A DNA stretch of 64,000 nt from the NCBI GenBank assembly GCA_965222075.1, contig OZ244937.1:4896001-4960000 (forward strand), in the 5' to 3' direction. This DNA comes from Candidatus Latescibacterota bacterium. Its GTDB lineage: Bacteria; Latescibacterota; UBA2968; GCA-2709665. The translations under genes and the position numbers were made by a program. The notes under the pieces are model-generated. The model saw only the letters and a list, made by a program, of their open reading frames with translations. It was not told where the DNA came from and made no database searches. Numbering within the stretch: the stretch's first letter is position 1; every line of letters starts with the position of its first letter. This document shows, in pieces, positions 1-64,000 of the stretch.

Positions 1-2
1 GG

Positions 3-89
3 GCGGTGTTCTGCAAAGCGGGCCAGCCTGTACAGGCGGCGCCGTCGATTCTGCAGGGATGGGCGAGGCTGCAGGAGGGAAGAAGATAG
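3..89 (+). CDS. 3' end of an upstream gene truncated by the window edge (…AVFCKAGQPVQAAPSILQGWARLQEGRR*)
   Basis: Open frame with GC-rich codon usage ending in TAG at 87-89, followed by a palindrome and then the next RBS; too short to assign. Confidence 0.3.
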   Translation, partial: AVFCKAGQPVQAAPSILQGWARLQEGRR

Positions 90-109
90 GGCGCACGACT
101 GTGCGCCCT
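88..109. repeat. REP-like palindrome AGGGCGCAC-gact-GTGCGCCCT
   Basis: Perfect 9-bp inverted repeat with a 4-nt loop in an intergenic position; resembles GTAG-type REPs. Confidence 0.55.
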
Positions 110-153
110 GTGCGCGGAACTATCAAGGTAAAGGAGACTTAGGGAGGTTTTAT

Positions 154-3100
154 ATGGACACATCCTGGGTTCCACCGGAGGAGAAAGGACACCGGGTGGT
201 GCGGTTTCCGGAGCGGCCGAACGTGTTGATCGATCGGCGACCGTTCGAGGCGTTTCGCCTCGGGTTTGAGTCGGGGGACGAGGGATGCCGCGGGCGCGTT
301 GAAAGGGCGATTGAAGAAGCTGAAAAGTGGGCCGGCAGATCGGATGCGTGGTTTCTGAGTACGATTTGGGACCAGGAACCGCGGGGGCTGTTTACCTGCG
401 CGTGCCCGATCCACCCGTTTCTGGTGCGGTATTACAGCTATTTTGAGTGGTCGCTGGAAGACCCGTGGCGGCTCTACTGCTCCTACTGCAAGGAGGAGGG
501 GCGGGAATACGACTATTATCCCAACCCCCGGTATTCGGACGATGGAGGGGGATGCTTTCCTACGGACGAGGTGTGGCGGGAAGACCACGACGAGGCGTGG
601 AGCCAGGCGCACAACGGGATTCCGTGGGACCACTGGGACGGGGAGACGCACGGATACATGGAGCCCACAAACGCCTACTACTTCAAGGGGCTCTGCTGGA
701 TGAACGCCTTCCGGGCGCTGTCGGGAGGCGTGCTGCACCGGCTGGGGGAGGCGTATCAGTTTGCGCTGAAGCTGCGCTCGGACGAGGCGGCCGCCGGGCG
801 GTTTGCACACAAAGCAAAGGCGATTCTGGTCACGTTGTCGCGGGCATTTCTGGGCGATGGGTATCTGGCCGGGGTGCTGGAGATTTCAGAGGCGGAGTTC
901 CTGGGACGGCTGGCGGATTTCTATGAGCCAGGGACCGAGGTAGGCGCCTATCCGGGGTATCGGCTCAACACGCCGCAGGATTATATGGCAGGCGATCCGA
1001 AGCGGCCGTTAGACACGTCCGGAAGCCGCTACGGCGTCAGAGGGGCGTCGATCTATCCTGGGGTGTGGAACTGGAAGGCGTCAGAGGCAGACGATCTGAT
1101 GGTGGGCTACGGGCTGATCGCCGAGGCGTTTGATGAGGCGGAATGCGCGCAGGGGCTCAAAGACGCCGCGCTTCGGATCGTGACGTCGGTGGAGGGCGAT
1201 GCGGAGCGGCTGAAGCAGGCGGGGCAGCGGCTGAAGCGGGGCATCGTGGAGTATACGCTGCATCCCTATACGCTTGTGACGGGCGCGGACAACCTCTCCC
1301 CATCGACGCAGATGCCCAGGCTGGCGCTGGGACGACTGGTGGGAGAGGACGAGATTGTGGAGAATGTGGCGAGAGATATCGTCTGCTTTCTCCACAATTT
1401 CTTCACGGGCGACGGCCTGGGCAAGGAGGGTTCGCCCTCTTATACGACCTGGGGGATCGGAGAGGTGATGGCGGCGCTGCACGGCGAGGTGGGCAATTTC
1501 GACCGGACGGCGCCCTATTTTGATGGGGCCCTGGGGGGCCTGAATCTGCTTTCGATGCCGATCTTTCGATACGGTCTGGGGAACTACCTCTACACGGGGT
1601 TCCCCAACGGCCGGCCGGTTACGTGGGAGGATTGCGTGATTCGGGCAAGCATGCCCCTTCATCAACTTGAGCAGGTGGAGGCGATGGGCGGGGGCGTGCC
1701 GGAGGTCTACCGGGAGTATCTGAATTTTAAACGCAATGAGGCGGGGGAGCCGGTTGTGACCCTCAAGCTGCCTATGGTTCTGCCCTCCCGCCTGCTGGGG
1801 GAAAACCGGAAGGGGGTGCTTAGAAGTGGTGCGGGTGAGAACACCCGGGCGCTGTCGGTCGATTTTACGGAGCGTGTGGGACACTACCACATGGCGCCGC
1901 TGAACCTGACGCTGTTTGCGAAAGGACACGAACTGGCGACCGACCTGGGGTACCTGGGGTCGACACACTTTATGACGGTGGACTGGATCAAGACGTTTCC
2001 GGCGCACAATACGGTGGTGATCCGTACAGAGGATGGGGACCCGATGGTTACGGACAACCTGCGGGGAGATGTGCGCTATTTCAAGGATCTGCCGGGTGTG
2101 GTGGCGATGGATGCGGCAGAGGAGGACGCGTCGGAGCTGGCGAAGGCGCCGGGGACGGATCGGTATCAGCGGACGGTGGCGATGATCGACGTGGACGAGA
2201 CGGACGCCTATGTGGTGGATATTTTCCGGGTGAACGGCGGGCGCCTGCACGACTGGACGTTTCACAGCAACGGGCATCGGTTCGAGACGGAGGGCGTGGA
2301 ATTGGCCGAGCGCCCGGACCGGGAGGAGACGCTTTACGAGTACAGCGGGTTCAGCTTTACGCCAGGCCGGCGGACACCGGGGCAGGGTGCCAGGTGGGGG
2401 TCAGAGCGGGTCTCCGCTTTGAGGGCGGGTAAGAGCAGCGGCGGCTGGACGGCGACATGGGGGGATGTGACGGAGTTTCCAGGTGAGGATGGAACGCCGG
2501 AGGTGGACCGAGAGGTATTTTTGAAGCTGCACATGCTCGATGAGGTTGGATCGGAAGTGATCGTGGGCACAGGTCCGGCGCAGCGGTGGATAGACAACCG
2601 GGATATGGGCGAGGAGATGTCGATTGTGACGGTGAGGCGGCAGAACGGAGAAGGGCTGGATACGTTTGCGGCGGTGTACGAGCCTTACCGGCAGGCGACG
2701 TTTATCGAGCAGGTCGCACGCGTGGAGGTGACATCGGCAGACCCGGAAGCGGTCGGTCTGAAGGTGGTGCACAGGAGGGGAACGGATCTGATCCTGAGCG
2801 GGAATGCGGCCGACGGCCGGTCGGAGGTTCTGCAGGTCGAGACGGCCGGGCACGTGCTGCAAACGGACGGAGAACTGGCCGCCGCGTCGTTCGACGGGGA
2901 GGGGCTGCGGTCGGTTTCGGTGATTGGAGGAACATTTGCCCAGGCCGACGGGCAGCGGGTGGAGGTCGCCCCGACGGTTGAGGGAACGCTGGTGGGGTTC
3001 GACGATGTGGAGAAGTCGCTGACGGTGAAGCCGGACGGAGAACTGCCCGGTGGGGATGCGCTTGCGGGGGAGGTTGTGACGATCAGGCACCGGGAGCGGA

Positions 3101-3540
3101 CGTCGGCTTATACGATCCGGTCGGTCGAAGAGGTGGGGGACGGGACGGTGAAGCTGCACCTGGACGGCTGGCCGCATCTGGCGATCGGCTACCTGCTGGT
3201 GACCGGTGTGGAGGCGGACCGGGTGTGGGTGGAGCCGCCGCCGGTGCTGCAGGGGAAGGTGGAAAACGTCAATCTGTTCAAGGTGGAGGCAGACCGGAGC
3301 CTGCGTTTTCTGCAGCCGTCGGGTGAGCGAACCAACCCCGGTATTTTCTGGATGTGGAGCGGCGAGCGGGGCGCGGACGGGATCTTAGATGAGTGGGGCA
3401 CACTGATTCGCAGCCGACACTATCTGACGCTGGAGGAGGCCGAGCAGGTGAGCGCGGGCGAGGAGGTCGCGTTTTCTCTTCTGCACCCGGGTGTGGACCG
3501 GTTTGGAATTATGGGGTCCGGACATGATGTAACGCAGTGA
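154..3540 (+). CDS. Heparinase II/III-family (polysaccharide lyase-like) protein, 1128 aa
   Basis: RBS GGGAGG. Carries GHYH..LNLTLFAKGHELATDLGY…AHNTVVI and YQRTVAMID…YVVDIFRV.GG..HDW.FH motifs typical of heparinase II/III C-terminal domains. Confidence 0.75.
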   Translation: MDTSWVPPEEKGHRVVRFPERPNVLIDRRPFEAFRLGFESGDEGCRGRVERAIEEAEKWAGRSDAWFLSTIWDQEPRGLFTCACPIHPFLVRYYSYFEWSLEDPWRLYCSYCKEEGREYDYYPNPRYSDDGGGCFPTDEVWREDHDEAWSQAHNGIPWDHWDGETHGYMEPTNAYYFKGLCWMNAFRALSGGVLHRLGEAYQFALKLRSDEAAAGRFAHKAKAILVTLSRAFLGDGYLAGVLEISEAEFLGRLADFYEPGTEVGAYPGYRLNTPQDYMAGDPKRPLDTSGSRYGVRGASIYPGVWNWKASEADDLMVGYGLIAEAFDEAECAQGLKDAALRIVTSVEGDAERLKQAGQRLKRGIVEYTLHPYTLVTGADNLSPSTQMPRLALGRLVGEDEIVENVARDIVCFLHNFFTGDGLGKEGSPSYTTWGIGEVMAALHGEVGNFDRTAPYFDGALGGLNLLSMPIFRYGLGNYLYTGFPNGRPVTWEDCVIRASMPLHQLEQVEAMGGGVPEVYREYLNFKRNEAGEPVVTLKLPMVLPSRLLGENRKGVLRSGAGENTRALSVDFTERVGHYHMAPLNLTLFAKGHELATDLGYLGSTHFMTVDWIKTFPAHNTVVIRTEDGDPMVTDNLRGDVRYFKDLPGVVAMDAAEEDASELAKAPGTDRYQRTVAMIDVDETDAYVVDIFRVNGGRLHDWTFHSNGHRFETEGVELAERPDREETLYEYSGFSFTPGRRTPGQGARWGSERVSALRAGKSSGGWTATWGDVTEFPGEDGTPEVDREVFLKLHMLDEVGSEVIVGTGPAQRWIDNRDMGEEMSIVTVRRQNGEGLDTFAAVYEPYRQATFIEQVARVEVTSADPEAVGLKVVHRRGTDLILSGNAADGRSEVLQVETAGHVLQTDGELAAASFDGEGLRSVSVIGGTFAQADGQRVEVAPTVEGTLVGFDDVEKSLTVKPDGELPGGDALAGEVVTIRHRERTSAYTIRSVEEVGDGTVKLHLDGWPHLAIGYLLVTGVEADRVWVEPPPVLQGKVENVNLFKVEADRSLRFLQPSGERTNPGIFWMWSGERGADGILDEWGTLIRSRHYLTLEEAEQVSAGEEVAFSLLHPGVDRFGIMGSGHDVTQ

Positions 3541-3615
3541 ACGCCGGTGTGAAAAGGGATTATTCCCGGGGGAAGAGCTCTTCAACTTCAAGCAACCCGT
3601 CACCGGTTGACAGGC

Positions 3616-5643
3616 TCAAAACCACTGATGCACCCGGTGCCCGTGGTTTGGAAACCAGATGCTATCCACAACGATCCCCAAGGCTACGGCAAGTATATAG
3701 CCGATGAGTACGCCGTAGAAGAACGGCTTCGTCTCACGGTAGAAGGACGCCCCGGCGATCCGGATTGTCAGGTATTTTGCCGCCCAGGCAATGAATATGG
3801 TCGTGCTGGTCAGCCGTGTGAGCGACATCCCCGACAGGGCGAAACCGACCGGGTGCAGTGGCCACCAGGAAAACCGGTAGCGCATCAGATTGATCAACAC
3901 CATACCGGCTGCACCGCCCAGGAAAAACCCGTAGTCCGCCGGTACTACCGGAGTGGGGCTCAACACCTCGCTTACCGCCTTCTGGTACTGCCAGGGGCCA
4001 TTGCCGATGATCAACCAGTTGGGTCGAAAGTTGTAGCCGCCGATCGTATATCCCAGCCAGATGTTGTAAAGCGTGGAGGTAACCATCCCGACGACGAAGG
4101 CCGAGCTTAACGCCCAGAATAGTCGGCGTTTTCCCTGGGTCATGGAATCTGCCAGACGGTTGATATGGACCAGCGGCATCATCAGGAAAGCTCGATAGTG
4201 GGTCATCGGAAACCATGCCAGGCAAGAGACCGCGTTTGTGGGGCCCTTGAGGGCCTCTGCTCCACCCAGCAGCGTCACAGAAAGATTCCAGGCGGAGGTC
4301 GGTGGATTCGTGTAGATGAGTCCGGAATCCACCACGACCTTGGTCACGCCAAGAAACAGAATCAGCATAAAGGGAATCAGGAGCAGAATAAGTCTCAAAT
4401 CGATCCCGATCCGGTTCAGCCAGGTTGCAACATAAAGGCAGCTGAGAACCAAACCGATCAGTGCGGTCCGATAGGAGAGCAGCTCCCTGCTGTCGTCTGT
4501 GGGAGAGCGATCCGGATGGAGGGCCTTTTGAAAGACCTCGCGCAGATGCGGACGAGAGATCCAGACCCACCACAGGACCAGCGCCACGAACGCCCCGGTG
4601 GTCTGCCATCGGAACGACCCCGTCGTGTAGTGAGGGGAGGTGGCCGCCAGCCCCAGGCGATTCAGGGCCCCGGCCTCGAAAATGTAGAGGATGTCAAAAA
4701 ACCAGATGCTGAAGAGGACCTCCAGACTGGCGAAATAGGAGAAACAGATTACTACCGTGCTGAGATTGATGAAGATGGGAGGGTAGTATTCGGAATAGAA
4801 GATCCAGTTCCACTGGGCCACCGGAAAGGTCGGAACGTGAGGATAGAACCAGGAAATCATGTTCCAGCAAAAGATCGTCAGAATCAGGATGAAACCGGTC
4901 CAGAAGGCTTTTCCCACCATGATCTCCGGCACCACTCTCCTCCCGGTGCCCGCCTGAGCCGTCAACTCCGCAATTGGGGTGATCATGGGATAGATCAGCT
5001 TCTCATTGTCCGACCATTGCCGGTGAATGATTACCGATGCGCACACACAGGCGAATCCCACGGCACAGATCAGTATAAACCACGAGATGAGTGGTACCGT
5101 CCATACATTCCACGGGATGGCAGCCCCTCCTGGCAGCCCCTCGTAAAACCAGCTCATGGCTCCACTCTCGTTGGTTGGTACAAGCCAACTCGGGAGGTAG
5201 GGATGAAGATACTCGGACCACTGGTTTTCCGGACTCGCGAAGTAGTAAGGCGCTGAAATGATCCCGACAAGATAGCCGCTCACGCCGTAGGTGGGACCGT
5301 AAGCCCCGACAAGCCCCATCGAGAAGATCGTGATCCATTCCGTTTGCGAGAACACAAACCACCGCCCGAACCAGCGGGCCAGGGCCGCAAAGAGGAGCAT
5401 GGACAGCAGAAAGAGGACAAAGTTCGACATCGGCATGTGGCTGAAGGCCATATAGGATCCATGTTGCGCAAAACGGACCGTATTGGCCAGCATGCCCACG
5501 GCCGCAGAAAGTAAAATTCCGAACGTGAACGCCCGGGGCGTGACCCCTCGCCCGGGATGTCTTCCCGCAGTACCCCCCAGATCTTTTTCCAGCGCGCCTC
5601 CAGATCGTCCCCGAGATACATTCCGCTCCTGGGATTCGCTCAT
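3616..5643 (-). CDS. DUF6785/DUF6784-type polytopic membrane protein (putative transporter)
   Basis: Many hydrophobic helices; family motifs PYYFASPENQW, RQW..NEKL.YP, ELLSYRTA, RYRFSWWPLHPVGF. Start moved to MSESQ (5643) because of the GGAGG RBS. Confidence 0.75.
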   Translation of the reverse strand: MSESQERNVSRGRSGGALEKDLGGTAGRHPGRGVTPRAFTFGILLSAAVGMLANTVRFAQHGSYMAFSHMPMSNFVLFLLSMLLFAALARWFGRWFVFSQTEWITIFSMGLVGAYGPTYGVSGYLVGIISAPYYFASPENQWSEYLHPYLPSWLVPTNESGAMSWFYEGLPGGAAIPWNVWTVPLISWFILICAVGFACVCASVIIHRQWSDNEKLIYPMITPIAELTAQAGTGRRVVPEIMVGKAFWTGFILILTIFCWNMISWFYPHVPTFPVAQWNWIFYSEYYPPIFINLSTVVICFSYFASLEVLFSIWFFDILYIFEAGALNRLGLAATSPHYTTGSFRWQTTGAFVALVLWWVWISRPHLREVFQKALHPDRSPTDDSRELLSYRTALIGLVLSCLYVATWLNRIGIDLRLILLLIPFMLILFLGVTKVVVDSGLIYTNPPTSAWNLSVTLLGGAEALKGPTNAVSCLAWFPMTHYRAFLMMPLVHINRLADSMTQGKRRLFWALSSAFVVGMVTSTLYNIWLGYTIGGYNFRPNWLIIGNGPWQYQKAVSEVLSPTPVVPADYGFFLGGAAGMVLINLMRYRFSWWPLHPVGFALSGMSLTRLTSTTIFIAWAAKYLTIRIAGASFYRETKPFFYGVLIGYILAVALGIVVDSIWFPNHGHRVHQWF

Positions 5644-5738
5644 AGAAAGCCTCCGAGGATAAGGAGGGTGGGTGTTGACCTGGGATTGTCTCACATCGCT
5701 TGGCCTGACCAACGAATCTGCTCATGGGCTGATGCCAC

Positions 5739-5766
5739 AGTATAGCTGTCATGCGCTCACAGTCAA
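5739..5766 (-). promoter_or_regulatory. Sigma70-type promoter for the minus-strand DUF6785 gene (TTGACT-16-TATACT)
   Basis: Near-consensus -35/-10 in a divergent intergenic region. Confidence 0.5.
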
Positions 5767-5809
5767 CCTTTTTTTGTCCCTTAACTCAGCTGTTCGGGAA
5801 AATTTTTTG

Positions 5810-5838
5810 TTGATCCGGGTGAAGCAATGTATTAACAT
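5810..5838 (+). promoter_or_regulatory. Sigma70-type promoter (TTGATC-17-TAACAT) upstream of the RNA motif and DUF2341 gene
   Basis: -35/-10-like hexamers at 17-nt spacing in an AT-rich stretch. Confidence 0.4.
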
Positions 5839-5865
5839 TCAGGCCTTAGCATAGCAGATAAACGA

Positions 5866-5947
5866 CCGCCGGAGACCAACTTCCTGGTAGAGGTAGGGCC
5901 GGCGGCCTGCAGGGTGATGCGAGGCGGCTCTACAGTCTTCTCAGATG
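5866..5947 (+). ncRNA. Candidate structured 5'-UTR RNA motif, copy 1
   Basis: About 68 of 83 aligned positions identical to 21504-21586; stems ACCA/TGGT, GTAGGGCC/GGCTCTAC and CCGCCGG/CCGGCGG. Confidence 0.6.
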
Positions 5948-6004
5948 TCCGATAGAGAAGGCTGTCCGGATGACGATGCCACATTTTTGAAAGGGGGTTC
6001 CTGT

Positions 6005-8083
6005 ATGGGAACGTCTGAGACCTATCGCAGGAAAATAGCCGTTGATCACACGAAGGTCTCAGATGAGGATCTGACCGACTTTCCACTGCTCATTGTCTTA
6101 GAGGACAGCGCGTTGAAGGGTGTGGCTTACGGCGGCGCCCAGCAGAAGGGTGAGGATATCCACTTTATCGGGGCCGACGGCAGTCGGCTGGACGGCGAGA
6201 TCGAGCGTTACGATGCCGCTACAGGCTCTTTGAGGGCGTGGGTGAGGATTCCGAGGCTTTCGCATACTGCGGATACGGAGATTTTCCTCTGTTACGGTCA
6301 GGGGAGCAGTGCTGGTGAGGGGTCGGTTTGGGGCTCGGGCTACCGGCTGGTCCGGCATTCGAATACCGCGCCGGGGGGGCATGAGATCGTTCTCCACGCC
6401 GAGGATTTGAACCTCAGGGATGCGATTACGGTGGAGGCCTGGTTTCACAGTGAAGAGGGGAGGTCAGACGCGTTTCAGGCGCTGGTGTCGAAGTGGTCGC
6501 TGCGTTCTGAGATGGATGCGTTTGAGACTTACGATGCTGAAAATACGGATGGCCTGGACACCAGGGGATTCTTCGGGGCGGTGTGCGACGGGCGGTATAT
6601 CTATTTTTCGCCTCAGTCCAACAGCAGCGGGCGCCACGGGGAGGCGCTGAGGTACGATTCTTATGGCGCATTTACGGATCCGGCGAGTTGGGTGGGGTAT
6701 TCTGCGGGAAGAACGGGGGAGATGAATACCAGAGGCTATTACGGGGCCGTCTACGACGGGCGGTACGTTTACTATATTCCGCGCAGGGACAATGACGGTT
6801 TTCACAACCGGGTGCTGCGGCACGATACGCGAGGAGACTTCAGAAGCCCGGAAAGCTGGTCCGCATTCGATGTAGGACATCAGATCTCCTATCAGAGCGG
6901 CGCGTTCGACGGGCGCTATGTGTACTGGGTTCCGGGGTTTGATGATTACGACCACGGCAACAGCGGCAGGGTGATGCGCTACGATACACAGGGCGCGTTT
7001 GACAATGCCCAGAGCTATGTCCTGTACGATGCGGGAAACACCTCCGGGCTGGGTTCGAAATGCTATGACGGGGCCTGCTTCGACGGGCGATACGTGTATT
7101 TTGCCCCGCTGGACGGCAATGAGAACAAGGGGATTGCGCTCCGGCTTGATACGGAAAGCGATTTCTCCTCGCCGGAGAGCTGGGCGGCTTTCGACGCGAA
7201 GGGGTCGGGGTTAGGCGTGTGTGTGGGCGCGATTTTCGACGGGCAGTATATCTACTATGTGCCTTATGCACACAGCGTGGTGGTTCGTTATGATCCCCAG
7301 GGAGATTTTCAAGACGTGGGAAGCTGGGAAGCGTACGATGCTGCGGATACGTCCGGTCTGGATACAACCGGATACGACGGCGCTGCGTTCGACGGACGCT
7401 ACGTCTATTTTATTCCCTTCCGGTACGGAAAGCAGAAGTTCACAACACCCCATGCCTGCCTGCTGCGTTACGATACGGAGGCGGGTTTCACAGATCCGGC
7501 AGGCTGGGACGCCATGGATGCAGGGGCGCACACGTCCAATCCGGGGGGGTTTAACGGGGGGACGTTTGATGGGCGCTACGTTTATTTTGCTCCCTGGCGG
7601 TTGGGCACCGATGAAAACGGCGGCATTATCAGCCACGGACAGGTGCTGAGGTACGATACCACAGATTCGGATGCTTCGTTTATCCTTAAATACGCGGAGT
7701 GCGGACATAACGGAGGGCTGTGCGCTGCCCTGCCGGGGCCGACGTTTTCGGTGAATACGTCCGAAGGGGTGCGCAATGTGCGGGCAAATCGCTCGCCCGG
7801 TCCGGGCTGGCACCACGTGGCGGGGGTTTACGACGGCGCCCGGCTTACTCTCTACGTAGACGGTGTCCCGGTGAACGAAGCGGAGGGAACGGGTTCCATC
7901 CAGGCCGGGCAGGCAGATGTTGGCATCGGCCGGATTGCGGGCGGGGGGGCGCAGTTCAAAGGGAGGGTATCCGAGGCCCGGATTTCGGATACGGCCAGGT
8001 CCGGGGCGTGGATTCAGACGACGTACCGGAATCTGAAGGCGCCTCATACGTTTGTCAGGGTTGGAGAGGAAGAACAGGAATAG
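6005..8083 (+). CDS. DUF2341 + LamG-like jellyroll protein with seven inserted (G/A)xFDGRYxYF repeats
   Basis: N-terminal DUF2341-type RRKIAVDHTKV…FPLL…EIERYD…AWVRIP; split LamG (ITVEAW … WHHVAGVYDG…LYVDG…EARIS); 7 repeats between the halves. Start set at MGTSE after RBS AAGGGGG. Confidence 0.7.
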   Translation: MGTSETYRRKIAVDHTKVSDEDLTDFPLLIVLEDSALKGVAYGGAQQKGEDIHFIGADGSRLDGEIERYDAATGSLRAWVRIPRLSHTADTEIFLCYGQGSSAGEGSVWGSGYRLVRHSNTAPGGHEIVLHAEDLNLRDAITVEAWFHSEEGRSDAFQALVSKWSLRSEMDAFETYDAENTDGLDTRGFFGAVCDGRYIYFSPQSNSSGRHGEALRYDSYGAFTDPASWVGYSAGRTGEMNTRGYYGAVYDGRYVYYIPRRDNDGFHNRVLRHDTRGDFRSPESWSAFDVGHQISYQSGAFDGRYVYWVPGFDDYDHGNSGRVMRYDTQGAFDNAQSYVLYDAGNTSGLGSKCYDGACFDGRYVYFAPLDGNENKGIALRLDTESDFSSPESWAAFDAKGSGLGVCVGAIFDGQYIYYVPYAHSVVVRYDPQGDFQDVGSWEAYDAADTSGLDTTGYDGAAFDGRYVYFIPFRYGKQKFTTPHACLLRYDTEAGFTDPAGWDAMDAGAHTSNPGGFNGGTFDGRYVYFAPWRLGTDENGGIISHGQVLRYDTTDSDASFILKYAECGHNGGLCAALPGPTFSVNTSEGVRNVRANRSPGPGWHHVAGVYDGARLTLYVDGVPVNEAEGTGSIQAGQADVGIGRIAGGGAQFKGRVSEARISDTARSGAWIQTTYRNLKAPHTFVRVGEEEQE

Positions 8084-8207
8084 GAGAGGCCGTATGCACA
8101 GTGAAAAGCCCTTACGCGTCCGGAACCGAAAACAGATGTTTATCGATGACAGCGGTTTCTTGAGCGGTTTGGAGTTTTGTGATACAGATTGAGGTTAGAA
8201 CAGGCCT

Positions 8208-10148
8208 ATGACACGGCGCGCATTTATTATCGGACTTATCATATCCGCACTCACCACCCTCTGGCCGACCTATTCCAGCCTGATCGTCGGCTCTTCTCGG
8301 GCCGATTTTGCGCATCTGTCGGATGCGCTCCTCATCCCCTTTATCTGTCTGCTGGGGATTAACCTGATGCTGAGCCGGCGGAGGGACGGGCTGTCTCCGT
8401 CCGAACTTCTGACCATCTGCTGCATGGGGATGATCGCCGGGATGATGCAGGGGGAATGGCTCTCGGGCTATCTCTTAGGTGTGATTACGGCTCCCACCTA
8501 TTTTGCCACGCCTGAAAATCGATGGGCCGAAGTTATTATTCCCCATATGCCCGACTGGAGCATTGTGGCGGACAGGCCGGCCAGCATCGGATTTTACGAG
8601 AGCCTGCCGAAGGGGGCGAACATTCCGTGGGCGCCCTGGATCGCTCCGTTCCTGTGGTGGGGAGGCTTTATGGCCGCCGTGCTCCTGGCCGGCTTCTGTT
8701 CGATGATCCTTCTCCGGAAGCAGTGGATGGAGAACGAGCGGCTGGCCTTTCCGATTGCGACGGCCGTGCTGGAGCTGACCGGCGTTTCCGGTTCGGAGGG
8801 GACGCTTTCGAACCTGGTCCGGTCCCGGCTGTTCCGGATTGGCTTCTGGGCTGTGCTGCTTCTGTTTTTCTGGACGATCGCTACCTGGTTTATGCCGACG
8901 ATTCCCCTGCTTGAGTTTCCGATGACTTCGCTGTCGGCCAAGCGAATCCTGCTGGGGAAGGGGTTTCCCCCGTTCATGTTCTCGGTCCATCCGATGACGA
9001 TTGCGTTCAGCTATTTCACCAAGTCGGAGGTGCTGCTGAGCATCTGGTTCTTCCACTTGCTGGCCATCCTGCAGGTGGGGATTTTCAGCCGGATCGGCTT
9101 CGACATCGGAGGCTCGGACCCCTGGTGTTCGTTCGATCCGGCGATCGGATGGCAGAGTTTTGGGGGGATGATCGTGTTCGTGGGCTGGGGGCTGTGGACC
9201 GCCCGGGCGCATTTGAAGGAGGTCTTCCGGAAGGCATTTACCAGAAGGGGAGAGATCGACGATTCCGAGGAGCTGCTTTCCTACCGCACGGCGGTCTATC
9301 TGCTGCTCGCATCTGTGATGTATCTGATTTTCTTTCTGCGCCGGGCCGGAATGGACTGGGGGCCGCTTCTCGCCTTCTGGTTCGGGACGTTTATCCTCTA
9401 TATGGGGCTTGCGCGGATTATCGTGGAGAGCGGGCTGGTCTACCTGCGGGGGCCGATCACCGCGCAGGCGTTTACCTGGCACCTTTTCGGGATTGCCGGA
9501 TTGGGACCGCCCAGTGCGGTGGCCCTGGGGCTGACGTACACTTTTTTCTGTGATGCCAAGACGTTTGGCGTCACCGCGCTTGCCCACATTCCCCGATTTG
9601 GCGTTGCGATGAATCCGAGGCGCCGGCGGCTCCTGGTGCCGGCCGTTCTTGCAGGCGGGCTGGTGGGTGCGGTGACCGTTATCGGATATATCCTCCACCA
9701 GGGATACCACGTGCTGGGGAGTTACAATTTCGGTGTGGTCAGTTTCAACGGATCCAGCGACGGCGCAGTGGGGATCTGGTCGCTTACCACCAGCCGCATT
9801 CTGGAGGGGACGTTCGGAACGGACTGGAACCGGCTGAGCTTCTTAGGGATCGGCGCACTGGTTACCTGTCTGCTATTTTATTTCAGGTATCGGTTTCCCA
9901 CCTTTCCGATCCATCCGATCGGGTTTACGATTTCCGCTTCGGGCGTTCTGAGAAGCAGCGTGGCTTCGATTTTCCTGGTGTGGGTTACCAAGATCCTGCT
10001 GCTGAAGCTGGGAGGCTTAGACCTCTACCGCCGGACGGCTGTGCTTTTTCTGGGGATGGTGTTGGGGTATCTGACGGGGGTCGGGCTGGGGATTATCGTG
10101 GATACCATCTGGTTTAACGGGAATGGGCATAAGCTCAACGATTGGTAG
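8208..10148 (+). CDS. DUF6785/DUF6784-type polytopic membrane protein
   Basis: PTYFATPENRW, RKQWMENERLAFP, ELLSYRTA, RYRFPTFPIHPIGF motifs; paralogue of 3616-5643. Confidence 0.75.
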   Translation: MTRRAFIIGLIISALTTLWPTYSSLIVGSSRADFAHLSDALLIPFICLLGINLMLSRRRDGLSPSELLTICCMGMIAGMMQGEWLSGYLLGVITAPTYFATPENRWAEVIIPHMPDWSIVADRPASIGFYESLPKGANIPWAPWIAPFLWWGGFMAAVLLAGFCSMILLRKQWMENERLAFPIATAVLELTGVSGSEGTLSNLVRSRLFRIGFWAVLLLFFWTIATWFMPTIPLLEFPMTSLSAKRILLGKGFPPFMFSVHPMTIAFSYFTKSEVLLSIWFFHLLAILQVGIFSRIGFDIGGSDPWCSFDPAIGWQSFGGMIVFVGWGLWTARAHLKEVFRKAFTRRGEIDDSEELLSYRTAVYLLLASVMYLIFFLRRAGMDWGPLLAFWFGTFILYMGLARIIVESGLVYLRGPITAQAFTWHLFGIAGLGPPSAVALGLTYTFFCDAKTFGVTALAHIPRFGVAMNPRRRRLLVPAVLAGGLVGAVTVIGYILHQGYHVLGSYNFGVVSFNGSSDGAVGIWSLTTSRILEGTFGTDWNRLSFLGIGALVTCLLFYFRYRFPTFPIHPIGFTISASGVLRSSVASIFLVWVTKILLLKLGGLDLYRRTAVLFLGMVLGYLTGVGLGIIVDTIWFNGNGHKLNDW

Positions 10149-10244
10149 ACATGGACAGACAGCGAACGGTCGAGGGCAGCAATGGATGGCCAGGATATGG
10201 GGCTGGAGAATGAAACCAGCCCCAGGCTATTTGAAGCGTTTTCT

Positions 10245-11963
10245 ATGAAAATCGGTGGTGTCACGTTCATTCTTTTTCTGCTCCTGGCCATTCTGTCAGG
10301 CTGCTCACCTGATGCGCCCCCGGGTGTTGAGAAGGAAAAGATCGGCGAGGCGGGCGTTGCCGCCGGTCTGGGAACGCCCACCAAAGGCGGCACGTACGTT
10401 CTGGCCTACGGGGCTCCGGCCAACGCGTGGACGCTTGCGCCGATCTGGGATGGCTTCGATTTTCAACTCCTGCTCTACCCGTTTATCTACAATGCGCTGG
10501 CCGAGATGGGCGAAGACCTGCTGGCGTTCAGGCCGGGTCTGGCCGAACGCTGGGAGATCTCCGAAGACGGCCTGGAGGCCACCTTTCACCTGCGCAGGGA
10601 CGTGAAATGGCAGGACGGTCAGCCCTTTACGGCCGAGGACGTGGTGTTCTCAGTGAGGGCGTGGTTCTTAGTTGAGGATGCGTTTATCAACGATCCTCTG
10701 CTGGCGCTCCTGAAGGGCGCGCCGAAGTATCGCGAGGGCAAGGCTGAGGAACTGCCGGGGGTTGCGGTGGTGAGCCGGTACACGGTCCGGTTCTCCTTCG
10801 CACAGTCCAATCCGCTGTTTTTGTACGAGCTGAACCGGCGGCCGATCATGCCGAAGCACCTGCTGGAGGGAAAGATCCGGCGGGGGATGACCTTAGCCGA
10901 TGTGGGCGAGCTCGCGTTCGCCAAAAGGCCGGTGGGCACAGGACCCTTCAGGGTTGCGGCTTTTAAACCGGACGAGTATGTGGAACTCGAAAGGAATCCG
11001 GGTTATTTCCGGGGCGGACCCTATCTGGACAGGATTGTTATCCGTCTGGTTTCGACAGAGACGGTCATCGCGACGGGGCTGGAAACGGGTGAGATCCATT
11101 CGGCAGTGATCTGGAACAAGGAGCACTACCCGCGCCTGTTCTCGCTGGATCAGATCCGGGTCTGGGAAGATCCGGCAGCCACCGGCACTTTCAGTTTGAT
11201 TCCCAACCTGCGCTCCGAACGGAAAGGCCATCCGCTGCACGATGCGCGGTTCCGCAAGGCGATTCTGTATGCGATTCCCCGGAAGAAGATCTGCGATCAC
11301 CTGAGGATGGTCAGCCACCCGGCGCCGAATCAGGCGTATTCTCCCCGGTTTTTAGAGGGCCTTTCGTTGACGGATTACAGGTATAATCCGGAGAAGGCCA
11401 GGGAACTGCTGGCGGAGATGGGTTACGATCCAAAGACGGCGCCGGAGCTTATCTTAGCGCATCTGATTTTCGATAAGAGTCCGGAGCAACCGGCCATGCA
11501 GCAGGCCTTAGCTGAGGTGGGTATTAAGGTGAAACTGCTGGCGCTGGAGCCTCCGGCGGTGGTCAAGATGGTGGCGAATGCCGAGGGATGGGACCTGTTT
11601 CAAAGGTACCTGTCCCAGCACCCTGACCCGGGGTGGATGATCGGCGATCTCATCAAGTGCCAGGGGCCGCCGTGGGAGGTGTGCGGAATGGGGGCGATGT
11701 TCACCTGGAAGCCCACGCGTCGATACGTTGAAATCGAGCAGCTGCAGAGGGCAGAGCTGGATGCAGAGAGGCGGAAGGCGCTGCTGCAGGAGGGGATTCT
11801 GATTCTGGATCGGGAGATGCCCACGATTCCGCTGTGGACCGAGCCGAATGTCTACTTCATCAGCAAACGGGCGCACGGGAAGCACAACGGGGTGTACAAA
11901 TACGGCGCCGAGGTACACGTCAACATCGGGGCGGAGACGTGGTGGCTGGAACCGGAGGGCTAA
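10245..11963 (+). CDS. ABC transporter substrate-binding lipoprotein, family 5 (Opp/Dpp)
   Basis: Lipobox LSGC; PGLAERWEISEDG…FHLRRDVKWQDGQPFTAEDVVFS; PVGTGPF; YNPEKARELL. Confidence 0.9.
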   Translation: MKIGGVTFILFLLLAILSGCSPDAPPGVEKEKIGEAGVAAGLGTPTKGGTYVLAYGAPANAWTLAPIWDGFDFQLLLYPFIYNALAEMGEDLLAFRPGLAERWEISEDGLEATFHLRRDVKWQDGQPFTAEDVVFSVRAWFLVEDAFINDPLLALLKGAPKYREGKAEELPGVAVVSRYTVRFSFAQSNPLFLYELNRRPIMPKHLLEGKIRRGMTLADVGELAFAKRPVGTGPFRVAAFKPDEYVELERNPGYFRGGPYLDRIVIRLVSTETVIATGLETGEIHSAVIWNKEHYPRLFSLDQIRVWEDPAATGTFSLIPNLRSERKGHPLHDARFRKAILYAIPRKKICDHLRMVSHPAPNQAYSPRFLEGLSLTDYRYNPEKARELLAEMGYDPKTAPELILAHLIFDKSPEQPAMQQALAEVGIKVKLLALEPPAVVKMVANAEGWDLFQRYLSQHPDPGWMIGDLIKCQGPPWEVCGMGAMFTWKPTRRYVEIEQLQRAELDAERRKALLQEGILILDREMPTIPLWTEPNVYFISKRAHGKHNGVYKYGAEVHVNIGAETWWLEPEG

Positions 11964-11977
11964 GGGTGAGATTCAGG

Positions 11978-13678
11978 ATGAAGATTAGCGCGGTGGTATG
12001 GACGCTTTCTCTGTTCTTAATCGCGCTCTCGGGTTGTGCATCAGAACCGTCCCGGGAGGAGCGGGCTGGCGTTGTCGACCGCCCGAAGATGCCCGTTAAA
12101 GGCGGCACGTACGTGATGGCCTACCACGGGCCGCGCCACGCCTGGACGCTTTCGCCCTTCTGGGACGGGTTCGGGCATCAGATTGTGATCAACCAGTTCC
12201 ACTACAATACGCTGGCCGAGCTGGATGAGGATATGCAGACGTTTGCGCCGGGTCTGGCCGAACGCTGGGAGGTTTCCAACGACAGGAGAGAGGTGACCTT
12301 TCACCTGCGCAGGGACGTGAAATGGCAGGACGGTCAGCCCTTTACGGCCGAGGACGTGGTGTTCACGGTGCGGGCGTGGTTCTTGGTTACAGACGCCTAT
12401 GTCGATGAGCCGATTCTGACGTTGCTGAAGGGCGCGAGGGCGTATTTCGAGGGTGCGACGGAAAAGCTGCCGGCGGTTGCGGCGCTGGACCGGCATACGG
12501 TCCGGTTTACTTTTGCACAGCCCAGCCCGCTGTTTATGGACGAGCTGAACCGGCGGCCGATGATGCCCAAACACCTGCTGGAGGGCAAGGTCCGGCGGGG
12601 GATGACCTTAGCGGATGCAGGTGCGTTGGATTTTGCTAAAAAGCCGGTGGGAACCGGTCCTTTCAAGGTGGTCGATTACAAGGCGGACGAGTATATCCTT
12701 TACGAGAAGAATCCGCACTATTTCCGGGGAGAACCCTATCTGGATAAACTTATCGTGCGGCTGGTGTCGTCGGAAACGCCGATTGCCACCGGTTTGGAGA
12801 CGGGGGAGATTCACGCGGCGGTGATGTGGAACAAGGAGCACTTTCCACGCCTGTTTTCGCTGGATCACCTCACGGCGTGGGAGGATTCGATCGCGTTTGG
12901 TTCGTTCAGTCTGATGCCCAACATGCGCCCCGAGCGCAAAGACCATCCGCTGCACGATGTGCGGTTCCGGAAGGCGATGCTGTACGCGATTCCCCGGAAG
13001 AAGATTGCGGAGAACCTGCGGGTGGTAAGCCGTGGCGTGCCCAACCAGGTCTATTCACCCCGGTTTTTGGAAGGACTGCCGCTGACGGATTACAGGTACA
13101 ATCCGGAAAAGGCCAGGGAACTGCTGGCGGAGATGGGCTACGACCCGGAGGGGGCGCCGGAGCTTATCTTGGCGCACCTGATTTTCGACAAGAGTCCGGA
13201 GCAGCCGGCGATGCAGCAGGCCTTAGCTGAGGTGGGCATCAAGGTGAAGCTCCTGGCGGTTGAGACCGCAGGGGCGATCAGCCTGGTGGCGAACGCCGAG
13301 GGGTGGGACCTGTTTCAAAAGTACTCGCCGCAGTATCCGGATGCGGGATGGATGGTCAGCGATATGCTGAGGTGCTCCGGTCCGCCGTGGGAGCCGTGCG
13401 GGTGGGGAGCCATGCACACGTGGAAGCCGCCACCACGTTATGCGGAGATCGAAAAATTACAGCGGCAGGAGCTGGATCCGGAGAGGCGCAAGGCGCTGCT
13501 GCAGGAGGCGATTTTGATCCTGGATGAGGAGGTACCGGCGCTTCCGCTTTGGACGGAACCGAACGTCTATTTTATCAACAAACGGGTGCACGGGATGCAC
13601 AACGGGGTGTACAAATACGGGGGCCGCGTTCAGATTTACGTTGGGGCGGAGACATGGTGGCTGGAGCCGGAAGGTTGA
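11978..13678 (+). CDS. ABC transporter substrate-binding lipoprotein, family 5, tandem paralogue
   Basis: Lipobox LSGC; same SBP_bac_5 motifs; highly similar to the preceding gene. Confidence 0.9.
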   Translation: MKISAVVWTLSLFLIALSGCASEPSREERAGVVDRPKMPVKGGTYVMAYHGPRHAWTLSPFWDGFGHQIVINQFHYNTLAELDEDMQTFAPGLAERWEVSNDRREVTFHLRRDVKWQDGQPFTAEDVVFTVRAWFLVTDAYVDEPILTLLKGARAYFEGATEKLPAVAALDRHTVRFTFAQPSPLFMDELNRRPMMPKHLLEGKVRRGMTLADAGALDFAKKPVGTGPFKVVDYKADEYILYEKNPHYFRGEPYLDKLIVRLVSSETPIATGLETGEIHAAVMWNKEHFPRLFSLDHLTAWEDSIAFGSFSLMPNMRPERKDHPLHDVRFRKAMLYAIPRKKIAENLRVVSRGVPNQVYSPRFLEGLPLTDYRYNPEKARELLAEMGYDPEGAPELILAHLIFDKSPEQPAMQQALAEVGIKVKLLAVETAGAISLVANAEGWDLFQKYSPQYPDAGWMVSDMLRCSGPPWEPCGWGAMHTWKPPPRYAEIEKLQRQELDPERRKALLQEAILILDEEVPALPLWTEPNVYFINKRVHGMHNGVYKYGGRVQIYVGAETWWLEPEG

Positions 13679-13715
13679 GTGGGAACTGCAAATTGGTTTT
13701 GGCGACCCCCATCCC

Positions 13716-13740
13716 GGGGTACGGCATGCCATGCCCTTAC
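13716..13740. repeat. Degenerate REP-like palindrome (GGGGTACGGCATGCCATGCCCTTAC) between convergent genes
   Basis: Imperfect inverted repeat centred on GGCATGCC, overlapping the PhyH stop codon. Confidence 0.45.
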
Positions 13741-14585
13741 ATATCTTCCACCCAGTGGCGGTAGAGGGGCTTTACATCGTCGGGCAGGGACTCGTAGACA
13801 TCCCTTTTTACGGGCGTGGATTCGTAGTTTTTCTCTCCTGTTTCAACCACCATGCGGGTGTGCTCCGGGGCGCCGATCATGGTGGGATTCAGGTTCAGCC
13901 ACCAGGGCGCATAGCGGACGATGAGGGCTACGCGCGGCCTGTCACTGCGGTTGGGCGCGACCGCGTGCCAGAGCCGGCTGTCGTAGAGAAGCACGCTGCC
14001 TGCGCTGCCGGAGACCTGGATCTCAGCCGGATGTGGGGCATCGGCGTCAACGCCCTCCATCCCTCCTGCCGAGGGATTGTTGTTCATCCGGTGGCTGCCG
14101 GGCAGGACGAACGTGCCGCCCGTTTGGGGACTGAAGGGTGAGAGCATCCAGATGGTGGACAGGTGCATGATCGCGTCTGGGTAGGGCGCCGGGATGCGCG
14201 ACGCGTTGGTCTGATTGAAGGGCCAGTCCGCATGCCAGTAGCCGCGCTCGTTTCCGGGATGGTTGATAACACAGTCGGTGCAGGAGATCCGCACGTATGG
14301 ACCGAACACGGCCTCGGCGATGTCCAGAATTCGCCGGTCTGCCAGATAGGGGGCGAAGGTCTGAGTGTGGTTGATGACCTGATTCAGGTTTCCGACGCCT
14401 TTGACGCCTACACGGTGACCGCGAGCTCTGGTCTTTTCCAGTTTCGCCCGCGATTTTTCATCATGGGCCGCCTGCGCTGCCACCACGCTGTCCCGCAGGT
14501 TGTCCATCCTGTCTTCGGAGATGACGCCTTCGATCACGCAAAACCCGTTCATCTCCAACTGGAGCGATTTTTCACTGACAGACAT
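13737..14585 (-). CDS. Phytanoyl-CoA dioxygenase (PhyH) family Fe(II)/2-oxoglutarate oxygenase
   Basis: WHAD (HxD) motif; GGTFVLPGSH; AGSVLLYDSRLWHAVAPNRSDRPRVAL. Confidence 0.85.
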   Translation of the reverse strand: MSVSEKSLQLEMNGFCVIEGVISEDRMDNLRDSVVAAQAAHDEKSRAKLEKTRARGHRVGVKGVGNLNQVINHTQTFAPYLADRRILDIAEAVFGPYVRISCTDCVINHPGNERGYWHADWPFNQTNASRIPAPYPDAIMHLSTIWMLSPFSPQTGGTFVLPGSHRMNNNPSAGGMEGVDADAPHPAEIQVSGSAGSVLLYDSRLWHAVAPNRSDRPRVALIVRYAPWWLNLNPTMIGAPEHTRMVVETGEKNYESTPVKRDVYESLPDDVKPLYRHWVEDM

Positions 14586-14741
14586 TGTTCCCTCTGCGGT
14601 TTTCAGGCTCGTAGCGTGTTGACCGTTTCCCGTTTGATAGTCAATATATCACGGCACAACGGAGAGTCAAGCATTTAATGTGCGTCAACATTATCGGCGC
14701 GGAGACCTGGTGGATGGAGCCGCAGCTTTAGGGGGGGTGTT

Positions 14742-15713
14742 GTGAACCACTTTTTAATTCGACGGTTGCTGGTGCTGATTCCGGTTTTTCTGGGGGTTAC
14801 GTTTCTGAATTTCGTGCTGATGAATCTGCTGCCGGGAGATGCGGTGGACGCGATGATCAACCCCCGGGACTCGCAGCGCTGGACGCCGGAACAGATCCAG
14901 GCGAGGCGCGTTTCGCTGGGCCTGGACAAGCCCTGGTCCGTGCGATATGTGATCTGGCTGAAGGAGCTGGGGAAAGGGAACCTGGGGTATTCTTACTTCA
15001 CCAAGAAGCCGGTGATCGAGGAGCTGATCGCGCGTATGGGAGCGACGCTGAAGCTCCAGGTCGTTTCGTTCACGGTGGCCATCATATTTGGTATTGCGCT
15101 GGGTGTGTATTCCGCGCTCAGACAGTATTCTTTTTTTGATTACCAGTTCACGCTGTTCACCTATATGGGGATTTCCATCCCCACGTTCTTTTCCGCGCTG
15201 GTGATTATCTACGTGTTCGCCGTGAACCTGCGCTGGTTTCCCACCTCCGGCCTGCGGGTATACGGTGGGGAATCGTCCATTCTGGAGCAGCTGTGGTATA
15301 TGGCGCTGCCCACTTTTACCTTAGCCATCGGGAGCTGGGCAACGGTTATGCGCTTCTGTCGCACGAGCATGCTGGAGGTTTTGCAACAGGACTTTCTGAG
15401 GACCGCGCGGGCCAAGGGGCTGGCGAATCGCTCGGTGATCCTCCGCCACGCGCTGCGCAATGCGCTGCTACCGGTGATTACGATTATCGGGTTGAGCATC
15501 CCCAGACTCATTACCGGCTCCATCCTGGTTGAGACGGTTTTCGACTGGCCGGGGATGGGACAGTACAGCGTGCTGTCTATCGGACGGCGAGACTACCCCG
15601 TTTTGATGGGGGTGACGGTGATTTTCTCACTGGTTGTCCTGTTGAGTAATCTGTTGACGGATATTGCTTATGCGGTGGCCGATCCACGCATTCGGTACGA
15701 CCAGGCGAGGTAG
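14742..15713 (+). CDS. Opp/Dpp-type ABC transporter permease (DppB/OppB-like)
   Basis: FLIRRLL…LLPGDAV; RTSMLEVLQQDFLRTARAKGL…HALRNALLP; DPRIRY. Confidence 0.9.
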   Translation: MNHFLIRRLLVLIPVFLGVTFLNFVLMNLLPGDAVDAMINPRDSQRWTPEQIQARRVSLGLDKPWSVRYVIWLKELGKGNLGYSYFTKKPVIEELIARMGATLKLQVVSFTVAIIFGIALGVYSALRQYSFFDYQFTLFTYMGISIPTFFSALVIIYVFAVNLRWFPTSGLRVYGGESSILEQLWYMALPTFTLAIGSWATVMRFCRTSMLEVLQQDFLRTARAKGLANRSVILRHALRNALLPVITIIGLSIPRLITGSILVETVFDWPGMGQYSVLSIGRRDYPVLMGVTVIFSLVVLLSNLLTDIAYAVADPRIRYDQAR

Positions 15714-15732
15714 GTTTTTTGGGGGGAGTTGG

Positions 15733-16671
15733 ATGGAGACAGAGCCGCGCAAAGATCAGATGGCGCAAATAGATTTACACACAACGGAAGCCGAATCGGT
15801 CCGGGAGAAGGACTATTCCCTCGCGGCCTTGACGTGGCGGCGGTTTCTGCGTCACAGGATGGCGGTGGTTTCGTGCGGTTTGCTCGGGCTGGTGGTCCTG
15901 ATGGCCGTTCTGGCCGATTTCATCGCGCCCCGGGGGCCATACGCGGTGGACTACGAACAGGTTCTGGCTCCTCCCGGCGCCGAACACACTCTGGGGACGG
16001 ACCGGGTGGGGCGAGACGTGTGGGCCAGGCTGTGCGTGGGCTCCAGGGTGTCTCTGGCGGTGGGGCTGGTGGCGGTGGTGATCGCACAGTTTCTGGGCAT
16101 TGTTTTCGGTTCTCTTGCGGGCTACTACGGGCGTATGGCCGACAGTGTGATTATGCGGTTGACCGATGTGATGCTCTGCTTTCCCTGGCTGATCCTGATG
16201 CTGGTGGTTGCGGCTGCCTTTGGGCCGGGGCTTTCGCGCACGATGCTCGTGATCGGGTTGATCAGCTGGCCCAGGCTGGCCCGGATTGTGCGCGCGGAGT
16301 TTCTTTCTTTGAGGGAGCGGGATTTTGTTCTGGCTGCATCCTGCCTCGGGGCGTCCGGCGGCAGGTTGATTCTGTATCACTTTTTTCCCAATGTGGTGCC
16401 TTATATGATTGTAGAGGCGACCTTTGGCATGGCCGACGCGATTTTGAGTGAGGCCGCGTTGAGCTTTCTGGGCATGGGGGTGGCGGTTCCCACGCCCAGT
16501 TGGGGCAATATGCTCCGGGATGCCCAGTCTCTCCATGTGCTGACCAACGCCCCCTGGTTCTGGCTGCCGCCGGGCATTGCGATTTCGCTGACGGTTCTGG
16601 CCATCCAGTTTATCGGCGACGGGCTCCGGGATGCGCTGGATCCCCGGGCGCTGGTCGAGTCGAGGAGGTAA
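15733..16671 (+). CDS. Opp/Dpp-type ABC transporter permease (DppC/OppC-like)
   Basis: WRRFLRHRMA; HTLGTDRVGRDVWARL; EAALSFLGMG; PSWGNML; GDGLRDALDPR. Confidence 0.9.
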   Translation: METEPRKDQMAQIDLHTTEAESVREKDYSLAALTWRRFLRHRMAVVSCGLLGLVVLMAVLADFIAPRGPYAVDYEQVLAPPGAEHTLGTDRVGRDVWARLCVGSRVSLAVGLVAVVIAQFLGIVFGSLAGYYGRMADSVIMRLTDVMLCFPWLILMLVVAAAFGPGLSRTMLVIGLISWPRLARIVRAEFLSLRERDFVLAASCLGASGGRLILYHFFPNVVPYMIVEATFGMADAILSEAALSFLGMGVAVPTPSWGNMLRDAQSLHVLTNAPWFWLPPGIAISLTVLAIQFIGDGLRDALDPRALVESRR

Positions 16672-18647
16672 TGACACAAAGCCGCCCATCCCCATCCGCT
16701 CCACACGATGCTGCGCCGCCGAGCAGGCGTATTCTGACGGGCAGGGCGACGGCGGTGGGCCTGATGGCTGTGGTGACGGTTACGCTGGCCGGTCCTTATT
16801 CGGAATGGGTCGTCCGTTCTTCTTATATGACGACCAATTATTTTCCGCTGGGGCTGGCTTTTGTTTTTATTTTTTTGGTGGCCGCGCTCAATCCTTTGCT
16901 GAAGCTGTTCGGGCGCTGTTACGGGCTTGGGGGAGACGAGCTGGGCGTGGTCTATATGATGCTGATTGCAGCGGTGTCCGTGCCGACGTACGGGATTACG
17001 GGGTACGTGATTTCGATTGCGGCGTCGCCCTTTTATTACGCTACCACGGAGAACGGGTGGGCGGAGTATCTGCATCATGATATTCCCCACTGGGTCGTTC
17101 CGGGAGGCGGGCCCGAGGTGGCCTGGTTTTTTGAGGGGCTGCCTGCTGGAGCGTCGATTCCCTGGCGGATCTGGCTTGCGCCCCTGTTCTGGTGGGGGAC
17201 GCTAATTGCGGCCACGCTGGCGCTGTGTGTCTGCCTGGTGGCGATTTTCCGGAAGCAGTGGGTGGAGCAGGAGCGGCTGAGTTTTCCGGTGGTGCACGTG
17301 CCTCTGGCGATGATGGAGGGGGCCGAGGACGAGCGGCTTTTGCCCCGGTTTATGCGCAGTCGGCTGTTCTGGGTCGGGTTTGGGATTGCGGCTTTCAAGA
17401 TCATCTGGAATATTCCAGGCTATTTCAACAGCGGATGGCCCGGCCTGCCGCCGGTTATTTTGCGGATCCCTCAGGGACAGATTTTCCCGGGGATTTCGAC
17501 GATTCTCTCACTGCCCTTAGTAGGGGTTACCTATTTTGCGAATGTGGATGTGATTTTCAGCATCTGGGTGTTTTACCTGGTCAACCTGGCGGAGGTGACG
17601 CTGTTCAACCGGACCGGCTTCAGCATCGGCCCTCCGGAGATGCATTCCATCCGGCCTTCGGCGCTGTCCTGGCAGGCGTTTGGAGCGTTTGCGGCGATTG
17701 TGCTGGGCGGAATCTGGGTGGCCCGGGAGCACCTGCGGGAGGTGCTGCACAAGGCGTTTTTGAACGATGCTTCCGTGGACGATGGGGAAGAGATTCTGTC
17801 CTATCGGACAGCGGTTTTCGGGTGCCTGGCGTCGGTTGTTTACATTTTGTTGTGGTTGCACGCGATCGGGATTGCGCTTTCCATAGCGATGCTACTGGTG
17901 TATGCGGTCGTTACCGTTTACCTGGGGCTGACCCGGATGGTAATCGAGGGGGGGCTGATGTTCGTGCTGGGACCGCTGGTGCCCCAGGCATTTCCCATGC
18001 ATATGGTGGGTCCGGCGGCGCTGAGCGGGTCTACGATGACGGGGCTGGCGCTTTCTTACGGGTGGGTGTGCGATCCGATTATCGCTTTTTTGCCCTGCGG
18101 GGCCAATGCCGCGAAGGTGCACAGCGACCGACGGTTTCCCAGGGGGACCTACCTGCGGGCGGTTGCGCTGGCGCTGGGGGTGAGTCTGGCGCTTTCTTTC
18201 TGGTTTTCGCTGAAGCTGGGGTACGGGTTCGGGAGCTACAACTTCGGGGATTTTGTATTCCGGCGGGGAGGGCAGGTGCCCTTCGATACGGTGATCAGCA
18301 AGATGAAGGCGGCGGAGGGGTTCACGTTCAACCGGTTTGCGTTTCTGGGGTTGGGCGCGCTGGCCACGTTCGGGCTGACGTATCTGCGGCACCGGTTTGC
18401 GTGGTGGCGGCTGCACCCGATCGGGTTTGCGGTGGCGCTGACGTCGCCGGTGCGGTGGACGGTGCTGTCGTTTTTTGTGGTGTGGGCCGTGAAGGTGCTG
18501 ATCGACCGGCTGGGGGGATTGATTCTGTACAATCGGGCCAGGCCGTTTTTCATCGGGTTGGTTGTGGGGCATTTTGCGGCCGCAGGGATTTCTTTTGTGG
18601 TGGATGTGATCTGGTTCCAGGGCCAGGGACACATTCTTTATTTTTAG
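16671..18647 (+). CDS. DUF6785/DUF6784-type polytopic membrane protein, translationally coupled to the permease
   Basis: TAATG stop/start overlap with RBS GAGGAGG; PFYYATTENGW, RKQWVEQERLSFP, EILSYRTA, RHRFAWWRLHPIGF. Confidence 0.75.
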   Translation: MTQSRPSPSAPHDAAPPSRRILTGRATAVGLMAVVTVTLAGPYSEWVVRSSYMTTNYFPLGLAFVFIFLVAALNPLLKLFGRCYGLGGDELGVVYMMLIAAVSVPTYGITGYVISIAASPFYYATTENGWAEYLHHDIPHWVVPGGGPEVAWFFEGLPAGASIPWRIWLAPLFWWGTLIAATLALCVCLVAIFRKQWVEQERLSFPVVHVPLAMMEGAEDERLLPRFMRSRLFWVGFGIAAFKIIWNIPGYFNSGWPGLPPVILRIPQGQIFPGISTILSLPLVGVTYFANVDVIFSIWVFYLVNLAEVTLFNRTGFSIGPPEMHSIRPSALSWQAFGAFAAIVLGGIWVAREHLREVLHKAFLNDASVDDGEEILSYRTAVFGCLASVVYILLWLHAIGIALSIAMLLVYAVVTVYLGLTRMVIEGGLMFVLGPLVPQAFPMHMVGPAALSGSTMTGLALSYGWVCDPIIAFLPCGANAAKVHSDRRFPRGTYLRAVALALGVSLALSFWFSLKLGYGFGSYNFGDFVFRRGGQVPFDTVISKMKAAEGFTFNRFAFLGLGALATFGLTYLRHRFAWWRLHPIGFAVALTSPVRWTVLSFFVVWAVKVLIDRLGGLILYNRARPFFIGLVVGHFAAAGISFVVDVIWFQGQGHILYF

Positions 18648-18735
18648 GCTCAGAATACAGGTTTTGATTGCCCAGGTCTGCTGGATGGCCTATCTTGGAA
18701 ATGATCGGACAGGTTGTCTTTTTTAGAGGACTGCC

Positions 18736-20520
18736 ATGCAAAGGACTGACAAACAGGAAGCCAGGCTCCGGGAGATAGACCGCCGGTACCGGGCAATCGT
18801 ACGGATCGTTTCGGCGCTGAATACGGACCGTCCGATTGAGGATGTGGTGCAGGAGATAGGGAAAGTACTGCAAGCGCTGATTCCCTGCGACCGCTTCAGC
18901 CTGGGGTTGGTCTCCTGGAACCGCTGGTATTTTCTGGAGGACGGCCGTCTCACTTCACAGAACTTCTCCTTTCCCCTTGTTTCGGACAACTCCGCCAGCG
19001 AATGGGTGATCCACAACCGCCGGCCCCTGCTTCGTCGGGATATCTCGAAGGAACACCGGTTCAAGCACGATGTGATCAGGATGGAGCAGGGGGACCGTTC
19101 GGATCTGATCGTGCCGCTGGTTGTGGACGGCGAGGTGATGGGCACCTTCAATTTCACCAGCCGGGTGTCGAAACGCTACGACGAGGGGTGTTTAGAGGGC
19201 GCTCAGTCGGTGGCCGATGCGGTCGCCGTGGCCGTCAAGCAGTTTCAGATCCGGCTGGAGACGGAGGCCATCCGGGAGATTTCCGATGCGGTGTTGAGGC
19301 CGCTGGAACTGGACGAAATCCTGAAGATGGTCCTGACGCATATCCAGTCTCAGGGTTACGACCGGGTGAGGCTATACCTGTACGACCAGGCGCGGCATGC
19401 GATGGTAGGGGCTCTGCTGGTGGGGATGGAATACGAGCCTGCGTCTATTGTGTACCCTTTGAAAAACGATCCGTATTCGAAACAGACACTGGCTTCCGAT
19501 CGCCCCCGGATCTATCGGGCCGGGACGCCGGAATATGAGGAGGTGGTCCGTAGAAGGAGGGAGGTAGGTGAATTCCTCTATTCGAATCCTGATATTCTGG
19601 TGTGGTGCGAAATGCCCTTGAAGGTTGTCGAAGAGGGTCAGGAGGTTATTGTCGGAAAGATCGCTCTGGACAATAGCCTCAGCAGGCGCCCCCTGGCGCA
19701 GGAACGTCTGGATCGGTTGATGGTGTATGCCTCCCAGGCGGCCATTGCCATCCGGCACGCGCAATTGTACCGGCAGATGGCCGAGCAGGTGGAGAGCCGT
19801 ACGGCCGAGTACAAGCAGGCGGAGGAACGGCTTTTGGAGTATCAGGCGCAGCTCCGGTCTTTGGCGTCCGAATTGACATTGATCGAAGAGCGGGAACGGC
19901 GTCGCCTTGCAACGGATTTGCACGACCGGATCGGACAGACCCTGGCCGTGTCCAAGATCAAATTGGGCGCGCTGGGGACGTCGGCTGCCTCCACCGATTT
20001 TGCCGGACCTCTGGACGAGGTCCGCGAGCTTATCGACCAGACGATTCAGGATACGCGGTCGTTGACTTTTGAGCTGAGCCTGCCGGTGCTTTACGAACTG
20101 GGGTTTAAGGCCGCAATGGAGTGGCTTGCCGAGCAGGTCCAGGAACAGCACGGCGTTCGGGTTGAACTGGAGAGCGAGGGGCAGGTCCGGCTGTCGGACG
20201 AGGGCCTCCGGGTGCTTCTCTTCCGGGCGGTGCAGGAGCTGCTGGTCAATGTTGTAAAGCACGCTCAGGCGCATACCGCAAAGGTTTCCGTTCGGGAAGA
20301 TGGGGACAGCATACGAATCGAGGTTGAAGATGACGGCATTGGATTTGAGCCCTCCAAAGCAGGCAGAAACGGTGGATTCGGCTTTTTCAGCGTCCGGGAG
20401 CGATTGCGTTTTCTGGGAGGCGATTTTGACGTTGAATCCGAGCCCGGCCGCGGGACCCGGGCCGTGCTGGTGGCGCCGCTGAAGGGCAGTGGGGCGTCCC
20501 CGGAGGGTGGCGTGAGGTGA
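18736..20520 (+). CDS. Soluble sensor histidine kinase with two GAF domains (HisKA_3/NarX-like)
   Basis: Two GAF-like segments, no transmembrane helix; ERERRRLATDLHDRIGQTL H-box; QELLVNVVKHAQA; EDDGIGF; GFGFFSVRER. Confidence 0.9.
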   Translation: MQRTDKQEARLREIDRRYRAIVRIVSALNTDRPIEDVVQEIGKVLQALIPCDRFSLGLVSWNRWYFLEDGRLTSQNFSFPLVSDNSASEWVIHNRRPLLRRDISKEHRFKHDVIRMEQGDRSDLIVPLVVDGEVMGTFNFTSRVSKRYDEGCLEGAQSVADAVAVAVKQFQIRLETEAIREISDAVLRPLELDEILKMVLTHIQSQGYDRVRLYLYDQARHAMVGALLVGMEYEPASIVYPLKNDPYSKQTLASDRPRIYRAGTPEYEEVVRRRREVGEFLYSNPDILVWCEMPLKVVEEGQEVIVGKIALDNSLSRRPLAQERLDRLMVYASQAAIAIRHAQLYRQMAEQVESRTAEYKQAEERLLEYQAQLRSLASELTLIEERERRRLATDLHDRIGQTLAVSKIKLGALGTSAASTDFAGPLDEVRELIDQTIQDTRSLTFELSLPVLYELGFKAAMEWLAEQVQEQHGVRVELESEGQVRLSDEGLRVLLFRAVQELLVNVVKHAQAHTAKVSVREDGDSIRIEVEDDGIGFEPSKAGRNGGFGFFSVRERLRFLGGDFDVESEPGRGTRAVLVAPLKGSGASPEGGVR

Positions 20521-20566
20521 GTGCCGGGACGCGCCCGGATGACCACAGGATCGCACAGATTCCGTT

Positions 20567-20632
20567 TCAGGTATTTCGAAGCCCGGAATCGGGGATTTCC
20601 CCGGTTGCGCTTTTATTTATGGGGCGTACATT
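20567..20632 (+). promoter_or_regulatory. Operator + promoter, copy 1 (TCAGGTATTTCGAAG-5-AATCGGGGATTTCCCCGGTT; TTGCGC-16-TACATT)
   Basis: Repeated with the same architecture at 21374-21438; the palindrome abuts the -35 box. Confidence 0.6.
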
Positions 20633-20685
20633 GGCAATCTCTTGGATATTTTTGGCGTGCGACGGCAGACTACAGGAGGTGCGAG

Positions 20686-21339
20686 GTGAGGATCAGGATT
20701 CTCCTGGCCGATGATCACAAGATCGTGCGGGACGGCCTTCGCGCCCTGATCGAGCAGCAGGCCGACATGGCGGTGGTGGCCGAGGCGGAGGACGGGCGAA
20801 CGGCGGTGGGGCTGGTGCAGGATCTGTCGCCGGATGTGGTTGTGATGGATATCGGCATGCCGGATTTGAACGGGATCGAGGCCACCCGCCAGATTATCGC
20901 CAAGACCTCCGGCGTGAAGGTGATCGCCCTGTCGATGCATTCCGACAGGCGGTTTGTGGCGGGTATGCTCGGCGCAGGGGCGTCGGGTTATCTGCTGAAA
21001 GACGGCGCGTTCGAGGAACTGGCCGATGCGGTTCGCCTGGTGTTTGCAGATCAGACTTACCTGAGCCCCGGGATAACCGGCGTTGTGATCGAAGATTACG
21101 TACATCACGTGTCGGCGGCCCAAGACACGGTTTTGGCCGCGCTGACAGCCAGGGAACGCGAGGTGCTTCAGCTCCTGGCGGAAGGCAGATCGACCAAGCA
21201 GATTGCTTCGGATCTGGAGGTGAGTGTGAAGACGGTTGAGACGCATCGCCAGAAGGTTATGCAAAAACTAAATTTACACAGTATTGCCGATCTAACCAAA
21301 TACGCCATTCGCGAAGGGCTGACCACCCTCGAACGCTGA
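20686..21339 (+). CDS. NarL/LuxR-family response regulator
   Basis: ILLADDH…PDVVVMDIGMP receiver; LTAREREVLQLLAEG…KTVETHR LuxR HTH; GTG start after AGGAGG. Confidence 0.92.
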   Translation: MRIRILLADDHKIVRDGLRALIEQQADMAVVAEAEDGRTAVGLVQDLSPDVVVMDIGMPDLNGIEATRQIIAKTSGVKVIALSMHSDRRFVAGMLGAGASGYLLKDGAFEELADAVRLVFADQTYLSPGITGVVIEDYVHHVSAAQDTVLAALTAREREVLQLLAEGRSTKQIASDLEVSVKTVETHRQKVMQKLNLHSIADLTKYAIREGLTTLER

Positions 21340-21373
21340 CGCGCACCGGCGAAATCGTCTCATTGACGCCGGC

Positions 21374-21438
21374 TCAGGTATTTCGAAGTCAAAAATCAGG
21401 AATTTCCTGATTGCGCTTTTTTTTTTGTGATATAGATT
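21374..21438 (+). promoter_or_regulatory. Operator + promoter, copy 2 (TCAGGTATTTCGAAG-5-AATCAGGAATTTCCTGATT; TTGCGC-16-TAGATT)
   Basis: 8-bp palindromic arms AATCAGGA/TCCTGATT; 15-mer identical to copy 1. Confidence 0.6.
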
Positions 21439-21503
21439 GAATGTGTTATCTTACGTTATGTTATCTTATGAAATATAATGATTTACTGAAAAAATTCGTA
21501 AAG

Positions 21504-21586
21504 CCGCTGGTTACCAAACTTCCTGGTAGAGGTAGGGCTAACGGCTCGCAGGGCGATGCGAGAAGGCTCTACAGTCCCCTCACATG
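21504..21586 (+). ncRNA. Candidate structured 5'-UTR RNA motif, copy 2
   Basis: Homologous to 5866-5947; stems TACCA/TGGTA, GTAGGGCT/GGCTCTAC, CTCGCA/TGCGAG, AGCCG/CGGCT. Confidence 0.6.
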
Positions 21587-21627
21587 CACAGATTTAATCA
21601 GCAGCCGATGTGAAGAAAGGAGCGGGC

Positions 21628-23757
21628 TTGGGCGGATTGTTTGAGAAGCGGCTGGTGGTCGATCACACGCGGGTTTCGGGGGATGGTCTGGCCGGTCTGC
21701 CTTTGCTCATTTCACTCGAAGATGAGGATTTGAAGGATAAGACGTACGGCGGCCAGGTGGCACAGGCGGGCGGTCAGGATATCCGGTTTATCGGCGCCGA
21801 TGGAGAGAGGAAATTCGGCCACGAGATTGAAGCCTACGACCCGGCAGAGGGTGCGCTGAGAGCCTGGGTGCGCGTTGAAACGCTTTCCGGGTCGGCCGAT
21901 ACGGAGCTGTATCTGCGCTGCGGAGATCCAGGGTGTGAACCCCAGCAGAACCGGAAGGGGGTGTGGGATGCGGATTACCGGCTGGTGGTCCACGATGCCG
22001 CATCGCCTGAGGACGCGACCGCCAATCCCACCGGTGCAGCCGCCGAAGAGGCGTCGGACGGGCAGCGCTGGGCGAGGGTCGCGCATGCCCAGAAGCTGAA
22101 CGTGCGCGATGCGATTACCGTAGAGGCGTGGGTGGAGAGCGATGAGGCGCGGGCCGAGGCGATGCAGTCGGTGGTGTCCAAGTGGACGCCCAGGACGCGC
22201 TTCGACCTGTTCGACGCCTACGACGCCGGCAATACCGACGGATTGGAGACCAAGGGGTTTTTCGGCGCGGTGTTCGACGGGCGTTATCTCTACTTTTCCC
22301 CCCAGCACAACAGGCAAGGCCGTCACGGTCAGGCGCTACGATACGATACGCAGGGGGCGTTCAAAGATCCGGAAAGCTGGGCGGGGTACGATGCGGGCCA
22401 CACCGACGGGCTGAATACGAAGGGGTACTACGGGGCGGTTCACGCGGGGGATTACATTTACTATATCCCGCGCACCGACGGAGAGGTGATGCACAGCCGG
22501 TTTCTGCGGTACGACCGGGGGGGGGATTTCAGGAGCCCGGAGAGCTGGAGCGCATACGATATCGGGCATCCGATTTCCTATCAAAGCGCGGCGTTCGACG
22601 GGCGCTACATCTATCTGGTTCCAGGCTCCGAGCAGGCAGGTGGTGGCAGCGGGAAGGTGGTGCGCTACGATACGCAGGGGGCGTTCAAAGATCCGGCCAG
22701 TTACACGACATACGACGCTGCAAACACATCGGGGCTGGATACGAGGTCGTACGACGGGGCGGTGTTTGACGGCCGATACGTCTATTTCTCTCCACTGGAC
22801 GCCGATGGTGTGGTGTTGCGCTACGATACGGAAGGGGATTTTGAGGATGCGGACAGCTGGGTCGCTTACGGCGCAAAGAAAGCGAGCCTGAAGCGCTGCG
22901 TGGGGGCGGTGTTCGACGGCCGATATGTCTACATTGTGCCCTACGGCCAGTCCGACCAGGCGGTGCGCTACGATACGGCGGGCGCGTTTACTGACGAGAA
23001 CAGCTGGGAGGTTTTTTACCTTCTCGACGTGCCCGGCCTGAATACGCTGGGGTTTGACGGTGCGTTTTTCGACGGGCGCTACATTTACTACAACCCGTAC
23101 TGGGACGAGACGAGCGATGCGGATGAGACCTTCCACGGCGTGGTGGTGCGCTACGATACGCAGGGCGCGTTCACCGATCCGGAAAGCTGGGACTGCGCCG
23201 ACGCCGGTTTGACGGACGGCCTCAAGACCGTGGGGTTCAACGGGGGCGCAACCGACGGCCGGTTCCTCTATTTTGGCGCGTGGATGGACAGCAGAGACGA
23301 GACGGGCAAGATTCTCGGCCACGGCCGGGTGCTGCGCTACGATGCGGTGGGCGACCAGGGCATGTTCAGCCTTCGGTACTGCGATTTGGGACACAACGGC
23401 GGCCTGTGCGCCGCCCTGCCGGGCGCGCGGTTTCTTGTGAATACGGAGAAAGGGGCCATCAGCATCGCCGCCAACCGCAGGCCGGAGCCGGGGCGGCATC
23501 ACCTGGCGGGGGTGTACGACGGAAAGACGATCCGGCTGTACATCGACGGCGAGCTTGTGAACGAGCAGGCGGGCTCGGGTGCGATTGTGAACAACCGGGA
23601 GGATGTGGCGGTCGGCCGGATCCTGAATGGCCTGGGCGGATTTGTGGGCCGGGTTAACGAGGTGCGGATCTCCGGGTGCGCAAGAAGCGGGGATTGGATT
23701 CGCACCCAGTATGCCAACCAGAGCGATCCGGCCCGGTTTTGCCGCATCGCACCGTGA
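21628..23757 (+). CDS. DUF2341 + LamG-like protein with seven FDGRY repeats, paralogue 2
   Basis: Same architecture as 6005-8083; likely TTG start after RBS AAAGGAG. Confidence 0.7.
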   Translation: MGGLFEKRLVVDHTRVSGDGLAGLPLLISLEDEDLKDKTYGGQVAQAGGQDIRFIGADGERKFGHEIEAYDPAEGALRAWVRVETLSGSADTELYLRCGDPGCEPQQNRKGVWDADYRLVVHDAASPEDATANPTGAAAEEASDGQRWARVAHAQKLNVRDAITVEAWVESDEARAEAMQSVVSKWTPRTRFDLFDAYDAGNTDGLETKGFFGAVFDGRYLYFSPQHNRQGRHGQALRYDTQGAFKDPESWAGYDAGHTDGLNTKGYYGAVHAGDYIYYIPRTDGEVMHSRFLRYDRGGDFRSPESWSAYDIGHPISYQSAAFDGRYIYLVPGSEQAGGGSGKVVRYDTQGAFKDPASYTTYDAANTSGLDTRSYDGAVFDGRYVYFSPLDADGVVLRYDTEGDFEDADSWVAYGAKKASLKRCVGAVFDGRYVYIVPYGQSDQAVRYDTAGAFTDENSWEVFYLLDVPGLNTLGFDGAFFDGRYIYYNPYWDETSDADETFHGVVVRYDTQGAFTDPESWDCADAGLTDGLKTVGFNGGATDGRFLYFGAWMDSRDETGKILGHGRVLRYDAVGDQGMFSLRYCDLGHNGGLCAALPGARFLVNTEKGAISIAANRRPEPGRHHLAGVYDGKTIRLYIDGELVNEQAGSGAIVNNREDVAVGRILNGLGGFVGRVNEVRISGCARSGDWIRTQYANQSDPARFCRIAP

Positions 23758-23912
23758 GGCTGTGTGAAGGGGACGTTTTGAGACACAGGAAAGGGGGGAT
23801 GCTGACTTATGGTTTAGGAGATAACGATTTTTCGCGTTCGGACAACACGCCTTCTGGTCCGGACAGATGTTTAACCTTTCTTAGGTTATTGATTGTAAGA
23901 AAGGAGGGAAGC

Positions 23913-24629
23913 GTGAAGACAAAATTATGGGTAGTGATCACAGCCGGTCTGATTCTTCTGACCTCTACGTTTACAGCGGAGGCGCAGCAGCCGGTACGAA
24001 GGTGGGGCGTCGGTACGTTTCTGGCCTACAACAGCGCGCTTTTCTCGCTGCGGGACCAGTACACCGGTGGGGCCAAGTACGGGTTGAACTGGCATTACAG
24101 CCTCAGCCCCAGGGTATATATCGAGGCGGAGTATCACCGTTCGGAGTTCGAACGCGGCAAGCTGGAGGACGCGATGTTTACGTGGACGGTGGACGGGAAG
24201 GACTACAGGAGCCCCAATGCGAGTGCGGAGATGAGGTTTTCCAGCGGGGTGGTGAACCTGCTGATTTTCCACCAGGCGCAGCCGTCGTTCAAGTCTGGCG
24301 ATTTTGTGTATTACTTCCAGGTTGGCGGCGGGTTCTACGATTACAAATCGGAGCGCCGGAACTTCGTCTACCCGGGGCAGAAGACGAAGCCGCTGGACGT
24401 GTCGGTGGTGCTTCCGCTTCAGATTGACGCGCGCGCAGCGCTGTCTGCGCACGCCGGGTTCGGCGTTCAGGCGTTTGCGTTTGATAAGATCGCGGTGGAC
24501 TTGCGGGCGCGCTATCATATTGTGATGGGCGATGTGAGGCCGATGATCGCCTTTGGGGTTGAGAAGAAGACGTTCCCGATCCAGTTGCTCGATCTGGTCG
24601 CGGGATTGAAGTTCTACTTCTGGAAATAG
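23913..24629 (+). CDS. Small outer-membrane beta-barrel protein (module 1)
   Basis: GTG start after AAGGAGG; signal peptide ending AEA; alternating beta-strand pattern; C-terminal KFYFWK. Confidence 0.7.
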   Translation: MKTKLWVVITAGLILLTSTFTAEAQQPVRRWGVGTFLAYNSALFSLRDQYTGGAKYGLNWHYSLSPRVYIEAEYHRSEFERGKLEDAMFTWTVDGKDYRSPNASAEMRFSSGVVNLLIFHQAQPSFKSGDFVYYFQVGGGFYDYKSERRNFVYPGQKTKPLDVSVVLPLQIDARAALSAHAGFGVQAFAFDKIAVDLRARYHIVMGDVRPMIAFGVEKKTFPIQLLDLVAGLKFYFWK

Positions 24630-24642
24630 AGGAGGATGAGAT

Positions 24643-27600
24643 ATGAAGTCAAACAGGCGTTTAACTATTCTTGCCGGGATGCTGGCCCTGGTACTTGCCC
24701 TGTCCACCCCGGCCGTGTTTGCGGGTTCGACGGGGAAAATTAACGGGCGGGTCACCGGCGCAGACGGGTCACCGTTGCCCGGAGCCAGTTTGGTGATAGA
24801 GGACCGTCAGCAGGGGACTGTTACAGACACGGAAGGCTTCTACGTGATTGTAGCGGTAGACCCGGGGTCCTATACTTTGACCGCGTCGCTGGTGGGGTAT
24901 ACGACGGTGACGAAGAAGGACGTGAACATTACGGTCGATTATACCACGCCGGTGAATTTCACGCTGAAGGAAGAGGCGATCGAGGCGGCCGAGATCGTGG
25001 TGACGGCCGAGCGCCCGCCGGTGGAGCTGGACAAGACTTCGACCCGCTATGTGCTGTCGCCCGCCGATATTGACGAAGCCCCGCTTGTGAAGTCGACGGC
25101 GGAATTGATCGGCCTGCAGCCGGGCGTGGACATGGGCGGGACCTTTTCGATCCGCGGGTCGGACGTGACCTGGGGCGAGCAGAAGTTCGCGGATAACGCG
25201 ACCTGGTCTTATGCCGGCACCGATGTCAAAGTGCTGATTGACGGTGTGCCCGTTCCCGGCAACGACGGCGACCAGGCCAACATTTTTACGGGGGTGAACA
25301 AGAGCGCGGTGCAGCAGATCTCGATCGAGACAGGCGTGACCCCGGCGGAGTACGGAGATGCTCAGGGCGGCACGATCAACATCGTGACGCAGGATGGGGC
25401 GAAGGAGTACCGCGGGTGGATCGAGGGCAACTACGAGCCTGCGGGTCAGAAGCACTGGGGGGCGAACCTGTACGACGCTCCCATACACAGGGACCGGATG
25501 CGGTGGGACGACCCGGAGTGGCTGGCGGAGACCGACCCTGTTTCGGGCCGGGTTATCCATGTGCGGGACAACTATGACGAGGTGAGTGGATGGCTTGTGG
25601 AGGGTAGCCTGTCCGGGCCGATCGGTCCGCGGGCCTCCTTTCTTGGATCGATAAAGCACCAGGCGTTTGCGGCGCCCTTTCCGCAGCCCTCGGAGCGCGG
25701 CTTCTACAACGACCGAGGGCGCTTTATGAACGCGGACGACTTTATCCAGGGGTCAGGCAGCGTGACCCTCAAGCCCACGCCCGGCACGAAGGTGAAGGTG
25801 GGCGTGGTGCTGCAGCACTGGACGGGGTTCCAGAACGAGCTCAATGAGTGGGGCTTCTTCAAAAACGGGTACAACCGCGGGCTGCTGGCCAACGGCCGCA
25901 ACGTGTTTATGCCGAAGAATTTTTCAACAATGGGCCGACAGCTGCGGCGGGAGGACCTGGAGTACGTGACGTTCACCCATACGCTCACGCCCAAGACCTT
26001 CTACGAGGTGCGCTTCGGACGCAGCCGGACGCTCCAGGATACCATGGACACCGTTGGCGCCACGATTGACGGGCGGAAGGACGCGGACGGCTGGTTCAAC
26101 ACCTACAAAGAGATCAAGATGTGGATGCTTTCGGACCGGACGCGTTACAGCTTTAAGGTCGACCTGTCCAGCCAGATCACCAAGGGAAACTTTGTGAAGA
26201 CCGGCTTCGAGATCGTTCGCTGGAGTGCCTGGTCCCAGTACTGGGCGGGGTTGAGGCGGGCCGACAACTGGTGGACGATGTACGCAGGCGGGGACACCCC
26301 CTGGGTGCCGGGCACGCCGGCCAAGCCGATCCGAGGGGCGATCTATGTGCAGGACAAGATGGAATTCGAGGGGTTGATCGTGAATGCGGGCGTGCGCTTA
26401 GACTTCAACAAGCACACGCACAGAGAGCTGAAGACCTCGGCGTTTCACTGGGCGCCGATGTGGCGGATGTACAACAACCGGCATTTCGGCTACGGCCAGG
26501 GTTCGGCGCCCGCCGGGCTGAGGGTGTCGGACGACTTTATCGCCACCCCGCCGACGCAGTTTGCGATCAGCCCCAGATTGGGGGTTTCGCATCCGATCAC
26601 GGACCGGGCGAAGCTGCACTTCTCGCTTGGACGGTTCGTGCAGTGGCTGGAAGTGCGCGACCAGTACTCCAAGTCGTGGCGGGACTACGGCAGGATCGGC
26701 CCGGACGGAGACCCCACCTGGCAGGACTTAAACAGCGACGGGGTGCGGCAGGCGTCTGAGAATATGTCCAACATGGAGCCCCTCTACTTCGGGCCGGGGG
26801 GCGAACCCTGGGTGAATCCGGAGGAGACGCTGACGTTCGAGGTGGGGATGGACTGGAACTTCGTGGCCGACTATAACGCGTCGCTGACGATGTTCTACCG
26901 GAACGAGACGAACCAGATCGTTCGCGGGGCCACCACCTGGAACGGGGCGAAGCGGGGCCGGCGGAACACCCAGGGCTCGATGAACGGGCGAATAGCCTAC
27001 GGCAAGGGCCTCGAACTGGCGGTGGGGAAGCGGCTGAGCAACTACTTCTCCTTCCGCGTGGCCTGGACGGGGATGTGGGGGGCGCGGGGCGGCACCGGGA
27101 TCTCGAACCACGGCGCGCATATTATCGCGGACTCCAACTTTGTGGTCAGCCCGAATTTCTGGTATGACTTCACCTACGGCGCAGACGGGTCGGCCACGCC
27201 GGTTCCGCTGACGGCCCAGGAGAAGGTGGAGTTCGGCGGCGAGAACAACAGGTACATCCAGGGCTTGCGGGACGCCGCCACGGAGAACCTGTACCTGTAC
27301 TTTGGCGGGTACGATGATGCGACGCTCAACAACCTGGGGATAAACGTCCGCTACAATTCCTACGGCGGGCGCTGGTACGGCCCGTTCGGGATCCGCGGCG
27401 AGCCGGTGGTGGGCGGTGTCATCGGCCAGGCGAGCGTGCAGTTCGTGCTGAATACCCCCTCGAACGTAAACTTCGGCGGCCGGTTTCTGAGCTGGCTGGT
27501 CAGCGACTTAAGCGCCACCACGCTCTGGACGATGCGTTCTGGCGCCAACGTCAACTGGCAGCCGCCTGAAGGGGGCGGGGCCAAGATCACGAAGGGCCCG

Positions 27601-27876
27601 ATCGAGTCGGCGACGGATCTGAGTGTCGAGAAGGTGTTCAACGCGAAGGGCCGCCTGAAGCCGGCGCTCTTCGTCGAGATCCGGAACGTGTTCAACGACA
27701 AGATCGACATCAACCCGGTCAGCAGCCGGGGAACCACCGGGACGGACTACATGCTCTGGGGCCTGGATATGGCCCGGCCGGACAATCCGGATTTCCTCAA
27801 TTACGGCGACTTCGGTGACCGGGGCTATTTCAGCACGCCCAGGCAGACGAACATGGGCCTGCGCCTGACCTTTTAG
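24643..27876 (+). CDS. TonB-dependent receptor with N-terminal carboxypeptidase-regulatory-like domain (module 1)
   Basis: GKINGRV…LPGASL…GTVTD.EGFY; EIVVTAERP; plug IRG…IDGV…PAEYGDAQGGTINIVT; SPRLGVSHPITD; C-terminal PRQTNMGLRLTF. Confidence 0.88.
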   Translation: MKSNRRLTILAGMLALVLALSTPAVFAGSTGKINGRVTGADGSPLPGASLVIEDRQQGTVTDTEGFYVIVAVDPGSYTLTASLVGYTTVTKKDVNITVDYTTPVNFTLKEEAIEAAEIVVTAERPPVELDKTSTRYVLSPADIDEAPLVKSTAELIGLQPGVDMGGTFSIRGSDVTWGEQKFADNATWSYAGTDVKVLIDGVPVPGNDGDQANIFTGVNKSAVQQISIETGVTPAEYGDAQGGTINIVTQDGAKEYRGWIEGNYEPAGQKHWGANLYDAPIHRDRMRWDDPEWLAETDPVSGRVIHVRDNYDEVSGWLVEGSLSGPIGPRASFLGSIKHQAFAAPFPQPSERGFYNDRGRFMNADDFIQGSGSVTLKPTPGTKVKVGVVLQHWTGFQNELNEWGFFKNGYNRGLLANGRNVFMPKNFSTMGRQLRREDLEYVTFTHTLTPKTFYEVRFGRSRTLQDTMDTVGATIDGRKDADGWFNTYKEIKMWMLSDRTRYSFKVDLSSQITKGNFVKTGFEIVRWSAWSQYWAGLRRADNWWTMYAGGDTPWVPGTPAKPIRGAIYVQDKMEFEGLIVNAGVRLDFNKHTHRELKTSAFHWAPMWRMYNNRHFGYGQGSAPAGLRVSDDFIATPPTQFAISPRLGVSHPITDRAKLHFSLGRFVQWLEVRDQYSKSWRDYGRIGPDGDPTWQDLNSDGVRQASENMSNMEPLYFGPGGEPWVNPEETLTFEVGMDWNFVADYNASLTMFYRNETNQIVRGATTWNGAKRGRRNTQGSMNGRIAYGKGLELAVGKRLSNYFSFRVAWTGMWGARGGTGISNHGAHIIADSNFVVSPNFWYDFTYGADGSATPVPLTAQEKVEFGGENNRYIQGLRDAATENLYLYFGGYDDATLNNLGINVRYNSYGGRWYGPFGIRGEPVVGGVIGQASVQFVLNTPSNVNFGGRFLSWLVSDLSATTLWTMRSGANVNWQPPEGGGAKITKGPIESATDLSVEKVFNAKGRLKPALFVEIRNVFNDKIDINPVSSRGTTGTDYMLWGLDMARPDNPDFLNYGDFGDRGYFSTPRQTNMGLRLTF

Positions 27877-27879
27877 CTG

Positions 27880-27913
27880 AAGAGGGGGGCACAGCCCGGG
27901 GTTGCGCCCTCTT
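27880..27913 (+). other. Intergenic stem-loop without a U-tract between the TBDR and cargo gene
   Basis: AAGAGGG…CCCTCTT outer arms with an imperfect inner stem; same position as the hairpin at 49813. Confidence 0.4.
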
Positions 27914-27946
27914 ATTTACCGGGAACGAGACGGAAGGAGGATTGTG

Positions 27947-30313
27947 ATGAAGTATATCCGAACGTGGGGGCTGGTTGTCGCTGTGGCGCTGCTTACTGTG
28001 GGGGCGGCCGACCTCTTCGCGCAGTCGTTTCAGTCGCCGGCGGCGTGGCTGAACCGGCCGATGCTGACGGCGCCTTTTCGCAACTACGCCGTGCAGGGCC
28101 AGTGGTTCAATTCGGGTGCGGGAAATTCGCCGTATCTGACATATCCGAACAATCTTTCGGGCGGCGGAGGCTACGGCAGCCCCGGGAATGTTGGAAACTA
28201 TACGCTTACCATGCGAAACGGTCACGGGTTCTGGAGCCTGACGCCGGACGGAAGGGTGGTCTATTCGGGCCCCCGGCTGGACATGGTGGACCAGCACTTC
28301 AGCGCCATGCAATACGATGTGAGCGCCGATCCGGAGCTATCGAAGCTGGGTACGCAGTGGTACCAGGTCCGCAGGCCGGAGGTTAAGATGGGCAACGGGG
28401 CTGCGTTCACCGGCGGGATTTCAGAGACGAGCCTGGGCGGGAACTGGTGGCCGGGTTCGGATCTGATTGAGGAGGGGAAAAAGACGGGGGGCGTTGCCCT
28501 GGTGCCGGTGCACATCAATAACTTCAACTTAGGCGCTTACCCGACCGTGGACGAGTGGCCCGAAGAGATTATCATCACGAAGACCACGAATTCGCAGGGG
28601 CTGACGATTACGGAGCGGGCGATGGCCTGGAGCCACCCCGACTTCGACGATTTCTTCATCGATGAGTATATCATCGAGAACACGGGGGATACGGATGGAG
28701 ACGGGGAGCGGGACCTGCCGATGGTCCCTTTAAACGACGTGTACTTAGGCTTAGAGGATATGTTCAACAACAGCTGCGTGGGGCAGGAGGCCTACCAGCG
28801 CTACTGGCACAACCACATCGAAGACGCCGAAGACGATCACTACGCCTACGATGGGGATGTCAAGCTGCTCTACAACTGGGACGGGGACCACGTTACCATC
28901 AATACCTGGGACGACACGGGGGACCCGTACAGAGACGCGTTTGCGTGGCAGGGTTCGAAGGGCACTCAGGCCGAAAGCCAGCTGAATTCGCCTGCGCACC
29001 TGGGTGTGGCCGTGCTGGCGTATACGGACGATCCGACGAGCCCCTACAGGTTCAATGCCCGCGATATGGCCGAGGGTTACATCGCGCCCGCTGGGGAGCA
29101 GCCATTTGCGGTGCGGTTCTGGCAGGTGTTTGGCGTGGTGGGCTTTCTGCAAAGCACAGGTACGGGCAAAATTGCGATGCCCTACCAGGCGCTGGATCCC
29201 AACTTGGGGGCGATGACAGAAGCGGAGATCTTCTCCGCGGTGCTGGGGGCCGGACCGCAGTTCGACCCGAGCCCGTCCCGGCCGAGTTCCCAGTTTTCCA
29301 TGATGCTGTTCGGGCCGTATGACCTGCCCGCCGGCGGCAAGGCCAAGATCGTGGTGGCGTATGCGGCGGGGCATCCCGGGCAGGTGCTGGGGAATACGGA
29401 CATCTGGACGTGGGCGAGGAAGGGCAACCAGGGCGAACTGCCCAAGGGCTTAGATGCGCTCAAGCAGAACGTGGAGGCTGCCCGATTCGCTTATGCCAAT
29501 ACCTATGATATCCCGGACGCGCCGCCGGATGCGAACTTCCGCACGGGCAGCAATGCGACGGCGAATATGCAGGTCGAATGGTCGAACGGGGTGGAAAGTT
29601 CTGCGCATCCGGACTACGGATCGGCCGATGTTGCGGGCTACCGGGTCTATCGGTCCACCATTGTTTCCGACGGGCCGTGGGAGCTGATCGCGGACATCCC
29701 GAAAGGGACCTCGAGCCTGGAAACGCCGACGTACGGGGTGTTCGGCAGTGGCAGCAATTATGTGATTGAGGACAAGCGGTCCGTGGCCGGGTTCTTCTAC
29801 CACTACAGCGTGCGCCCCTACGCCAGCGGCCATACGGACTGGACGCCTGGGGGCAACCCGAACGCCCCGCTGGGGTTAAACGACCTCCCCTCCCATATCG
29901 CTTCGCGCGTGCAGGTGGGGCAGGAGGGGGGCTGGTCTGCGAAGACGCAGCGGGTCTATGCGGCCGAGTCGCCCTTTGCGGTGCCGTCGTCGGAGACGGA
30001 GTCGTTGAATGCCGAGGTGTGGGTGGTGCCCACGCCCTATTACGAAAAAGGGGAGGCGCACCAGTATCCGGGATCGGAGAAGATCCGGTTTGTGGGCATC
30101 CCGTCCAAGTGCCGGATTCGGATCTACTCCGTGTCCGGGGAGCTGGTAGGCGACATCAGTGTGAACAACCCGGGCAAGGCGGAGAGCGACTTCGACCAGG
30201 TGACGTGGAACAACAGCGGGCAGCTCGTTTCGGGGGTCTACTTCTGGGTGGTGGAGAATCTGACCGGCAGCGGCCAAGCGCTCCAGAAGGGCACTCTCAT
30301 GGTGATCCGATAG
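27947..30313 (+). CDS. Secreted ~790-aa protein with FN3-like domain and T9SS type A/FlgD-Ig-like C-terminal domain (module 1)
   Basis: Signal peptide; PDAPP…AGYRVYRS…YHYSV FN3-like segment; C-terminal VVPTPY…IRF…IRIYSVSGELV…SGVYFWVV…GTLMVIR. Confidence 0.7.
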   Translation: MKYIRTWGLVVAVALLTVGAADLFAQSFQSPAAWLNRPMLTAPFRNYAVQGQWFNSGAGNSPYLTYPNNLSGGGGYGSPGNVGNYTLTMRNGHGFWSLTPDGRVVYSGPRLDMVDQHFSAMQYDVSADPELSKLGTQWYQVRRPEVKMGNGAAFTGGISETSLGGNWWPGSDLIEEGKKTGGVALVPVHINNFNLGAYPTVDEWPEEIIITKTTNSQGLTITERAMAWSHPDFDDFFIDEYIIENTGDTDGDGERDLPMVPLNDVYLGLEDMFNNSCVGQEAYQRYWHNHIEDAEDDHYAYDGDVKLLYNWDGDHVTINTWDDTGDPYRDAFAWQGSKGTQAESQLNSPAHLGVAVLAYTDDPTSPYRFNARDMAEGYIAPAGEQPFAVRFWQVFGVVGFLQSTGTGKIAMPYQALDPNLGAMTEAEIFSAVLGAGPQFDPSPSRPSSQFSMMLFGPYDLPAGGKAKIVVAYAAGHPGQVLGNTDIWTWARKGNQGELPKGLDALKQNVEAARFAYANTYDIPDAPPDANFRTGSNATANMQVEWSNGVESSAHPDYGSADVAGYRVYRSTIVSDGPWELIADIPKGTSSLETPTYGVFGSGSNYVIEDKRSVAGFFYHYSVRPYASGHTDWTPGGNPNAPLGLNDLPSHIASRVQVGQEGGWSAKTQRVYAAESPFAVPSSETESLNAEVWVVPTPYYEKGEAHQYPGSEKIRFVGIPSKCRIRIYSVSGELVGDISVNNPGKAESDFDQVTWNNSGQLVSGVYFWVVENLTGSGQALQKGTLMVIR

Positions 30314-30335
30314 GGCGACGAAAGGAGGCAGGACC

Positions 30336-31319
30336 ATGAAAATTCGATTGACACTCCTGCTCGCCGCGATGGGGGTGCTCCTGTTTACGCCTCCGGGCGG
30401 CGCAGTGGTGGAGGACCCGATCAAGCGGCGGACCGACACGCAGAAGTTTGTTGGACTGGGCGGATATCAGTTTCTCAAGATCGGCCAGGCCGCACGGGCG
30501 GTGGGCATGGGGGATGCGTATACGGCCGTGGCCGAGGACGTCAACGCGATCTTCTGGAACCCGGCGGGGCTGACGGATATCCGCGGGACGGCCTGGATGG
30601 CCACCTATACGAAGTGGCTGGTGAGTTCCTACGCCTTTTCCGGCGCCTTCGCCTTCAATACGGGCTCGGACAAGGGGGGGGTGATCGGGGCCAGTGTGGT
30701 CGCGTTCCGGCCTTCGGATATCCCGGAGCGGACGATCTTCCAGCCTCAGGGCACGGGCAACACCGTGTCCGCCGGGGACCTGGCCATCGGCGTGGTCTAC
30801 GCGCTGAAGCTGACGAACAAGTTCTCGTTCGGCACCCGGGTGCAGCTGGTCAATCAGACGCTGCATACCGAGAGCCTCCGTTCGATCATCATCGACGTGG
30901 GGACGCGGTTCTACACGGGCTACAGGAGTCTGCGGGTGGCCATGGCGTTGAAGAACTTCGGCCCGGACAAGACGGTGAACGATCGGAAGTTCTTTACGCC
31001 GCTGTATTACAACGTGGCCATAGCGGCCGAGCTTTTCGCGGAGAAGGGCGATCCCACCTATCTGACGGTGACGGGAGAGACGGCGTTTGCTGCGGACTAC
31101 ACGCTGCGCGCGCACGTGGGCGCGGAGCTGTGGATGCAGAACATCATCGCGCTGCGGACGGGCTACAAGTTCAACTACGACTCGGACTCCTTCAGCGTGG
31201 GCGCGGGGTTGAACTACAAGATCACCGGGGACCGTTCGGTGACGGTGGACCTCTCGTATTCCGACATGGGCAATTATCTTATTGCGCCCATCCGGGTGAC
31301 GGTGGGGGGGACGTTTTAG
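30336..31319 (+). CDS. PorV/PorQ-family outer-membrane barrel (module 1)
   Basis: FLKIGQAARAVGMGDAYTAVAEDVNAIFWNPAGL signature; signal peptide; C-terminal Phe. Confidence 0.85.
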   Translation: MKIRLTLLLAAMGVLLFTPPGGAVVEDPIKRRTDTQKFVGLGGYQFLKIGQAARAVGMGDAYTAVAEDVNAIFWNPAGLTDIRGTAWMATYTKWLVSSYAFSGAFAFNTGSDKGGVIGASVVAFRPSDIPERTIFQPQGTGNTVSAGDLAIGVVYALKLTNKFSFGTRVQLVNQTLHTESLRSIIIDVGTRFYTGYRSLRVAMALKNFGPDKTVNDRKFFTPLYYNVAIAAELFAEKGDPTYLTVTGETAFAADYTLRAHVGAELWMQNIIALRTGYKFNYDSDSFSVGAGLNYKITGDRSVTVDLSYSDMGNYLIAPIRVTVGGTF

Positions 31320-31372
31320 CGTGACCATTCAGCAGTCGGCCGTTGGGTGACGCCGACCGCCGATCGCATTTC

Positions 31373-31415
31373 AATGGCCGGGACTTCCTCCCAGGGGGGC
31401 TCGGCCATTCTCTTT
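31373..31415 (+). terminator. Probable intrinsic terminator after the PorV-family gene
   Basis: AATGGCCG…CGGCCATT stem followed by CTCTTT. Confidence 0.5.
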
Positions 31416-31546
31416 GTGGCCTTTTCTGCTGGCCGCTTTCGCTGGATTGCCAAATTCGGGCCGAGCAGAAAATTCCGGACTTTGGTGAAATTCGATAAAT
31501 GATTATATTCTCTTTAAGAGGCAGGATTCGACGCTGGAGATCGATT

Positions 31547-33967
31547 ATGGGAAAGAGGTGTTTGGGGGCCTATCGGGGGGTGCTGCTGGTGGTGCTGGTG
31601 CTGTTCTGTCCGGGCTGGCAGGGTGCGGAGGCATCGGAGGGGTCCGGCGCGGATTCCGTTTCGGTTCAGGAGCTGGAGCGGCGCCTGCAGTCGGACCCGG
31701 AGAGTGCGACCCTGTGGCTGCGGCTGGGCTACGCCCGTTTGCGCGGAGGGGATGCCAAGGGGGCGGAGGTGGCGTTTAAGAAGGCGGAGAAGGAGCAGCC
31801 TGCGAAGGCCTACAACGGGTTGGGGCTGGCCTATGCGGCCAGGCCCCGCGGGTTCCGGTCGGCCATTTATTTTTTTCAGATGGCCCTGAGCAAGGACCCG
31901 AAATTCGTGGAGGCGCACTATAACAAGGCCCTGACCTATTTCTCGGAGAACTGGCTGTCCCACGCCATCCGGGCAGCCAGGGAGGCCGTGGCGGTCGATT
32001 CCACGTTTGCGCCGGCGCAGGCGCTCATTATCAGGTGCCGTGCGATCAATTCGGAGGGTGAGGCCAGGTCGAAGGAGGCCTATGAGGAGCTTCTGGAGTC
32101 GAATCCCGAAGACCTGGAGGGCTGGCTGGAGTGGGCCAGGATCGTCTTGGCCGATGGGGATTATGAGCAGATCCGCAGGCGCCTGCCCCCTGTGATGAAC
32201 GCCCATCCGGCCTGGACGGACCTGCTGCCCATCCTGGGTCAGGCCTACTGGAAGGCGAACCTGCCGGGGCCGGCGTGGGCCGCCTTCTCGGTGTATCTGG
32301 ATTCCCTTGAGGCGGAGGAACGGCGGTGGTATGAGGACATCAGCCTGGTTTCGTGGGGAGACGAGGCCCGGGAATACCAGTGGGCGTATCCGGAGGAGAA
32401 GCCGGAGATTGCGAAGCGCTTCTGGGCCAAGCGGGATCAGGACTATACGACGCTGGTCAACGAGCGCCTTTTGGAGCACCATCGGCGGGTGTGGTATGCC
32501 CGGACCTATTTCGGGAAACAGAAATCCCCCTGGGACGCCCGAGGAGAGGTCTACATCCGCTACGGGGAACCTGACCACCGCAGCCGGTCCAGGGGCGTAA
32601 GCCCGCCTCCTGGGGCGGCCGTGAACGCTGTGAAAGAGCGGTTTTTCAACATGCTCTACAGCGACGAATACATCCTCCTGGCGGTGGGCGGGGGGTCGGA
32701 GTATGTCACGTTTGAAGAATATTTGGACGGGGAGGGCGAGAACTTAGGGACGATGAAGGGTGTGCAGTGGTTTGACAGCGTCACCGGCGGGTTGACGGGG
32801 TCGCTGGCAGGGCCGGTCTTTCCGATCCTTTCCTACACCCCGGAGTCCAGGGGGGGGGTGTATCTGCCGGTCGGTTCGACCGATTTCAGCATCGTGCCCT
32901 GGGAGTCGTGGGTCTACACCGATATCAACGGGGGGATTGTGATCGACTTTACCGACCAGGTGGGCAAGGGGGCGTTCGACTATGCGCCGATCCCCGAGAT
33001 GGGCAAGACGCCGGGGTTGAAACACGGAAGCACCTCGGGAAAAGACGCCATCCGGGCGTTCCGCGGCCTGGCGCGCCTGGCGCCGCTTGCGGTGATACGC
33101 ACCGCGGCCGCAGCGGTGCCGGAGCGCTACGCGATTCCAGAGGAAGACCGCCCCCTGGACTTCTACTTCGACCAGGCGCAGTTCCGGGGCGAGGCGGATT
33201 CCTCCCGCGTGGAGATCTACTACGGGGTGCCGATGTCGGAGGCGACCTACTTTTCAACCGAAGGGAAGACGGCGTTCGAGGCGGCCTGTGGGGTTGCTCT
33301 GGTCAACAGGGAAGGCAGAGGGATCTACCGGTTCGAGACCCGGCTGGTCTACTTGGAAGCGGGAGACCGCACCGGGGATCGGCGGGTTATCCCCCACCTG
33401 GCCGGGTTAAATATTACCCCGGGCGAATACACCCTGGATGTCCGGATGAAAAACCGGTTGAACGGGGAGATCGGCGTGTACCGGAAGCACCTGAGTGTTG
33501 AGGCCTATCCGCCCGGGCCGCTCAAGCTGAGCGACATCCAGCTGGCCTGGAAGGTCTCTGAAGAGGGTCAACCGGACAGGTTTTCCAAAAATGGCCTGCG
33601 GGTTGTTCCGATGCCGACGAGGCTTTACCGAAAGGGGCAGCCCGTGTACATTTACTATGAGATTTACAACCTGAAACGGGATGCGTTCGGGATGACCAAC
33701 TACACGGTAGAGTACACCGTCCGGTCGGGGGAACCGCCTGGGGCGATTTCGCGGATCTTGCGCGTGTTTAAGGGGACGAATGAACAGGTCTCGGTGGCTC
33801 AGGAACAGCTGGGCACACAGGAGACTCAGCCCAGCTACCTGGAGCTGGACTTGAGCGAGGTTGTGCCGGGGGAGGTCGCGCTGAGTGTGAGGGTGGAGGA
33901 CCTCAACTCGGGCGAGACCGGCTTGAAAGAGGCGAAGTTTGAGGTCAGGGAAGAGCGTGGAGAGTGA
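31547..33967 (+). CDS. TPR + GWxTD-domain protein A (module 1)
   Basis: Signal peptide; TPRs; RFWAKRD…NERLLEHHRRVWYARTYF…PWDARGEVYIRYGEPD; C-terminal Ig-like domains (LSDIQL…YYEIYNL). Confidence 0.8.
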   Translation: MGKRCLGAYRGVLLVVLVLFCPGWQGAEASEGSGADSVSVQELERRLQSDPESATLWLRLGYARLRGGDAKGAEVAFKKAEKEQPAKAYNGLGLAYAARPRGFRSAIYFFQMALSKDPKFVEAHYNKALTYFSENWLSHAIRAAREAVAVDSTFAPAQALIIRCRAINSEGEARSKEAYEELLESNPEDLEGWLEWARIVLADGDYEQIRRRLPPVMNAHPAWTDLLPILGQAYWKANLPGPAWAAFSVYLDSLEAEERRWYEDISLVSWGDEAREYQWAYPEEKPEIAKRFWAKRDQDYTTLVNERLLEHHRRVWYARTYFGKQKSPWDARGEVYIRYGEPDHRSRSRGVSPPPGAAVNAVKERFFNMLYSDEYILLAVGGGSEYVTFEEYLDGEGENLGTMKGVQWFDSVTGGLTGSLAGPVFPILSYTPESRGGVYLPVGSTDFSIVPWESWVYTDINGGIVIDFTDQVGKGAFDYAPIPEMGKTPGLKHGSTSGKDAIRAFRGLARLAPLAVIRTAAAAVPERYAIPEEDRPLDFYFDQAQFRGEADSSRVEIYYGVPMSEATYFSTEGKTAFEAACGVALVNREGRGIYRFETRLVYLEAGDRTGDRRVIPHLAGLNITPGEYTLDVRMKNRLNGEIGVYRKHLSVEAYPPGPLKLSDIQLAWKVSEEGQPDRFSKNGLRVVPMPTRLYRKGQPVYIYYEIYNLKRDAFGMTNYTVEYTVRSGEPPGAISRILRVFKGTNEQVSVAQEQLGTQETQPSYLELDLSEVVPGEVALSVRVEDLNSGETGLKEAKFEVREERGE

Positions 33968-33993
33968 AGAGCGAAGAGCGAAGAGCGTGAGAG
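33950..33993. repeat. Heptamer tandem repeat (GAAGAGC)n at a gene junction
   Basis: Three exact GAAGAGC units at 33966-33986 plus degenerate flanking units. Confidence 0.6.
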
Positions 33994-33997
33994 GCTT

Positions 33998-36900
33998 GTG
34001 GGTCGGTATACTGATAGACGATTGGGCGACCTGGTGATTGCCGGGCTGGCGGCTGTCTGTGCGTGTACGCCTGTGCCTGCCTGCGCCGAGATCCCTGCCT
34101 CGCCTGCTTCGGCAGGCAGGCAGGCACAGGTGGAGCCCGTGAGGTCGGCGGATGGTCGGCGGATGGCTTACACGGTGGCCAGGGGGTGGCCCAGGCCGCT
34201 GATGACGGAGGTCTGGACGGCCAGTGGAGATGGGAGCGATCCCAGGCGGGTGAAGGTTTACTTAGGGGCGCCGGGGGATCTGGGCTTTTTGCCGGGCGAT
34301 GAAGGGCTGGTCTACCTTCAGCGGGGCCTTTCCTATGCGCTATTCGGGTCGTACCTTTACGGTGGGCGAGAGGCGTCGCTGGTCCGGAACCGGGTGTGGA
34401 GGATGCCTGCCGGGGGTGCCGGGGAGGCCGTCTGGCCCCTGCCCGACGATCTTCAAGCTGTGAGGATCGCGGTTTCTCCCGATGGGCAACGGCTGGCGGT
34501 GTGCGGGTATCGGGGGGAGCTTCCGGAGCGGGGGGACCGGAGTCTGTGGGTGGTGGACCGCACCGGAAGGGCCGTTCTGGTGGAGAACGACGGGGTAGAC
34601 GGCCCTCTGGGGTGGTCTGAGGATTCGGAGGAGGTGTTCTGCGCCTTGGAAGAAGGGGGGGGACCTGTTCGGGTGCGGGTGGGAACTGGTGAGACGAGGC
34701 AGCGGGATGGAGCGGGGGTGGTGGCCTCTGCGGGGGGGAAAGAGGGGCAGGTGCTGAGCCTGATCGGGAAGGCGATGGATCAGTATATGAAGGGCTACCA
34801 CGCGATGCACCGGGGTGGGCGGCATGCCCGGACGATCAGGAGCGCTTACAGGGGGGCGATTCAGGCGTTTGAGCAGATCTACAAGTCACGGATGGGGATC
34901 TCGGAGGCGGACTGTCAGAATTACATCCAGGCGATTCGCAAGCAGGCCGATCGGGGGATGGAGGCGCGAAGGCAGGCGGTATGTCTGGAACACCAGCTTA
35001 TTCTGGGCGATCTGATTTTGCAGTATGCACAGACGCACGGCCAGATTCCCACCACCCTTGAGGACCTGCATTCCTGGACCGAACGCAGGGTGGAGGGGGA
35101 GGCGTCCGAGGAGGCCATACGGAAGAGAGACCTGAGGGCGCTGGCCCATCTGTTTCGCTGTTCCACCGATCCGGATGAGGGCCGCTCGATCAGCTACGTA
35201 TATCGTCCGGAGGCAGGGTCGGGGGATCCGCTGCTGACCTGTTTCTGGCACCGGGGCCGGCTGCTGCACCTCGCGCGGACCCCGGGGAGCTTTCGGGGGC
35301 GTGCATTGGAATTCCATTCCGGCCGGATCGATTCCTTAGATGCGGCGGCGGCCCGCTATTTGGCGGCAGGCGCAGCGGACAGCGCCGTTGCCCTCTTAGA
35401 GGTGGTGTCCCATCAGCGCCACAAGGCCCCGGTTGCGCACTACAAATATGGCTATGCCGCCTTCAAGGCGAGGGACTACGGGCGCGCGGAAAAGGCGTTT
35501 AAGAAGGTCTCCTCTATGAGCAAAGGGGTGGTGCTGTCCAGGGCGTATTACGGCATGGGGCTGATCCACACGGAGCGTCCCAGGGGGCTTTATACGGCGG
35601 TGCACTACTTCCGGGATGCCCTGATCCTGGATCGGGACTATGTGGACGCCCGATTCCAGATGGCCAGGATACGCGTACAGCTGTGGGAATACGACGCGAA
35701 GTCGGATATTGAGAAGGTCCTGGAGATGAACCCGGACTATGCGGACGCTTACCTGCTGATGGGGGACTATTATGCGGACCTGATGGAGGACTACGAGCAG
35801 GCGATCCTCTGGTATACAAAGTACCTGGCGCTGCGGCCTGAGGATGAGAACGGTCGGGTCCGGCTGAGCATGGCCTATTTGCAGGTGAAGGACTACGACA
35901 AGATCATGGATATCCTGCTCAAGTTTCTTTTGGAACATCCCGATGCCATCGAGCTGATGCCCATCGTCGCGCAGGCGTGCGTCAAACGGGAGAAGCACGA
36001 CATGGCCATGAGCTTCTTCCGGTCGTACATCTCGAATCTCGACCCGGAGGAACGGGCGCTTTACGAGGATATCAGCCGGTTCGCCTCACCGGAGGAGCTG
36101 GACGAGGCCGCGCGGACAGCGGAGCGGGAGGCGTTTTTGAAGCGCTTCTGGAACGGGCGGGATCCGGACCTGTCCACGCCGGTCAACGAGCGGCTCCTGG
36201 AACACTACCGGCGGGTGTGGTACGCCCGGCAGAGCTTCTCGGGGGGACAGCAGCCGTGGGACATGCGCGGAGAGGTCTACGTGCGGCTCGGGGAGCCGGA
36301 CCACCGGACGAGTTCGCAGATGATGAACGCGTCGCAGAGCCTGGACGTGCAGCGGGTCAAGGACCGGATGGCCCGCGCCATATACGGGAAGGATGGGACG
36401 GAGCATACGTTTATCGGACCCGTGTTCCCCGTGCGAAGTATGGCGCTGGAATCACGCGTGTGGGAAGGGGCGCGCCAGATCAGAACCACCGAAGGGGGGG
36501 GAGTCCGGTACGGGACCGTTCTGGCGGAGCAGGCCTTCGAACAGGAGGAGGGGGAGGAACAGGAGCTGGATACGGAAGAACGCGAGGAGAGAATCGCCCT
36601 CAGCGCGACGGGCAGGGAACGGGCAGGGGCGTCGGAAAATTTCGATCTGATGAGAGATCTGTTAGAGGACGCCCGGGAGCACAGCTTACGGTTCGGAAAG
36701 TACAGCCCCGTTACTACCACCGGCGTAGACATCGCCACGGTTTCCTGGGAGTCCTGGGTCTACACCCGGGTCGGGGGAGGTGTGGAGATCACGTTTACGG
36801 ACGAGGGCGGCACCGGCGTTTTCGGCCACGCCCCGATGCCGATGGTGGGGGATATTTCGCCGGCCCAGTTTGCGCGGTTTGCCCGGTATGCGCCGGAACG

Positions 36901-37774
36901 GGTTTTTGAACAGGCGGTTGCGGCCTTCCCCGATTTCTACACGCCCGAATACGACGTGGCGCCCTTCGATTTCTACTTCGATGTGGCCGATTTTCGGGGG
37001 AATAACGGCTACAGCGCCTTAGAGATTTACTACGGCCTGCCCGGCACGGCGGCACGCTACGTTCCCGAAGAGGATGTGACGCGGCTGGTGGTGAAGCGTC
37101 AGGCCGGACTGGTTGGAGCAGCGCTGGATACGGTCTACCGGGTCTCGGGCGACCTATTCTTCCAGATGTCGGGGCGGGGAGGCGTCGGGGCGGTTGTGCC
37201 CGATGTGGTGCGGCTGGAGCTGCCCCCCGGCGCCTACCGTCTGGAGGTGCGGGTGCGGGACCGGATGACCGGGCGCATCGGCCTTTACCGGAAGGATGTG
37301 AGGGTGGAGGGCTATACGCAGGAGGGGCTGCAGCTGAGCAGCCTGGAACTGGCCTGGCGGATTGCGGAGGACCAACCGTTGGACAAGTTTTCCAAGAGCG
37401 GGCTGAACGTGATCCCGATGCCCACACGGATGTATCCCAAGGGGCGAAGTGTTTTCGTCTACTACGAGATCTACAACCTGGTGCGGGACGAATTTGGCCA
37501 GACGAAATACCGGGTGGAGTATACGATCCGACCGGCGGGGGGAAATATTGTTTCGCGGCTGGTGCGGACGTTTGTGGGGAAGAAGGAGGAGGTGGTGGTG
37601 GGCTACGAACAGGTCGGTTATGGGGAGACGGAGGTGGTGCATACGGAGCTGGACCTGGGCGAGACCACACCGGGACGGCACTATTTGAAGGTTACGGTGA
37701 CGGATTTGAACAGCGAGGATGAGGAGCGGGTGGTGAAGGATGTGCCCTTTATGGTGGGGCGAGGTGGAGGGTGA
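33998..37774 (+). CDS. TolB-like N-terminus + TPR + GWxTD-domain protein B (module 1)
   Basis: SADGRRMAY and SPDGQRLAV PD40-like repeats; TPRs; RFWNGRDPDLSTPVNERLLEHYRRVWYAR…PWDMRGEVYVRLGEPD; start codon uncertain. Confidence 0.8.
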   Translation: MGRYTDRRLGDLVIAGLAAVCACTPVPACAEIPASPASAGRQAQVEPVRSADGRRMAYTVARGWPRPLMTEVWTASGDGSDPRRVKVYLGAPGDLGFLPGDEGLVYLQRGLSYALFGSYLYGGREASLVRNRVWRMPAGGAGEAVWPLPDDLQAVRIAVSPDGQRLAVCGYRGELPERGDRSLWVVDRTGRAVLVENDGVDGPLGWSEDSEEVFCALEEGGGPVRVRVGTGETRQRDGAGVVASAGGKEGQVLSLIGKAMDQYMKGYHAMHRGGRHARTIRSAYRGAIQAFEQIYKSRMGISEADCQNYIQAIRKQADRGMEARRQAVCLEHQLILGDLILQYAQTHGQIPTTLEDLHSWTERRVEGEASEEAIRKRDLRALAHLFRCSTDPDEGRSISYVYRPEAGSGDPLLTCFWHRGRLLHLARTPGSFRGRALEFHSGRIDSLDAAAARYLAAGAADSAVALLEVVSHQRHKAPVAHYKYGYAAFKARDYGRAEKAFKKVSSMSKGVVLSRAYYGMGLIHTERPRGLYTAVHYFRDALILDRDYVDARFQMARIRVQLWEYDAKSDIEKVLEMNPDYADAYLLMGDYYADLMEDYEQAILWYTKYLALRPEDENGRVRLSMAYLQVKDYDKIMDILLKFLLEHPDAIELMPIVAQACVKREKHDMAMSFFRSYISNLDPEERALYEDISRFASPEELDEAARTAEREAFLKRFWNGRDPDLSTPVNERLLEHYRRVWYARQSFSGGQQPWDMRGEVYVRLGEPDHRTSSQMMNASQSLDVQRVKDRMARAIYGKDGTEHTFIGPVFPVRSMALESRVWEGARQIRTTEGGGVRYGTVLAEQAFEQEEGEEQELDTEEREERIALSATGRERAGASENFDLMRDLLEDAREHSLRFGKYSPVTTTGVDIATVSWESWVYTRVGGGVEITFTDEGGTGVFGHAPMPMVGDISPAQFARFARYAPERVFEQAVAAFPDFYTPEYDVAPFDFYFDVADFRGNNGYSALEIYYGLPGTAARYVPEEDVTRLVVKRQAGLVGAALDTVYRVSGDLFFQMSGRGGVGAVVPDVVRLELPPGAYRLEVRVRDRMTGRIGLYRKDVRVEGYTQEGLQLSSLELAWRIAEDQPLDKFSKSGLNVIPMPTRMYPKGRSVFVYYEIYNLVRDEFGQTKYRVEYTIRPAGGNIVSRLVRTFVGKKEEVVVGYEQVGYGETEVVHTELDLGETTPGRHYLKVTVTDLNSEDEERVVKDVPFMVGRGGG
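34070..34130. repeat. In-frame palindromic element in the GWxTD-B N-terminus
   Basis: Perfect 15-bp inverted repeat CCTGTGCCTGCCTGC/GCAGGCAGGCACAGG; alternative inner hairpin GCCTGC-TTCG-GCAGGC. Confidence 0.7.
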
Positions 37775-37781
37775 GGATGGG

Positions 37782-39635
37782 ATGGGTTGTGTGATTCGTT
37801 ATTGCGGGGGGGCAGTTCTGCTCGGTGCCCTGTGGGTTTTCTGTACGGCGGCCGGCGCTCAGGATGTGCGGTTTGTGGACGTGACCGAGCAGTGCGGCAT
37901 CGACTTTGTGCACGTCAACGGGGCCAGCCAGGAGAAGTTCCCGGTCGAGACGATGTGCGCAGGCTGCGGGTTTTTGGATTACGATGGGGACGGGGACCTG
38001 GACATTTACCTGGTCAACGGGGCACCGCTGCCGGGCTTCAAGGCGGAGCAGACGCCGGTCAACCGGCTTTACCGGAACGACGGAGCGGCGTCGGGGTGGA
38101 CGTTTACGGACGTGACCGAGGCGTCGGGGGCGGGCGATTCGGGCTATGGCATGGGCTGCGTTGCCGGGGATTACGACAACGACGGGGACCAGGACCTGTA
38201 CGTGACGAACTGGGGCCCCAACGTGCTTTACCGGAACGAGGGAAACGGGACGTTTACCAATGTGACCGACCAGGCGGGGGTGGGGAATGCCCTGTGGGGC
38301 TCGGCGGCGGCGTTTTTCGACTACGACGGGGACGGAGACCTGGACCTCTACGTGGCCAACTATCTGGATTCCCGATTGGACAACAACAAATTTTGCAGCA
38401 GTCTCCGCAGTATGGGTAAACGGGCCTACTGCCACCCGGACGAGTACCCCGGGGTGCCGGACGTGCTCTACCGGAATGAGGGGGATGGAACGTTTACCGA
38501 CGTGACCCGGGAGGCCGGGGTCTACCAGCCGGGGGGGAAGGGCCTGGGGGTGGTCTGCACCGACTACGACGGGGACGGAGACTTAGACCTCTACGTGGCC
38601 AACGACTCGATGGAGAATTACCTCTTCGACAACTCAGGAGACGGGATGTTCGAGGAGGTCGCGTTGCTGGTGGGGGCGGCGTTCAACGAGGCGGGACAAG
38701 CCGAGGCGGGGATGGGGGTGGACTGCGCCGATGTAGACGGGGATGGATTCTTGGATCTTATGATCGGACACCTGGACAACGAGACGAATACGCTCTACCG
38801 GAACGAGGGGGAGGGGATGTTTACAGATGTCACACCCACCTCGGGCATCGGTCCTCCTACCCTGCTGAAGGTGACGTTCGGGATAGTTTTTCTGGATGTG
38901 GAAAACGACGGGGATGCGGACGCCTTTGCGGCCAACGGCCACGTGCTGGACAACATCTCACTCGTATCCGATCAGGTCCCGTACAAGCAGCCCAACCAGC
39001 TTTTCGAAAATGTGGGCGGGGGGCGCTTTGTGGAGGCCTCGGAACGCTATGGCCCCGGCCTGGGCATCGTCAAGGCAAGCCGGGGGCTGGCCGCGGGGGA
39101 TTACGACAACGATGGGGACGTGGATCTGCTGGTGGCCAATATCGCCGAAGGACCGGATTTGCTGCGGAACGAGGGGGGCAACGGGGAGAACTGGCTGATG
39201 GTGAAGCTGGTGGGAGGGGCCAGGGGGGGCATGCGGGATGCGGGTTTCGGAAATAAAGGCATTCCTTCCAGGCAGGAGAGGCGGTCCGGTGAGCCGGAGG
39301 CGGGCCTGCCTGTGCGTTGCACGCAGACAGGCGTTAGCCAATCGTCCGGGGTGGGTGGTGAAGGGTCAGGGGGTGGGGTCTCGAACCGGGACGGGGTCGG
39401 GGCCCGGGTGACGGTAGTGGCGGGAGACCTTCGGCAGGTGAAGGAGGTGCACTGCGGGGCCAGTTATCTTGCTGCCAACGACCTGAGGGTGCATTTTGGG
39501 CTGGGGAAGCGGGAAGGGGTGGACAGCCTGGAGGTCCGGTGGCCGTCGGGGATTGTGGATCGGGTCGAGGGGGTTGGGGTTAACCGGCTGGTGGTGATTA
39601 GAGAAGGGGAGGCCGGGAGGGGATGGGGGAGATAG
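37782..39635 (+). CDS. CRTAC1-family (FG-GAP repeats + ASPIC/UnbV) protein
   Basis: Repeated DYDGDGDLDLYV.N…LYRNEG.GTFTDVT; SNRDGVGARV; SY…DLRVHFGLG…VRWPSG. Confidence 0.9.
   Translation: MGCVIRYCGGAVLLGALWVFCTAAGAQDVRFVDVTEQCGIDFVHVNGASQEKFPVETMCAGCGFLDYDGDGDLDIYLVNGAPLPGFKAEQTPVNRLYRNDGAASGWTFTDVTEASGAGDSGYGMGCVAGDYDNDGDQDLYVTNWGPNVLYRNEGNGTFTNVTDQAGVGNALWGSAAAFFDYDGDGDLDLYVANYLDSRLDNNKFCSSLRSMGKRAYCHPDEYPGVPDVLYRNEGDGTFTDVTREAGVYQPGGKGLGVVCTDYDGDGDLDLYVANDSMENYLFDNSGDGMFEEVALLVGAAFNEAGQAEAGMGVDCADVDGDGFLDLMIGHLDNETNTLYRNEGEGMFTDVTPTSGIGPPTLLKVTFGIVFLDVENDGDADAFAANGHVLDNISLVSDQVPYKQPNQLFENVGGGRFVEASERYGPGLGIVKASRGLAAGDYDNDGDVDLLVANIAEGPDLLRNEGGNGENWLMVKLVGGARGGMRDAGFGNKGIPSRQERRSGEPEAGLPVRCTQTGVSQSSGVGGEGSGGGVSNRDGVGARVTVVAGDLRQVKEVHCGASYLAANDLRVHFGLGKREGVDSLEVRWPSGIVDRVEGVGVNRLVVIREGEAGRGWGR
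39305..39331. repeat. Palindromic element CCTGCCTGTGCGTTGCACGCAGACAGG inside the CRTAC1 coding insertion (LPVRCTQTG)
   Basis: Hairpin CCTGT-GCGT/ACGC-AG-ACAGG within an extra ~50-aa segment before SNRDG. Confidence 0.6.
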
Positions 39636-39669
39636 CGAAATCACGGTTCGGCGTGCGCAGCTTCAACCG

Positions 39670-39890
39670 TCAGCAGCAGGGGTAGCAGCAGGAGGTGGGG
39701 GACGGGTTCACGGATTGCGGGGTAGCCCTTATTTTTCAGGGCGACGCCGAGGTGGTAGTGGGCGTCGGCGTGGTTGGGGTCGATCTCAAGGGCCTGTTCG
39801 AATCGCCCCGTCTGTGGATCCCCTGTTGAGCAGCAGACGGCCGGTGTGCACGTGGGCCCGGGCGCTTTGGGGAGGGAGGGCGCGCAGGCT
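39670..39890 (-). pseudogene. Frameshifted TPR gene remnant
   Basis: Minus strand reads PQSARAHVHTGRLLLNRGSTDGAI, then in another frame FEQALEIDPNHADAHYHLGVALKNKG (two consecutive TPR units); no start codon. Confidence 0.6.
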
Positions 39891-39958
39891 GTCGGCCGGT
39901 GCGCGCCGGGGGCGTTCCGTCCGGTTCGGCTTTTTTGCGGGTTTGAGGGTAGGGCCTG

Positions 39959-41335
39959 TCATGTGTGGATGGTCTCTCCGAAGCGTATTGCAAAGGTCAC
40001 GAAGTCGCTAAATCCGATTTCCCCGTTCAGATCGAGATCGAACTTCACATTATAGGTCGCGTCGTTCTTTTTTGCCCCAAAGTGGCGTGCAAAGTTGACG
40101 AAGTCCTGAAAGTTGACGATCCCGTTTCCGTCAAAGTCGGGCGAGGGCGTTAGTGGGTCAGAGGGCAGTCTGACCAGGCGGATGCGGTGGTTGAGCGTAT
40201 CCGCAATGTAGAGGTTCTTGCCCGATTGATCCACGCAGATGCCTCTGGGACGCCATAATCTTGCCCGGGTCGCCGGCCCCCCATCCCCTGAATAATCCCC
40301 CTTGCCCTCGCCCGTAGGTCCGCTTCCCGCCACGGTGGTGATGACGCCAAGCTGTACATCCACCCTTCGAATTCGGTGGTTGAAGGTGTCTGCAATGTAG
40401 ATGTTGCCCTCCTGATCCACGGTGACGTCCCAGGGTTTCAACAGGCTTGCCAGGGTGGCGGGTCCTCCATCTCCGGAAAATCCTTCCGTTCCATTCCCGG
40501 CGATGGTGGAGATGGTGCCCTTTGTATCCACCTTCCGGATGCGGTGGTTGAAGGTATCCGCAATATAAAGGTTGCCTGATTTATCCACGTAGATCCCGCC
40601 GGGGCTGTGCAGGCTCGCATGGGTCGCCGCGTCTCCATCTCCGGAAAATCCTTCCGTTCCATTCCCGGCGATGGTGGAGATGATGCCCTTTGTATCCACC
40701 TTCCGGATGCGGTGGTTGAGGGTATCCGAAATGTAGATGGTGCCTCCGTAGGGATGGTGGCGCAGGGGACCGGCGGGGGTGCCCGATCCGACCACGAAGA
40801 CGTCGGTCGGTTTGGCCAGGCTCGTACCTCTGGCAGGGACACCATCGGTGCCAAAACCAAATTGACCGTTGCCCGCTATGGTGGTGATGATGCCGGTCTG
40901 CCCGTGCACCCACCGAATTCTGTTGTGCCCCGAATCCGTAAGGTAAAGGTTGCTCAGATCGTCGACGAACATGCCCGAAGGGGTAAACAGGCCTGCGGCG
41001 ACCGCCAGGTCTTCATCGCCGGAAAAATCGGGGAGCCCGTTGCCCGCCAGGGTGGTAATGGTGCCCCCCGCATCCACCTTCCGGATTCGGGCGTTACCAA
41101 AATCCGCAATATAGTAGTTGTTCCAGGGGTCTACGAACACGCCGGCAGGCCAGAATAGTTCTGCCTTTTCAGCCGGGCCGTTATCGCCGCCATAGCTGGC
41201 GGAGGTACCTCCGGCCAGGGTGGTGATGGCGCCCGGCTCCGGTTGGGCCGAAAGAGGAGATTTAACCAACCAGAGTGTGAAGACCAACCCGCAGAACAGG
41301 ATCGCTTTGAAACGGTTTTTGAGCATGGATGCCAT
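39959..41335 (-). CDS. Secreted NHL-repeat protein with C-terminal dockerin/EF-hand-like domain
   Basis: Signal peptide; six YI(A/S)DT.NHRIRKVD-type repeats; C-terminal DFDGNGIVNFQDF…DLDLNGEIGFSDF. Confidence 0.85.
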   Translation of the reverse strand: MASMLKNRFKAILFCGLVFTLWLVKSPLSAQPEPGAITTLAGGTSASYGGDNGPAEKAELFWPAGVFVDPWNNYYIADFGNARIRKVDAGGTITTLAGNGLPDFSGDEDLAVAAGLFTPSGMFVDDLSNLYLTDSGHNRIRWVHGQTGIITTIAGNGQFGFGTDGVPARGTSLAKPTDVFVVGSGTPAGPLRHHPYGGTIYISDTLNHRIRKVDTKGIISTIAGNGTEGFSGDGDAATHASLHSPGGIYVDKSGNLYIADTFNHRIRKVDTKGTISTIAGNGTEGFSGDGGPATLASLLKPWDVTVDQEGNIYIADTFNHRIRRVDVQLGVITTVAGSGPTGEGKGDYSGDGGPATRARLWRPRGICVDQSGKNLYIADTLNHRIRLVRLPSDPLTPSPDFDGNGIVNFQDFVNFARHFGAKKNDATYNVKFDLDLNGEIGFSDFVTFAIRFGETIHT

Positions 41336-41415
41336 TGGGTATTGACGAAATCTTACCCAGGGGACTGCTGGTTGTCAAACAGATCGATGCGCCCGGACGG
41401 TCCACCGGGTCGCCC

Positions 41416-44214
41416 CTACTCAGGCGAAATCAGGGGGTTACCCATTTTGAATACCCCCTTTCCGTATGTCCCGGCATACACGGTTTGTGGACTTAAGGGA
41501 TGGATCGCCAGGGTGTAAACAAAGGTGTCCGCCAGCCCTGCGCGAATCCAGGTACGTCCCCCATTCTCGCTTTTGTAGACGCCTCCACCGGGGGTCGCGG
41601 CATAGACCGTCTCAGGATTGGAAGGGTGGATCGCCAGGGAGAGGATCCTTTTCGCGAGAAGCCCGGTGTTGACAGCTGACCAGGTGACGCCTCCATCGCT
41701 GCTTTTGAATATGCCGCCATACGTCCCAACGTACACGGTTTTCGGACTCGAGGGATGGACCGCCAGGGTATGGACATCCGGATTTGTCAGGCCGGTGTTG
41801 ATCGGAGTCCAGGATGTCCCTGCGTTGGTGGATTTGAAGACGCCTCCGGTTGTTCCGGCATAGAGGGTGTGGGGATTGTTGGGGTGAATCGCAAGGGTTT
41901 GGGCCTTTTTGTGTGTCAGGCCGGTGTTGATCGGAGTCCAGGATGTCCCTGCGTTGGTGGATTTGAAGACGCCTCCGGTTGTTCCGGCATAGAGGGTGTG
42001 GGGATTGTTGGGGTGAATCGCAAAGGTTTGGGCCTTTTTGTGCGTCAGGCCGGTGTTGATCGGAGTCCAGGATGTCCCTGCGTTGGTGGATTTGAAGACG
42101 CCTCCGATTGTTCCGGCATAGAGGGTGTGGGGATTGGAAGGATGGACTGTTAGGGAGAGGATTTTTGTGTTCGCCAGTCCTGCGTTGATCAGCCTCCAGG
42201 TCGTCCCTGTGTCGGTGGATTTGAAGACGCCGCTCAGGGTTCCGGCATAGAGGGCGTGGGGGGCCTGAGGGTCAACCGTCAGGGAGAGGACCTTTGTACC
42301 GGTCAGGCCTGTCTCCTTCCAGGTCGTCTCCTCGGTCCCGCCTTTGAAGACGCCTCCCATCGTTCCGGCGTAGACCGTCTGAGGGTCTTCCGGATCGACC
42401 GCCAGAGAGAGGATGCTCAAGCTGGTCAGGCCTGTGACGGTCTCCTTCCAGGTCGCCCCTGCGTTGGTGGATTTGAAGACGCCGCTCAGGGTTCCGGCGT
42501 AGAGGGTGTGGGGATTGGAAGGATCGACTGCCAGGGAGAAGACCGTCGTTGAGGCCAGCCCGGTGTTGACGGCCGTCCAGACGCTCCCTCCGTCGGTCGT
42601 TTTGAGCAGCCCCCTGCCCAGCGCGCCGGCATAGACGGTCCGGGGGGCCGACGGATCGGCCGTGAGGGCGAAGATTTGCGTGTTCGTCTGCCCTGTGTGG
42701 ATCCAGATGATTCCCCCATTGCCGGACTTGTACACGCCTTCCGACGTTCCGGCATAGACCGTTTGCGGGCTTGCAGGGTCGATCGCCAGGGTGAGGGTCC
42801 TGGTATGGTGCAGGTCCATAAGGGACCAGGTTGTGCCGCCATTTGTGGATTTGAAGATGCCTCCGGTTGTTCCGGCATACACGGTTTGCGAATTGGAAGG
42901 ATCGATCGCCAGGGAGAGGACTTTTGTATTGGCCAGTCCTTCGTTGACGGCCGTCCAGGCCTCCCCCCGGTCGGTACTTTTGAATATGCCTTTCCCGTCC
43001 GTTCCCGCATAGAGGGTCTGTGGATTGGAAGGATCGACCGTCAGGGCGTAGACCCGGATGCCCAGGACCGACCGGGTCCAGGACGTGCCCCCGTCGATGG
43101 ATTTGAAGATGCCTCCGGTTGTTCCGGCATAGACGGTCTGAGGGCTTGAAGGGTCGATGGCCAGGGTCTGAATATCTATATTTGTCAGCCCTGTGTTGAT
43201 CTCATTCCAGGAAGCTCCTGCGTTGGTGGATTTGAAAACGCCTCCTACGGTTCCGGCATAGAGGGTTCGGGGGTTTGCAGGATTGCGCGCAAGAGCGTAG
43301 ATATTCCTATTGGCCAGTCCCGCGTTGACGGCCGTCCAGGAGGATCCCCCATTCGTGGATTTGAAGACGCCTCCCAATGTTCCGGCATAGAGGGTGCGGG
43401 GATTTTCAGGGTCGATCTCTAAGGAGAGGGTTCTGGTATTTGTCAGCCCTGTGTTGACGGCCGTCCAGGAGTCCCCTGCGTTGATGGATTTGAAGATGCC
43501 TCCCAATGTTCCGGCATAGAGGGTGCGGGGGTCTGCAGGATTGCAGGCAAGGGCGTAGACATTCAGATTTGTCAGTCCTGTGCTGGCGTCCGTCCAGGAG
43601 TCCCCTGCGTTGGTGGATTTGAAGATGCCTCCCAATGTTCCGGCATAGAGGGTGCGGGGATTTTCAGGGTTGATTTCCAGGGAGAGGATTTTTGTGTGGG
43701 TCAGTCCTGTGGTGACGGTCGTCCAGGACGCTCCCCCATTCGTGGATTTGAAGACGCCTCCCAGCGTTCCGGCATAGAGGGTGTGGGGATTTTCGGGGTT
43801 GACAATAAGGGCGTAGACATTCAGATTTGTCAGTCCTGTGTTGACGACCTTCCAGGAGGATCCCCCGCTGGTGGATTTGAAGACGCCCCCCCCCTCTGTT
43901 CCGGCATAGACGGTCTGGGGATTTTCGGGGTTGACAATAAGGGCGTAGATATTTTCATTGGTGATCCCTGAGTTGACGGCCGTCCAGGAGGCCCCTGCGC
44001 TGGTGGATTTGAAGATGCCTCCATTGTATGTTCCGGCATAGAGGGTGTGGGGATTTTCAGGGTCAACGATCAGGGCCGAGACGATTCCTCCGTAAGGCCC
44101 CTTGCTCACCCAGAGGGCGCCCCCGGCGTCAGTTCCCCACAGGGTAAGGCATAACAGTAAGAGAGTGGAGAGTGGAGAGTGGAGAGTGGGGGGTGAAAAG
44201 ACACGCTTCCGCAT
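41416..44214 (-). CDS. BNR/Asp-box (WD40/YVTN-like) repeat protein, about 21 repeats
   Basis: Repeats of LAIDP.NP.TLYAGT.GGVFKSTNAG.SW (~43 aa); start uncertain (44214 or 44268). Confidence 0.85.
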   Translation of the reverse strand: MRKRVFSPPTLHSPLSTLLLLCLTLWGTDAGGALWVSKGPYGGIVSALIVDPENPHTLYAGTYNGGIFKSTSAGASWTAVNSGITNENIYALIVNPENPQTVYAGTEGGGVFKSTSGGSSWKVVNTGLTNLNVYALIVNPENPHTLYAGTLGGVFKSTNGGASWTTVTTGLTHTKILSLEINPENPRTLYAGTLGGIFKSTNAGDSWTDASTGLTNLNVYALACNPADPRTLYAGTLGGIFKSINAGDSWTAVNTGLTNTRTLSLEIDPENPRTLYAGTLGGVFKSTNGGSSWTAVNAGLANRNIYALARNPANPRTLYAGTVGGVFKSTNAGASWNEINTGLTNIDIQTLAIDPSSPQTVYAGTTGGIFKSIDGGTSWTRSVLGIRVYALTVDPSNPQTLYAGTDGKGIFKSTDRGEAWTAVNEGLANTKVLSLAIDPSNSQTVYAGTTGGIFKSTNGGTTWSLMDLHHTRTLTLAIDPASPQTVYAGTSEGVYKSGNGGIIWIHTGQTNTQIFALTADPSAPRTVYAGALGRGLLKTTDGGSVWTAVNTGLASTTVFSLAVDPSNPHTLYAGTLSGVFKSTNAGATWKETVTGLTSLSILSLAVDPEDPQTVYAGTMGGVFKGGTEETTWKETGLTGTKVLSLTVDPQAPHALYAGTLSGVFKSTDTGTTWRLINAGLANTKILSLTVHPSNPHTLYAGTIGGVFKSTNAGTSWTPINTGLTHKKAQTFAIHPNNPHTLYAGTTGGVFKSTNAGTSWTPINTGLTHKKAQTLAIHPNNPHTLYAGTTGGVFKSTNAGTSWTPINTGLTNPDVHTLAVHPSSPKTVYVGTYGGIFKSSDGGVTWSAVNTGLLAKRILSLAIHPSNPETVYAATPGGGVYKSENGGRTWIRAGLADTFVYTLAIHPLSPQTVYAGTYGKGVFKMGNPLISPE
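41786..42135. repeat. Near-identical 129-nt tandem coding repeats
   Basis: Units start at 41786, 41915 and 42044; units 1 and 2 differ at about 2 positions. Confidence 0.85.
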
Positions 44215-44243
44215 TCCGCAATCCGAGATCCGAAATCTGAAGT
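44161..44243. repeat. Heptamer tandem repeats (GAGAGTG)x4 and degenerate (ATCCGCA/ATCCGAA)n
   Basis: Directly visible at the 5' end of the BNR gene. Confidence 0.65.
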
Positions 44244-44476
44244 TCCCATTTGGGTTGTTCAAACGCATTGGGAAGGCCGTGGGCTGTGCAGGTGGTATTG
44301 CAGGGAAGGACAGCAGCAGGGGGTGGGCAGCAATATATCGTATTTTCTGGGATCTGCAAAGTCAAGTTTTATGTGCCGGCGAGGTGCCTGAGGCCTTGAA
44401 ATTCAGGGGAAATTGGGTAGTTTTTATATCTTCAGAGGCGGCTGATCATTATCGGAGTTCAGACAGGAGGTGTTCT

Positions 44477-45403
44477 ATGAAGAGAAAGGGGTCTGTTTTT
44501 GCAAAGCGGAGGGCCATGTGCGGGGTGCTGATGGCCTTTTTGACGGCCTGCGACGAGACGCCGATGAAAGGGCCTCAGACCGGCGAGGCCCTTACCGTGA
44601 CGCTCCCCGGCAACGTGAGTATGGCGTTTGTCCGGATCGGGCCGGGGAGGGTTATTATGGGGTCGTCCTATGGAGAGGCGGGGCGGTTTGAAAACGAGGG
44701 GCCGCAGCATGAGGTCGCGATAACAAAGGGGTTTTATATGGGAAAGTACGAGGTGACGCAGCGACAGTGGGAGGCGGTGATGGGCACCTATCCGTGGCGG
44801 ATGCGTCCCCCCGCCCAGGGGCCAAGGGACTATGTTGTGGAACACCCGGACCACCCTGCGGCTTACATCTCATGGAACCACGCACAGTCCTTCATCCGCA
44901 GGTTGAACGAGGCCGCCGGAGATTCGCTGTACCGGCTGCCCACGGAGGCGGAGTGGGAGTATGCGGCGAGGGCCGGGACGCTTACACCGTGGTCGTTTGG
45001 GAACAACGAAGGCCGGATGGGGGATTATGCGTGGTATTCCGACAATGCCTGGGTCAGCGATCAGGAGGATGAGGGGGAGAAGTACGCGCATCCGGTGGGG
45101 ACGAAGCAGCCGAATCCGTGGGGGTTGTACGATATGCACGGCAATATGTGGGAATGGTGCCAGGACTGGTATGCGGAGGACTATTACAGGTTTTCTCCCG
45201 GTGCGGACCCCATTGGGCCCGGGTCGGGCGAGTCCCGCATTTTTAAGGGCGGTGACTTCTCCAGTTCCGCCACGCTGTGCGGGTCGGCGCGTCGCGGCGG
45301 CCTCCCCCCGGAGTTTACAGGCAACGGCGGCATCGGCTTTCGTGTGGTGAGGCAGGGCGCGGATAGGGAAGGGGGCCGGGGGATCAGGTCATTTTCACGG
45401 TAA
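44477..45403 (+). CDS. FGE-sulfatase (SUMF1/EgtB/PvdO) domain lipoprotein
   Basis: RBS AGGAGG; lipobox FLTAC; EGPQHEV…EVTQ; YRLPTEAEWEYAARAG; NPWGLYDMHGNMWEWCQDWY; IGFRVV. Confidence 0.88.
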   Translation: MKRKGSVFAKRRAMCGVLMAFLTACDETPMKGPQTGEALTVTLPGNVSMAFVRIGPGRVIMGSSYGEAGRFENEGPQHEVAITKGFYMGKYEVTQRQWEAVMGTYPWRMRPPAQGPRDYVVEHPDHPAAYISWNHAQSFIRRLNEAAGDSLYRLPTEAEWEYAARAGTLTPWSFGNNEGRMGDYAWYSDNAWVSDQEDEGEKYAHPVGTKQPNPWGLYDMHGNMWEWCQDWYAEDYYRFSPGADPIGPGSGESRIFKGGDFSSSATLCGSARRGGLPPEFTGNGGIGFRVVRQGADREGGRGIRSFSR

Positions 45404-45416
45404 AGCAAAAAGGAGG

Positions 45417-45445
45417 TTGACAAGGGGGCTTCAGGTGGGTACATT
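45417..45445 (+). promoter_or_regulatory. Sigma70 promoter P1 (TTGACA-17-TACATT)
   Basis: Consensus -35, 17-nt spacer, A-rich upstream. Confidence 0.65.
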
Positions 45446-45493
45446 AGGGGGTAAGAATCAGAGTGTTTATTGCTGAGCCGGGGATGAGCCGTC

Positions 45494-45525
45494 AAAGGGG
45501 GACGGTTAGACCCCTTTTTTATTTT
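45494..45525 (+). terminator. Terminator-like hairpin AAAGGGG…CCCCTTT followed by a T-tract
   Basis: Stem followed by TTTTTTATTTT, located between P1 and P2. Confidence 0.5.
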
Positions 45526-45542
45526 GGTGATAAAAAAAAAGG

Positions 45543-45571
45543 TTGACAAGAGGATTTCGGGTGAGTACATT
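45543..45571 (+). promoter_or_regulatory. Sigma70 promoter P2 (TTGACA-17-TACATT) for module 2
   Basis: Duplicate of P1 with a similar spacer and an A9 tract upstream. Confidence 0.65.
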
Positions 45572-45877
45572 ACAAGGCCATGTGAATTCCTGATTCTGGG
45601 ATTTAAACCTTACGGGGTTCAGGTTATGTGGTCGAATTGGTTTAATTATCATTCAATCATTCATTCACGCCGGGGATAGGCTGGCCGTAAGGACAGTTAT
45701 ATCCCTGTTTTTTTATGTTTTGAAGGCCAGTCTTGAAAAGTATGGAAAGGAGGGATGCGTAGAATTAATGTTGTCGGGTGGTTGCTCGATGGTTCCTGGC
45801 GTAGACATGGCCAACATCCCCTCACGGATGTCTGCGGCCGTAATTTCAACCTTATAATGTGGAAGGGGGGAATTATT

Positions 45878-46588
45878 TTGAAGACGAAGGCATGGTTGCT
45901 GTTTTTGACTGGGGTATTCCTGTTGAGCTCCGTCTCAACGGTGGACGCGCAGGCCCGTAAATGGGGTGTGGGCGCGTTCCTCTCCTGGAACAACCCTGTG
46001 AGTAAACTGGGGGATCAGTTCGGTCCGGCGCCCAAGTATGGGGCAAACTGGCAGTATCTGATTTCCCCGAGGCTCTACCTTGAAATGGAGTACCACTATT
46101 CCAAGTGGAAACGTGGGAAGTTAGTGGATAGGACGTTTACCTGGTCGGTGGACGGGAATGACTATCTGAGCCCGAGGGCGGAGGCGACGATGAAGATGAA
46201 CAGTATGATGTTTAACCTGTTGATCTTCCACCAGCAGGTCCCGTCCTTTAAGGGCAAAGATTTTACGTATTATTTTACGGTTGGAGGTGGGTTCCACAAT
46301 TACAACGCAGCACGTCGGAATTTCATCTACCCGGATCAGAAGGCGGAGCCTATTGATAAGACCCTGGTGCTCCAGGATCAGATCGACACGAGGGCCGCGT
46401 TGACGGTCAACTTTGGGTTTGGGGTTCAGGCTTTTGCGATAGACAACGTGGCGATAGACCTTCGGGCGCGTTACCACGTGATGATGGGCGATATCCGGCC
46501 GATGTGGGACTGGGGGGTCGTGAACAAGGCGTTTCCGATGATGCTGTTCGATATCGGCGCAGGTGTGAAGTTTTACTTCTGGAAGTAA
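45878..46588 (+). CDS. Small outer-membrane beta-barrel protein (module 2)
   Basis: TTG start; signal peptide ending VDA; paralogue of 23913-24629; ends KFYFWK. Confidence 0.7.
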   Translation: MKTKAWLLFLTGVFLLSSVSTVDAQARKWGVGAFLSWNNPVSKLGDQFGPAPKYGANWQYLISPRLYLEMEYHYSKWKRGKLVDRTFTWSVDGNDYLSPRAEATMKMNSMMFNLLIFHQQVPSFKGKDFTYYFTVGGGFHNYNAARRNFIYPDQKAEPIDKTLVLQDQIDTRAALTVNFGFGVQAFAIDNVAIDLRARYHVMMGDIRPMWDWGVVNKAFPMMLFDIGAGVKFYFWK

Positions 46589-46609
46589 TCAGATAAGGAG
46601 GACTGAGCG

Positions 46610-49600
46610 ATGGCAACAAGCAAGCGTCTATTTATTCTCGTCGGCATGCTGTCTTTGCTGGTGGCCCTGCCCTTCTGGAGCGTCTACGGAGGTTCTCTGG
46701 GGAAGATTCAGGGGCGGGTGCTGGACGCAACGAACGCACCCCTGCCCGGGGCCAGCGTGGTGATTGAAGGCACGCAGCGGGGGACGGTGACCGACGCAGA
46801 CGGGTACTACCTGCTCCTGGCGTTGGACCCGGGGAAGTATTCTCTGACCGCGTCGCTGGTGGGGTATACGAATGTGACGCAGAAGGAGGTGGAGATCACG
46901 GTCGATCACACGACCATCGTGGACTTTTCGCTGAAGGAGGAGGCGATCGAGGCGGCCGAGATCGTGGTGACCGCCGAGCGTCCTCCGGTGGAGCTGGACA
47001 AGACCGCGACGAAGTATCTGGTGACGGCCGATGATATCGAGCAGACGCCGATCATCAAGACGACGGCGGAGTTTATCTCCCTGCAGCCTGGTGTGGACCA
47101 GGCCGGTACGTTCACCATCCGCGGGTCAGACACCACCCGGGGCACCAACCCCAATGCGTGGGGCTCGCAGTGGTATGCGCCCAACGACACGTATGTGATG
47201 GTGGATGGGGTTCGCATTCCCAACCAGGATGGGCACTCGGCCATCCTGTTTACGGGGATAAACAAGAGCGCGGTGCAGCAGATCTCGGTGGAGACGGGTG
47301 TGACCCCCGCAGAGTATGGGGACGCGCAGGCAGGCACGATCAACATCGTGACGAAGGATGGTGGGAAGGAGTTCCACGGGTGGTCGGAGGTCAACTTCGA
47401 GCCTGCGGGTCAGAAGCACTGGGGGGCGAACATCTACGATGCGCCAAGCCACCGCAACAGGATGGACTGGGACAATCCGGAGTGGCTGGGAGAGACGGAC
47501 CCGTTGACGGGCCGGATCATCCACGTGCGTGAGGACTACGCCAGCAACCAGGGCGTGCGGTTGGAGGGCAGCCTGTCGGGTCCGCTGGGTCCGAAGGCGG
47601 GGTTCATCGTTTCGGCCAAACACGACCGCCGCGCCTCGACCTATCCGGCAGCGACGAGCCACGGGTTTTATAACGACCGTGGGCAGTATCTCAACGCGCC
47701 GGACTACTTCTCGGGATCGGGAAGTGTCACCCTCAAGCCTACGCCCAACACGAAGTTCAAGCTGGGGTTGATCCTTGAGACCTACACGGCCTACAACGAC
47801 GAAGTCAACGAGTATGGGTATGCCAACGAGGGCTTCATCCGGGGCACGCGGCACAGCCTGCGTAATCTCTTCCTGCCCAAGAACTGGGCGGGTTCCGGTC
47901 AGTATGATCACCAGGAGGACCTGGAGTATATCACCTTTACGCACACGCTGTCTCCCAAGACGTTTTACGAGGTGCGCATTTCGCGGAGCCACACAGGCCA
48001 GGATACGGTTGGCGCGCCTGCGTTTACGACGGACTCTCGCAAGGACAAGAGCGGGTGGTTCATCATCGACCGTCAAATCGCGATGTGGGTCGATTCACAG
48101 CGGACGCGCCTTGCGCTTAAGGCAGACGTGTCCAGCCAGATCACCAAGGGGAATTTTGCGAAGGTCGGCTTTGAGGCGGTCTCCTACGATGCGTATTACA
48201 CCTACTGGGGCGCCCGGTCGAAGTCGGACAACTGGTTTACGTATTATGCAGGTGGAGATACCCCCTGGGAGATGGGCACGCCTGCCCAGCCGATTCGTGG
48301 GTCTTTGTATGCGCAGGATAAGATGGAGTTTGAGGGGTTGATCGTAAACGTGGGTCTGCGCCTCGATTTCCAGAAGCACCGTCACGAGGAGCTGGTGCGA
48401 TCCGGGATGCACTGGGCGCCGATGTGGCGTCGGTATAGCAACCGTCACTACGGCTACGGCGTGGGCGCGGGGAACGGTGTGGAGGTTCCCCAGAACTTTG
48501 CGCTGACGCCGCCGACGCATGTCTACCTCAGCCCCCGGTTGGGCATCTCTCATCCGATCACGGACCGGATGGTGATGCACTTCTCTCTGGGCAGATTCGT
48601 GCAGTGGATGGACCTTTACAGGCAGTATGCGAAGTCCTACCGCAACTTCGGCCGGATCGGTCCGGATGGGGATCCTTCCTGGGTCGACCTCAACAACAAC
48701 GGGGTGAAGGACGCTGCGGAGCATTTGAGCAACATGGACCCGCACTACAGTGGGTTTGGCGGGGATCCGTGGACGCTCCCGGAGGAGACGCTGACGTTTG
48801 AGGTGGGCGCAGACTGGAACTTCGTGTCTGACTACACCGCAACGTTGACGATGTTCTACCGCAACGAGACGCAGCAGATCCGCAACGACGGTACGGGCTG
48901 GTATGGTCCCAAGCGTGGGTCTCACTACACGCGGGGCAAGGCGAACTCGGCCGCGGCGTATATCAAGGGCGTGGAGCTGGCGCTCGGAAAGCGGATGAGC
49001 AGCTATTTCTCCTTCCGGGTGGCGTGGTCGGCGTCGTGGTCGGCGTTCGGCAACATGGGCCTCTCCCAGTATGGAGCGTCCGTGTATCCGGACTCCAACT
49101 TTGTGCGCAGCAGCAATTTCTGGTATGATTTCACTTACGGCGCCGATGGGTCGGGAATAGGGATTCCGCTGACGGAGAAGGAGAAAGAGGAGTTCAGCCA
49201 TAGTGCGAACAATTCGGTGCGCAGCCTCCTCAACAGCCGACGGGACAATCCCCAGCGGTTCTACGGCAAGATGCCGGAGTTTGAGGACGATGCGATCTTT
49301 ATCGACTACCGGTCGCTGGGCGGAAACCGCTACGGTCCGATGGGCGCCTGGGCAGGTCAGAAGAGCGGTTGGATACTGGCGCAGGCGAACGTGCAGTTTG
49401 TGCTGAATACGCCCTCAGACGTGCGGTTTGGCCCCGGGTGGATGAGCTGGATGGCGAGCGACCTGAGCGCGAACATGCTCTGGAAGATGCGGTCGGGAGG
49501 ACGGGTGCGGTGGACGCCGCCGGGGCAGGAACGGCGGGTAGACCACAGATCGATCGATGCCACAACGGACCTGAGCGTAGAGAAGGTGTTCAACGCAAAG

Positions 49601-49807
49601 GGTCGGGTGCGGCCGGCGCTCTTCGTCGAGGTCCGCAACCTGTTCGAAGATAAGATTGACACGGCCAATAACACGGACTACATGCGGTGGGGTCTGATGA
49701 TGGCCCGTCCGGACAATGCCGACTTCATCCAGTACGGGGACTTCGGCGACCGGAGTTACTTCAAGAGACCCAGGCAGACCAACATCGGTCTCCGTGTGAT
49801 CTTTTAA
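46610..49807 (+). CDS. TonB-dependent receptor (module 2)
   Basis: Same motifs as module 1; ends PRQTNIGLRVIF. Confidence 0.88.
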   Translation: MATSKRLFILVGMLSLLVALPFWSVYGGSLGKIQGRVLDATNAPLPGASVVIEGTQRGTVTDADGYYLLLALDPGKYSLTASLVGYTNVTQKEVEITVDHTTIVDFSLKEEAIEAAEIVVTAERPPVELDKTATKYLVTADDIEQTPIIKTTAEFISLQPGVDQAGTFTIRGSDTTRGTNPNAWGSQWYAPNDTYVMVDGVRIPNQDGHSAILFTGINKSAVQQISVETGVTPAEYGDAQAGTINIVTKDGGKEFHGWSEVNFEPAGQKHWGANIYDAPSHRNRMDWDNPEWLGETDPLTGRIIHVREDYASNQGVRLEGSLSGPLGPKAGFIVSAKHDRRASTYPAATSHGFYNDRGQYLNAPDYFSGSGSVTLKPTPNTKFKLGLILETYTAYNDEVNEYGYANEGFIRGTRHSLRNLFLPKNWAGSGQYDHQEDLEYITFTHTLSPKTFYEVRISRSHTGQDTVGAPAFTTDSRKDKSGWFIIDRQIAMWVDSQRTRLALKADVSSQITKGNFAKVGFEAVSYDAYYTYWGARSKSDNWFTYYAGGDTPWEMGTPAQPIRGSLYAQDKMEFEGLIVNVGLRLDFQKHRHEELVRSGMHWAPMWRRYSNRHYGYGVGAGNGVEVPQNFALTPPTHVYLSPRLGISHPITDRMVMHFSLGRFVQWMDLYRQYAKSYRNFGRIGPDGDPSWVDLNNNGVKDAAEHLSNMDPHYSGFGGDPWTLPEETLTFEVGADWNFVSDYTATLTMFYRNETQQIRNDGTGWYGPKRGSHYTRGKANSAAAYIKGVELALGKRMSSYFSFRVAWSASWSAFGNMGLSQYGASVYPDSNFVRSSNFWYDFTYGADGSGIGIPLTEKEKEEFSHSANNSVRSLLNSRRDNPQRFYGKMPEFEDDAIFIDYRSLGGNRYGPMGAWAGQKSGWILAQANVQFVLNTPSDVRFGPGWMSWMASDLSANMLWKMRSGGRVRWTPPGQERRVDHRSIDATTDLSVEKVFNAKGRVRPALFVEVRNLFEDKIDTANNTDYMRWGLMMARPDNADFIQYGDFGDRSYFKRPRQTNIGLRVIF

Positions 49808-49812
49808 CCGAC

Positions 49813-49852
49813 ATCAGGTGGACGCGGCCTTACGGGGCTGTGTCCACCTGAT
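49813..49852 (+). other. Strong intergenic stem-loop without a U-tract between the TBDR and cargo gene
   Basis: ATCAGGTGGACGCGGCC/GGCTGTGTCCACCTGAT, 17 bp including G-U pairs. Confidence 0.6.
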
Positions 49853-49888
49853 ATTCTGTAATGAAACTTATGGAAGGAGGATTAGGGT

Positions 49889-52303
49889 ATGAGGGTGCGA
49901 ATATGGGTTTCAGCGGCTGTCGCGCTGTGTGCGGGGCTACTGCTTTGTACTCAAGTGTCCGACCTCTACGCCCAGGCGAACCAGGCGCCTACGACGTATA
50001 CGCTGCGGTCGATGTTGAAGACCGGTTTCCGAAACGTGGGCATCCAGGGCGCGTTTTTCAATTCGGGCGCGGGCTCCGGGCAGTATCAGTCTTACCCGTA
50101 CAACCACGGGGGAGGTGGCTCCTACGGTTCCAACCTGCTTAGCGGTACGGGCAGTTCCAACTCCGAGGCCTATCAGAATTCGGTACGCGCAGGCCACGGG
50201 GTGTGGACGATGACGTCGGATGCGGAGGTGGTCTACACGGGCGTGCGGATCGGCATGCAGGAGGAGAAGATCACGGCGATGCAGTACGACGTGGAGTCTG
50301 ATCCGGACCTGTCGGGTCTGGGCAAGGGCGGGATTGGGGACTGGTACTTCCACCGCCGGCCGACAGTGAAGCTGGGGAACGGATCGCGGTATCAGGATGG
50401 GTTTGTGGAGTCGAGCATGGGCGGAAACTGGTGGCCGGGTTCCGACCTGATCGTGGAGGGGAGGAAGTCGCAGCCCCTCAGCAAGCCCCCGGTCCACATT
50501 TTGAATTATCAATTCAGCGAGTACCCGCGGAACGACGAGTGGCCTGAGGAGATCATTATTACGCAGTGGACGAATACGCAGGGGATAACAACCACCGAGC
50601 GGGCGTCCATGTGGAGCCACCCCGATTTCGACGATCTGATCATTGATGAGTACATCCTCGAAAACACGGGGGATACGGACGGCGACGGCGACCCGGACAT
50701 GCCGGTGGGTCAGTTGAACGACCTCTACATCGGATTCCAGGACCGGTACAATATCAGCGCTGCGGGACAGCATGCGTATATCCGGTACTGGCGGGACGAG
50801 CGGGACTGGTGCATGGACGACTGGTACGTGTACGACCCGGGCAACAAGGTGCTTTATGCCTGGGACGGGGACCATCCGCTCTACCGCGACTGGGACGATA
50901 CGGGAGACCCGTACAAGGATGCGTTTGCGACAGGTACACTGGCGAACGGCGGGAAGATCCGACAGGGTGAGGACACGCCGATGTCGCCTGCGCACCTGGG
51001 TGTGGGCGTGGTCGCCTATACGGACGATCCCACCAGCCCATACAGGTACAATGCTCACGACACGGGCAAGGGCTACGTGGAACCGGACGGAGACCAGCCT
51101 TATGCCGTGCGGTTCTGGGAGTCGTTCAACTCGAACGTGCAGAACGACCCGAGCAACATAGAGATGACAGAGACGGAGATCTACTCCGATGTGCTGGGCG
51201 GCGGACGCTCTATCGACGCGAACCCGGACCATACGAGTGGGCAGTTCTCCATGCTGATCTTCGGGCCTTATGACGTGCCTCCGAACGGCAAGATCAAGAT
51301 CGTGCTGGCCTATTTGGCAGGGCACCCCGGGCAGATGCTGGGAAATACGGACGTGTGGACCTGGGCGAGGGCCGACAAGCCCCTTGCGACGAAGCAGGCA
51401 GAACTGCTGAGGGGTAAGGACGCGCTTGAGGCCAACTTGGAGGCGGCCAGGTTTGCTTACCAGAACGCCTTCGACATTCCGGACGCGCCGCCGGACGTGA
51501 ACTTCCGGTCGGGCAGCAGCCCGAGTGCGTCCATGACGCTGGACTGGCCCGTGTCGGTGGAAAACGCGGCCCACCCGGACTACGCAGGTGGAGAGGCGAA
51601 CGACGTTGCAGGCTACCGGGTTTATCGGTCCACCTGGTTCCACCAGGGGCCGTGGGAGCTGCTTGCGGACATTCCGACGGGAACGACGAGCATGGAGGAG
51701 ACAAACTTCGAGGTGTCCCGCGCGAGCGATTCCAAGTTCGGCGATCTTTACCTCTTTGAGGACAAGAACTCGGCCGCCGGGTTCTTCTTCTACTATAGCG
51801 TTCGTCCCTACAGCAAGCCTCACACGAGTTGGTCGCCGGGCGGTGACATGGCCATGCATCCGCTGGGGATGGCGGACCTCCCTGGGCAGGTTATCACACA
51901 CGTGCAGGTGGGGCAGGAGGGGGGATGGGCTGCAAATACGCAGCGGATCTACGCGGCCGAGTCGCCCTTTGCCATTCCATCGGCCGGGTCGGAGAACCTG
52001 CAGGAGCAGGTGCTGGTGGTGCCCAACCCGTACTTCTTAGATGAGTCGCACCAATACCCGGGATCCACGAAGATCCGATTTGTGGGTGTTCCGTCAAAGT
52101 CCCGGATCCGGGTCTTCTCGGTGTCGGGGGATCTGGTCTCCGACTTCAAGCACGACGATGCGAGCAAGGGGGAGACCGACTACAATCAGTTCACCTGGAA
52201 TTTCGGCGGAGAGATCGCCACGGGAGTCTACTTCTACGTGGTGGAGAATCTGACCGGGAGCGGCGAGCAGTTCCAGAGAGGCACCTTCATGGTATTGCGA
52301 TAG
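49889..52303 (+). CDS. Secreted 804-aa protein with FN3-like and T9SS-type C-terminal domain (module 2)
   Basis: Paralogue of 27947-30313; VVPNPY…IRF…IRVFSVSGDLV…ATGVYFYVV…GTFMVLR. Confidence 0.7.
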   Translation: MRVRIWVSAAVALCAGLLLCTQVSDLYAQANQAPTTYTLRSMLKTGFRNVGIQGAFFNSGAGSGQYQSYPYNHGGGGSYGSNLLSGTGSSNSEAYQNSVRAGHGVWTMTSDAEVVYTGVRIGMQEEKITAMQYDVESDPDLSGLGKGGIGDWYFHRRPTVKLGNGSRYQDGFVESSMGGNWWPGSDLIVEGRKSQPLSKPPVHILNYQFSEYPRNDEWPEEIIITQWTNTQGITTTERASMWSHPDFDDLIIDEYILENTGDTDGDGDPDMPVGQLNDLYIGFQDRYNISAAGQHAYIRYWRDERDWCMDDWYVYDPGNKVLYAWDGDHPLYRDWDDTGDPYKDAFATGTLANGGKIRQGEDTPMSPAHLGVGVVAYTDDPTSPYRYNAHDTGKGYVEPDGDQPYAVRFWESFNSNVQNDPSNIEMTETEIYSDVLGGGRSIDANPDHTSGQFSMLIFGPYDVPPNGKIKIVLAYLAGHPGQMLGNTDVWTWARADKPLATKQAELLRGKDALEANLEAARFAYQNAFDIPDAPPDVNFRSGSSPSASMTLDWPVSVENAAHPDYAGGEANDVAGYRVYRSTWFHQGPWELLADIPTGTTSMEETNFEVSRASDSKFGDLYLFEDKNSAAGFFFYYSVRPYSKPHTSWSPGGDMAMHPLGMADLPGQVITHVQVGQEGGWAANTQRIYAAESPFAIPSAGSENLQEQVLVVPNPYFLDESHQYPGSTKIRFVGVPSKSRIRVFSVSGDLVSDFKHDDASKGETDYNQFTWNFGGEIATGVYFYVVENLTGSGEQFQRGTFMVLR

Positions 52304-52324
52304 GCGACGAAAGGGGGTAGAACG

Positions 52325-53353
52325 ATGAAATATTTCAGAACCATATTCCTGCTCGCCGCGATGGGGATGCTTCTGGTTCCCCCTCCAGGCGATGCAGATA
52401 TTTTTCCCATTAACAATGACATTACGGACCTCCGTCCTGAAAACCAGGGCACCCACGTGCGGCGCACCGATACGCACCTGTGGGTGGGGCTGTCCGGGTT
52501 TCAGTTCCTGAAGATCGGCCAGGGCGCACGCGCCGTGGCTATGGGCGATGCGTATACGGCCGTGGCCGATGACATCAACGCGATTTACTGGAACCCGGCG
52601 GGGCTGACGGCGGTGCGGGGGACGGCCTGGACGGCCAACTACACGAAGTGGTTGGTGGACTCCGAGGTTTACTCAGCGGCGGTGGCCTGGAACACGGGTA
52701 CTGCCCAGGGCGGGGTGCTCGGGATGAGCGTGATGTCTTTTCGGCCCGGGGAGATCCTCGAGACGACGATCTTCCAGCCCCGAGGCACCGGCCAGACCGT
52801 GGCCGCCGGCGACCTGGCCATCGGCGTGGTCTATGCGCTGAAGCTGACGGACAAGTTCTCGTTCGCTACCCGGGTGCAGTGGATCCACCAGACGCTGTAC
52901 ACGGAGAGCCTCAGTACGATTGGCATTGACGTTGGAACGCTTTTCCATACCGGCTTCAAGAGCCTGCGCCTGGCCATGGCGCTGAAGAACTTCGGCCCGG
53001 ACAAGAAAGTGACGGAGACCAAGTTCTTCATGCCGCTTTATTACAACGTAGCCTTAGCGGCAGAGTTCTACGGCGAGAAGGGCGACCTGACGTACCTGAC
53101 GATCACCGGAGAGTCTGCGTTTGCGGCGGATTACGAGCTGCGCGCGCACGTGGGCGCAGAGGCGTGGTTCCAGAACATCTTTGCGCTGCGAGCGGGCTAC
53201 AAGATCAACTACGACACGGACAGTTTCAGTGCGGGCGCCGGCCTGAAGTATGAGATTGCCGGCGATCGGTCGTTGACGGTGGACGTGGCCTATTCGGATA
53301 TGGGCGAGTTATTCAGCGCCCCCATCCGGGTGACGGTCGGAGGGACGTTCTAA
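52325..53353 (+). CDS. PorV/PorQ-family outer-membrane barrel (module 2)
   Basis: FLKIGQGARAVAMGDAYTAVADDINAIYWNPAGL. Confidence 0.85.
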   Translation: MKYFRTIFLLAAMGMLLVPPPGDADIFPINNDITDLRPENQGTHVRRTDTHLWVGLSGFQFLKIGQGARAVAMGDAYTAVADDINAIYWNPAGLTAVRGTAWTANYTKWLVDSEVYSAAVAWNTGTAQGGVLGMSVMSFRPGEILETTIFQPRGTGQTVAAGDLAIGVVYALKLTDKFSFATRVQWIHQTLYTESLSTIGIDVGTLFHTGFKSLRLAMALKNFGPDKKVTETKFFMPLYYNVALAAEFYGEKGDLTYLTITGESAFAADYELRAHVGAEAWFQNIFALRAGYKINYDTDSFSAGAGLKYEIAGDRSLTVDVAYSDMGELFSAPIRVTVGGTF

Positions 53354-53376
53354 GAGGCAGACGTTTAGCCGCAAGC

Positions 53377-53424
53377 AAAGCCGGCGGTCACCTCCCGGAT
53401 AAAGGGGGTGCCGTCGGCTTTTTT
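53377..53424 (+). terminator. Intrinsic terminator after the PorV-family gene
   Basis: AAAGCCGGCGG-T-CACCTCC…GGGGGTG-CCGTCGGCTTT followed by a T-tract. Confidence 0.7.
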
Positions 53425-53664
53425 AATAACAGACGACAGCGGTAAGCCTTTCCGATCGTCTGTTTTTTGGGTATATTTTAAAGCGTTCCACGTTTGTTAT
53501 AGGATCTATTATCAGGATGAGCGTTTTGGTCTATCAGGATATTCCCGGCAAGGGTTCGCCCATCCGGCATATTATAATAAGACGTTCTTATATATAGTAT
53601 AGCGCGGTTCCGGGGGCGGGGCGTTGAGATCCGTTTTACCAAAGAGGCAGGAGGAGATGGAACA

Positions 53665-56217
53665 ATGGAGAAGAAGCGCTTTGGTCTGTTAATCGGTCGG
53701 ATCGCAGGGGGTGTGGTGGTCCTGCTCTGGCTGGTAGGGAGCGTCCCGGCTCAGGAAGATGGTGATGTATCCCCGGAGGCGTCGGAAGCGACAGCGGACA
53801 CGTCCAGGGCGAAAAAGGAGGCGGCGGTGCAGGCGCTGGAGCAGCGCGTGCAGGCCGATCCGGACGATGCGGAGCAGTGGCTGCAACTGGGCCACGCCCG
53901 CCTGGATGCGGGAGACCTGAAGGGGGCGGAAAAGGCGTTTGAAAAGGCCGAATCCAGGGGGGGGGATGAGGTGGATGCGAAGGCCTACAACGGGTTGGGG
54001 CTGGTTTACACGGAACGCCCGCGCCAGCTTCAGACGGCGATCCATTTCTTCCAGAAGGCCCTGAGGAAGGCCCCTCGCTACGTAGAGGCGCACTACAACA
54101 AGGCGCGGGCGTATTACACTCACAACTGGCTTTCCCACGCGATTAAGGCGGCCAAGGACGCCTTAGCCGTGGATTCCACGCACGTGGCAGCGCAGCAGCT
54201 CATCGACAGGTGCCGCGCGATCAAGGTGGAGGATGCGGGAAAGTCGAAGGAGATGTACGAGAAATACCTGGAGTCAAAGCCGGAGGACATGATGAGCTGG
54301 GTGGAATGGGGGAAGCTGGCGGTGGTGGAGGGAGACTACGAGCAGATTCTGAACCGTCTGCCGGGTGTAATCGAGGCGAACCCGGGGTGGTGGGAGCTGT
54401 TCCCGATCCTGGGGCAGGCCTTCTGGAAGGTGAACATGCTGGAACCGGCGGGGATAGCCTTCAGCAGGTATGTGGAGGGCTTAGAGGAGGAGGAACGGGT
54501 GCTGTATGAAGACCTGAGCCTGGTCACGTGGGGGGATGAGACCCGCGCATTTGAAGCGGCCACCGGGGAAGACCGGAGGGAGGTGGCGAAGCGCTTCTGG
54601 GCGGAGCGGGACCCGGACTATACGACGCCGGTCAACGAGCGCCAGTTAGAGCACTACCGGAGGGTGTGGTATGCGCGGACCTATTTCTCAAGGTATAAGC
54701 AGCCCTGGGACCGGCGGGGGGAGGTCTACATCCGCTACGGGGAGCCGGACCACCGAAGCCGATCCAGGCACCCAAGCCCGCCCCTTTCGGAGTCGGTAAC
54801 CGCGGTGAAGGAGCGGTATTTCAATCTGATCTACAGCAATATGCACTCCCTCCTGTCCATGGGCGGCGGGTCTGAGATCAACACGGGCGCAGAGGGTGCG
54901 GATTACCCCGTTTACGATATTTCCCAGGGCGAGGCGCCGCAGAATTTCGGCGATCTGTTCGGGGATGAGGACCGGTATCAGGGCAATCAGGGCACGTCGA
55001 GGGGCATCGAGTGGTACGACGCGGTTACGGGCGGGCTGACCGGGTCGCTGGTGGGGCCGGTTTTTCCGGTGCGCTCCTACGATCCCAATGTGGCAGGGGG
55101 CGTGTATCTGCCGGTCGGTTCGAGCGATTTCAGCATGGTGAAGTGGGAGTCGTGGACCTACACGCACATCGACGGGGGAATCGTGATCGACTTTACCGAC
55201 GAGATCGGCAAGTCGGGGTTCGACTACGCGCCAATTCCGGATTTGCACAAGACGCCGGGGTTGCGGCACGGGTCCACCGCAGGGATGGACGACATCCGGG
55301 CGATGACCGCCTTTACCCGGCGGGCGCCGATGACGATTATGCGCACGGCGGCGGCGGCGGTGCCGGAGCAGTATACGATCCCGGAGGAGGACCGTCCCAT
55401 GGACTTCTACTTCGATCAGGCGAAGTTCCGGGCGGTGGCGGACTCCGCCCACGTGGAGGTCTACTATGGGGTGCCGATGGCGGAGACGACCTACTTTGCG
55501 GGCGACGATGTGACCGGGCTGCGGGCGGCCTGCCGGGTCGCGCTTGCAGAAGTGGATAAGGAGGACGGGAGGATTTACCGGTCCGAGAGCGAGCTGGTCT
55601 ACGTGGAGCCGGGAGATCGGACCGGGGGGAGCAGATTTAGGATTATCCCCCACGTGGTCGCCTTAGACGTCCCTCCCGGTGAATACACCCTGGACGTGCG
55701 GATGGAGAACCGGCTGGATGGGGAGATCGGCACCTACCGGAAGCGTCTGACCGTGGAGCCGTATCCGGGCGGACCGCTCAAGCTGAGCGACGTTCAACTG
55801 GCCTGGAAGGTCACCGAAGAGGGACCGCCGGATAGGTTCTCCAAGAACGGCCTGAAGGTGCTGCCGATGCCGACGCGGCTTTATAAGAGGGGCCAGCCGG
55901 TGTTCCTCTACTACGAGATCTACAATCTGAGGCGGGACGAGTTCGGGATGACCAACTACACGGTGGAGTATATGATACGGTCGGGCAAGCCGCCCGGGGT
56001 GATCTCGCGGCTCTTTCGGGCGTTTCAGGGTGGGGAGAAGGACGAACGGGTGGCGGTGGCGCAGGAGCAGCTGGGCACGCAGGAGACGCAGCCCAGTTAC
56101 ATCGAGCTGGATTTGAGCGAGGTCGTGCCGGGGGAGGTGGTGTTGACGGTGACGGTGGAGGACCTCAACTCGGGCGAGACGGTGTCGAGGGAGGCGAAGT
56201 TCGAAATTATGGAATAA
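53665..56217 (+). CDS. TPR + GWxTD-domain protein A (module 2)
   Basis: Signal peptide; TPRs; PWDRRGEVYIRYGEPD; paralogue of 31547-33967. Confidence 0.8.
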   Translation: MEKKRFGLLIGRIAGGVVVLLWLVGSVPAQEDGDVSPEASEATADTSRAKKEAAVQALEQRVQADPDDAEQWLQLGHARLDAGDLKGAEKAFEKAESRGGDEVDAKAYNGLGLVYTERPRQLQTAIHFFQKALRKAPRYVEAHYNKARAYYTHNWLSHAIKAAKDALAVDSTHVAAQQLIDRCRAIKVEDAGKSKEMYEKYLESKPEDMMSWVEWGKLAVVEGDYEQILNRLPGVIEANPGWWELFPILGQAFWKVNMLEPAGIAFSRYVEGLEEEERVLYEDLSLVTWGDETRAFEAATGEDRREVAKRFWAERDPDYTTPVNERQLEHYRRVWYARTYFSRYKQPWDRRGEVYIRYGEPDHRSRSRHPSPPLSESVTAVKERYFNLIYSNMHSLLSMGGGSEINTGAEGADYPVYDISQGEAPQNFGDLFGDEDRYQGNQGTSRGIEWYDAVTGGLTGSLVGPVFPVRSYDPNVAGGVYLPVGSSDFSMVKWESWTYTHIDGGIVIDFTDEIGKSGFDYAPIPDLHKTPGLRHGSTAGMDDIRAMTAFTRRAPMTIMRTAAAAVPEQYTIPEEDRPMDFYFDQAKFRAVADSAHVEVYYGVPMAETTYFAGDDVTGLRAACRVALAEVDKEDGRIYRSESELVYVEPGDRTGGSRFRIIPHVVALDVPPGEYTLDVRMENRLDGEIGTYRKRLTVEPYPGGPLKLSDVQLAWKVTEEGPPDRFSKNGLKVLPMPTRLYKRGQPVFLYYEIYNLRRDEFGMTNYTVEYMIRSGKPPGVISRLFRAFQGGEKDERVAVAQEQLGTQETQPSYIELDLSEVVPGEVVLTVTVEDLNSGETVSREAKFEIME

Positions 56218-56227
56218 GGCGGTTTTT

Positions 56228-56259
56228 GAATCCGCATTCTGAAATCCGAAATCTACAAT
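56228..56259. repeat. Degenerate heptamer repeat (ATCCGCA/TTCTGAA/ATCCGAA/ATCTACA) at a gene junction
   Basis: 7-nt periodicity; same repeat family as 44210-44243. Confidence 0.5.
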
Positions 56260-56273
56260 GGTCAGGAGCCGGG

Positions 56274-59200
56274 ATGAGGCATCTTATGAGAAGGCCGGGC
56301 GGCCTGTTGAGCGCGGTCGTTGCTCTGGCGGCCGTCTGTGGTTCACTGCCAGCGGTTGCGTGGCAGGCAGGCAGGCAGGCACAGGTCAACGGTGTGAGGT
56401 CTCCCGACGGGAAGGGTCTGGCCTACACGGTGGCCAGGGGCAGGCCGGAGGCGCTGATGACCGAGATCCGGACGGCGCGTGCGGATGGGAGCGGGGGCCA
56501 GCTGGTCAAGGCCTACCTGGGCGAGCCGGGCGATCTTTGTTTTCTGCCGGGGGGCGAAGGGTTCGTCTACCTCCAGGTGAGCCTTTCCTATACGGTCTTC
56601 GGATCGCACCTCTGCGCCGAGTATAAGTTGCCCCTGATGCGGAATCGGGTCTGGCGGCTGAAGGCGGATGGGTCGTCCGAGACGCTCTGGCCCCTGCCCG
56701 GGGAGCTTCAGCCGCTCAGGATTGCGGTTTCTCCGGATGGGGGGCGGCTGGCTGTGGGCGGGTTCCGGGGGAGCCTGCAGGACCGTGAGGACCGGGGGCT
56801 GTGGGTTGTGGACCACAGCGGGGCCGCCGTCCGGCTGCTGAACGGCCGGGTGACCGGACCTTTGCGATGGTCCTCCGATTCGGGGCGGATTTTCTGTGCC
56901 GTGGAGGAGGGGGGGTGTTTGAGGGGCGTGGCCGTGCAGGTGGGAACGGGCGAGGTGACGGACGCAGATGCGCCGGAAGCTGAAGCGTACGCAGGGGGCG
57001 ACGATGCCGCGCCCGCCGATGTCGTCGATGGGACAGCACCCGGTCTGATCAGCAATGCGCTGGACCGGTATACGAAGGGCTACCACGCGATGCACCAGGA
57101 CAGGCCCTACCGGCTGATAAAGAACGCATATAAGGGGGCCATCCGTGCCTTTGAGCAGCTTTACAAAGGAGGGATCTCAAAAGCGGACTGCCTCGGCTAC
57201 ATCCAGACGCTGCGTGCCCGGATCCCTAAGAAAAAGGGTGAGGGTGAGAGGAGGCACCGACGGGCCAGCTGCCGGGAACACCAGCTTGTTGTGGGCACCC
57301 TGTTTGAAGGTTACGCGCAGGCGCACGGGCAGCTTCCCCCTACCTTAGAGGACCTGCGCTTCTGGGTGGAGCGCCAGGTCGAAGAGAGGGCCTCCCGGGA
57401 GGAGGCGCCCGAGGAGGCCATAGAGAGAGATCGGACGACCCTGGCCCGTATTTTTCACTGTGCGACCGATCCCGACCGGGAGCGGTCGATCAGCTACGTG
57501 TACCGGCCCGAGGCGCCCCCGGGCACCCCGGTGCTTCTCTGCTACTGGCACCGGGGCGAACTGCTTCGCCTCAGGGAGAGGTCGGGAGGGTACGGCGCTG
57601 AGGTCCTGACCTTGTATCCCGATCAGATCGATTCCTTAGATGCGGCGGCGGCCGGCTACCTGGAGGCAGAGGCGGCGGACAGCGCCGTTGCCCTCCTGGA
57701 GGTGGTGTCCCATCAGCGCCACAAAGACCCGGTTTCGCACAATAAATACGGTTATGCCGCACTTGAGGCAAAGGACGATGCGCTGGCAGAGAAGGCGTTT
57801 AAGCGGGCGGCCTCCCTGAGCAAGGGGAAGGTGCTGGCCAGGGCGTATTACGGCCTGGGGCTGATCAATATGGAGCGTTCCAGGGGTCGGCAGACGGCCA
57901 TCGAATATTTCCGGGACGCCCTGAGCCGGGACCGGAAATTTGTGGACGCCAGATACCAGATGGCCAGGGCGCGCGTTCTCCTGTGGCAGTATGACGCAAA
58001 GTCCGACATTGAGAAGGTCCTGAAGATGGACCCGAATTATGCGGATGCCTACCTGCTGATGGGGGACTACGAGGCGGACCTCAATAAGGAATACGAGCGC
58101 GCGATCCCCTGGTATACGAAGTATCTGGCGCTGCGGCCCGACGATCCGGTGAGCCGGAACCGGCTGAGCATGGCCTATTTGCACGTGAAGGACTACGACA
58201 AGGTTATGGAGACGCTGCTGGGATTCGTCCAGGAGCATCCGGATGCGATTGAACTGCTGCCGATTGTCTCCCAGGCGTGCGCCAAACAGGATAAGCTGGA
58301 CCTGGCGATGGGCTTCTTCAAGGCGTATGTTTCAAAGCTCGACCCGGAGGAGCGGGCGCTTTACAAGGATATCAGCCGGTTCGCCTCGAAGGAGGAGCTG
58401 GCGGAGTATTCCAGGGCCTCCGGCGCGGAGCAGGAGGCGTTTTTGAAGCGCTTCTGGAACGGGCGGGACCCGGACCTGTCCACGCCGGTCAACGAGCGCC
58501 TCCTGGAGCACTACCGGCGGGTGTGGTATGCCCGGCAGAGCTTCTCGAAGGAGCGGCAGCCGTGGGATATGCGCGGGGAGGTCTACGTGCGGTTCGGGGA
58601 GCCGGACCACCGGACGAGTTCGGCGATGATGAACGCCAGGCAGAGTCTGGAGGTGCAGCGGGTCAAGGAGCGGATGGCCCTGGACATTTATGGGACCGAT
58701 GGGAGCCAGGCGAGCTTCGTTGGGCCGGTATACCCCGTGCGTACCCTTGCGATGGGGGCGCGCCTCCGCGACTTACAGGGCGAATTCGAGGCGTCGGAGG
58801 TTGAGGTTATCACCGAAGATGTTGACGACCAGCAGCTGGATATAGTGGCCGCCGGCCCCAATACACGAACGAACACTGAATCGGGGATGATGCAGCGGGG
58901 GGAAGGGGGAAACCAGCAGTCTCAGCTGCAGTCACAGTCCCAATCTCAGTCGCAGTCGCAGACCCTGGTCACAGCGGCCATCAGCGATGCTTCCGACGGC
59001 TCGTTTAGCGGCGATCTGATGGAAATCAATGAGATGTTGAACTTAGAGGGGACCTTTTCGGTGGCCGGGGAGGATTTCTTAAAGTTCGGGGAATACCGTC
59101 CTGTCATCACTTCCGGCGCAGATGTCTCCACGGTCCCCTGGGAGTCCTGGGTCTACACCCGGATCGGCGGGGGTATTGAGATCACCTTTACCGACGAGTC

Positions 59201-60158
59201 GGGCAAGGGGGCTTACAATTATGCCCCCATCCCGATGGCCTTCGACGTTTCCGCACGTCAGATGACCAAGTTTGCACGGTATGCGCCGGAGACCATTTTT
59301 CAACGGGCGGTTGCGGCCTTTCCCGACTTCTACACGCCCGAATACGACAAGATCCCCTTTGATTTCTACTTTGATCTGGCCGATTTTCGGGGGGACAATG
59401 GAAAGAGCGTCGTAGAGATCTACTACGGAATGCCCGGCATGGCGTCCCGGTACTTTCCCAGAGAGGGTGTGACGCGGCTGGTGGTGAAACGCCAGGCCGC
59501 CCTGGTGGGGACGTCTCTGGATACGGTCTACCGGACATCGGGCGACCTGTTCTACCAGGCGCCGGGGTCCAGGGTCGGGGCGTTTGTTCCCGATATTGTG
59601 CGACTGGAGGTGCCTCCCGGAACCTACCGGCTGGAGGTGCGGGCTCGGGACCGGATGACGGGCCGGATCGGCCTTTACCGGAAGGAAGTGGAGGTGGAGG
59701 GCTACGCAGGGGAGGGGCTGCAGCTGAGCGACCTGACCCTGGCCTGGCGGATTGCCCAGGACCAGCCGATGGACAAGTTCACCAAGAACGGGCTGCACAT
59801 CGTTCCGATGCCCACCCGGATGTATCCCCAGGGGCAGGGCATCTTTGTCTACTACGAGATCTACAACCTGGTGCGGGACTCGTTCGGGCAGACGAGGTAC
59901 CGGGTGGAGTATACGATCCGGCCGGCGGGGGGGAATATTGTTTCGCGGCTGGTGCGGACGTTTGTGGGGAAGAAGAAGGAGGTGGTGGTGGGCTACGAGC
60001 AGGTCGGTTATAAGGAGGCGGAGTCGGTGTATATGGAGCTGGATCTGGGTGAGACCACACCGGGACGGCACTATTTGAAGGTTGAGGTGACGGATTTGAA
60101 CAGCGAGGAGGCGGTGACGGCGCTGAAGGATGTGCCCTTTACGGTGGCTCGGCAGTAG
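56274..60158 (+). CDS. TolB-like + TPR + GWxTD-domain protein B (module 2)
   Basis: RBS AGGAG; paralogue of 33998-37774; PWDMRGEVYVRFGEPD; contains a QS-repeat tract. Confidence 0.8.
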   Translation: MRHLMRRPGGLLSAVVALAAVCGSLPAVAWQAGRQAQVNGVRSPDGKGLAYTVARGRPEALMTEIRTARADGSGGQLVKAYLGEPGDLCFLPGGEGFVYLQVSLSYTVFGSHLCAEYKLPLMRNRVWRLKADGSSETLWPLPGELQPLRIAVSPDGGRLAVGGFRGSLQDREDRGLWVVDHSGAAVRLLNGRVTGPLRWSSDSGRIFCAVEEGGCLRGVAVQVGTGEVTDADAPEAEAYAGGDDAAPADVVDGTAPGLISNALDRYTKGYHAMHQDRPYRLIKNAYKGAIRAFEQLYKGGISKADCLGYIQTLRARIPKKKGEGERRHRRASCREHQLVVGTLFEGYAQAHGQLPPTLEDLRFWVERQVEERASREEAPEEAIERDRTTLARIFHCATDPDRERSISYVYRPEAPPGTPVLLCYWHRGELLRLRERSGGYGAEVLTLYPDQIDSLDAAAAGYLEAEAADSAVALLEVVSHQRHKDPVSHNKYGYAALEAKDDALAEKAFKRAASLSKGKVLARAYYGLGLINMERSRGRQTAIEYFRDALSRDRKFVDARYQMARARVLLWQYDAKSDIEKVLKMDPNYADAYLLMGDYEADLNKEYERAIPWYTKYLALRPDDPVSRNRLSMAYLHVKDYDKVMETLLGFVQEHPDAIELLPIVSQACAKQDKLDLAMGFFKAYVSKLDPEERALYKDISRFASKEELAEYSRASGAEQEAFLKRFWNGRDPDLSTPVNERLLEHYRRVWYARQSFSKERQPWDMRGEVYVRFGEPDHRTSSAMMNARQSLEVQRVKERMALDIYGTDGSQASFVGPVYPVRTLAMGARLRDLQGEFEASEVEVITEDVDDQQLDIVAAGPNTRTNTESGMMQRGEGGNQQSQLQSQSQSQSQSQTLVTAAISDASDGSFSGDLMEINEMLNLEGTFSVAGEDFLKFGEYRPVITSGADVSTVPWESWVYTRIGGGIEITFTDESGKGAYNYAPIPMAFDVSARQMTKFARYAPETIFQRAVAAFPDFYTPEYDKIPFDFYFDLADFRGDNGKSVVEIYYGMPGMASRYFPREGVTRLVVKRQAALVGTSLDTVYRTSGDLFYQAPGSRVGAFVPDIVRLEVPPGTYRLEVRARDRMTGRIGLYRKEVEVEGYAGEGLQLSDLTLAWRIAQDQPMDKFTKNGLHIVPMPTRMYPQGQGIFVYYEIYNLVRDSFGQTRYRVEYTIRPAGGNIVSRLVRTFVGKKKEVVVGYEQVGYKEAESVYMELDLGETTPGRHYLKVEVTDLNSEEAVTALKDVPFTVARQ

Positions 60159-60189
60159 CACGGAGGGCGGAGCCGCCACCCACCCATTT

Positions 60190-60240
60190 GGGAGTCTGAC
60201 GGTCTAAAAAGACGGTTGGGCTCCCTTTTTGTTTTTCTTT
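60190..60240 (+). terminator. Intrinsic terminator closing module 2
   Basis: GGGAGTCTGAC…GTTGGGCTCCC stem followed by TTTTTGTTTTT. Confidence 0.7.
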
Positions 60241-60299
60241 TTCCGGTTTTATCGTTATTTTCTGAGGGGGGCAGTTTATGGATAGGCCATCTTTGTTCT

Positions 60300-60330
60300 C
60301 CCTTCCCGCGTCGGGAAGGGGGTCAGGGGG
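60300..60330. repeat. Palindromic element CCCTTCCCG-cgt-CGGGAAGGG-GGTCAGGGGG
   Basis: Perfect 9-bp inverted repeat with a G-rich tail; a related half-element lies at 45365-45389. Confidence 0.55.
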
Positions 60331-60337
60331 AGTGTTG

Positions 60338-61147
60338 ATGATACCGGAGGAACAGAAGGCCTTTTTTGAAGCACAGGGATACCTTGTTGTAGAGGATCTG
60401 CTGTCTGCTGGTGAGGTGGCGGAATGTGAGGCGGAGATTGAGCGGCTGCACCGGCTGGCTGCCGAGTTAGAGGCCAGGGACGATCCGGCGATCCGCCGGT
60501 TCCAGCGGGAGCCGTATGCCGGGGGTGCGGTTCAGGTTGGCCTGCCCGTGCTGAGGAAGATCGAGCAGACACGGGAGATTTCGGAGGTCTTCCGGCGGCT
60601 TGCCGCGCATCCCAGACTTTTAAAGGTGATCCGGACGCTCATCGGCCCGGACCTGCTCCTGTTCCGGAGCACGTTGATGCTGAAGCCCGCGCACCACGGC
60701 TCCGCGCACGGCCTGCATCAGGACTCGGCGTACTGGCCTATGGATCCTCCGACGCTGGTTACCGTGAGCATCGCGTTGAGCGATGCCACGCCGGAGAACG
60801 GCTGTTTCCAGGTGATTCCGAAGAGCCACACGTGGGGGATGCAGCGGTGGGGGCGCATTGCCCGGGAGCAGGACGAAGCGTTGACGGACCGCGAGGACGT
60901 GGATCTGTCGGCGCAGATCGAGGTCTCCCTGTCTGGGGGCAGCGCCCTGCTGTTTCACAGCCTGCTGGTCCACGGGTCGGGCCCCAACCGATCTCCACAT
61001 CCGAGACATACGGCTCTGTATGCCTACTTCCCGCCTGCGGTTCGCTATGTTCCCAAAGCGGGGGGGCCGCAGCAGAAGGTGTTTCCGGTTGTGTCAGGGC
61101 TGGATGGGGCGAAGGAGGTGACCCTGGTGGCGGAGGAGGGGAACTGA
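60338..61147 (+). CDS. Phytanoyl-CoA dioxygenase (PhyH) family oxygenase
   Basis: FFEAQGYLVVEDLL; HQDSAYW; DATPENGCFQVIPKSH; FHSLLVHGSGPNRS; alternative start at 60278. Confidence 0.88.
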   Translation: MIPEEQKAFFEAQGYLVVEDLLSAGEVAECEAEIERLHRLAAELEARDDPAIRRFQREPYAGGAVQVGLPVLRKIEQTREISEVFRRLAAHPRLLKVIRTLIGPDLLLFRSTLMLKPAHHGSAHGLHQDSAYWPMDPPTLVTVSIALSDATPENGCFQVIPKSHTWGMQRWGRIAREQDEALTDREDVDLSAQIEVSLSGGSALLFHSLLVHGSGPNRSPHPRHTALYAYFPPAVRYVPKAGGPQQKVFPVVSGLDGAKEVTLVAEEGN

Positions 61148-61187
61148 AGGTTGAAGATTGGGACAGATCTTAAGAGAGGAGATGGAG

Positions 61188-61961
61188 ATGGGGCGTACCT
61201 TGCACATTAAGCCACGGTATTACCGGTGGCACGTGGATCACGGGGTGGAGTGGGTGGAGACGAATACGGGATATGCCCACCTGGACTGGGAGATGCCGCT
61301 GACGGAGGCGGCGCTGGTGCTGGTGGATGTGTGGGCCCACCACTATCTGAAAGATACGGAGGCCCGGTCTGAAGAGATTGTGCGGGAGAAGATTGTGCCG
61401 CTGGTGGCGGCGTGTCGCAAGGCGGGGATGCAGCTTATTCACGCGCCCGCTCCGGGGCTGGCGGAGGAGCACCCCGCCCGGGTTAAACTGGTTAGCGACG
61501 GTGAGATGGCCGGGGTCCGGCGGGAAGACTGGCCGCCGTCCGAGTTCCGGAGAAAGTCGGGGGATTACCGGAGGTACGCCCGGCCGGTGGAGCCGAGGGA
61601 GGAGGAACTGGTGAAGATGCGTTCGAAGCGGAAGATGCACCCCCTGGTGCAGGTGGAGGGGGAGGATGTGGTGATCCTCAACGGGGAGGAACTGCACCGG
61701 TTCTGCAAGCAGAAGGGCATTCTGTTTCTGTTCTTTCTGGGGTTCAATACCAACGCATGTATTCTGCTGCGTGATTACGGCACAAATGAGATGAACAAAC
61801 GGGGCTATGAGGTGATCATTTTGAGGGACTGCGGCACGGGTATGGAGTCGTTTGAGACGCACGATGCGCTGTGGCAGACCCGGGGGGCGGTGCTGTTTTT
61901 AGAGATGTTCGGGAAGTATTCGGTTACATCGGAGGAACTGATCGCGGGACTGCCGGGTTAA
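61188..61961 (+). CDS. Isochorismatase-like cysteine hydrolase
   Basis: AALVLVDVW (catalytic Asp); GFNTNACI (catalytic Cys); GYEVIILRDC. Confidence 0.75.
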   Translation: MGRTLHIKPRYYRWHVDHGVEWVETNTGYAHLDWEMPLTEAALVLVDVWAHHYLKDTEARSEEIVREKIVPLVAACRKAGMQLIHAPAPGLAEEHPARVKLVSDGEMAGVRREDWPPSEFRRKSGDYRRYARPVEPREEELVKMRSKRKMHPLVQVEGEDVVILNGEELHRFCKQKGILFLFFLGFNTNACILLRDYGTNEMNKRGYEVIILRDCGTGMESFETHDALWQTRGAVLFLEMFGKYSVTSEELIAGLPG

Positions 61962-62072
61962 AAGGAAAAAGCAACTGAACACAGGTGAATACGGATAAAA
62001 CGGCGGTTCATCCCACCTGTGTCGTGGTTCCAGGGGCTTCCGGGTTGAGGACTGGCGAGAGGATCCGGGATA

Positions 62073-62897
62073 GTGATTTCAATCTTTACAGACGAGATCA
62101 ACCGCGAAGACCCCCTGCGGGCGGTCGAGCTGGCCGCAGAGTGGGGGGTGACGCACGTTGAGGTGCGGTCGCTGGGAGGGGGACGGTTTCCCAGGGTGCC
62201 AGATGAGGAGATGGAGGCGTTTTACGCCCGGGTATGCGATGCGGGGCTGGGGGTTTCGGGGGTGTCGCCGGGGTTCTTCAAGTGTCCGATCCACGATCCG
62301 TCGGTGGCTGAAGGGCTTTTGGAGGGGTTGCCCCGGGCGTGTGAATGGGCCAGGCGGTGGGGGACGGACCTGGTGTCGTGCTTCGGGTTTGACAGGGGGC
62401 AGGGAGAGTGGGTGCCTGCCCAGGTTGTGGACCGGGTGGGTGAGATGGCCGATATCGTGTCGCGGGAGGGCTGTCGGCTGGCGCTGGAAAACGAGCCGGT
62501 CTGCTGGGGGGGGACCGGCCTGGAGGCCGCAGAGATGATCCGCCAGATCGGCGTTGACCGGATCAAGTTGTGCTGGGATCCGGGCAACTCGGCGCGGGCC
62601 GGGTCGGCCTGCCCGTATCCGGACGAGTACGAGACAGTAAAGGATCTGGTTGCCCACGTGCATGTAAAAAATTACGATGCAGGCGGTTGGGTGATTGCCG
62701 AACGGGGAGTCGTGGATTGGCCCGGCCAGTTGAAGGCGCTCCGGTCCGATGCGTACGGCGGGTTTGTGGTGGTAGAGACCCACCTGGCCATCAGCCCGGA
62801 TGCGTTTGAGGTGGTCGATCCGACGTTTAGCGGGCTGGAGGCGAACAGCCTGCGGAATCTCAAATTTGTGCGGGAATGTATGGGGGTTGAAGATTGA
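62073..62897 (+). CDS. Sugar phosphate isomerase/epimerase (xylose isomerase-like TIM barrel)
   Basis: ISIFTDEI; LALENE; WDPGN; HVHVKN; VVETH metal-ligand pattern. Confidence 0.85.
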   Translation: MISIFTDEINREDPLRAVELAAEWGVTHVEVRSLGGGRFPRVPDEEMEAFYARVCDAGLGVSGVSPGFFKCPIHDPSVAEGLLEGLPRACEWARRWGTDLVSCFGFDRGQGEWVPAQVVDRVGEMADIVSREGCRLALENEPVCWGGTGLEAAEMIRQIGVDRIKLCWDPGNSARAGSACPYPDEYETVKDLVAHVHVKNYDAGGWVIAERGVVDWPGQLKALRSDAYGGFVVVETHLAISPDAFEVVDPTFSGLEANSLRNLKFVRECMGVED

Positions 62898-62901
62898 AGA
62901 T

Positions 62902-64000
62902 ATGACTGACTGGGAACCGATTCTAAGTGCGGTTGACGGGGAGTGGCTTGCCGAGCAGACGGTGGCTCTGGTGGGGATTCCAAGCGTGACGATGGAGGAG
63001 GAGGCTGTTTGCGGCTGCTACGAGGCGCAGCTGCGAAACCTGGGCCTGGAGGTGGATGTGCGCGAGGTGACGCCGGGGCGGTCAAATCTCTACGCTCGAA
63101 TTTCGGGTTTGGGAGGGGGGCCGACGCTGATGCTGAACGGGCACCTGGATACGATTCCGATCGGGAACTGCCCGCCCTGCCGCCGGGAGGGGGACCGGAT
63201 TTACGGCCGGGGCTCGACGGATATGAAGGGCGGCATGGCGGCGGTTCTGGGTGCGGCGAAGGCGCTGCTGGAGTCGAGGGTGCGGTTGAAGGGCGATTTG
63301 CTGCTGACCGCGGTGGTGGGGCACGAGGAGCCGGAGGCGGAGAAGGACGGCCCCCGGGCGCTGATTGAGGATATCAAGCGTGGACGGGCGGCCTGCGACC
63401 GGATCCTGATTGTGGAGGGGCGGGATGCGCTGTGGGTGATGAGCATGGGGTCGATGGTGTTTACGATTACCCTGGCGTCCGACCGGGGGGGGATGCACAC
63501 CAATTATGTGCCTTTTGGCGAGAATCCGATCCGGTATGTGGGCGATCTGATCCGGCGGTTTACACAGCGCCAGGAGGAGCTGGACGCCGGGGATGTGCAC
63601 CCGCTTGCAGGCCCCGAACGGATTGACCTGGGGATTGTGCAGGCGGGGGACTATTTCAACCGGACACCGCTTGAGTGCACGCTGACGGGCACCCGCCGCT
63701 GGGCGCCGGGCAAGACGGCGGCCTCGGTGCTTGCCGAACTTGAGTCCTTAGCGATGCCGTTCGTCCACGAAGGGGGGCTGACGCTTTCGGTTGAGATGGT
63801 GCACGAGCGCGAACCGTTCGAGACCCCCCGAGACGATCCGGCCGTTGAGGCTGCTTCGGCCGCCCACCGGATCGTGACGGGAAAGGAGGCCGAATGCGAA
63901 GGGCGGCGGATCGTGGGGGACGCGAATCTTTACGTGCACGGAAGCGGCGTGCCGACCTTCTACTACGGCCCTTCCAACGAGACGGCTCACGCGGATGTGG
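62902..64000 (+). CDS. M20/ArgE/DapE-family metallopeptidase or deacylase, truncated at the window end
   Basis: Not in the ORF track because it lacks a stop in the window; reads MTDWEPIL…LMLNGHLDTIP…IYGRGSTDMKGG…VVGHEE. Confidence 0.85.
   Translation, partial: MTDWEPILSAVDGEWLAEQTVALVGIPSVTMEEEAVCGCYEAQLRNLGLEVDVREVTPGRSNLYARISGLGGGPTLMLNGHLDTIPIGNCPPCRREGDRIYGRGSTDMKGGMAAVLGAAKALLESRVRLKGDLLLTAVVGHEEPEAEKDGPRALIEDIKRGRAACDRILIVEGRDALWVMSMGSMVFTITLASDRGGMHTNYVPFGENPIRYVGDLIRRFTQRQEELDAGDVHPLAGPERIDLGIVQAGDYFNRTPLECTLTGTRRWAPGKTAASVLAELESLAMPFVHEGGLTLSVEMVHEREPFETPRDDPAVEAASAAHRIVTGKEAECEGRRIVGDANLYVHGSGVPTFYYGPSNETAHADV

Follow-up and report, generated by a model that had tools for sequence, protein, structure and literature searches.

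A previously undescribed two-hairpin RNA family beside outer-membrane uptake operons of Latescibacterota, with two copies upstream of DUF2341-LamG genes

Introduction

The Latescibacterota are uncultured, and a full-text search on riboswitches in Latescibacteria found no paper on RNA regulation in the phylum. In the stretch of a Latescibacterota genome analyzed here (64 kb, hereafter the window), two DUF2341-LamG genes are each preceded by a short non-coding segment, and the two segments resemble one another. The original prediction held that they form a riboswitch-like translational switch located between a promoter and a ribosome-binding site (RBS). This locus therefore raises the question of whether the segments are copies of a structured RNA at all and, if so, whether that RNA senses a metabolite within the mRNA that carries it or serves the neighboring genes in some other manner. 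As detailed below, the two segments are real copies of a previously undescribed structured small RNA that is absent from Rfam, and their relatives resemble small antisense regulatory RNAs more closely than they do a riboswitch that senses a metabolite.

Two Copies in Front of Diverged Genes

Copy 1 of the element occupies positions 5863..5950 and copy 2 positions 21501..21589, both on the + strand, and the covariance model R2 gives them 81.8 and 81.1 bits, with whole-genome E-values of 1.5e-11 and 2.1e-11, respectively. They share an exact 22-mer, AACTTCCTGGTAGAGGTAGGGC, at 5878-5899 and 21517-21538 (+ strand), which occurs twice in the window and for which shuffled sequences give an expected count of 0.00 even at up to three mismatches; the original prediction had named it as invariant, and so it is. 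The 68/83 alignment reported there is likewise matched by BLAST, since a comparison of 5860-5950 with the whole 5.36-Mb genome recovers the second copy at 82% identity (query 7-88, E 5e-16), with every other match at E >0.2. In pairwise alignment the identity drops away beyond about 5863-5950 and 21501-21589, which bears out the claim that the flanks are unrelated.

Behind copy 1, an RBS (AAAGGGGG, 5990-5997) and the first DUF2341-LamG gene, with open translation from an ATG at 6005, span 5990..8083 (+); behind copy 2, an AGGAG RBS (21618-21622) and the second such gene, starting from a TTG at 21628, span 21618..23757 (+). Both open reading frames (ORFs) match DUF2341 and Laminin_G_3 in Pfam, and the frames fit these starts. 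The genes are paralogues, diverged as predicted to 54% identity over about 700 amino acids, and since the element is 82% identical between the same loci, the non-coding segment is better conserved than the genes that it precedes. The operon behind copy 2 continues with an OMP beta-barrel-like gene and a CarboxypepD_reg+Plug TonB-receptor-like gene (23676..27876, +; Pfam), the OMP_b-brl match of 22.9 bits being under the curated cut-off of 28.7; these are the kinds of genes found after the element elsewhere.

The position assigned to the copies, between a promoter and an RBS, stands, but the promoters themselves are only weak consensus matches. Upstream of copy 1 lies a sigma-70-like candidate, TTGATC-17-TAACAT (5810..5838, +), that agrees with the consensus at 8 of 12 positions, falls under the threshold of our stricter promoter scan and sits in a block conserved at the orthologous loci of G001 and G004. 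The candidate upstream of copy 2, CTTACG-18-TATAAT (21450..21479, +), agrees at 9 of 12 positions in a relaxed scan and goes unreported by the stricter one because its first hexamer matches too few positions. The terminator scan called no sense intrinsic terminator at either copy, the 12 nt after the second hairpin (P3, below) holding 1 and 4 T. Contigs from two RNA-library runs include short, unstranded, low-depth pieces in both operons, none of those listed covering either element; kept only as contigs, they give neither strand nor ends.

Two Hairpins Supported by Covariation

The element is a module of about 88 nt, composed of a 10-bp stem (P1), an apical stem (P1b/P2) closed by a YUGG-type hexaloop, a linker and a 12-bp hairpin (P3). 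In copy 1, P1 pairs 5864-5873 with 5898-5907 and encloses an apical part with the invariant 22-mer (5875-5897), while P3 pairs 5917-5928 with 5935-5946 around a loop at 5929-5934; in copy 2, P1 pairs 21502-21510 with 21538-21546, the apical part spans 21513-21537, and P3 pairs 21556-21567 with 21574-21585 around a loop at 21568-21573 (all +). The apical stem is a conserved pyrimidine/purine pairing, its loops start with YUGG (CUGGUA, UUGGCG), and the linker between the hairpins is purine-rich (GGAGGG or GCAGGG). P1 is in many copies a perfect inverted repeat, the conserved GCCGTTAGC ... GCTAACGGC, with arms 27 nt apart.

Throughout, counts cover 31 copies of the family, and pairing and strand statistics cover the 30 that were aligned. 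Among the latter, 91.7% of P1 is paired and 9 of its 10 pairs have changed on both sides; for P3 the figures are 82.9% and 8 of 12. Over all cells 87.7% are paired, as opposed to 34-46% when the partners are slid, and a MAFFT alignment, which is not fitted to the model, gives 88.1% against 36-48%. This covariation supports two hairpins, P1 and P3. The first had been foreseen as the 5' helix (iv) of the original prediction, and compensatory changes are found in 6 of its 9 pairs even among six close copies; the second, a real 12-bp domain, had been missed. Three further helices had been proposed (i-iii), of which ii crosses the 5' helix and so implied a pseudoknot or alternative folds, and they fared poorly: across the 30 copies they are 66.5% paired as compared to 64.9% in shuffles (53 of 500 shuffles equal it), the six close copies show no covariation in them and vary in three helix ii pairs only by changes that break the pair, and as an alternative fold the helices are 9-22 kcal/mol worse than P1+P2+P3 in five of those six copies, with a tie in copy 2.

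Folded alone, the window copies gain no stability over their shuffles (z +0.24 and +0.27), and P3 of the copy 1 type carries 3-4 mismatches in its 12 pairs and is absent from the minimum free energy (MFE) fold; the case for structure therefore rests on covariation and not on energy. Copy 1 folds 2.6 kcal/mol better on the + strand, while copy 2 folds 5.3 kcal/mol better on the opposite strand, which leaves the strand of copy 2 ambiguous. An alternative 10-bp hairpin, CAGUCUUCUC/GAGAAGGCUG (5933..5964, +), uses the 3' strand of copy 1 P3, is present in both the centroid and the MFE fold of 5862-6010 and, by eye, is kept in G001 and G004_a. Beyond the two hairpins no multi-helix junction was found, and since almost every conserved base fits a stem or the hexaloop, no junction or pocket is evident. 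The proposed complementarity between AACUUCCU and the RBS carries little weight, as any pyrimidine run pairs in this manner with a Shine-Dalgarno sequence, and a conserved RBS-sequestering switch is unlikely because different members lie anywhere from about 40 to about 330 nt from the start codon.

Two other leads were set aside. Both window copies have AUG-initiated frames of 12-13 codons that cross P3 (by eye), but a leader peptide was rejected because the frame in G030 ends after a single codon and the changes between the two window copies are non-synonymous. The recurrent TTGTCAAG box was considered as a sense promoter, operator or partner of the apical loop and rejected, with no consistent sense -10 following it; box and apical loop are too invariant for a pairing test. 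Its best interpretation is a putative -35 hexamer of the opposite strand, seen here as the reverse complement.

A Family Within One Class

No known riboswitch class had been recognized in the element, and none emerged here: at gathering thresholds, Rfam 15 (4227 models) matches nothing in the 64-kb window. With the limit relaxed to E 10 the window copies draw only snoZ168, sR41 and RF_site9 (E 3.9-8.6), and at E up to 1 across six related loci the only matches that overlap an element copy are sub-threshold, namely RybB (opposite strand; 23.6 bits, E 0.47) and U6atac (22.5 bits, E 0.049). The covariance-model search of related genomes suggested at the outset was productive. Model R2 finds four copies in this genome (G000) and has matches in 15 of 132 genomes of the class, with 4-9 copies per genome and the covariation described above, and the family has so far been found only in three families of one Latescibacterota class. 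All counts exclude the weak R1 matches L031, L032, L035, L036, L039 and L041 (22-25 bits, inside long ORFs), and three further G004 matches (46-47, 46 and 41.5 bits) lie outside the examined set. A pattern scan of metagenomes returned eight stretches, two of which fit the model (L071, 90.8 bits; L068, 46.7 bits, identical in sequence to the G045 copy); another, L066 (23.5 bits), was dropped as GC-rich, coding-like sequence.

The element is syntenic across genomes, and its orientation is fixed relative to the neighboring operon. Neighboring genes were assigned for 25 of the 31 copies: OMP beta-barrel-like genes follow nine, DUF2341 genes six (five genes), CarboxypepD_reg+Plug receptors five, a small helix-turn-helix (HTH) protein two, and other genes three. 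The apical 22-mer is the same in copies 1 and 2 of G000 and differs by 0-1 change in three copies of G004, which belongs to another genus, while P1 changes by compensation. A site bound by a protein or a ligand would also account for such strong apical conservation within clades.

In G004, G048 and G049 the element recurs in tandem, spaced 160-166 nt apart. The G004 tandem has a c-di-GMP-I-like (c-di-GMP-I-GGC-like) aptamer upstream on the same strand. In g10, the second copy of the tandem is preceded at 54 nt by a TTGACA-18-TATATT promoter, and the terminator scan calls P3 of the third and last copy, together with U8, a terminator. The 12 nt after P3 contain 8 T in G048_1, G048_3 and G049_3 and 7 T in G049_1 and G054; a U-run follows P3 only in g10, and the family as a whole does not have the form of an intrinsic-terminator attenuator.

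Signals on the Opposite Strand

For many relatives the flanking signals point away from the neighboring operon. At a strict threshold, a promoter-like site on the opposite strand occupies the 3' flank of 9 of the 31 copies, its -10 hexamer ending 4-14 nt from the end of P3 in eight of the nine. At a looser threshold, 18 of the 30 aligned copies have an opposite-strand -35 that matches TTGACA at 5-6 of 6 positions and a -10 that ends at most 21 nt away, with poor -10 hexamers in five of the 18; the sense strand of the same flank yields two matches (shuffle mean 1.5). The stricter scan confirms opposite-strand promoters in L043 (TTGACT-17-TATATT, - strand) and L057. At the other end, the 11 nt before P1 hold 8-9 A in 15 of the 31 copies and 6-7 A in eight more (at least 6 in 23/31), and 6 A at both window copies. 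In most of the opposite-promoter copies this A-run reads as a putative U-run terminator on the opposite strand, and at L029 the terminator scan does call a - strand terminator at the end of P1. The predicted opposite-strand transcript, from the promoter to P1 plus U-run, would measure roughly 100 nt.

The types of base pairs follow the same division. With strand classes set from the flanking promoter alone (n=18 vs n=12), the 18 opposite-promoter copies show 22 G.U and 46 A.C pairs on the modeled strand, and 14 of them are more stable on the opposite strand; the other 12 show 25 G.U and 14 A.C, and nine are more stable as modeled. Fisher tests of pair types and fold energies give p of 0.002 and 0.008, values that are not phylogenetically independent because seven of the copies, those of g6, are closely related; counting g6 only once would bring the energy contrast to about 4:8 vs 9:3. 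Four copies (G048_1, G049_1, G000_c3 and G043_b) have an opposite-strand promoter, yet fold better on the modeled strand. Most of the 18 have no sense promoter at the strict threshold, and in copy 3 a lacI-like gene ends 30 nt before P1. A sense TTGACA-17-TATCTT promoter lies 16-87 nt upstream of the element in all seven g6 genomes, and since the operon promoter is thus upstream of the element, the g6 small RNA would be cis-antisense to the operon leader. Only about 12 of the 30 aligned copies, both window copies included, have the consistent sense 5' UTR position that a riboswitch would occupy.

A Model of Pairing Between Small RNAs and Leaders

From the family, its hairpins, its gene neighborhood and its strand-specific flanking signals, we infer transcription of either strand, pairing between copies and a direction of regulation along the following lines. 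Most members would be genes in their own right, roughly 100 nt long and opposite in strand to the neighboring operon, each with a TTGACA-17-TAnnnT promoter that stops 4-14 nt from the end of P3; P1 and the U-run after it would there form the terminator, and the linker would become an anti-Shine-Dalgarno-like CCCUCC. A minority, among them both window copies and the tandems of g10 and G004, would lie on the sense strand inside 5' leaders. The family may then control OMP, CarboxypepD_reg-Plug TonB receptor and DUF2341-LamG operons after transcription starts, through the pairing of small-RNA copies with mRNA leaders or RBS regions. Being without an opposite promoter and placed after weak sense promoters, the window copies are probably leader-embedded sense copies, and they would represent the leader form of the module (target or decoy) rather than a metabolite sensor. 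We thus tentatively prefer to regard them as sense members, embedded in leaders, of a new family that controls outer-membrane uptake operons by RNA-RNA pairing, though our confidence in this falls somewhat short of even.

The window copies have no obvious cognate partner in G000, where no opposite-strand copy shares their apical 22-mer (copies 3 and 4 differ there) and where the only complements of the 22-mer elsewhere are 15-20-mers (L006, L008 and L010) that lie inside long ORFs at chance E-values of 1.5-2.8 and were rejected as trans partners. When copies 3 and 4 are reverse-complemented and paired with copies 1 and 2, the predicted extended duplexes have z of -2.7 to -5.3, energies that are uninformative because homologues pair by construction. 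A bolder version, which we think unlikely, would have opposite-strand small RNAs recognize the sense leader copies via apical loop and P3 and switch the leader hairpins, so that one module operates on both strands. If true, plasmid countertranscript attenuation would have a chromosomal, multi-locus counterpart that controls outer-membrane uptake operons in an uncultured phylum and that in G004 is wired in series with a c-di-GMP riboswitch.

The original idea of a riboswitch-like translational switch is retained as regards a structured, conserved RNA; a riboswitch is possible and not favored, chiefly because most relatives carry a promoter and a terminator on the opposite strand. Such a cis-regulator for a ligand or protein would use hairpin 1 and the linker as sensor and P3 or the sequence downstream as expression platform, in keeping with the covarying stems, the conserved apical part and linker, the consistent gene association without a known Rfam class, the tandem copies of G004, G048 and G049, the textbook terminator formed by the last P3 of g10 after a strong sense promoter, and the alternative 10-bp partner for the 3' strand of copy 1 P3. 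There is no reason, however, why an aptamer should form a separate gene on the opposite strand, and it is there that 18 of 30 copies have a promoter, most of them a terminator, and the more favorable pair types, several without any sense promoter upstream. Together with the variable distance to the start codon, a U-run confined to g10, the lack of an evident junction or pocket and the unsupported pseudoknot, this makes a riboswitch a doubtful explanation. We judge it slightly more doubtful still that copies 1 and 2 are non-switching leader hairpins, either relics of small RNA genes or generic structures for mRNA stabilization or processing. Copy 2 does lack, relative to its G004 orthologue, a stretch of ~50 nt bearing the TTGTCAAG boxes (the opposite-strand -35), and the mismatched P3 of the copy 1 type and the unremarkable folding energies of the window copies would suit this reading, but an element that is 82% identical between loci whose proteins have fallen to 54%, with a 22-mer near-constant across genera and a P1 altered by compensation, argues for purifying selection and not decay.

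Additional opposite-strand transcription of copies 1 and 2, giving small RNAs or part of a longer antisense transcript from promoters that consensus scans miss, is improbable. The better opposite-strand fold of copy 2 (with A.C 4 vs G.U 3 on its modeled strand), the 6 A before P1 at both copies and a weak TTCCCA-17-AAAAAT site on the - strand (6011-5983), 32 nt from copy 1, would be consistent with this; yet that site matches the -35 at only 4 of 6 positions, no opposite-strand promoter is found 3' of copy 2 even at 8/12, the + strand gives the better fold for copy 1 and its orthologues, and an RBS and start codon within 40-55 nt leave no room for the usual box. Least probable by far is a feature of the DNA itself, whether an inverted-repeat operator or a dispersed repeat. 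P1 is indeed a perfect, conserved inverted repeat in many copies, and G.U and A.C pairs are about equal overall (46 vs 56), but two separate hairpins covary, the arms of P1 stand 27 nt apart, and the few copies per genome keep syntenic positions and a fixed orientation to the operon; moreover, the G.U/A.C asymmetry tracks the strand of the flanking promoter, which is explicable only by RNA.

A new covariation-supported RNA family is tied to SusC-like TonB-receptor, OMP and DUF2341-LamG operons. This suggests that RNA-level control of glycan or nutrient uptake, as in gut Bacteroides with DonS and FopS, extends to a distant member of the same superphylum through an unrelated RNA. The occurrence of one module on either strand is unusual and predicts pairing between small RNA and leader. 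It is also a warning for annotation, in that a leader that looks like a riboswitch may be the mirror image of a small RNA gene.

Comparison with Known Systems

Riboswitches such as c-di-GMP-I (GEMM-I) resemble the element in their 5' leader position, in stems that covary around conserved unpaired bases and in tandem arrangements, and the c-di-GMP-I-GGC-like aptamer of G004 even stands in series with it. They differ in that the element has no Rfam riboswitch match and no junction or pocket, and in that most copies appear to be opposite-strand genes.

In Bacteroides, DonS-type cis-antisense RNAs of 78-128 nt are described as divergent to susC homologues (Cao et al., 2016, as related in PMC7366714). 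As far as that account describes them, the likeness lies in small RNAs of about 80-130 nt, divergent or antisense just upstream of a susC-like operon, with multiple copies in a genome; the counterpart here is the opposite-strand promoter of 18 of 30 copies, next to OMP or CarboxypepD_reg-Plug operons, and in g6 the RNA would be antisense to a leader. An opposite-strand promoter of its own by a susC-like operon is thus found in the family, but not at the window copies. The phyla differ as well, and we draw an analogy only, claiming no relation of sequence or structure; the present RNA is predicted, the element overlaps the far 5' leader rather than the susC coding start, and the module also occurs on the sense strand in leaders, as in both window copies, and sometimes in tandem. 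The multicopy FopS small RNAs of Bacteroides thetaiotaomicron are described as repressing susC translation, and their authors state that the family was deposited in Rfam (PMC11697453). By that description they are paralogous small RNAs with housekeeping promoters of their own that target the 5' ends of SusC-like mRNAs, and their consensus is a single-stranded 5' seed plus a terminator, whereas the element here has two hairpins. Apart from the weak, sub-threshold hits listed above, Rfam 15 matched the element to no family at E up to 1 (six loci) or E up to 10 (window copies). The opposite strand of the element would expose a CCCUCC-like linker between its 5' hairpin and its terminator hairpin, a linker that would suit pairing with GGAGG ribosome-binding sites.

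Countertranscripts control the leaders of plasmid replication genes, as in CopA/CopT, RNAI/RNAII and the attenuation systems of pT181 and pIP501, and the YUNR U-turn motif is typical of their loops. The present setting is different, with chromosomal nutrient-uptake operons and with sense copies in G000 that have no exactly complementary partner. The architecture is nevertheless similar, since both would involve RNAs of two hairpins, with complementary loops that would kiss a leader of the same fold; the YUGG starts of the loops (CUGGUA, UUGGCG) fit YUNR, and in the g10 leader, hairpin P3 doubles as a terminator.

Two copies of a conserved non-coding element

The original prediction drew attention to two similar non-coding segments sharing an invariant 22-mer, and this observation is borne out. 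The window has just two exact occurrences of the 22-mer, AACTTCCTGGTAGAGGTAGGGC (5878-5899 and 21517-21538, both on the + strand), with a chance expectation in shuffled sequence of 0 even when three mismatches are allowed. When 5860-5950 was compared by BLAST with the whole genome of origin (one contig, C1, of 5.36 Mb), the second copy was recovered at 82% identity (E 5e-16), with no further matches below E 0.2. The identity is limited to approximately 5863-5950 (copy 1) and 21501-21589 (copy 2). Both ORFs that follow, starting at ATG 6005 and TTG 21628, carry DUF2341 and Laminin_G_3 domains and are 54% identical to one another, so the element is more strongly conserved than the genes downstream of it.

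The prediction had also been unable to place these segments in a known class, and comparison with Rfam 15 agrees: there were no matches in the window at gathering thresholds, and only chance-level matches to the two segments at E values up to 10. A search of six related loci with the limit set at E 1 returned three matches, two of which overlap element copies and fall far below threshold (RybB on the opposite strand, 23.6 bits, E 0.47; U6atac, 22.5 bits, E 0.049); the third, a c-di-GMP-I-like aptamer, lies outside the element. Together with the pairing evidence presented below, we conclude that the element is a real, new structured RNA.

Structure

The element is modelled as an RNA of about 88 nt with two hairpins: P1 (10 bp) bearing an apical P1b/P2 portion, a linker, and P3 (12 bp). 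P1 corresponds to a 5' helix of the original prediction (its helix iv), which is upheld by covariation: across 30 model-aligned matches P1 is 91.7% paired, with both-side changes in 9 of 10 pairs, and P3 is 82.9% paired, with both-side changes in 8 of 12. Over all pairs in these matches, 87.7% of cells pair as compared to 34-46% with slid partners, and the observed covariation score was reached by none of 500 shuffles. A structure-free MAFFT alignment of 16 copies gave a similar picture (88.1% paired vs. 36-48%). There is some support for a short apical stem in which a run of pyrimidines pairs with a run of purines (CUUC/GAGG or CC/GG) beneath a hexaloop, CUGGUA or UUGGCG. Folded singly, copies 1 and 2 show no stability advantage over their shuffled versions (z +0.24 and +0.27).

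The remaining helices of the prediction (i-iii) were not supported in this way. In 30 copies they are 66.5% paired vs. 64.9% in shuffles; among the six close copies they show no both-side changes, and three pairs of helix ii vary solely by changes that break pairing. If helices i-iii are taken to replace P1+P2+P3, the resulting fold is 9-22 kcal/mol less favourable in five of the six close copies; in copy 2 the two folds tie.

Distribution and gene neighbourhood

A BLAST search of 61 related genomes gave close copies in two of them: one in G001 and three in G004, two of the latter in tandem. The exact 22-mer is represented by a single record in a public genome collection, at the position of the G004 tandem copies. 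A covariance model was built from the six close copies (R1) and a second from 16 copies (R2); weak R1 matches located inside ORFs were dropped. In the genome of the window R2 finds four copies, namely the two in the window, C1:5322613-5322696 (copy 3) and C1:4434155-4434235 (copy 4). R2 matches 15 of 132 genomes of the class, distributed, with the genome of the window left out, as 3/21 in family f1, 10/31 in f2, 1/3 in f4 and 0/76 in f3. A phylum-wide sample yielded matches in 13 of 151 genomes, with none among the 36 genomes of families f5-f14. A pattern scan of a metagenome collection returned eight stretches, of which two fit the model, one being the sequence of the copy in the related genome G045. 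It is a real family, but a narrow one.

The next gene on the modelled strand, i.e., the sense strand of the neighbouring operon, was recorded for 31 copies (30 aligned copies and one metagenome copy, L071). It is an OMP beta-barrel-like gene for nine copies (Pfam scores under the curated cut-off), a DUF2341 gene for six (five genes), a TonB-receptor-like gene with CarboxypepD_reg and Plug domains for five, a small HTH_23/HTH_32 protein for two, and an MMPL gene, an unknown ORF with an ECF sigma factor after it, or an acyl-CoA dehydrogenase for the other three; six copies have no assignment, owing to contig ends, a following copy or omission from inspection. At the one locus inspected further, in genome G030, the gene after the OMP-like gene carries CarboxypepD_reg, and further along, the operon behind copy 2 includes both an OMP-like gene and one with CarboxypepD_reg+Plug. 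Judging from this domain pair, the receptors are presumably SusC-like. This two-hairpin RNA family is associated with outer-membrane uptake operons.

Genes for a histidine kinase (GAF-HisKA_3) and a response regulator (LuxR/GerE-type) lie directly upstream of copy 2 (18736-21339), and the gene upstream of copy 3, like that upstream of the copy in genome G054, is LacI-type. In two genomes of the genus g10, G048 and G049, a small protein (about 145-157 aa; HTH_23, HTH_29 and HTH_32 matches; locus L057, 1680-2153; locus L030, 1731-2165) is encoded between the first element copy and the tandem second and third copies; it may act as a regulator or be what is left of a transposase N-terminus. Upstream of copy 1, a good sigma-70-like promoter on the - strand (5739-5766, TTGACT-16-TATACT, 10/12) faces the divergent DUF6785/DUF6784 gene at 3616-5712, a membrane-protein pair with three paralogues in the window. 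Between the two copies, the stretch 13796-14459 shows numerous joints and loose ends in each of four runs, and its depth is about twice that of the flanks, an appearance that suggests a repeat or strain variation. Pfam gave no matches for the ORFs at 13524-14141 and 14163-14678.

Signals on the two strands

In most distant members a box, TTGTCAAG, is conserved 27-36 nt 3' of the element, and its reverse complement has the sequence of a predicted sigma-70 -35 box on the other strand. The box occurs 185 times in the genome of the window vs. about 96 expected, roughly a twofold excess; by eye, most of those between genes read, on the other strand, cTTGACAa and then TAnnnT at a distance of 17 nt (e.g., C1:5321406, 3114199 and 4042694), a pattern that suggests an extended -35 consensus in this organism. 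At this 3' place, a -35 box matching TTGACA at 5-6 of 6 positions is present on the opposite strand of 18 of 30 aligned copies, against 2 matches in a sense-strand reading of the flanks and a mean of 1.5 in shuffles. Under a strict threshold (at least 9/12, with A2 and T6), 9 of 31 copies have an opposite-strand promoter, whose -10 ends 4-14 nt from the end of P3 in eight of the nine. Promoter scans place TTGACT-17-TATATT on the - strand beside copy 3 and TTGACA-17-TACTAT on the opposite strand beside the first copy of G048. On the P1 side, of the 11 nt immediately preceding the helix, 8-9 are A in 15 of the 31 copies and 6-7 in a further eight, which on the opposite strand would read as P1 followed by a U-run; that of locus L029 was called a terminator. 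Read this way, the opposite strand would encode a gene of about 100 nt in the order promoter, P3 as the 5' hairpin, a pyrimidine-rich, CCCUCC-like linker, and P1 as the terminator hairpin.

When strand classes were set from the flanking promoter alone, the 18 opposite-promoter copies showed 22 G.U and 46 A.C on the modelled strand and folded better on the opposite strand in 14 cases, whereas the other 12 showed 25 G.U and 14 A.C and folded better on the modelled strand in 9; the Fisher p-values (0.002 for G.U/A.C and 0.008 for folding) overstate the case because seven copies from the genus g6 are close kin. Strand-specific promoter and terminator signals divide the family into opposite-strand genes and sense leader copies.

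Both window copies belong to the sense class; the only candidate promoters for them are on the sense strand: TTGATC-17-TAACAT at 5810-5838 (+ strand, 8/12, kept in G001 and G004) for copy 1 and CTTACG-18-TATAAT at 21450-21479 (+ strand, 9/12) for copy 2. A single poor opposite-strand promoter-like site lies near copy 1, and scans 3' of copy 2 gave no opposite-strand site of at least 8/12. The copy 2 leader is without the box-bearing stretch of about 50 nt present in its G004 orthologue. For copy 1 and its orthologues the + strand gives the better fold; for copy 2 it is the opposite strand, which leaves the strand of this copy ambiguous. In run X1, a minority contig (depth 10.6 vs. 41.9) with just 30 letters on its shorter side swaps 21439-21525, a stretch that takes in the candidate promoter and 25 nt at the start of copy 2, for 16 other letters; it may represent another strain or a repeat. 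The region is represented in public sequencing runs. Contigs from two RNA-library runs include short, low-depth pieces within both operons, without usable strand or end information at the elements.

Other genomes also carry sense-strand copies. In g10, TTGACA-18-TATATT (11/12) precedes the second copy by 54 nt, and a third copy, whose P3 and U8 were called a terminator, follows about 80 nt later. After the last tandem copy comes a second conserved hairpin (AGCCUCCCAAUCG ... CGAUUGGAAGGCU; by eye at L057 ~2700-2760 and L030 ~2780-2850) and a U-rich run ahead of the OMP gene, possibly a second leader terminator. Upstream of the orthologue of the second window gene in G004 lies a c-di-GMP-I-GGC-like aptamer on the same strand (locus L044, 1815-1957, - strand; scoring 42 bits against a gathering score of 59, E 1e-8, with one loop carrying a long insertion), followed by a hairpin with a U-run (by eye) and the tandem copies b1 and b2, so that aptamer, two element copies and DUF2341 gene stand in series on one strand. 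In g6, a sense-strand TTGACA-17-TATCTT precedes the element by 16-87 nt in 7 of 7 genomes, which bear the opposite-strand box as well.

Proposed mechanism and alternatives

We suggest that the opposite-strand copies are small RNAs that would act on the leaders or ribosome-binding regions of uptake operons. Given the sense promoter and opposite-strand box in g6, a small RNA there would be cis-antisense to the operon leader; outside g6, such RNAs might act in trans, using either the pyrimidine-rich linker or the apical loop. Sense copies, both window copies included, may represent the same module in leader form, where it would be a target, a decoy or an attenuator. Taken as a whole we hold this reading tentatively, at somewhat short of an even chance, its main weakness being that none of the opposite-strand copies in the genome of the window shares the apical 22-mer found in copies 1 and 2.

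The sense copies could instead be riboswitches or protein sensors. Points in favour are that copies occur in tandem, that g10 has a terminator, that the apical part is strongly conserved and that an alternative 10-bp hairpin competes with P3 in copy 1. We regard this reading as unlikely, and as less likely than a system of small RNAs and antisense leaders. Of the original interpretation, a real, new structured RNA containing helix iv stands, the fold needs correction, and the riboswitch assignment has lost ground.

Comparison with known systems

A full-text literature search combining Latescibacteria and riboswitch returned a single, unrelated paper. In Bacteroides, SusC-like mRNAs are repressed at the 5' end by the 14 FopS paralogues (PMC11697453). 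The FopS family has reportedly been deposited in Rfam, where the present element has no match, and with the DonS-type cis-antisense RNAs the likeness proposed is one of arrangement and likely logic. The closest analogues are those of Bacteroides, which the element resembles in arrangement and likely logic rather than by membership.

Follow-up and report, generated by a model that had tools for sequence, protein, structure and literature searches.

In Bacteroidota, much is known about T9SS cargo-barrel pairs and, as a separate subject, about TonB-dependent utilisation loci. In the window (the whole 64-kb stretch of DNA analyzed here), genes of both kinds stand side by side, and they do so twice: ORF mapping places a small outer-membrane protein (OMP), a TonB-dependent receptor (TBDR), a T9SS cargo-like protein, a PorV-like barrel and two GWxTD proteins, A and B, in identical order on the plus strand at 23913-37774 and again at 45878-60158 (Table 1). 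The locus raises the question of which of these genes belong together, i.e., whether all six constitute one envelope machine, as a sequence-only reading of this DNA had proposed, or whether the unit is smaller.

The duplicated six-gene block

The products of the two copies share 54-69% amino acid identity (blastp, module 1 against module 2). The same six genes, present twice in the same order as diverged paralogues, are therefore confirmed with the ORFs as previously placed; the gene identities assigned earlier hold as well, and the starts chosen for the two OMP genes each lie immediately 5' of a signal-peptide-like N-terminus. All 12 module genes are under purifying selection, with dN/dS of 0.13-0.32 against orthologues in L002 and L004 (L numbers denote loci of the survey described below). 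The two-module tandem layout is also kept in OZ252228 (L002 and L011) and in Plut_88899 (L001 and L004). The two modules of the window are old tandem paralogues inside a large cassette family.

Table 1. Genes and hairpins of the two modules; identities are blastp values against the module 1 copy.
Feature	Coordinates	Strand	Description	Identity to module 1 copy
OMP1	23913..24629	+	exported, beta-barrel-like, small; GTG start at 23913 gives 238 aa; longest ORF from 23676	
TBDR1	24643..27876	+	1077 aa; N-terminal CarboxypepD_reg, Plug, EIVVTAE TonB-box-like motif	
GC-rich hairpin	27878..27918	+	directly 3' of TBDR1 stop; -21.3 kcal/mol, z -1.8 (modest)	
cargo1	27947..30313	+	788 aa; signal peptide, core without family, FN3-like stretch, T9SS-type CTD at ~residues 690-788	
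PorV1	30336..31319	+	PorV/PorQ-family outer-membrane barrel, 327 aa; NF033709 164.6 bits	
Terminator-like hairpin with T-rich tail	31373..31420	+	3' of PorV1; -32.1 kcal/mol, z -2.6	
GWxTD-A1	31547..33967	+	exported; TPR repeats, GWxTD domain, C-terminal region of ~370 aa; ORF opens at 31499	
GWxTD-B1	33998..37774	+	1258 aa; N-terminal PD40-like region, TPR repeats, GWxTD domain, C-terminal region	
OMP2	45878..46588	+	236 aa from TTG 45878; longest ORF from 45755	54% over 255 aa, E 9e-103
TBDR2	46610..49807	+	1065 aa; CarboxypepD_reg, Plug, EIVVTAE	59% over 1077 aa
18-bp hairpin	49813..49852	+	3' of TBDR2 stop; -34.3 kcal/mol, z -6.9	
cargo2	49889..52303	+	804 aa	54% over 819 aa
PorV2	52325..53353	+	PorV/PorQ-family barrel, 342 aa; NF033709 180.2 bits	69% over 339 aa
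Two tandem rho-independent terminator-like hairpins	53377..53470	+	3' of PorV2; U6 run each; -47 kcal/mol, z -5.4	
GWxTD-A2	53665..56217	+	850 aa	61% over 850 aa
GWxTD-B2	56226..60158	+	1310 aa from TTG 56226; ATG at 56274	62% over 1309 aa

The noncoding punctuation proposed earlier, a hairpin 3' of the TBDR gene and a terminator 3' of the PorV-like gene, is present in both copies. The stability of the TBDR2 hairpin was equaled in 0 of 200 shuffles, and the hairpin is kept in the orthologous locus L004; a hairpin comparable to that of TBDR1 occurs in 8 of 20 related loci examined. At gathering threshold, Rfam returned no match in the whole 64-kb window.

Duplication of the whole block, retention of 6/6 genes in both copies at similar divergence, purifying selection on every gene and the tandem layout shared with OZ252228 and Plut_88899 all speak for one obligatory envelope machine with GWxTD-A and -B as integral subunits, whereas in both modules the predicted terminators separate the first four genes from the GWxTD pair.

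The proteins of the block

OMP1 and OMP2 score 22-23 bits with PF13505, under its cut-off of 28.7; OMP1 also gives an OMP_b-brl match of 24.2 bits, likewise under cut-off, and a weak TIGR04565 match. The two receptors carry an N-terminal CarboxypepD_reg domain (68.7 and 78.9 bits), a Plug domain (32.7 and 38.6 bits, above the Pfam cut-off of 23.9) and, N-terminal to the plug, the TonB-box-like motif EIVVTAE; by plug and TonB box together, both copies classify as TonB-dependent receptors. Their length of ~1070 aa and C-terminal Phe fit a TonB-dependent barrel; none of the Pfam barrel models was hit with E of 0.01 or less, and NCBIfam gave only weak stretches at residues 720-809. With the SusC/RagA model TIGR04056 they reach 66-71 bits, far under the cut-off of 368 and over the N-terminal 200 residues only, and a PDB sequence search with the receptor matched nothing beyond a SusC homologue's N-terminal domain (9hfj_A, E 6e-4).

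The third gene had been read as T9SS cargo-like, and its tail supports that reading. Neither cargo1 nor cargo2 matches any Pfam family, the Pfam T9SS tail included, and both tails fall under the curated cut-off of every T9SS CTD model, TIGR04183 and PF18962 among them (cargo1 reaches 14.8 bits with TIGR04183, cut-off 23). By hhalign, 89 cargo tails align over 74 columns, at 97.5% probability and E 7.3e-12, to 11 Por_Secre_tail-type tails of a Neomarinimicrobiota neighbor protein, three of which are Pfam-confirmed while the other eight were picked by similarity to those three; with an HMM of the 11 reference tails, E is 1.6e-7 for cargo2 and 1e-5 for cargo1. In both copies the last ~100 residues, at the extreme C-terminus, are homologous to T9SS type A tails. 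Among 24 cargo homologues, nine match the PorZ tail (best E 2.9e-9), four the PorU tail and seven TIGR04183 at E 0.05 or better, and cargo2 itself weakly matches the PorZ C-terminus (E 0.0036). CHU_C is matched weakly by 9/24 homologues (best E 2e-5) and by neither window copy, and the type B model TIGR04131 by a single homologue. Further afield, when distant relatives of the core domain are ranked by length, 8 of the top 10 have a Por_Secre_tail above cut-off. The cargo family runs to 1045 representative clusters with E of 1e-3 or less; a PDB sequence search with the cargo profile returned no solved relative. We also considered the cargo as a SusD homologue and rejected this, as no SusD similarity was found.

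Both barrels score above the cut-off of 90 bits for the PorV/PorQ family NF033709 (Table 1) and above that of Pfam PorV (34.9 and 35.4 bits, cut-off 27), and PorV2 matches the Flavobacterium johnsoniae PorV structure 6h3i_F at E 2.5e-8. The three equivalog models, NF033710 (PorV), NF033711 (PorQ) and NF052325 (the equivalog named PorV2), give 63-84, 72-78 and 54-59 bits against cut-offs of 250, 220 and 325; all three are missed, and the window barrels represent a separate PorV/PorQ subfamily. Membership in PorP/SprF was rejected, with no such match in Pfam and NCBIfam scans.

All four GWxTD proteins are members of TIGR04514 (A1 50.4, B1 55.2, A2 61.4 and B2 60.5 bits, cut-off 28); with Pfam GWxTD_dom they score at or below its cut-off of 26.9 (top score 27.1). 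A and B are paralogous to each other (36-46% identity), B corresponding to A plus an N-terminal extension of ~480 aa. PD40 reaches 20.2 bits in GWxTD-B1, slightly under cut-off, and is weakly matched by 3 of 24 B homologues. The B type, ~1250 aa, is very conserved (mean column identity of 59% over 24 sequences) and for this reason looks more housekeeping than substrate-specific. A PDB search with the GWxTD proteins returned TPR proteins only, with no match to the TPR-free part; Pfam and NCBIfam scans found no OmpA-like peptidoglycan-binding domain in the window proteins, and a literature search, supplementary files excluded, found nothing on GWxTD.

The conserved unit and its GWxTD neighbors

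A genome-contig search with the cargo protein gave 302 relatives, from which 79 loci were kept and their neighborhoods read; grouping the cargo homologues at 70% identity or more yielded 27 clusters. A PorV-family gene lies directly 3' of the cargo gene in 25 of these, and a receptor gene directly 5' in 23 of the 25 PorV-linked clusters, the sequence ending before the upstream position in the other two. An OMP homologue stands 5' of the receptor in 15/25. The conserved unit is smaller than six genes: it consists of the OMP, the TonB-dependent receptor, the ~790-aa T9SS-CTD cargo and the PorV/PorQ-family barrel, hereafter the cassette. Receptor, cargo and PorV-like proteins co-diverge (Mantel r 0.83, 0.80 and 0.80, with 0/999 permutations as high), and the PorV and cargo trees have well-supported clades in common. 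The coupling of transporter, cargo and PorV-like protein suggested by the sequence-only reading is thus upheld by both adjacency and co-divergence.

Cassettes turned up in Latescibacterota, Neomarinimicrobiota (Fidelibacterota), MAGs labelled Gemmatimonadota and one or more Bacteroidota MAGs. Two Latescibacterota genomes, OZ244960 and OZ253501, have at least eight loci each, so the two copies in the window are not special but belong to a multi-copy family. In line with the earlier statement that no described system of this composition was known to its author, literature searches that included T9SS outside Bacteroidota, Latescibacter and PorV-like proteins, supplements excluded, found no paper describing the cassette among those listed; in the accessible portion of the Latescibacter paper PMC4454575, the only receptors mentioned are for vitamin B12 and iron. 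The cassette family is widespread and undescribed, a T9SS cargo-barrel pair fused with TonB-dependent uptake, co-diverging and multi-copy.

The claim that all six genes form the conserved unit does not survive the survey. A GWxTD gene is first or second 3' of PorV on the same strand in 8 of the 25 cassette clusters, which involve four different architectures; it lies 7-8 kb upstream in two and is absent from up to 10 kb on either side in 15. Among the latter are all loci from Neomarinimicrobiota and Bacteroidota and all those labelled Gemmatimonas; GWxTD is missing at 23 loci of other phyla, among them Neomarinimicrobiota/Marinimicrobia, one Deferribacteres, one Bacteroidota and four Gemmatimonas-labelled loci. 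The A+B pair is limited to the clade of the window (window, L002, L004 and L011), and in OZ252228 a close cassette paralogue, L008, lacks GWxTD while the same genome also has the six-gene form. Although the eight directly linked clusters add to the arguments from duplication and selection, these absences, the confinement of the pair to one clade and the intervening terminators make an obligatory six-gene machine improbable. GWxTD genes unlinked to the cassette in relatives had been named beforehand as an observation that would refute a common machine, and it is borne out in part, with linkage in 8/25 clusters and absence in 15/25.

If the GWxTD genes are not obligatory, they could be functionally unrelated neighbors carried along as passengers of a 14-kb segmental duplication. 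They are separate transcription units in the window, their family is a large one (of 8000 proteins scored, 522 reach E 1e-3 or better) with a strongly conserved B type, and some of them lie away from a cassette or on the opposite strand (e.g., L014 19073-22192). However, same-strand linkage directly downstream of the cassette recurs across lineages whose cargo proteins are only ~30-35% identical, and it does so with operon-like spacing and differing architectures (460, 497, 829 and 923 aa, plus the pairs); in L014 the start of the GWxTD gene and the stop of PorV overlap. A rough Fisher test finds GWxTD in 8/45 genes at positions +1/+2 and in 6/164 elsewhere (p 0.003), the background being cassette flanks rather than whole genomes and the ORF calls crude and greedy, with some true genes displaced by antisense ORFs (e.g., in L003). 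The eight linked clusters do not amount to eight independent events, because cassette paralogues share ancestry. In OZ252228, four of the five GWxTD proteins among the matches listed, a list biased towards the query, adjoin cassettes (by length match to L002 and L011). Weighing these observations, we consider mere passengers unlikely; the GWxTD proteins are probably optional periplasmic accessories of the cassette and not obligatory parts.

A proposed uptake route and related systems

The genes around the cassettes point to nutrient uptake. Locus L075 reads GntR, TBDR, cargo, PorV, SDR, heparinase/alginate lyase and MFS, and other loci carry sulfatase, beta-helix, BNR, peptidase, GDPD, ceramidase-like and SSF genes. 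In the window itself, a heparinase II/III-like gene is present along with genes for SBP_bac_5, permeases and, three times, DUF6785. This last family, represented in 47 of the 79 loci, consists of polytopic proteins that have 9-15 hydrophobic segments. Given these inner-membrane transporters and catabolic enzymes, the loci resemble polysaccharide utilisation loci (PULs) that lack SusD, no SusD family member having been found among the 34 window ORFs scanned with Pfam. The same scan, extended to NCBIfam for the 12 module proteins, found neither a T9SS core gene nor tonB-exbBD among these ORFs.

We favor, with some confidence, a reading in which each module is a four-gene outer-membrane nutrient-uptake cassette whose cargo leaves by the T9SS, stays on a PorV-like barrel of its own and works for the transporter next to it, with the GWxTD proteins as optional accessories. 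Counting against it are cargo tails and barrels below the curated CTD and equivalog cut-offs, a receptor barrel unmatched by Pfam barrel models, a cargo with no similarity to SusD, no T9SS core or tonB-exbBD gene among the scanned window ORFs and, for the GWxTD part, the 15 clusters that have no such gene nearby, the intervening terminators and the strong conservation of the B type. All four cassette proteins, each with only an N-terminal hydrophobic segment, would cross the inner membrane by Sec. The T9SS translocon would then pass the cargo, whose uncleaved tail may stay on its own PorV-like barrel, as in PorZ-PorQ and PorU-PorV. The displayed cargo would bind or process a surface substrate and hand it to the adjacent transporter, presumably taking the gene position and role that SusD has beside SusC in Bacteroidota. 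Inner-membrane uptake could be completed by products of neighboring genes: in Latescibacterota by DUF6785/6784 proteins and an ABC system, in Neomarinimicrobiota by SSF symporters. The GWxTD-A/B pairs would be exported TPR proteins with transcripts of their own, duplicated along with the cassette.

A different assignment makes the barrel a FadL-type channel for hydrophobic substrates, or a transient shuttle, and the cargo a released secreted enzyme. PorV2 does match the FadL family (Toluene_X) weakly, at E 1.2e-4; Neomarinimicrobiota loci contain lipid-related genes (GDPD, ceramidase-like, PAP2 and esterase), and distant relatives of the cargo core are fused with beta-helix and BNR domains typical of enzymes. 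Yet the barrels score 165-180 bits with the PorV/PorQ model against 21 bits for FadL, and the tails of the homologues are similar to the PorZ and PorU tails, which according to PMC10202324 do not leave their barrels. Moreover, a general shuttle needs no one-to-one, co-diverging pairing of cargo and barrel such as is seen here (r 0.80), and the near-invariant residues of the cargo core are mainly Asp, Gly, Pro and Trp, whereas His, Ser and Cys are nowhere conserved in it. We therefore give a channel or shuttle with a released enzyme little credence. For a core that has neither a known family nor a solved relative, binding instead of catalysis is itself a guess.

A cargo displayed on a private barrel has its nearest parallel in the Porphyromonas gingivalis attachment complex, where a T9SS-CTD protein likewise pairs with a PorV/PorQ-family barrel. 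The uncleaved tails of PorU and PorZ remain on PorV and PorQ there, as stated in the review PMC10202324, which also raises the idea of cognate PorV-like barrels; surface retention of this kind, described for P. gingivalis, would apply to the window cargo by extension. The PorZ and PorU tails are also those that the tails of the cargo homologues match best (9 and 4 of 24). Unlike PorZ, PorU, PorV and PorQ, however, the cassette proteins are not orthologues of these components, as the equivalog cut-offs are missed, and the cassette pairs are multi-copy, lie behind a TonB-dependent receptor gene and occur outside Bacteroidota.

For type B cargo, linkage to the gene of a cognate PorP/SprF-like shuttle is described (PMC12618676 and PMC9143113), and the cassette resembles this arrangement in that the cargo gene adjoins the gene of its own 14-strand-type barrel, which acts there as a specific shuttle or anchor; it differs in that the window barrel is of the PorV/PorQ family and the cargo has a tail closer to those of type A and PorZ. 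In the PorE-PorP-PG1035 complex, periplasmic PorE, with TPR and a beta-propeller, binds the barrel, and on account of their TPR repeats and PD40-like region the GWxTD proteins may have a model in PorE. By this analogy they could perhaps serve as a tether on the barrel, like PorE on PorP. Unlike PorE, they are devoid of an OmpA-like domain, and homology to PorE was not detected; the resemblance is one of layout only.

As in SusC/SusD (RagA/RagB) PULs, a TonB-dependent transporter with N-terminal CarboxypepD_reg has its partner gene directly next to it, the partner being surface-exposed there and putatively so here; many diverged copies occur per genome, with regulators, degradative enzymes and inner-membrane transporters around them, and L075 resembles an alginate locus. 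The cassette departs from these PULs in having no SusD-like protein, in a partner that is T9SS-tailed with its own barrel and not a lipoprotein, in a receptor under the SusC/RagA cut-off and in the extra small OMP gene 5' of the receptor. BamG-BamH of the Bacteroidota BAM, as described in PMC12578637, is similar in that a FadL/PorV-like 14-strand barrel holds a surface protein via its outer loops, whereas the protein held there, a lipoprotein, carries no T9SS tail and BAM is a single-copy housekeeping machine.

If the four-gene reading is correct, it would explain the surface partner of transporters in phyla without SusD, assign a context to the unannotated cargo family and provide a testable setting for GWxTD and DUF6785 proteins. 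A more far-reaching version holds that Latescibacterota and neighboring FCB phyla differ from Bacteroidota in possessing a SusD-less, T9SS-dependent utilisome in which a TonB-dependent transporter works with a T9SS-delivered lid or binding protein that is permanently docked on a private PorV/PorQ-like barrel, with GWxTD as a periplasmic tether in some lineages. We regard this version as unlikely; if it is true, the GWxTD domain would gain a first function, and nutrient uptake would become a main task of the T9SS outside Bacteroidota. Most organisms of the cassette-bearing lineages are uncultured and degrade organic matter in the ocean and in sediments, and the cassette could therefore be used as a metagenome marker to count and classify substrate-uptake systems.

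As a minor observation on the noncoding DNA, a promoter-like repeat pattern has no exact match among the 79 loci; a near copy of it is visible in L004.

Two diverged copies of a six-gene module

The same run of six same-strand genes, in the order OMP, TBDR (the receptor, or transporter), cargo, PorV-like barrel, GWxTD-A and GWxTD-B, occurs twice in the window as the sequence-only reading had described. By blastp, each gene of module 1 pairs with its counterpart in module 2, with E-values from 9e-103 to 0 and identities of 54% (OMP1 and OMP2), 59% (TBDR1 and TBDR2), 54% (cargo1 and cargo2), 69% (PorV1 and PorV2), 61% (GWxTD-A1 and GWxTD-A2) and 62% (GWxTD-B1 and GWxTD-B2). GWxTD-A and GWxTD-B are also mutually paralogous (36-46%), the B protein having ~480 more N-terminal residues. 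Family scans back the labels that had been given to the TBDR, PorV-like and GWxTD genes: both receptors match Plug and CarboxypepD_reg above cut-off, the PorV/PorQ family model (cut-off 90) gives 165 bits for PorV1 and 180 bits for PorV2, and TIGR04514 (cut-off 28) gives 50-61 bits for each of the four GWxTD proteins. The matches behind the OMP label stay below cut-off in both copies, and the cargo, a protein of ~790 residues, matched no Pfam family in either. Each of the 12 module proteins has at most one hydrophobic segment, N-terminal in position (PorV2 slightly below the threshold applied), so that all 12 appear to be exported. Compared with orthologues, dN/dS is 0.13-0.32 across all 12 genes.

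The non-coding punctuation claimed to be conserved is likewise present in both modules. A hairpin follows the stop codon of TBDR1 (-21.3 kcal/mol, z -1.8) and of TBDR2 (-34.3 kcal/mol, z -6.9), and terminator-like hairpins with U-rich tails follow both PorV-like genes, two of them in module 2. Upstream of module 2 lies a 40-nt direct repeat, both copies of which contain TTGACA-17-TACATT (two matches against zero expected by chance). After the first copy comes a hairpin with a T-run; a ~150-nt leader starts behind the second and ends in a U7 hairpin just 5' of OMP2. In L004, a module-2 orthologue, the second copy is conserved together with its hairpin. Rfam gave no match in this region, which could encode a short transcript and an attenuator-like leader.

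Coordinates of features in the window and, where a locus is named, within that locus
Feature	Position	Strand
Module 1, six genes	window 23913-37774	
GWxTD-B1	window 33998-37774	
Module 2, six genes	window 45878-60158	
GWxTD-B2	window 56226-60158	
FG-GAP/ASPIC-UnbV gene	window 37740-39635	
NHL-repeat, sortilin/BNR and FGE-sulfatase genes	window 39959-45403	(-), (-), (+)
40-nt direct repeat, first copy	window 45407-45446	
40-nt direct repeat, second copy	window 45533-45572	
Leader after second copy, end	window 45725	
DUF6785/DUF6784 paralogue, polytopic membrane protein	window 3616-5712	(-)
DUF6785/DUF6784 paralogue, polytopic membrane protein	window 8208-10148	(+)
DUF6785/DUF6784 paralogue, polytopic membrane protein	window 16500-18647	(+)
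DUF2341 + Laminin_G_3 paralogue	window 5945-8083	
DUF2341 + Laminin_G_3 paralogue	window 21610-23757	
Second 40-nt copy and hairpin, conserved	L004 5625-5790	
Two transposase genes (DDE_Tnp_1, ISL3)	L008 3556-6483	
GntR-to-MFS gene run	L075 1052-14213	

The conserved cassette, its GWxTD companions and its duplication

A scan of genome contigs with the cargo alignment returned 302 relatives, the best 80 of which gave 79 loci (each given an L number). These are labelled Latescibacterota (54), Neomarinimicrobiota or Marinimicrobia (13), Gemmatimonadota or Gemmatimonas (6), Deferribacteres (1), Bacteroidetes (1) and bacteria with no phylum label (4); among the best 80 relatives, two Latescibacterota chromosomes (OZ244960 and OZ253501) carry eight loci apiece. 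ORFs were called in all 79 loci and searched with the window proteins, and 98 long cargo ORFs together with the two window copies fell into 27 clusters at 70% identity or more. A PorV-family gene lies immediately 3' of the cargo in 25 of the 27 clusters; the other two are second cargo copies, 2-5 kb 3' of a cassette, in Neomarinimicrobiota. The receptor gene lies immediately 5' of the cargo in 23 of the 25 PorV-bearing clusters, the remaining two having almost no upstream DNA, and an OMP gene precedes the receptor in 15. When the receptor, cargo and PorV-like proteins of 22 cassettes are compared pairwise, their distances correlate (r 0.83, 0.80 and 0.80), with none of 999 permutations as high, and well-supported clades are common to the PorV and cargo trees. 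Together, adjacency, correlated distances and matching clades define the conserved unit as OMP, receptor, cargo and PorV-like barrel.

The GWxTD genes behave differently, so that six genes, as in the single machine proposed earlier, are not the conserved unit. An HMM made from the window's GWxTD proteins found 48 ORFs in 40 of the 79 loci. A same-strand GWxTD gene is the first or second gene 3' of the PorV-like gene in 8 of the 25 cassette clusters and lies 7-8 kb upstream in two; the HMM found none in the locus flanks of the other 15, nor in 19 loci of Neomarinimicrobiota, Deferribacteres, Bacteroidetes and unlabelled bacteria, nor in four Gemmatimonas-labelled loci. At positions +1/+2 after the PorV-like gene, 8 of 45 genes are GWxTD genes, versus 6 of 164 at other positions in these loci (Fisher p 0.003, a rough count based on crude ORF calls with cassette flanks as the only background). 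Linked forms also vary in architecture: the A and B pair is found in the window, L002, L004 and L011, L003 has one A-type gene alone behind the cassette, the L014 group encodes a 460-aa GWxTD protein without TPR repeats whose start overlaps the PorV stop, and further linked forms have 497, 829 and 923 residues. These linkage counts and varied architectures make GWxTD genes a real, recurrent yet optional companion of the cassette in Latescibacterota, the six-gene form being particular to the window's own lineage. L008, a near paralogue of the window cassettes on OZ252228, a Latescibacterota chromosome that also carries the six-gene form, has no GWxTD gene inside 10 kb; a rearrangement is possible there.

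Of 8000 proteins scored, 522 reached E 1e-3 or better, which makes GWxTD a large family; its sole name is 'GWxTD domain-containing protein'. GWxTD-B (~1250 aa) is unusually well conserved: column identity averages 59% across 24 sequences, and three cysteines are invariant (C329, C388 and C415 in GWxTD-B1 numbering). A further conserved cysteine lies within its signal-peptide region (LAAVC) and may mark a lipoprotein. Outside the TPR repeats, the GWxTD domain and a weak PD40 match in 3 of 24 GWxTD-B homologues, nothing recognisable was found, and no solved relative was found.

Orthologues of module 1 occur in L001 and L002 (cargo 95% and 91% identical) and of module 2 in L004 (~90% identity), with L011 the next relative of module 2. 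On OZ252228, L002 and L011 are co-oriented and 2.4 kb apart, and the FG-GAP, sortilin-like and FGE genes found between the modules recur across them. The tandem duplication is therefore older than the split of the genomes that carry these orthologues. The trees group both modules with the L006 and L008 types, in a clade of seven rows, so several duplications took place within it. The post-receptor hairpin is found in 8 of 20 loci checked (L001, L002, L004, L011, L006, L008, L036 and L046) and is lacking where the cargo gene begins immediately after the receptor.

Several neighbouring genes recur as well. The first 35 nt of the FG-GAP/ASPIC-UnbV gene overlap the 3' end of GWxTD-B1; this gene is also 3' of GWxTD-B1 in L002, and given the overlap and shared order it may be part of the module-1 GWxTD transcription unit. 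In L004 and L011, the NHL, sortilin and FGE genes known from between the modules are likewise found 5' of the module-2-type cassettes, and the L006 group has a sortilin-like gene 5' of it. The second of two DUF2341 and Laminin_G_3 paralogues is immediately 5' of OMP1, as in L001 and L002; in L003 such a gene is downstream, between two DUF6785 genes. The window is rich in duplications beyond the modules, with two SBP_bac_5 and two PhyH genes also present. In L008, the transposase genes are immediately 5' of a cassette that has neither OMP nor GWxTD.

The cargo core and its C-terminal tail

A word-indexed search returned 56 cargo relatives, none with a functional name, the few names given being 'hypothetical protein'. 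A profile of the N-terminal 565 positions matched 1045 representative clusters at E 1e-3 or better, so that the core is a large family without description. In a Pfam scan of 55 of 150 listed representatives, Por_Secre_tail was above cut-off in 8 of the 10 longest (1070-1524 aa) and below it in one more, the tail-bearing proteins being fusions with beta-helix, BNR/sortilin or RCC1 domains; of the remaining 45, 43 had no Pfam match and two had CHU_C.

The window cargo tails themselves miss the curated T9SS cut-offs (TIGR04183, 14.8 bits versus 23). An HMM was built from 11 tails of a neighbour protein in Neomarinimicrobiota loci, three of them Pfam-confirmed as Por_Secre_tail and eight picked by resemblance to those three; its E-values are 1.6e-7 for cargo2 and 1e-5 for cargo1. 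By hhalign, the cargo-tail profile aligns with the 11-tail profile over 74 columns (97.5% probability, E 7.3e-12). Among 24 cargo homologues, nine match the PorZ tail (best E 2.9e-9), seven TIGR04183, six a T9SS-dependent M6-like protein, four the PorU tail and one type B; nine match CHU_C in Pfam. These three lines of homology bear out the earlier assignment of a T9SS-type C-terminal domain to the cargo, with a tail nearest those of PorZ and PorU. The predicted signal-peptide cleavage between A and Q in cargo1, cargo2, OMP2 and GWxTD-A2 (LFAQ, LYAQ, VDAQ and VPAQ, respectively) is reminiscent of the N-terminal glutamine rule for proteins exported by Bacteroidota.

Utilisation-locus surroundings and a proposed mechanism

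Neighbouring genes were Pfam-scanned in 20 representative loci. They encode inner-membrane transporters and catabolic enzymes, namely DUF6785/DUF6784 proteins, sodium:solute symporters and one MFS transporter; sulfatase, FGE-sulfatase, heparinase/alginate lyase, beta-helix and BNR proteins; peptidases M14, M20 and S15, GDPD, ceramidase-like proteins and NamZ; and GFO/IDH/MocA oxidoreductases, xylose-isomerase-like barrels and PhyH dioxygenases. DUF6785 proteins, which are polytopic (9-15 hydrophobic segments), are present in 47 of the 79 loci, frequently as the first gene 3' of the PorV-like gene, as in many Latescibacterota cassettes, and are a candidate inner-membrane transporter of these loci. 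The window is of the same character: besides its three DUF6785 genes it has one heparinase II/III-like gene, PhyH genes, a two-component pair, and two SBP_bac_5 genes accompanied by permeases. In L075, from a Bacteroidetes MAG, GntR, receptor, cargo, PorV-like, SDR, heparinase/alginate lyase and MFS genes follow in this order, arranged as in an alginate utilisation locus but with cargo and barrel at the place of SusD. By gene content, the cassette loci thus appear to be utilisation loci of the PUL kind; however, the Pfam scans found no SusD, and TBDR1 and TBDR2 fall below the SusC/RagA cut-off (66-71 bits versus 368).

The analysis establishes the identities of the genes, their export signals, adjacency, co-divergence, copy number and context, and the homology of the cargo tail to T9SS tails; the steps of the mechanism are inferred. 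According to a review (PMC10202324), the PorZ and PorU tails are uncleaved and remain on PorQ and PorV, respectively. By analogy with PorZ on PorQ, the Sec-exported cargo would traverse the T9SS and stay on its private PorV-like barrel by an uncleaved tail; type B cargo does likewise on PorP/SprF-like barrels whose genes lie alongside (PMC12618676 and PMC9143113). Once displayed at the surface, the cargo would capture or process substrate for the transporter next to it, and nearby inner-membrane transporters would carry out the final uptake step. The GWxTD proteins compare best, in layout only, with PorE. This lipoprotein of the periplasm carries TPR and beta-propeller domains and binds PorP, the barrel that holds PG1035 at the surface (PMC9143113). 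The TPR repeats and weak PD40 of GWxTD proteins would parallel that layout, but neither an OmpA-like domain nor homology to PorE was detected in them.

The literature search found no published account of the cassette or of GWxTD function, in agreement with the earlier remark that no such system was known. The cassette's parts are of known kinds; the novelty lies in joining a TonB-dependent transporter to a T9SS-tailed partner with its own PorV/PorQ-like barrel, in multiple copies and outside Bacteroidota. Neomarinimicrobiota loci such as L045, L050 and L055 encode, between OMP and receptor, a 330-aa protein whose Por_Secre_tail domain is confirmed; SSF symporter, GDPD and ceramidase-like genes come after the cassette, and an 'orphan' cargo paralogue lies 2-5 kb 3' of it; L045 also has NamZ (exo-N-acetylmuramidase).
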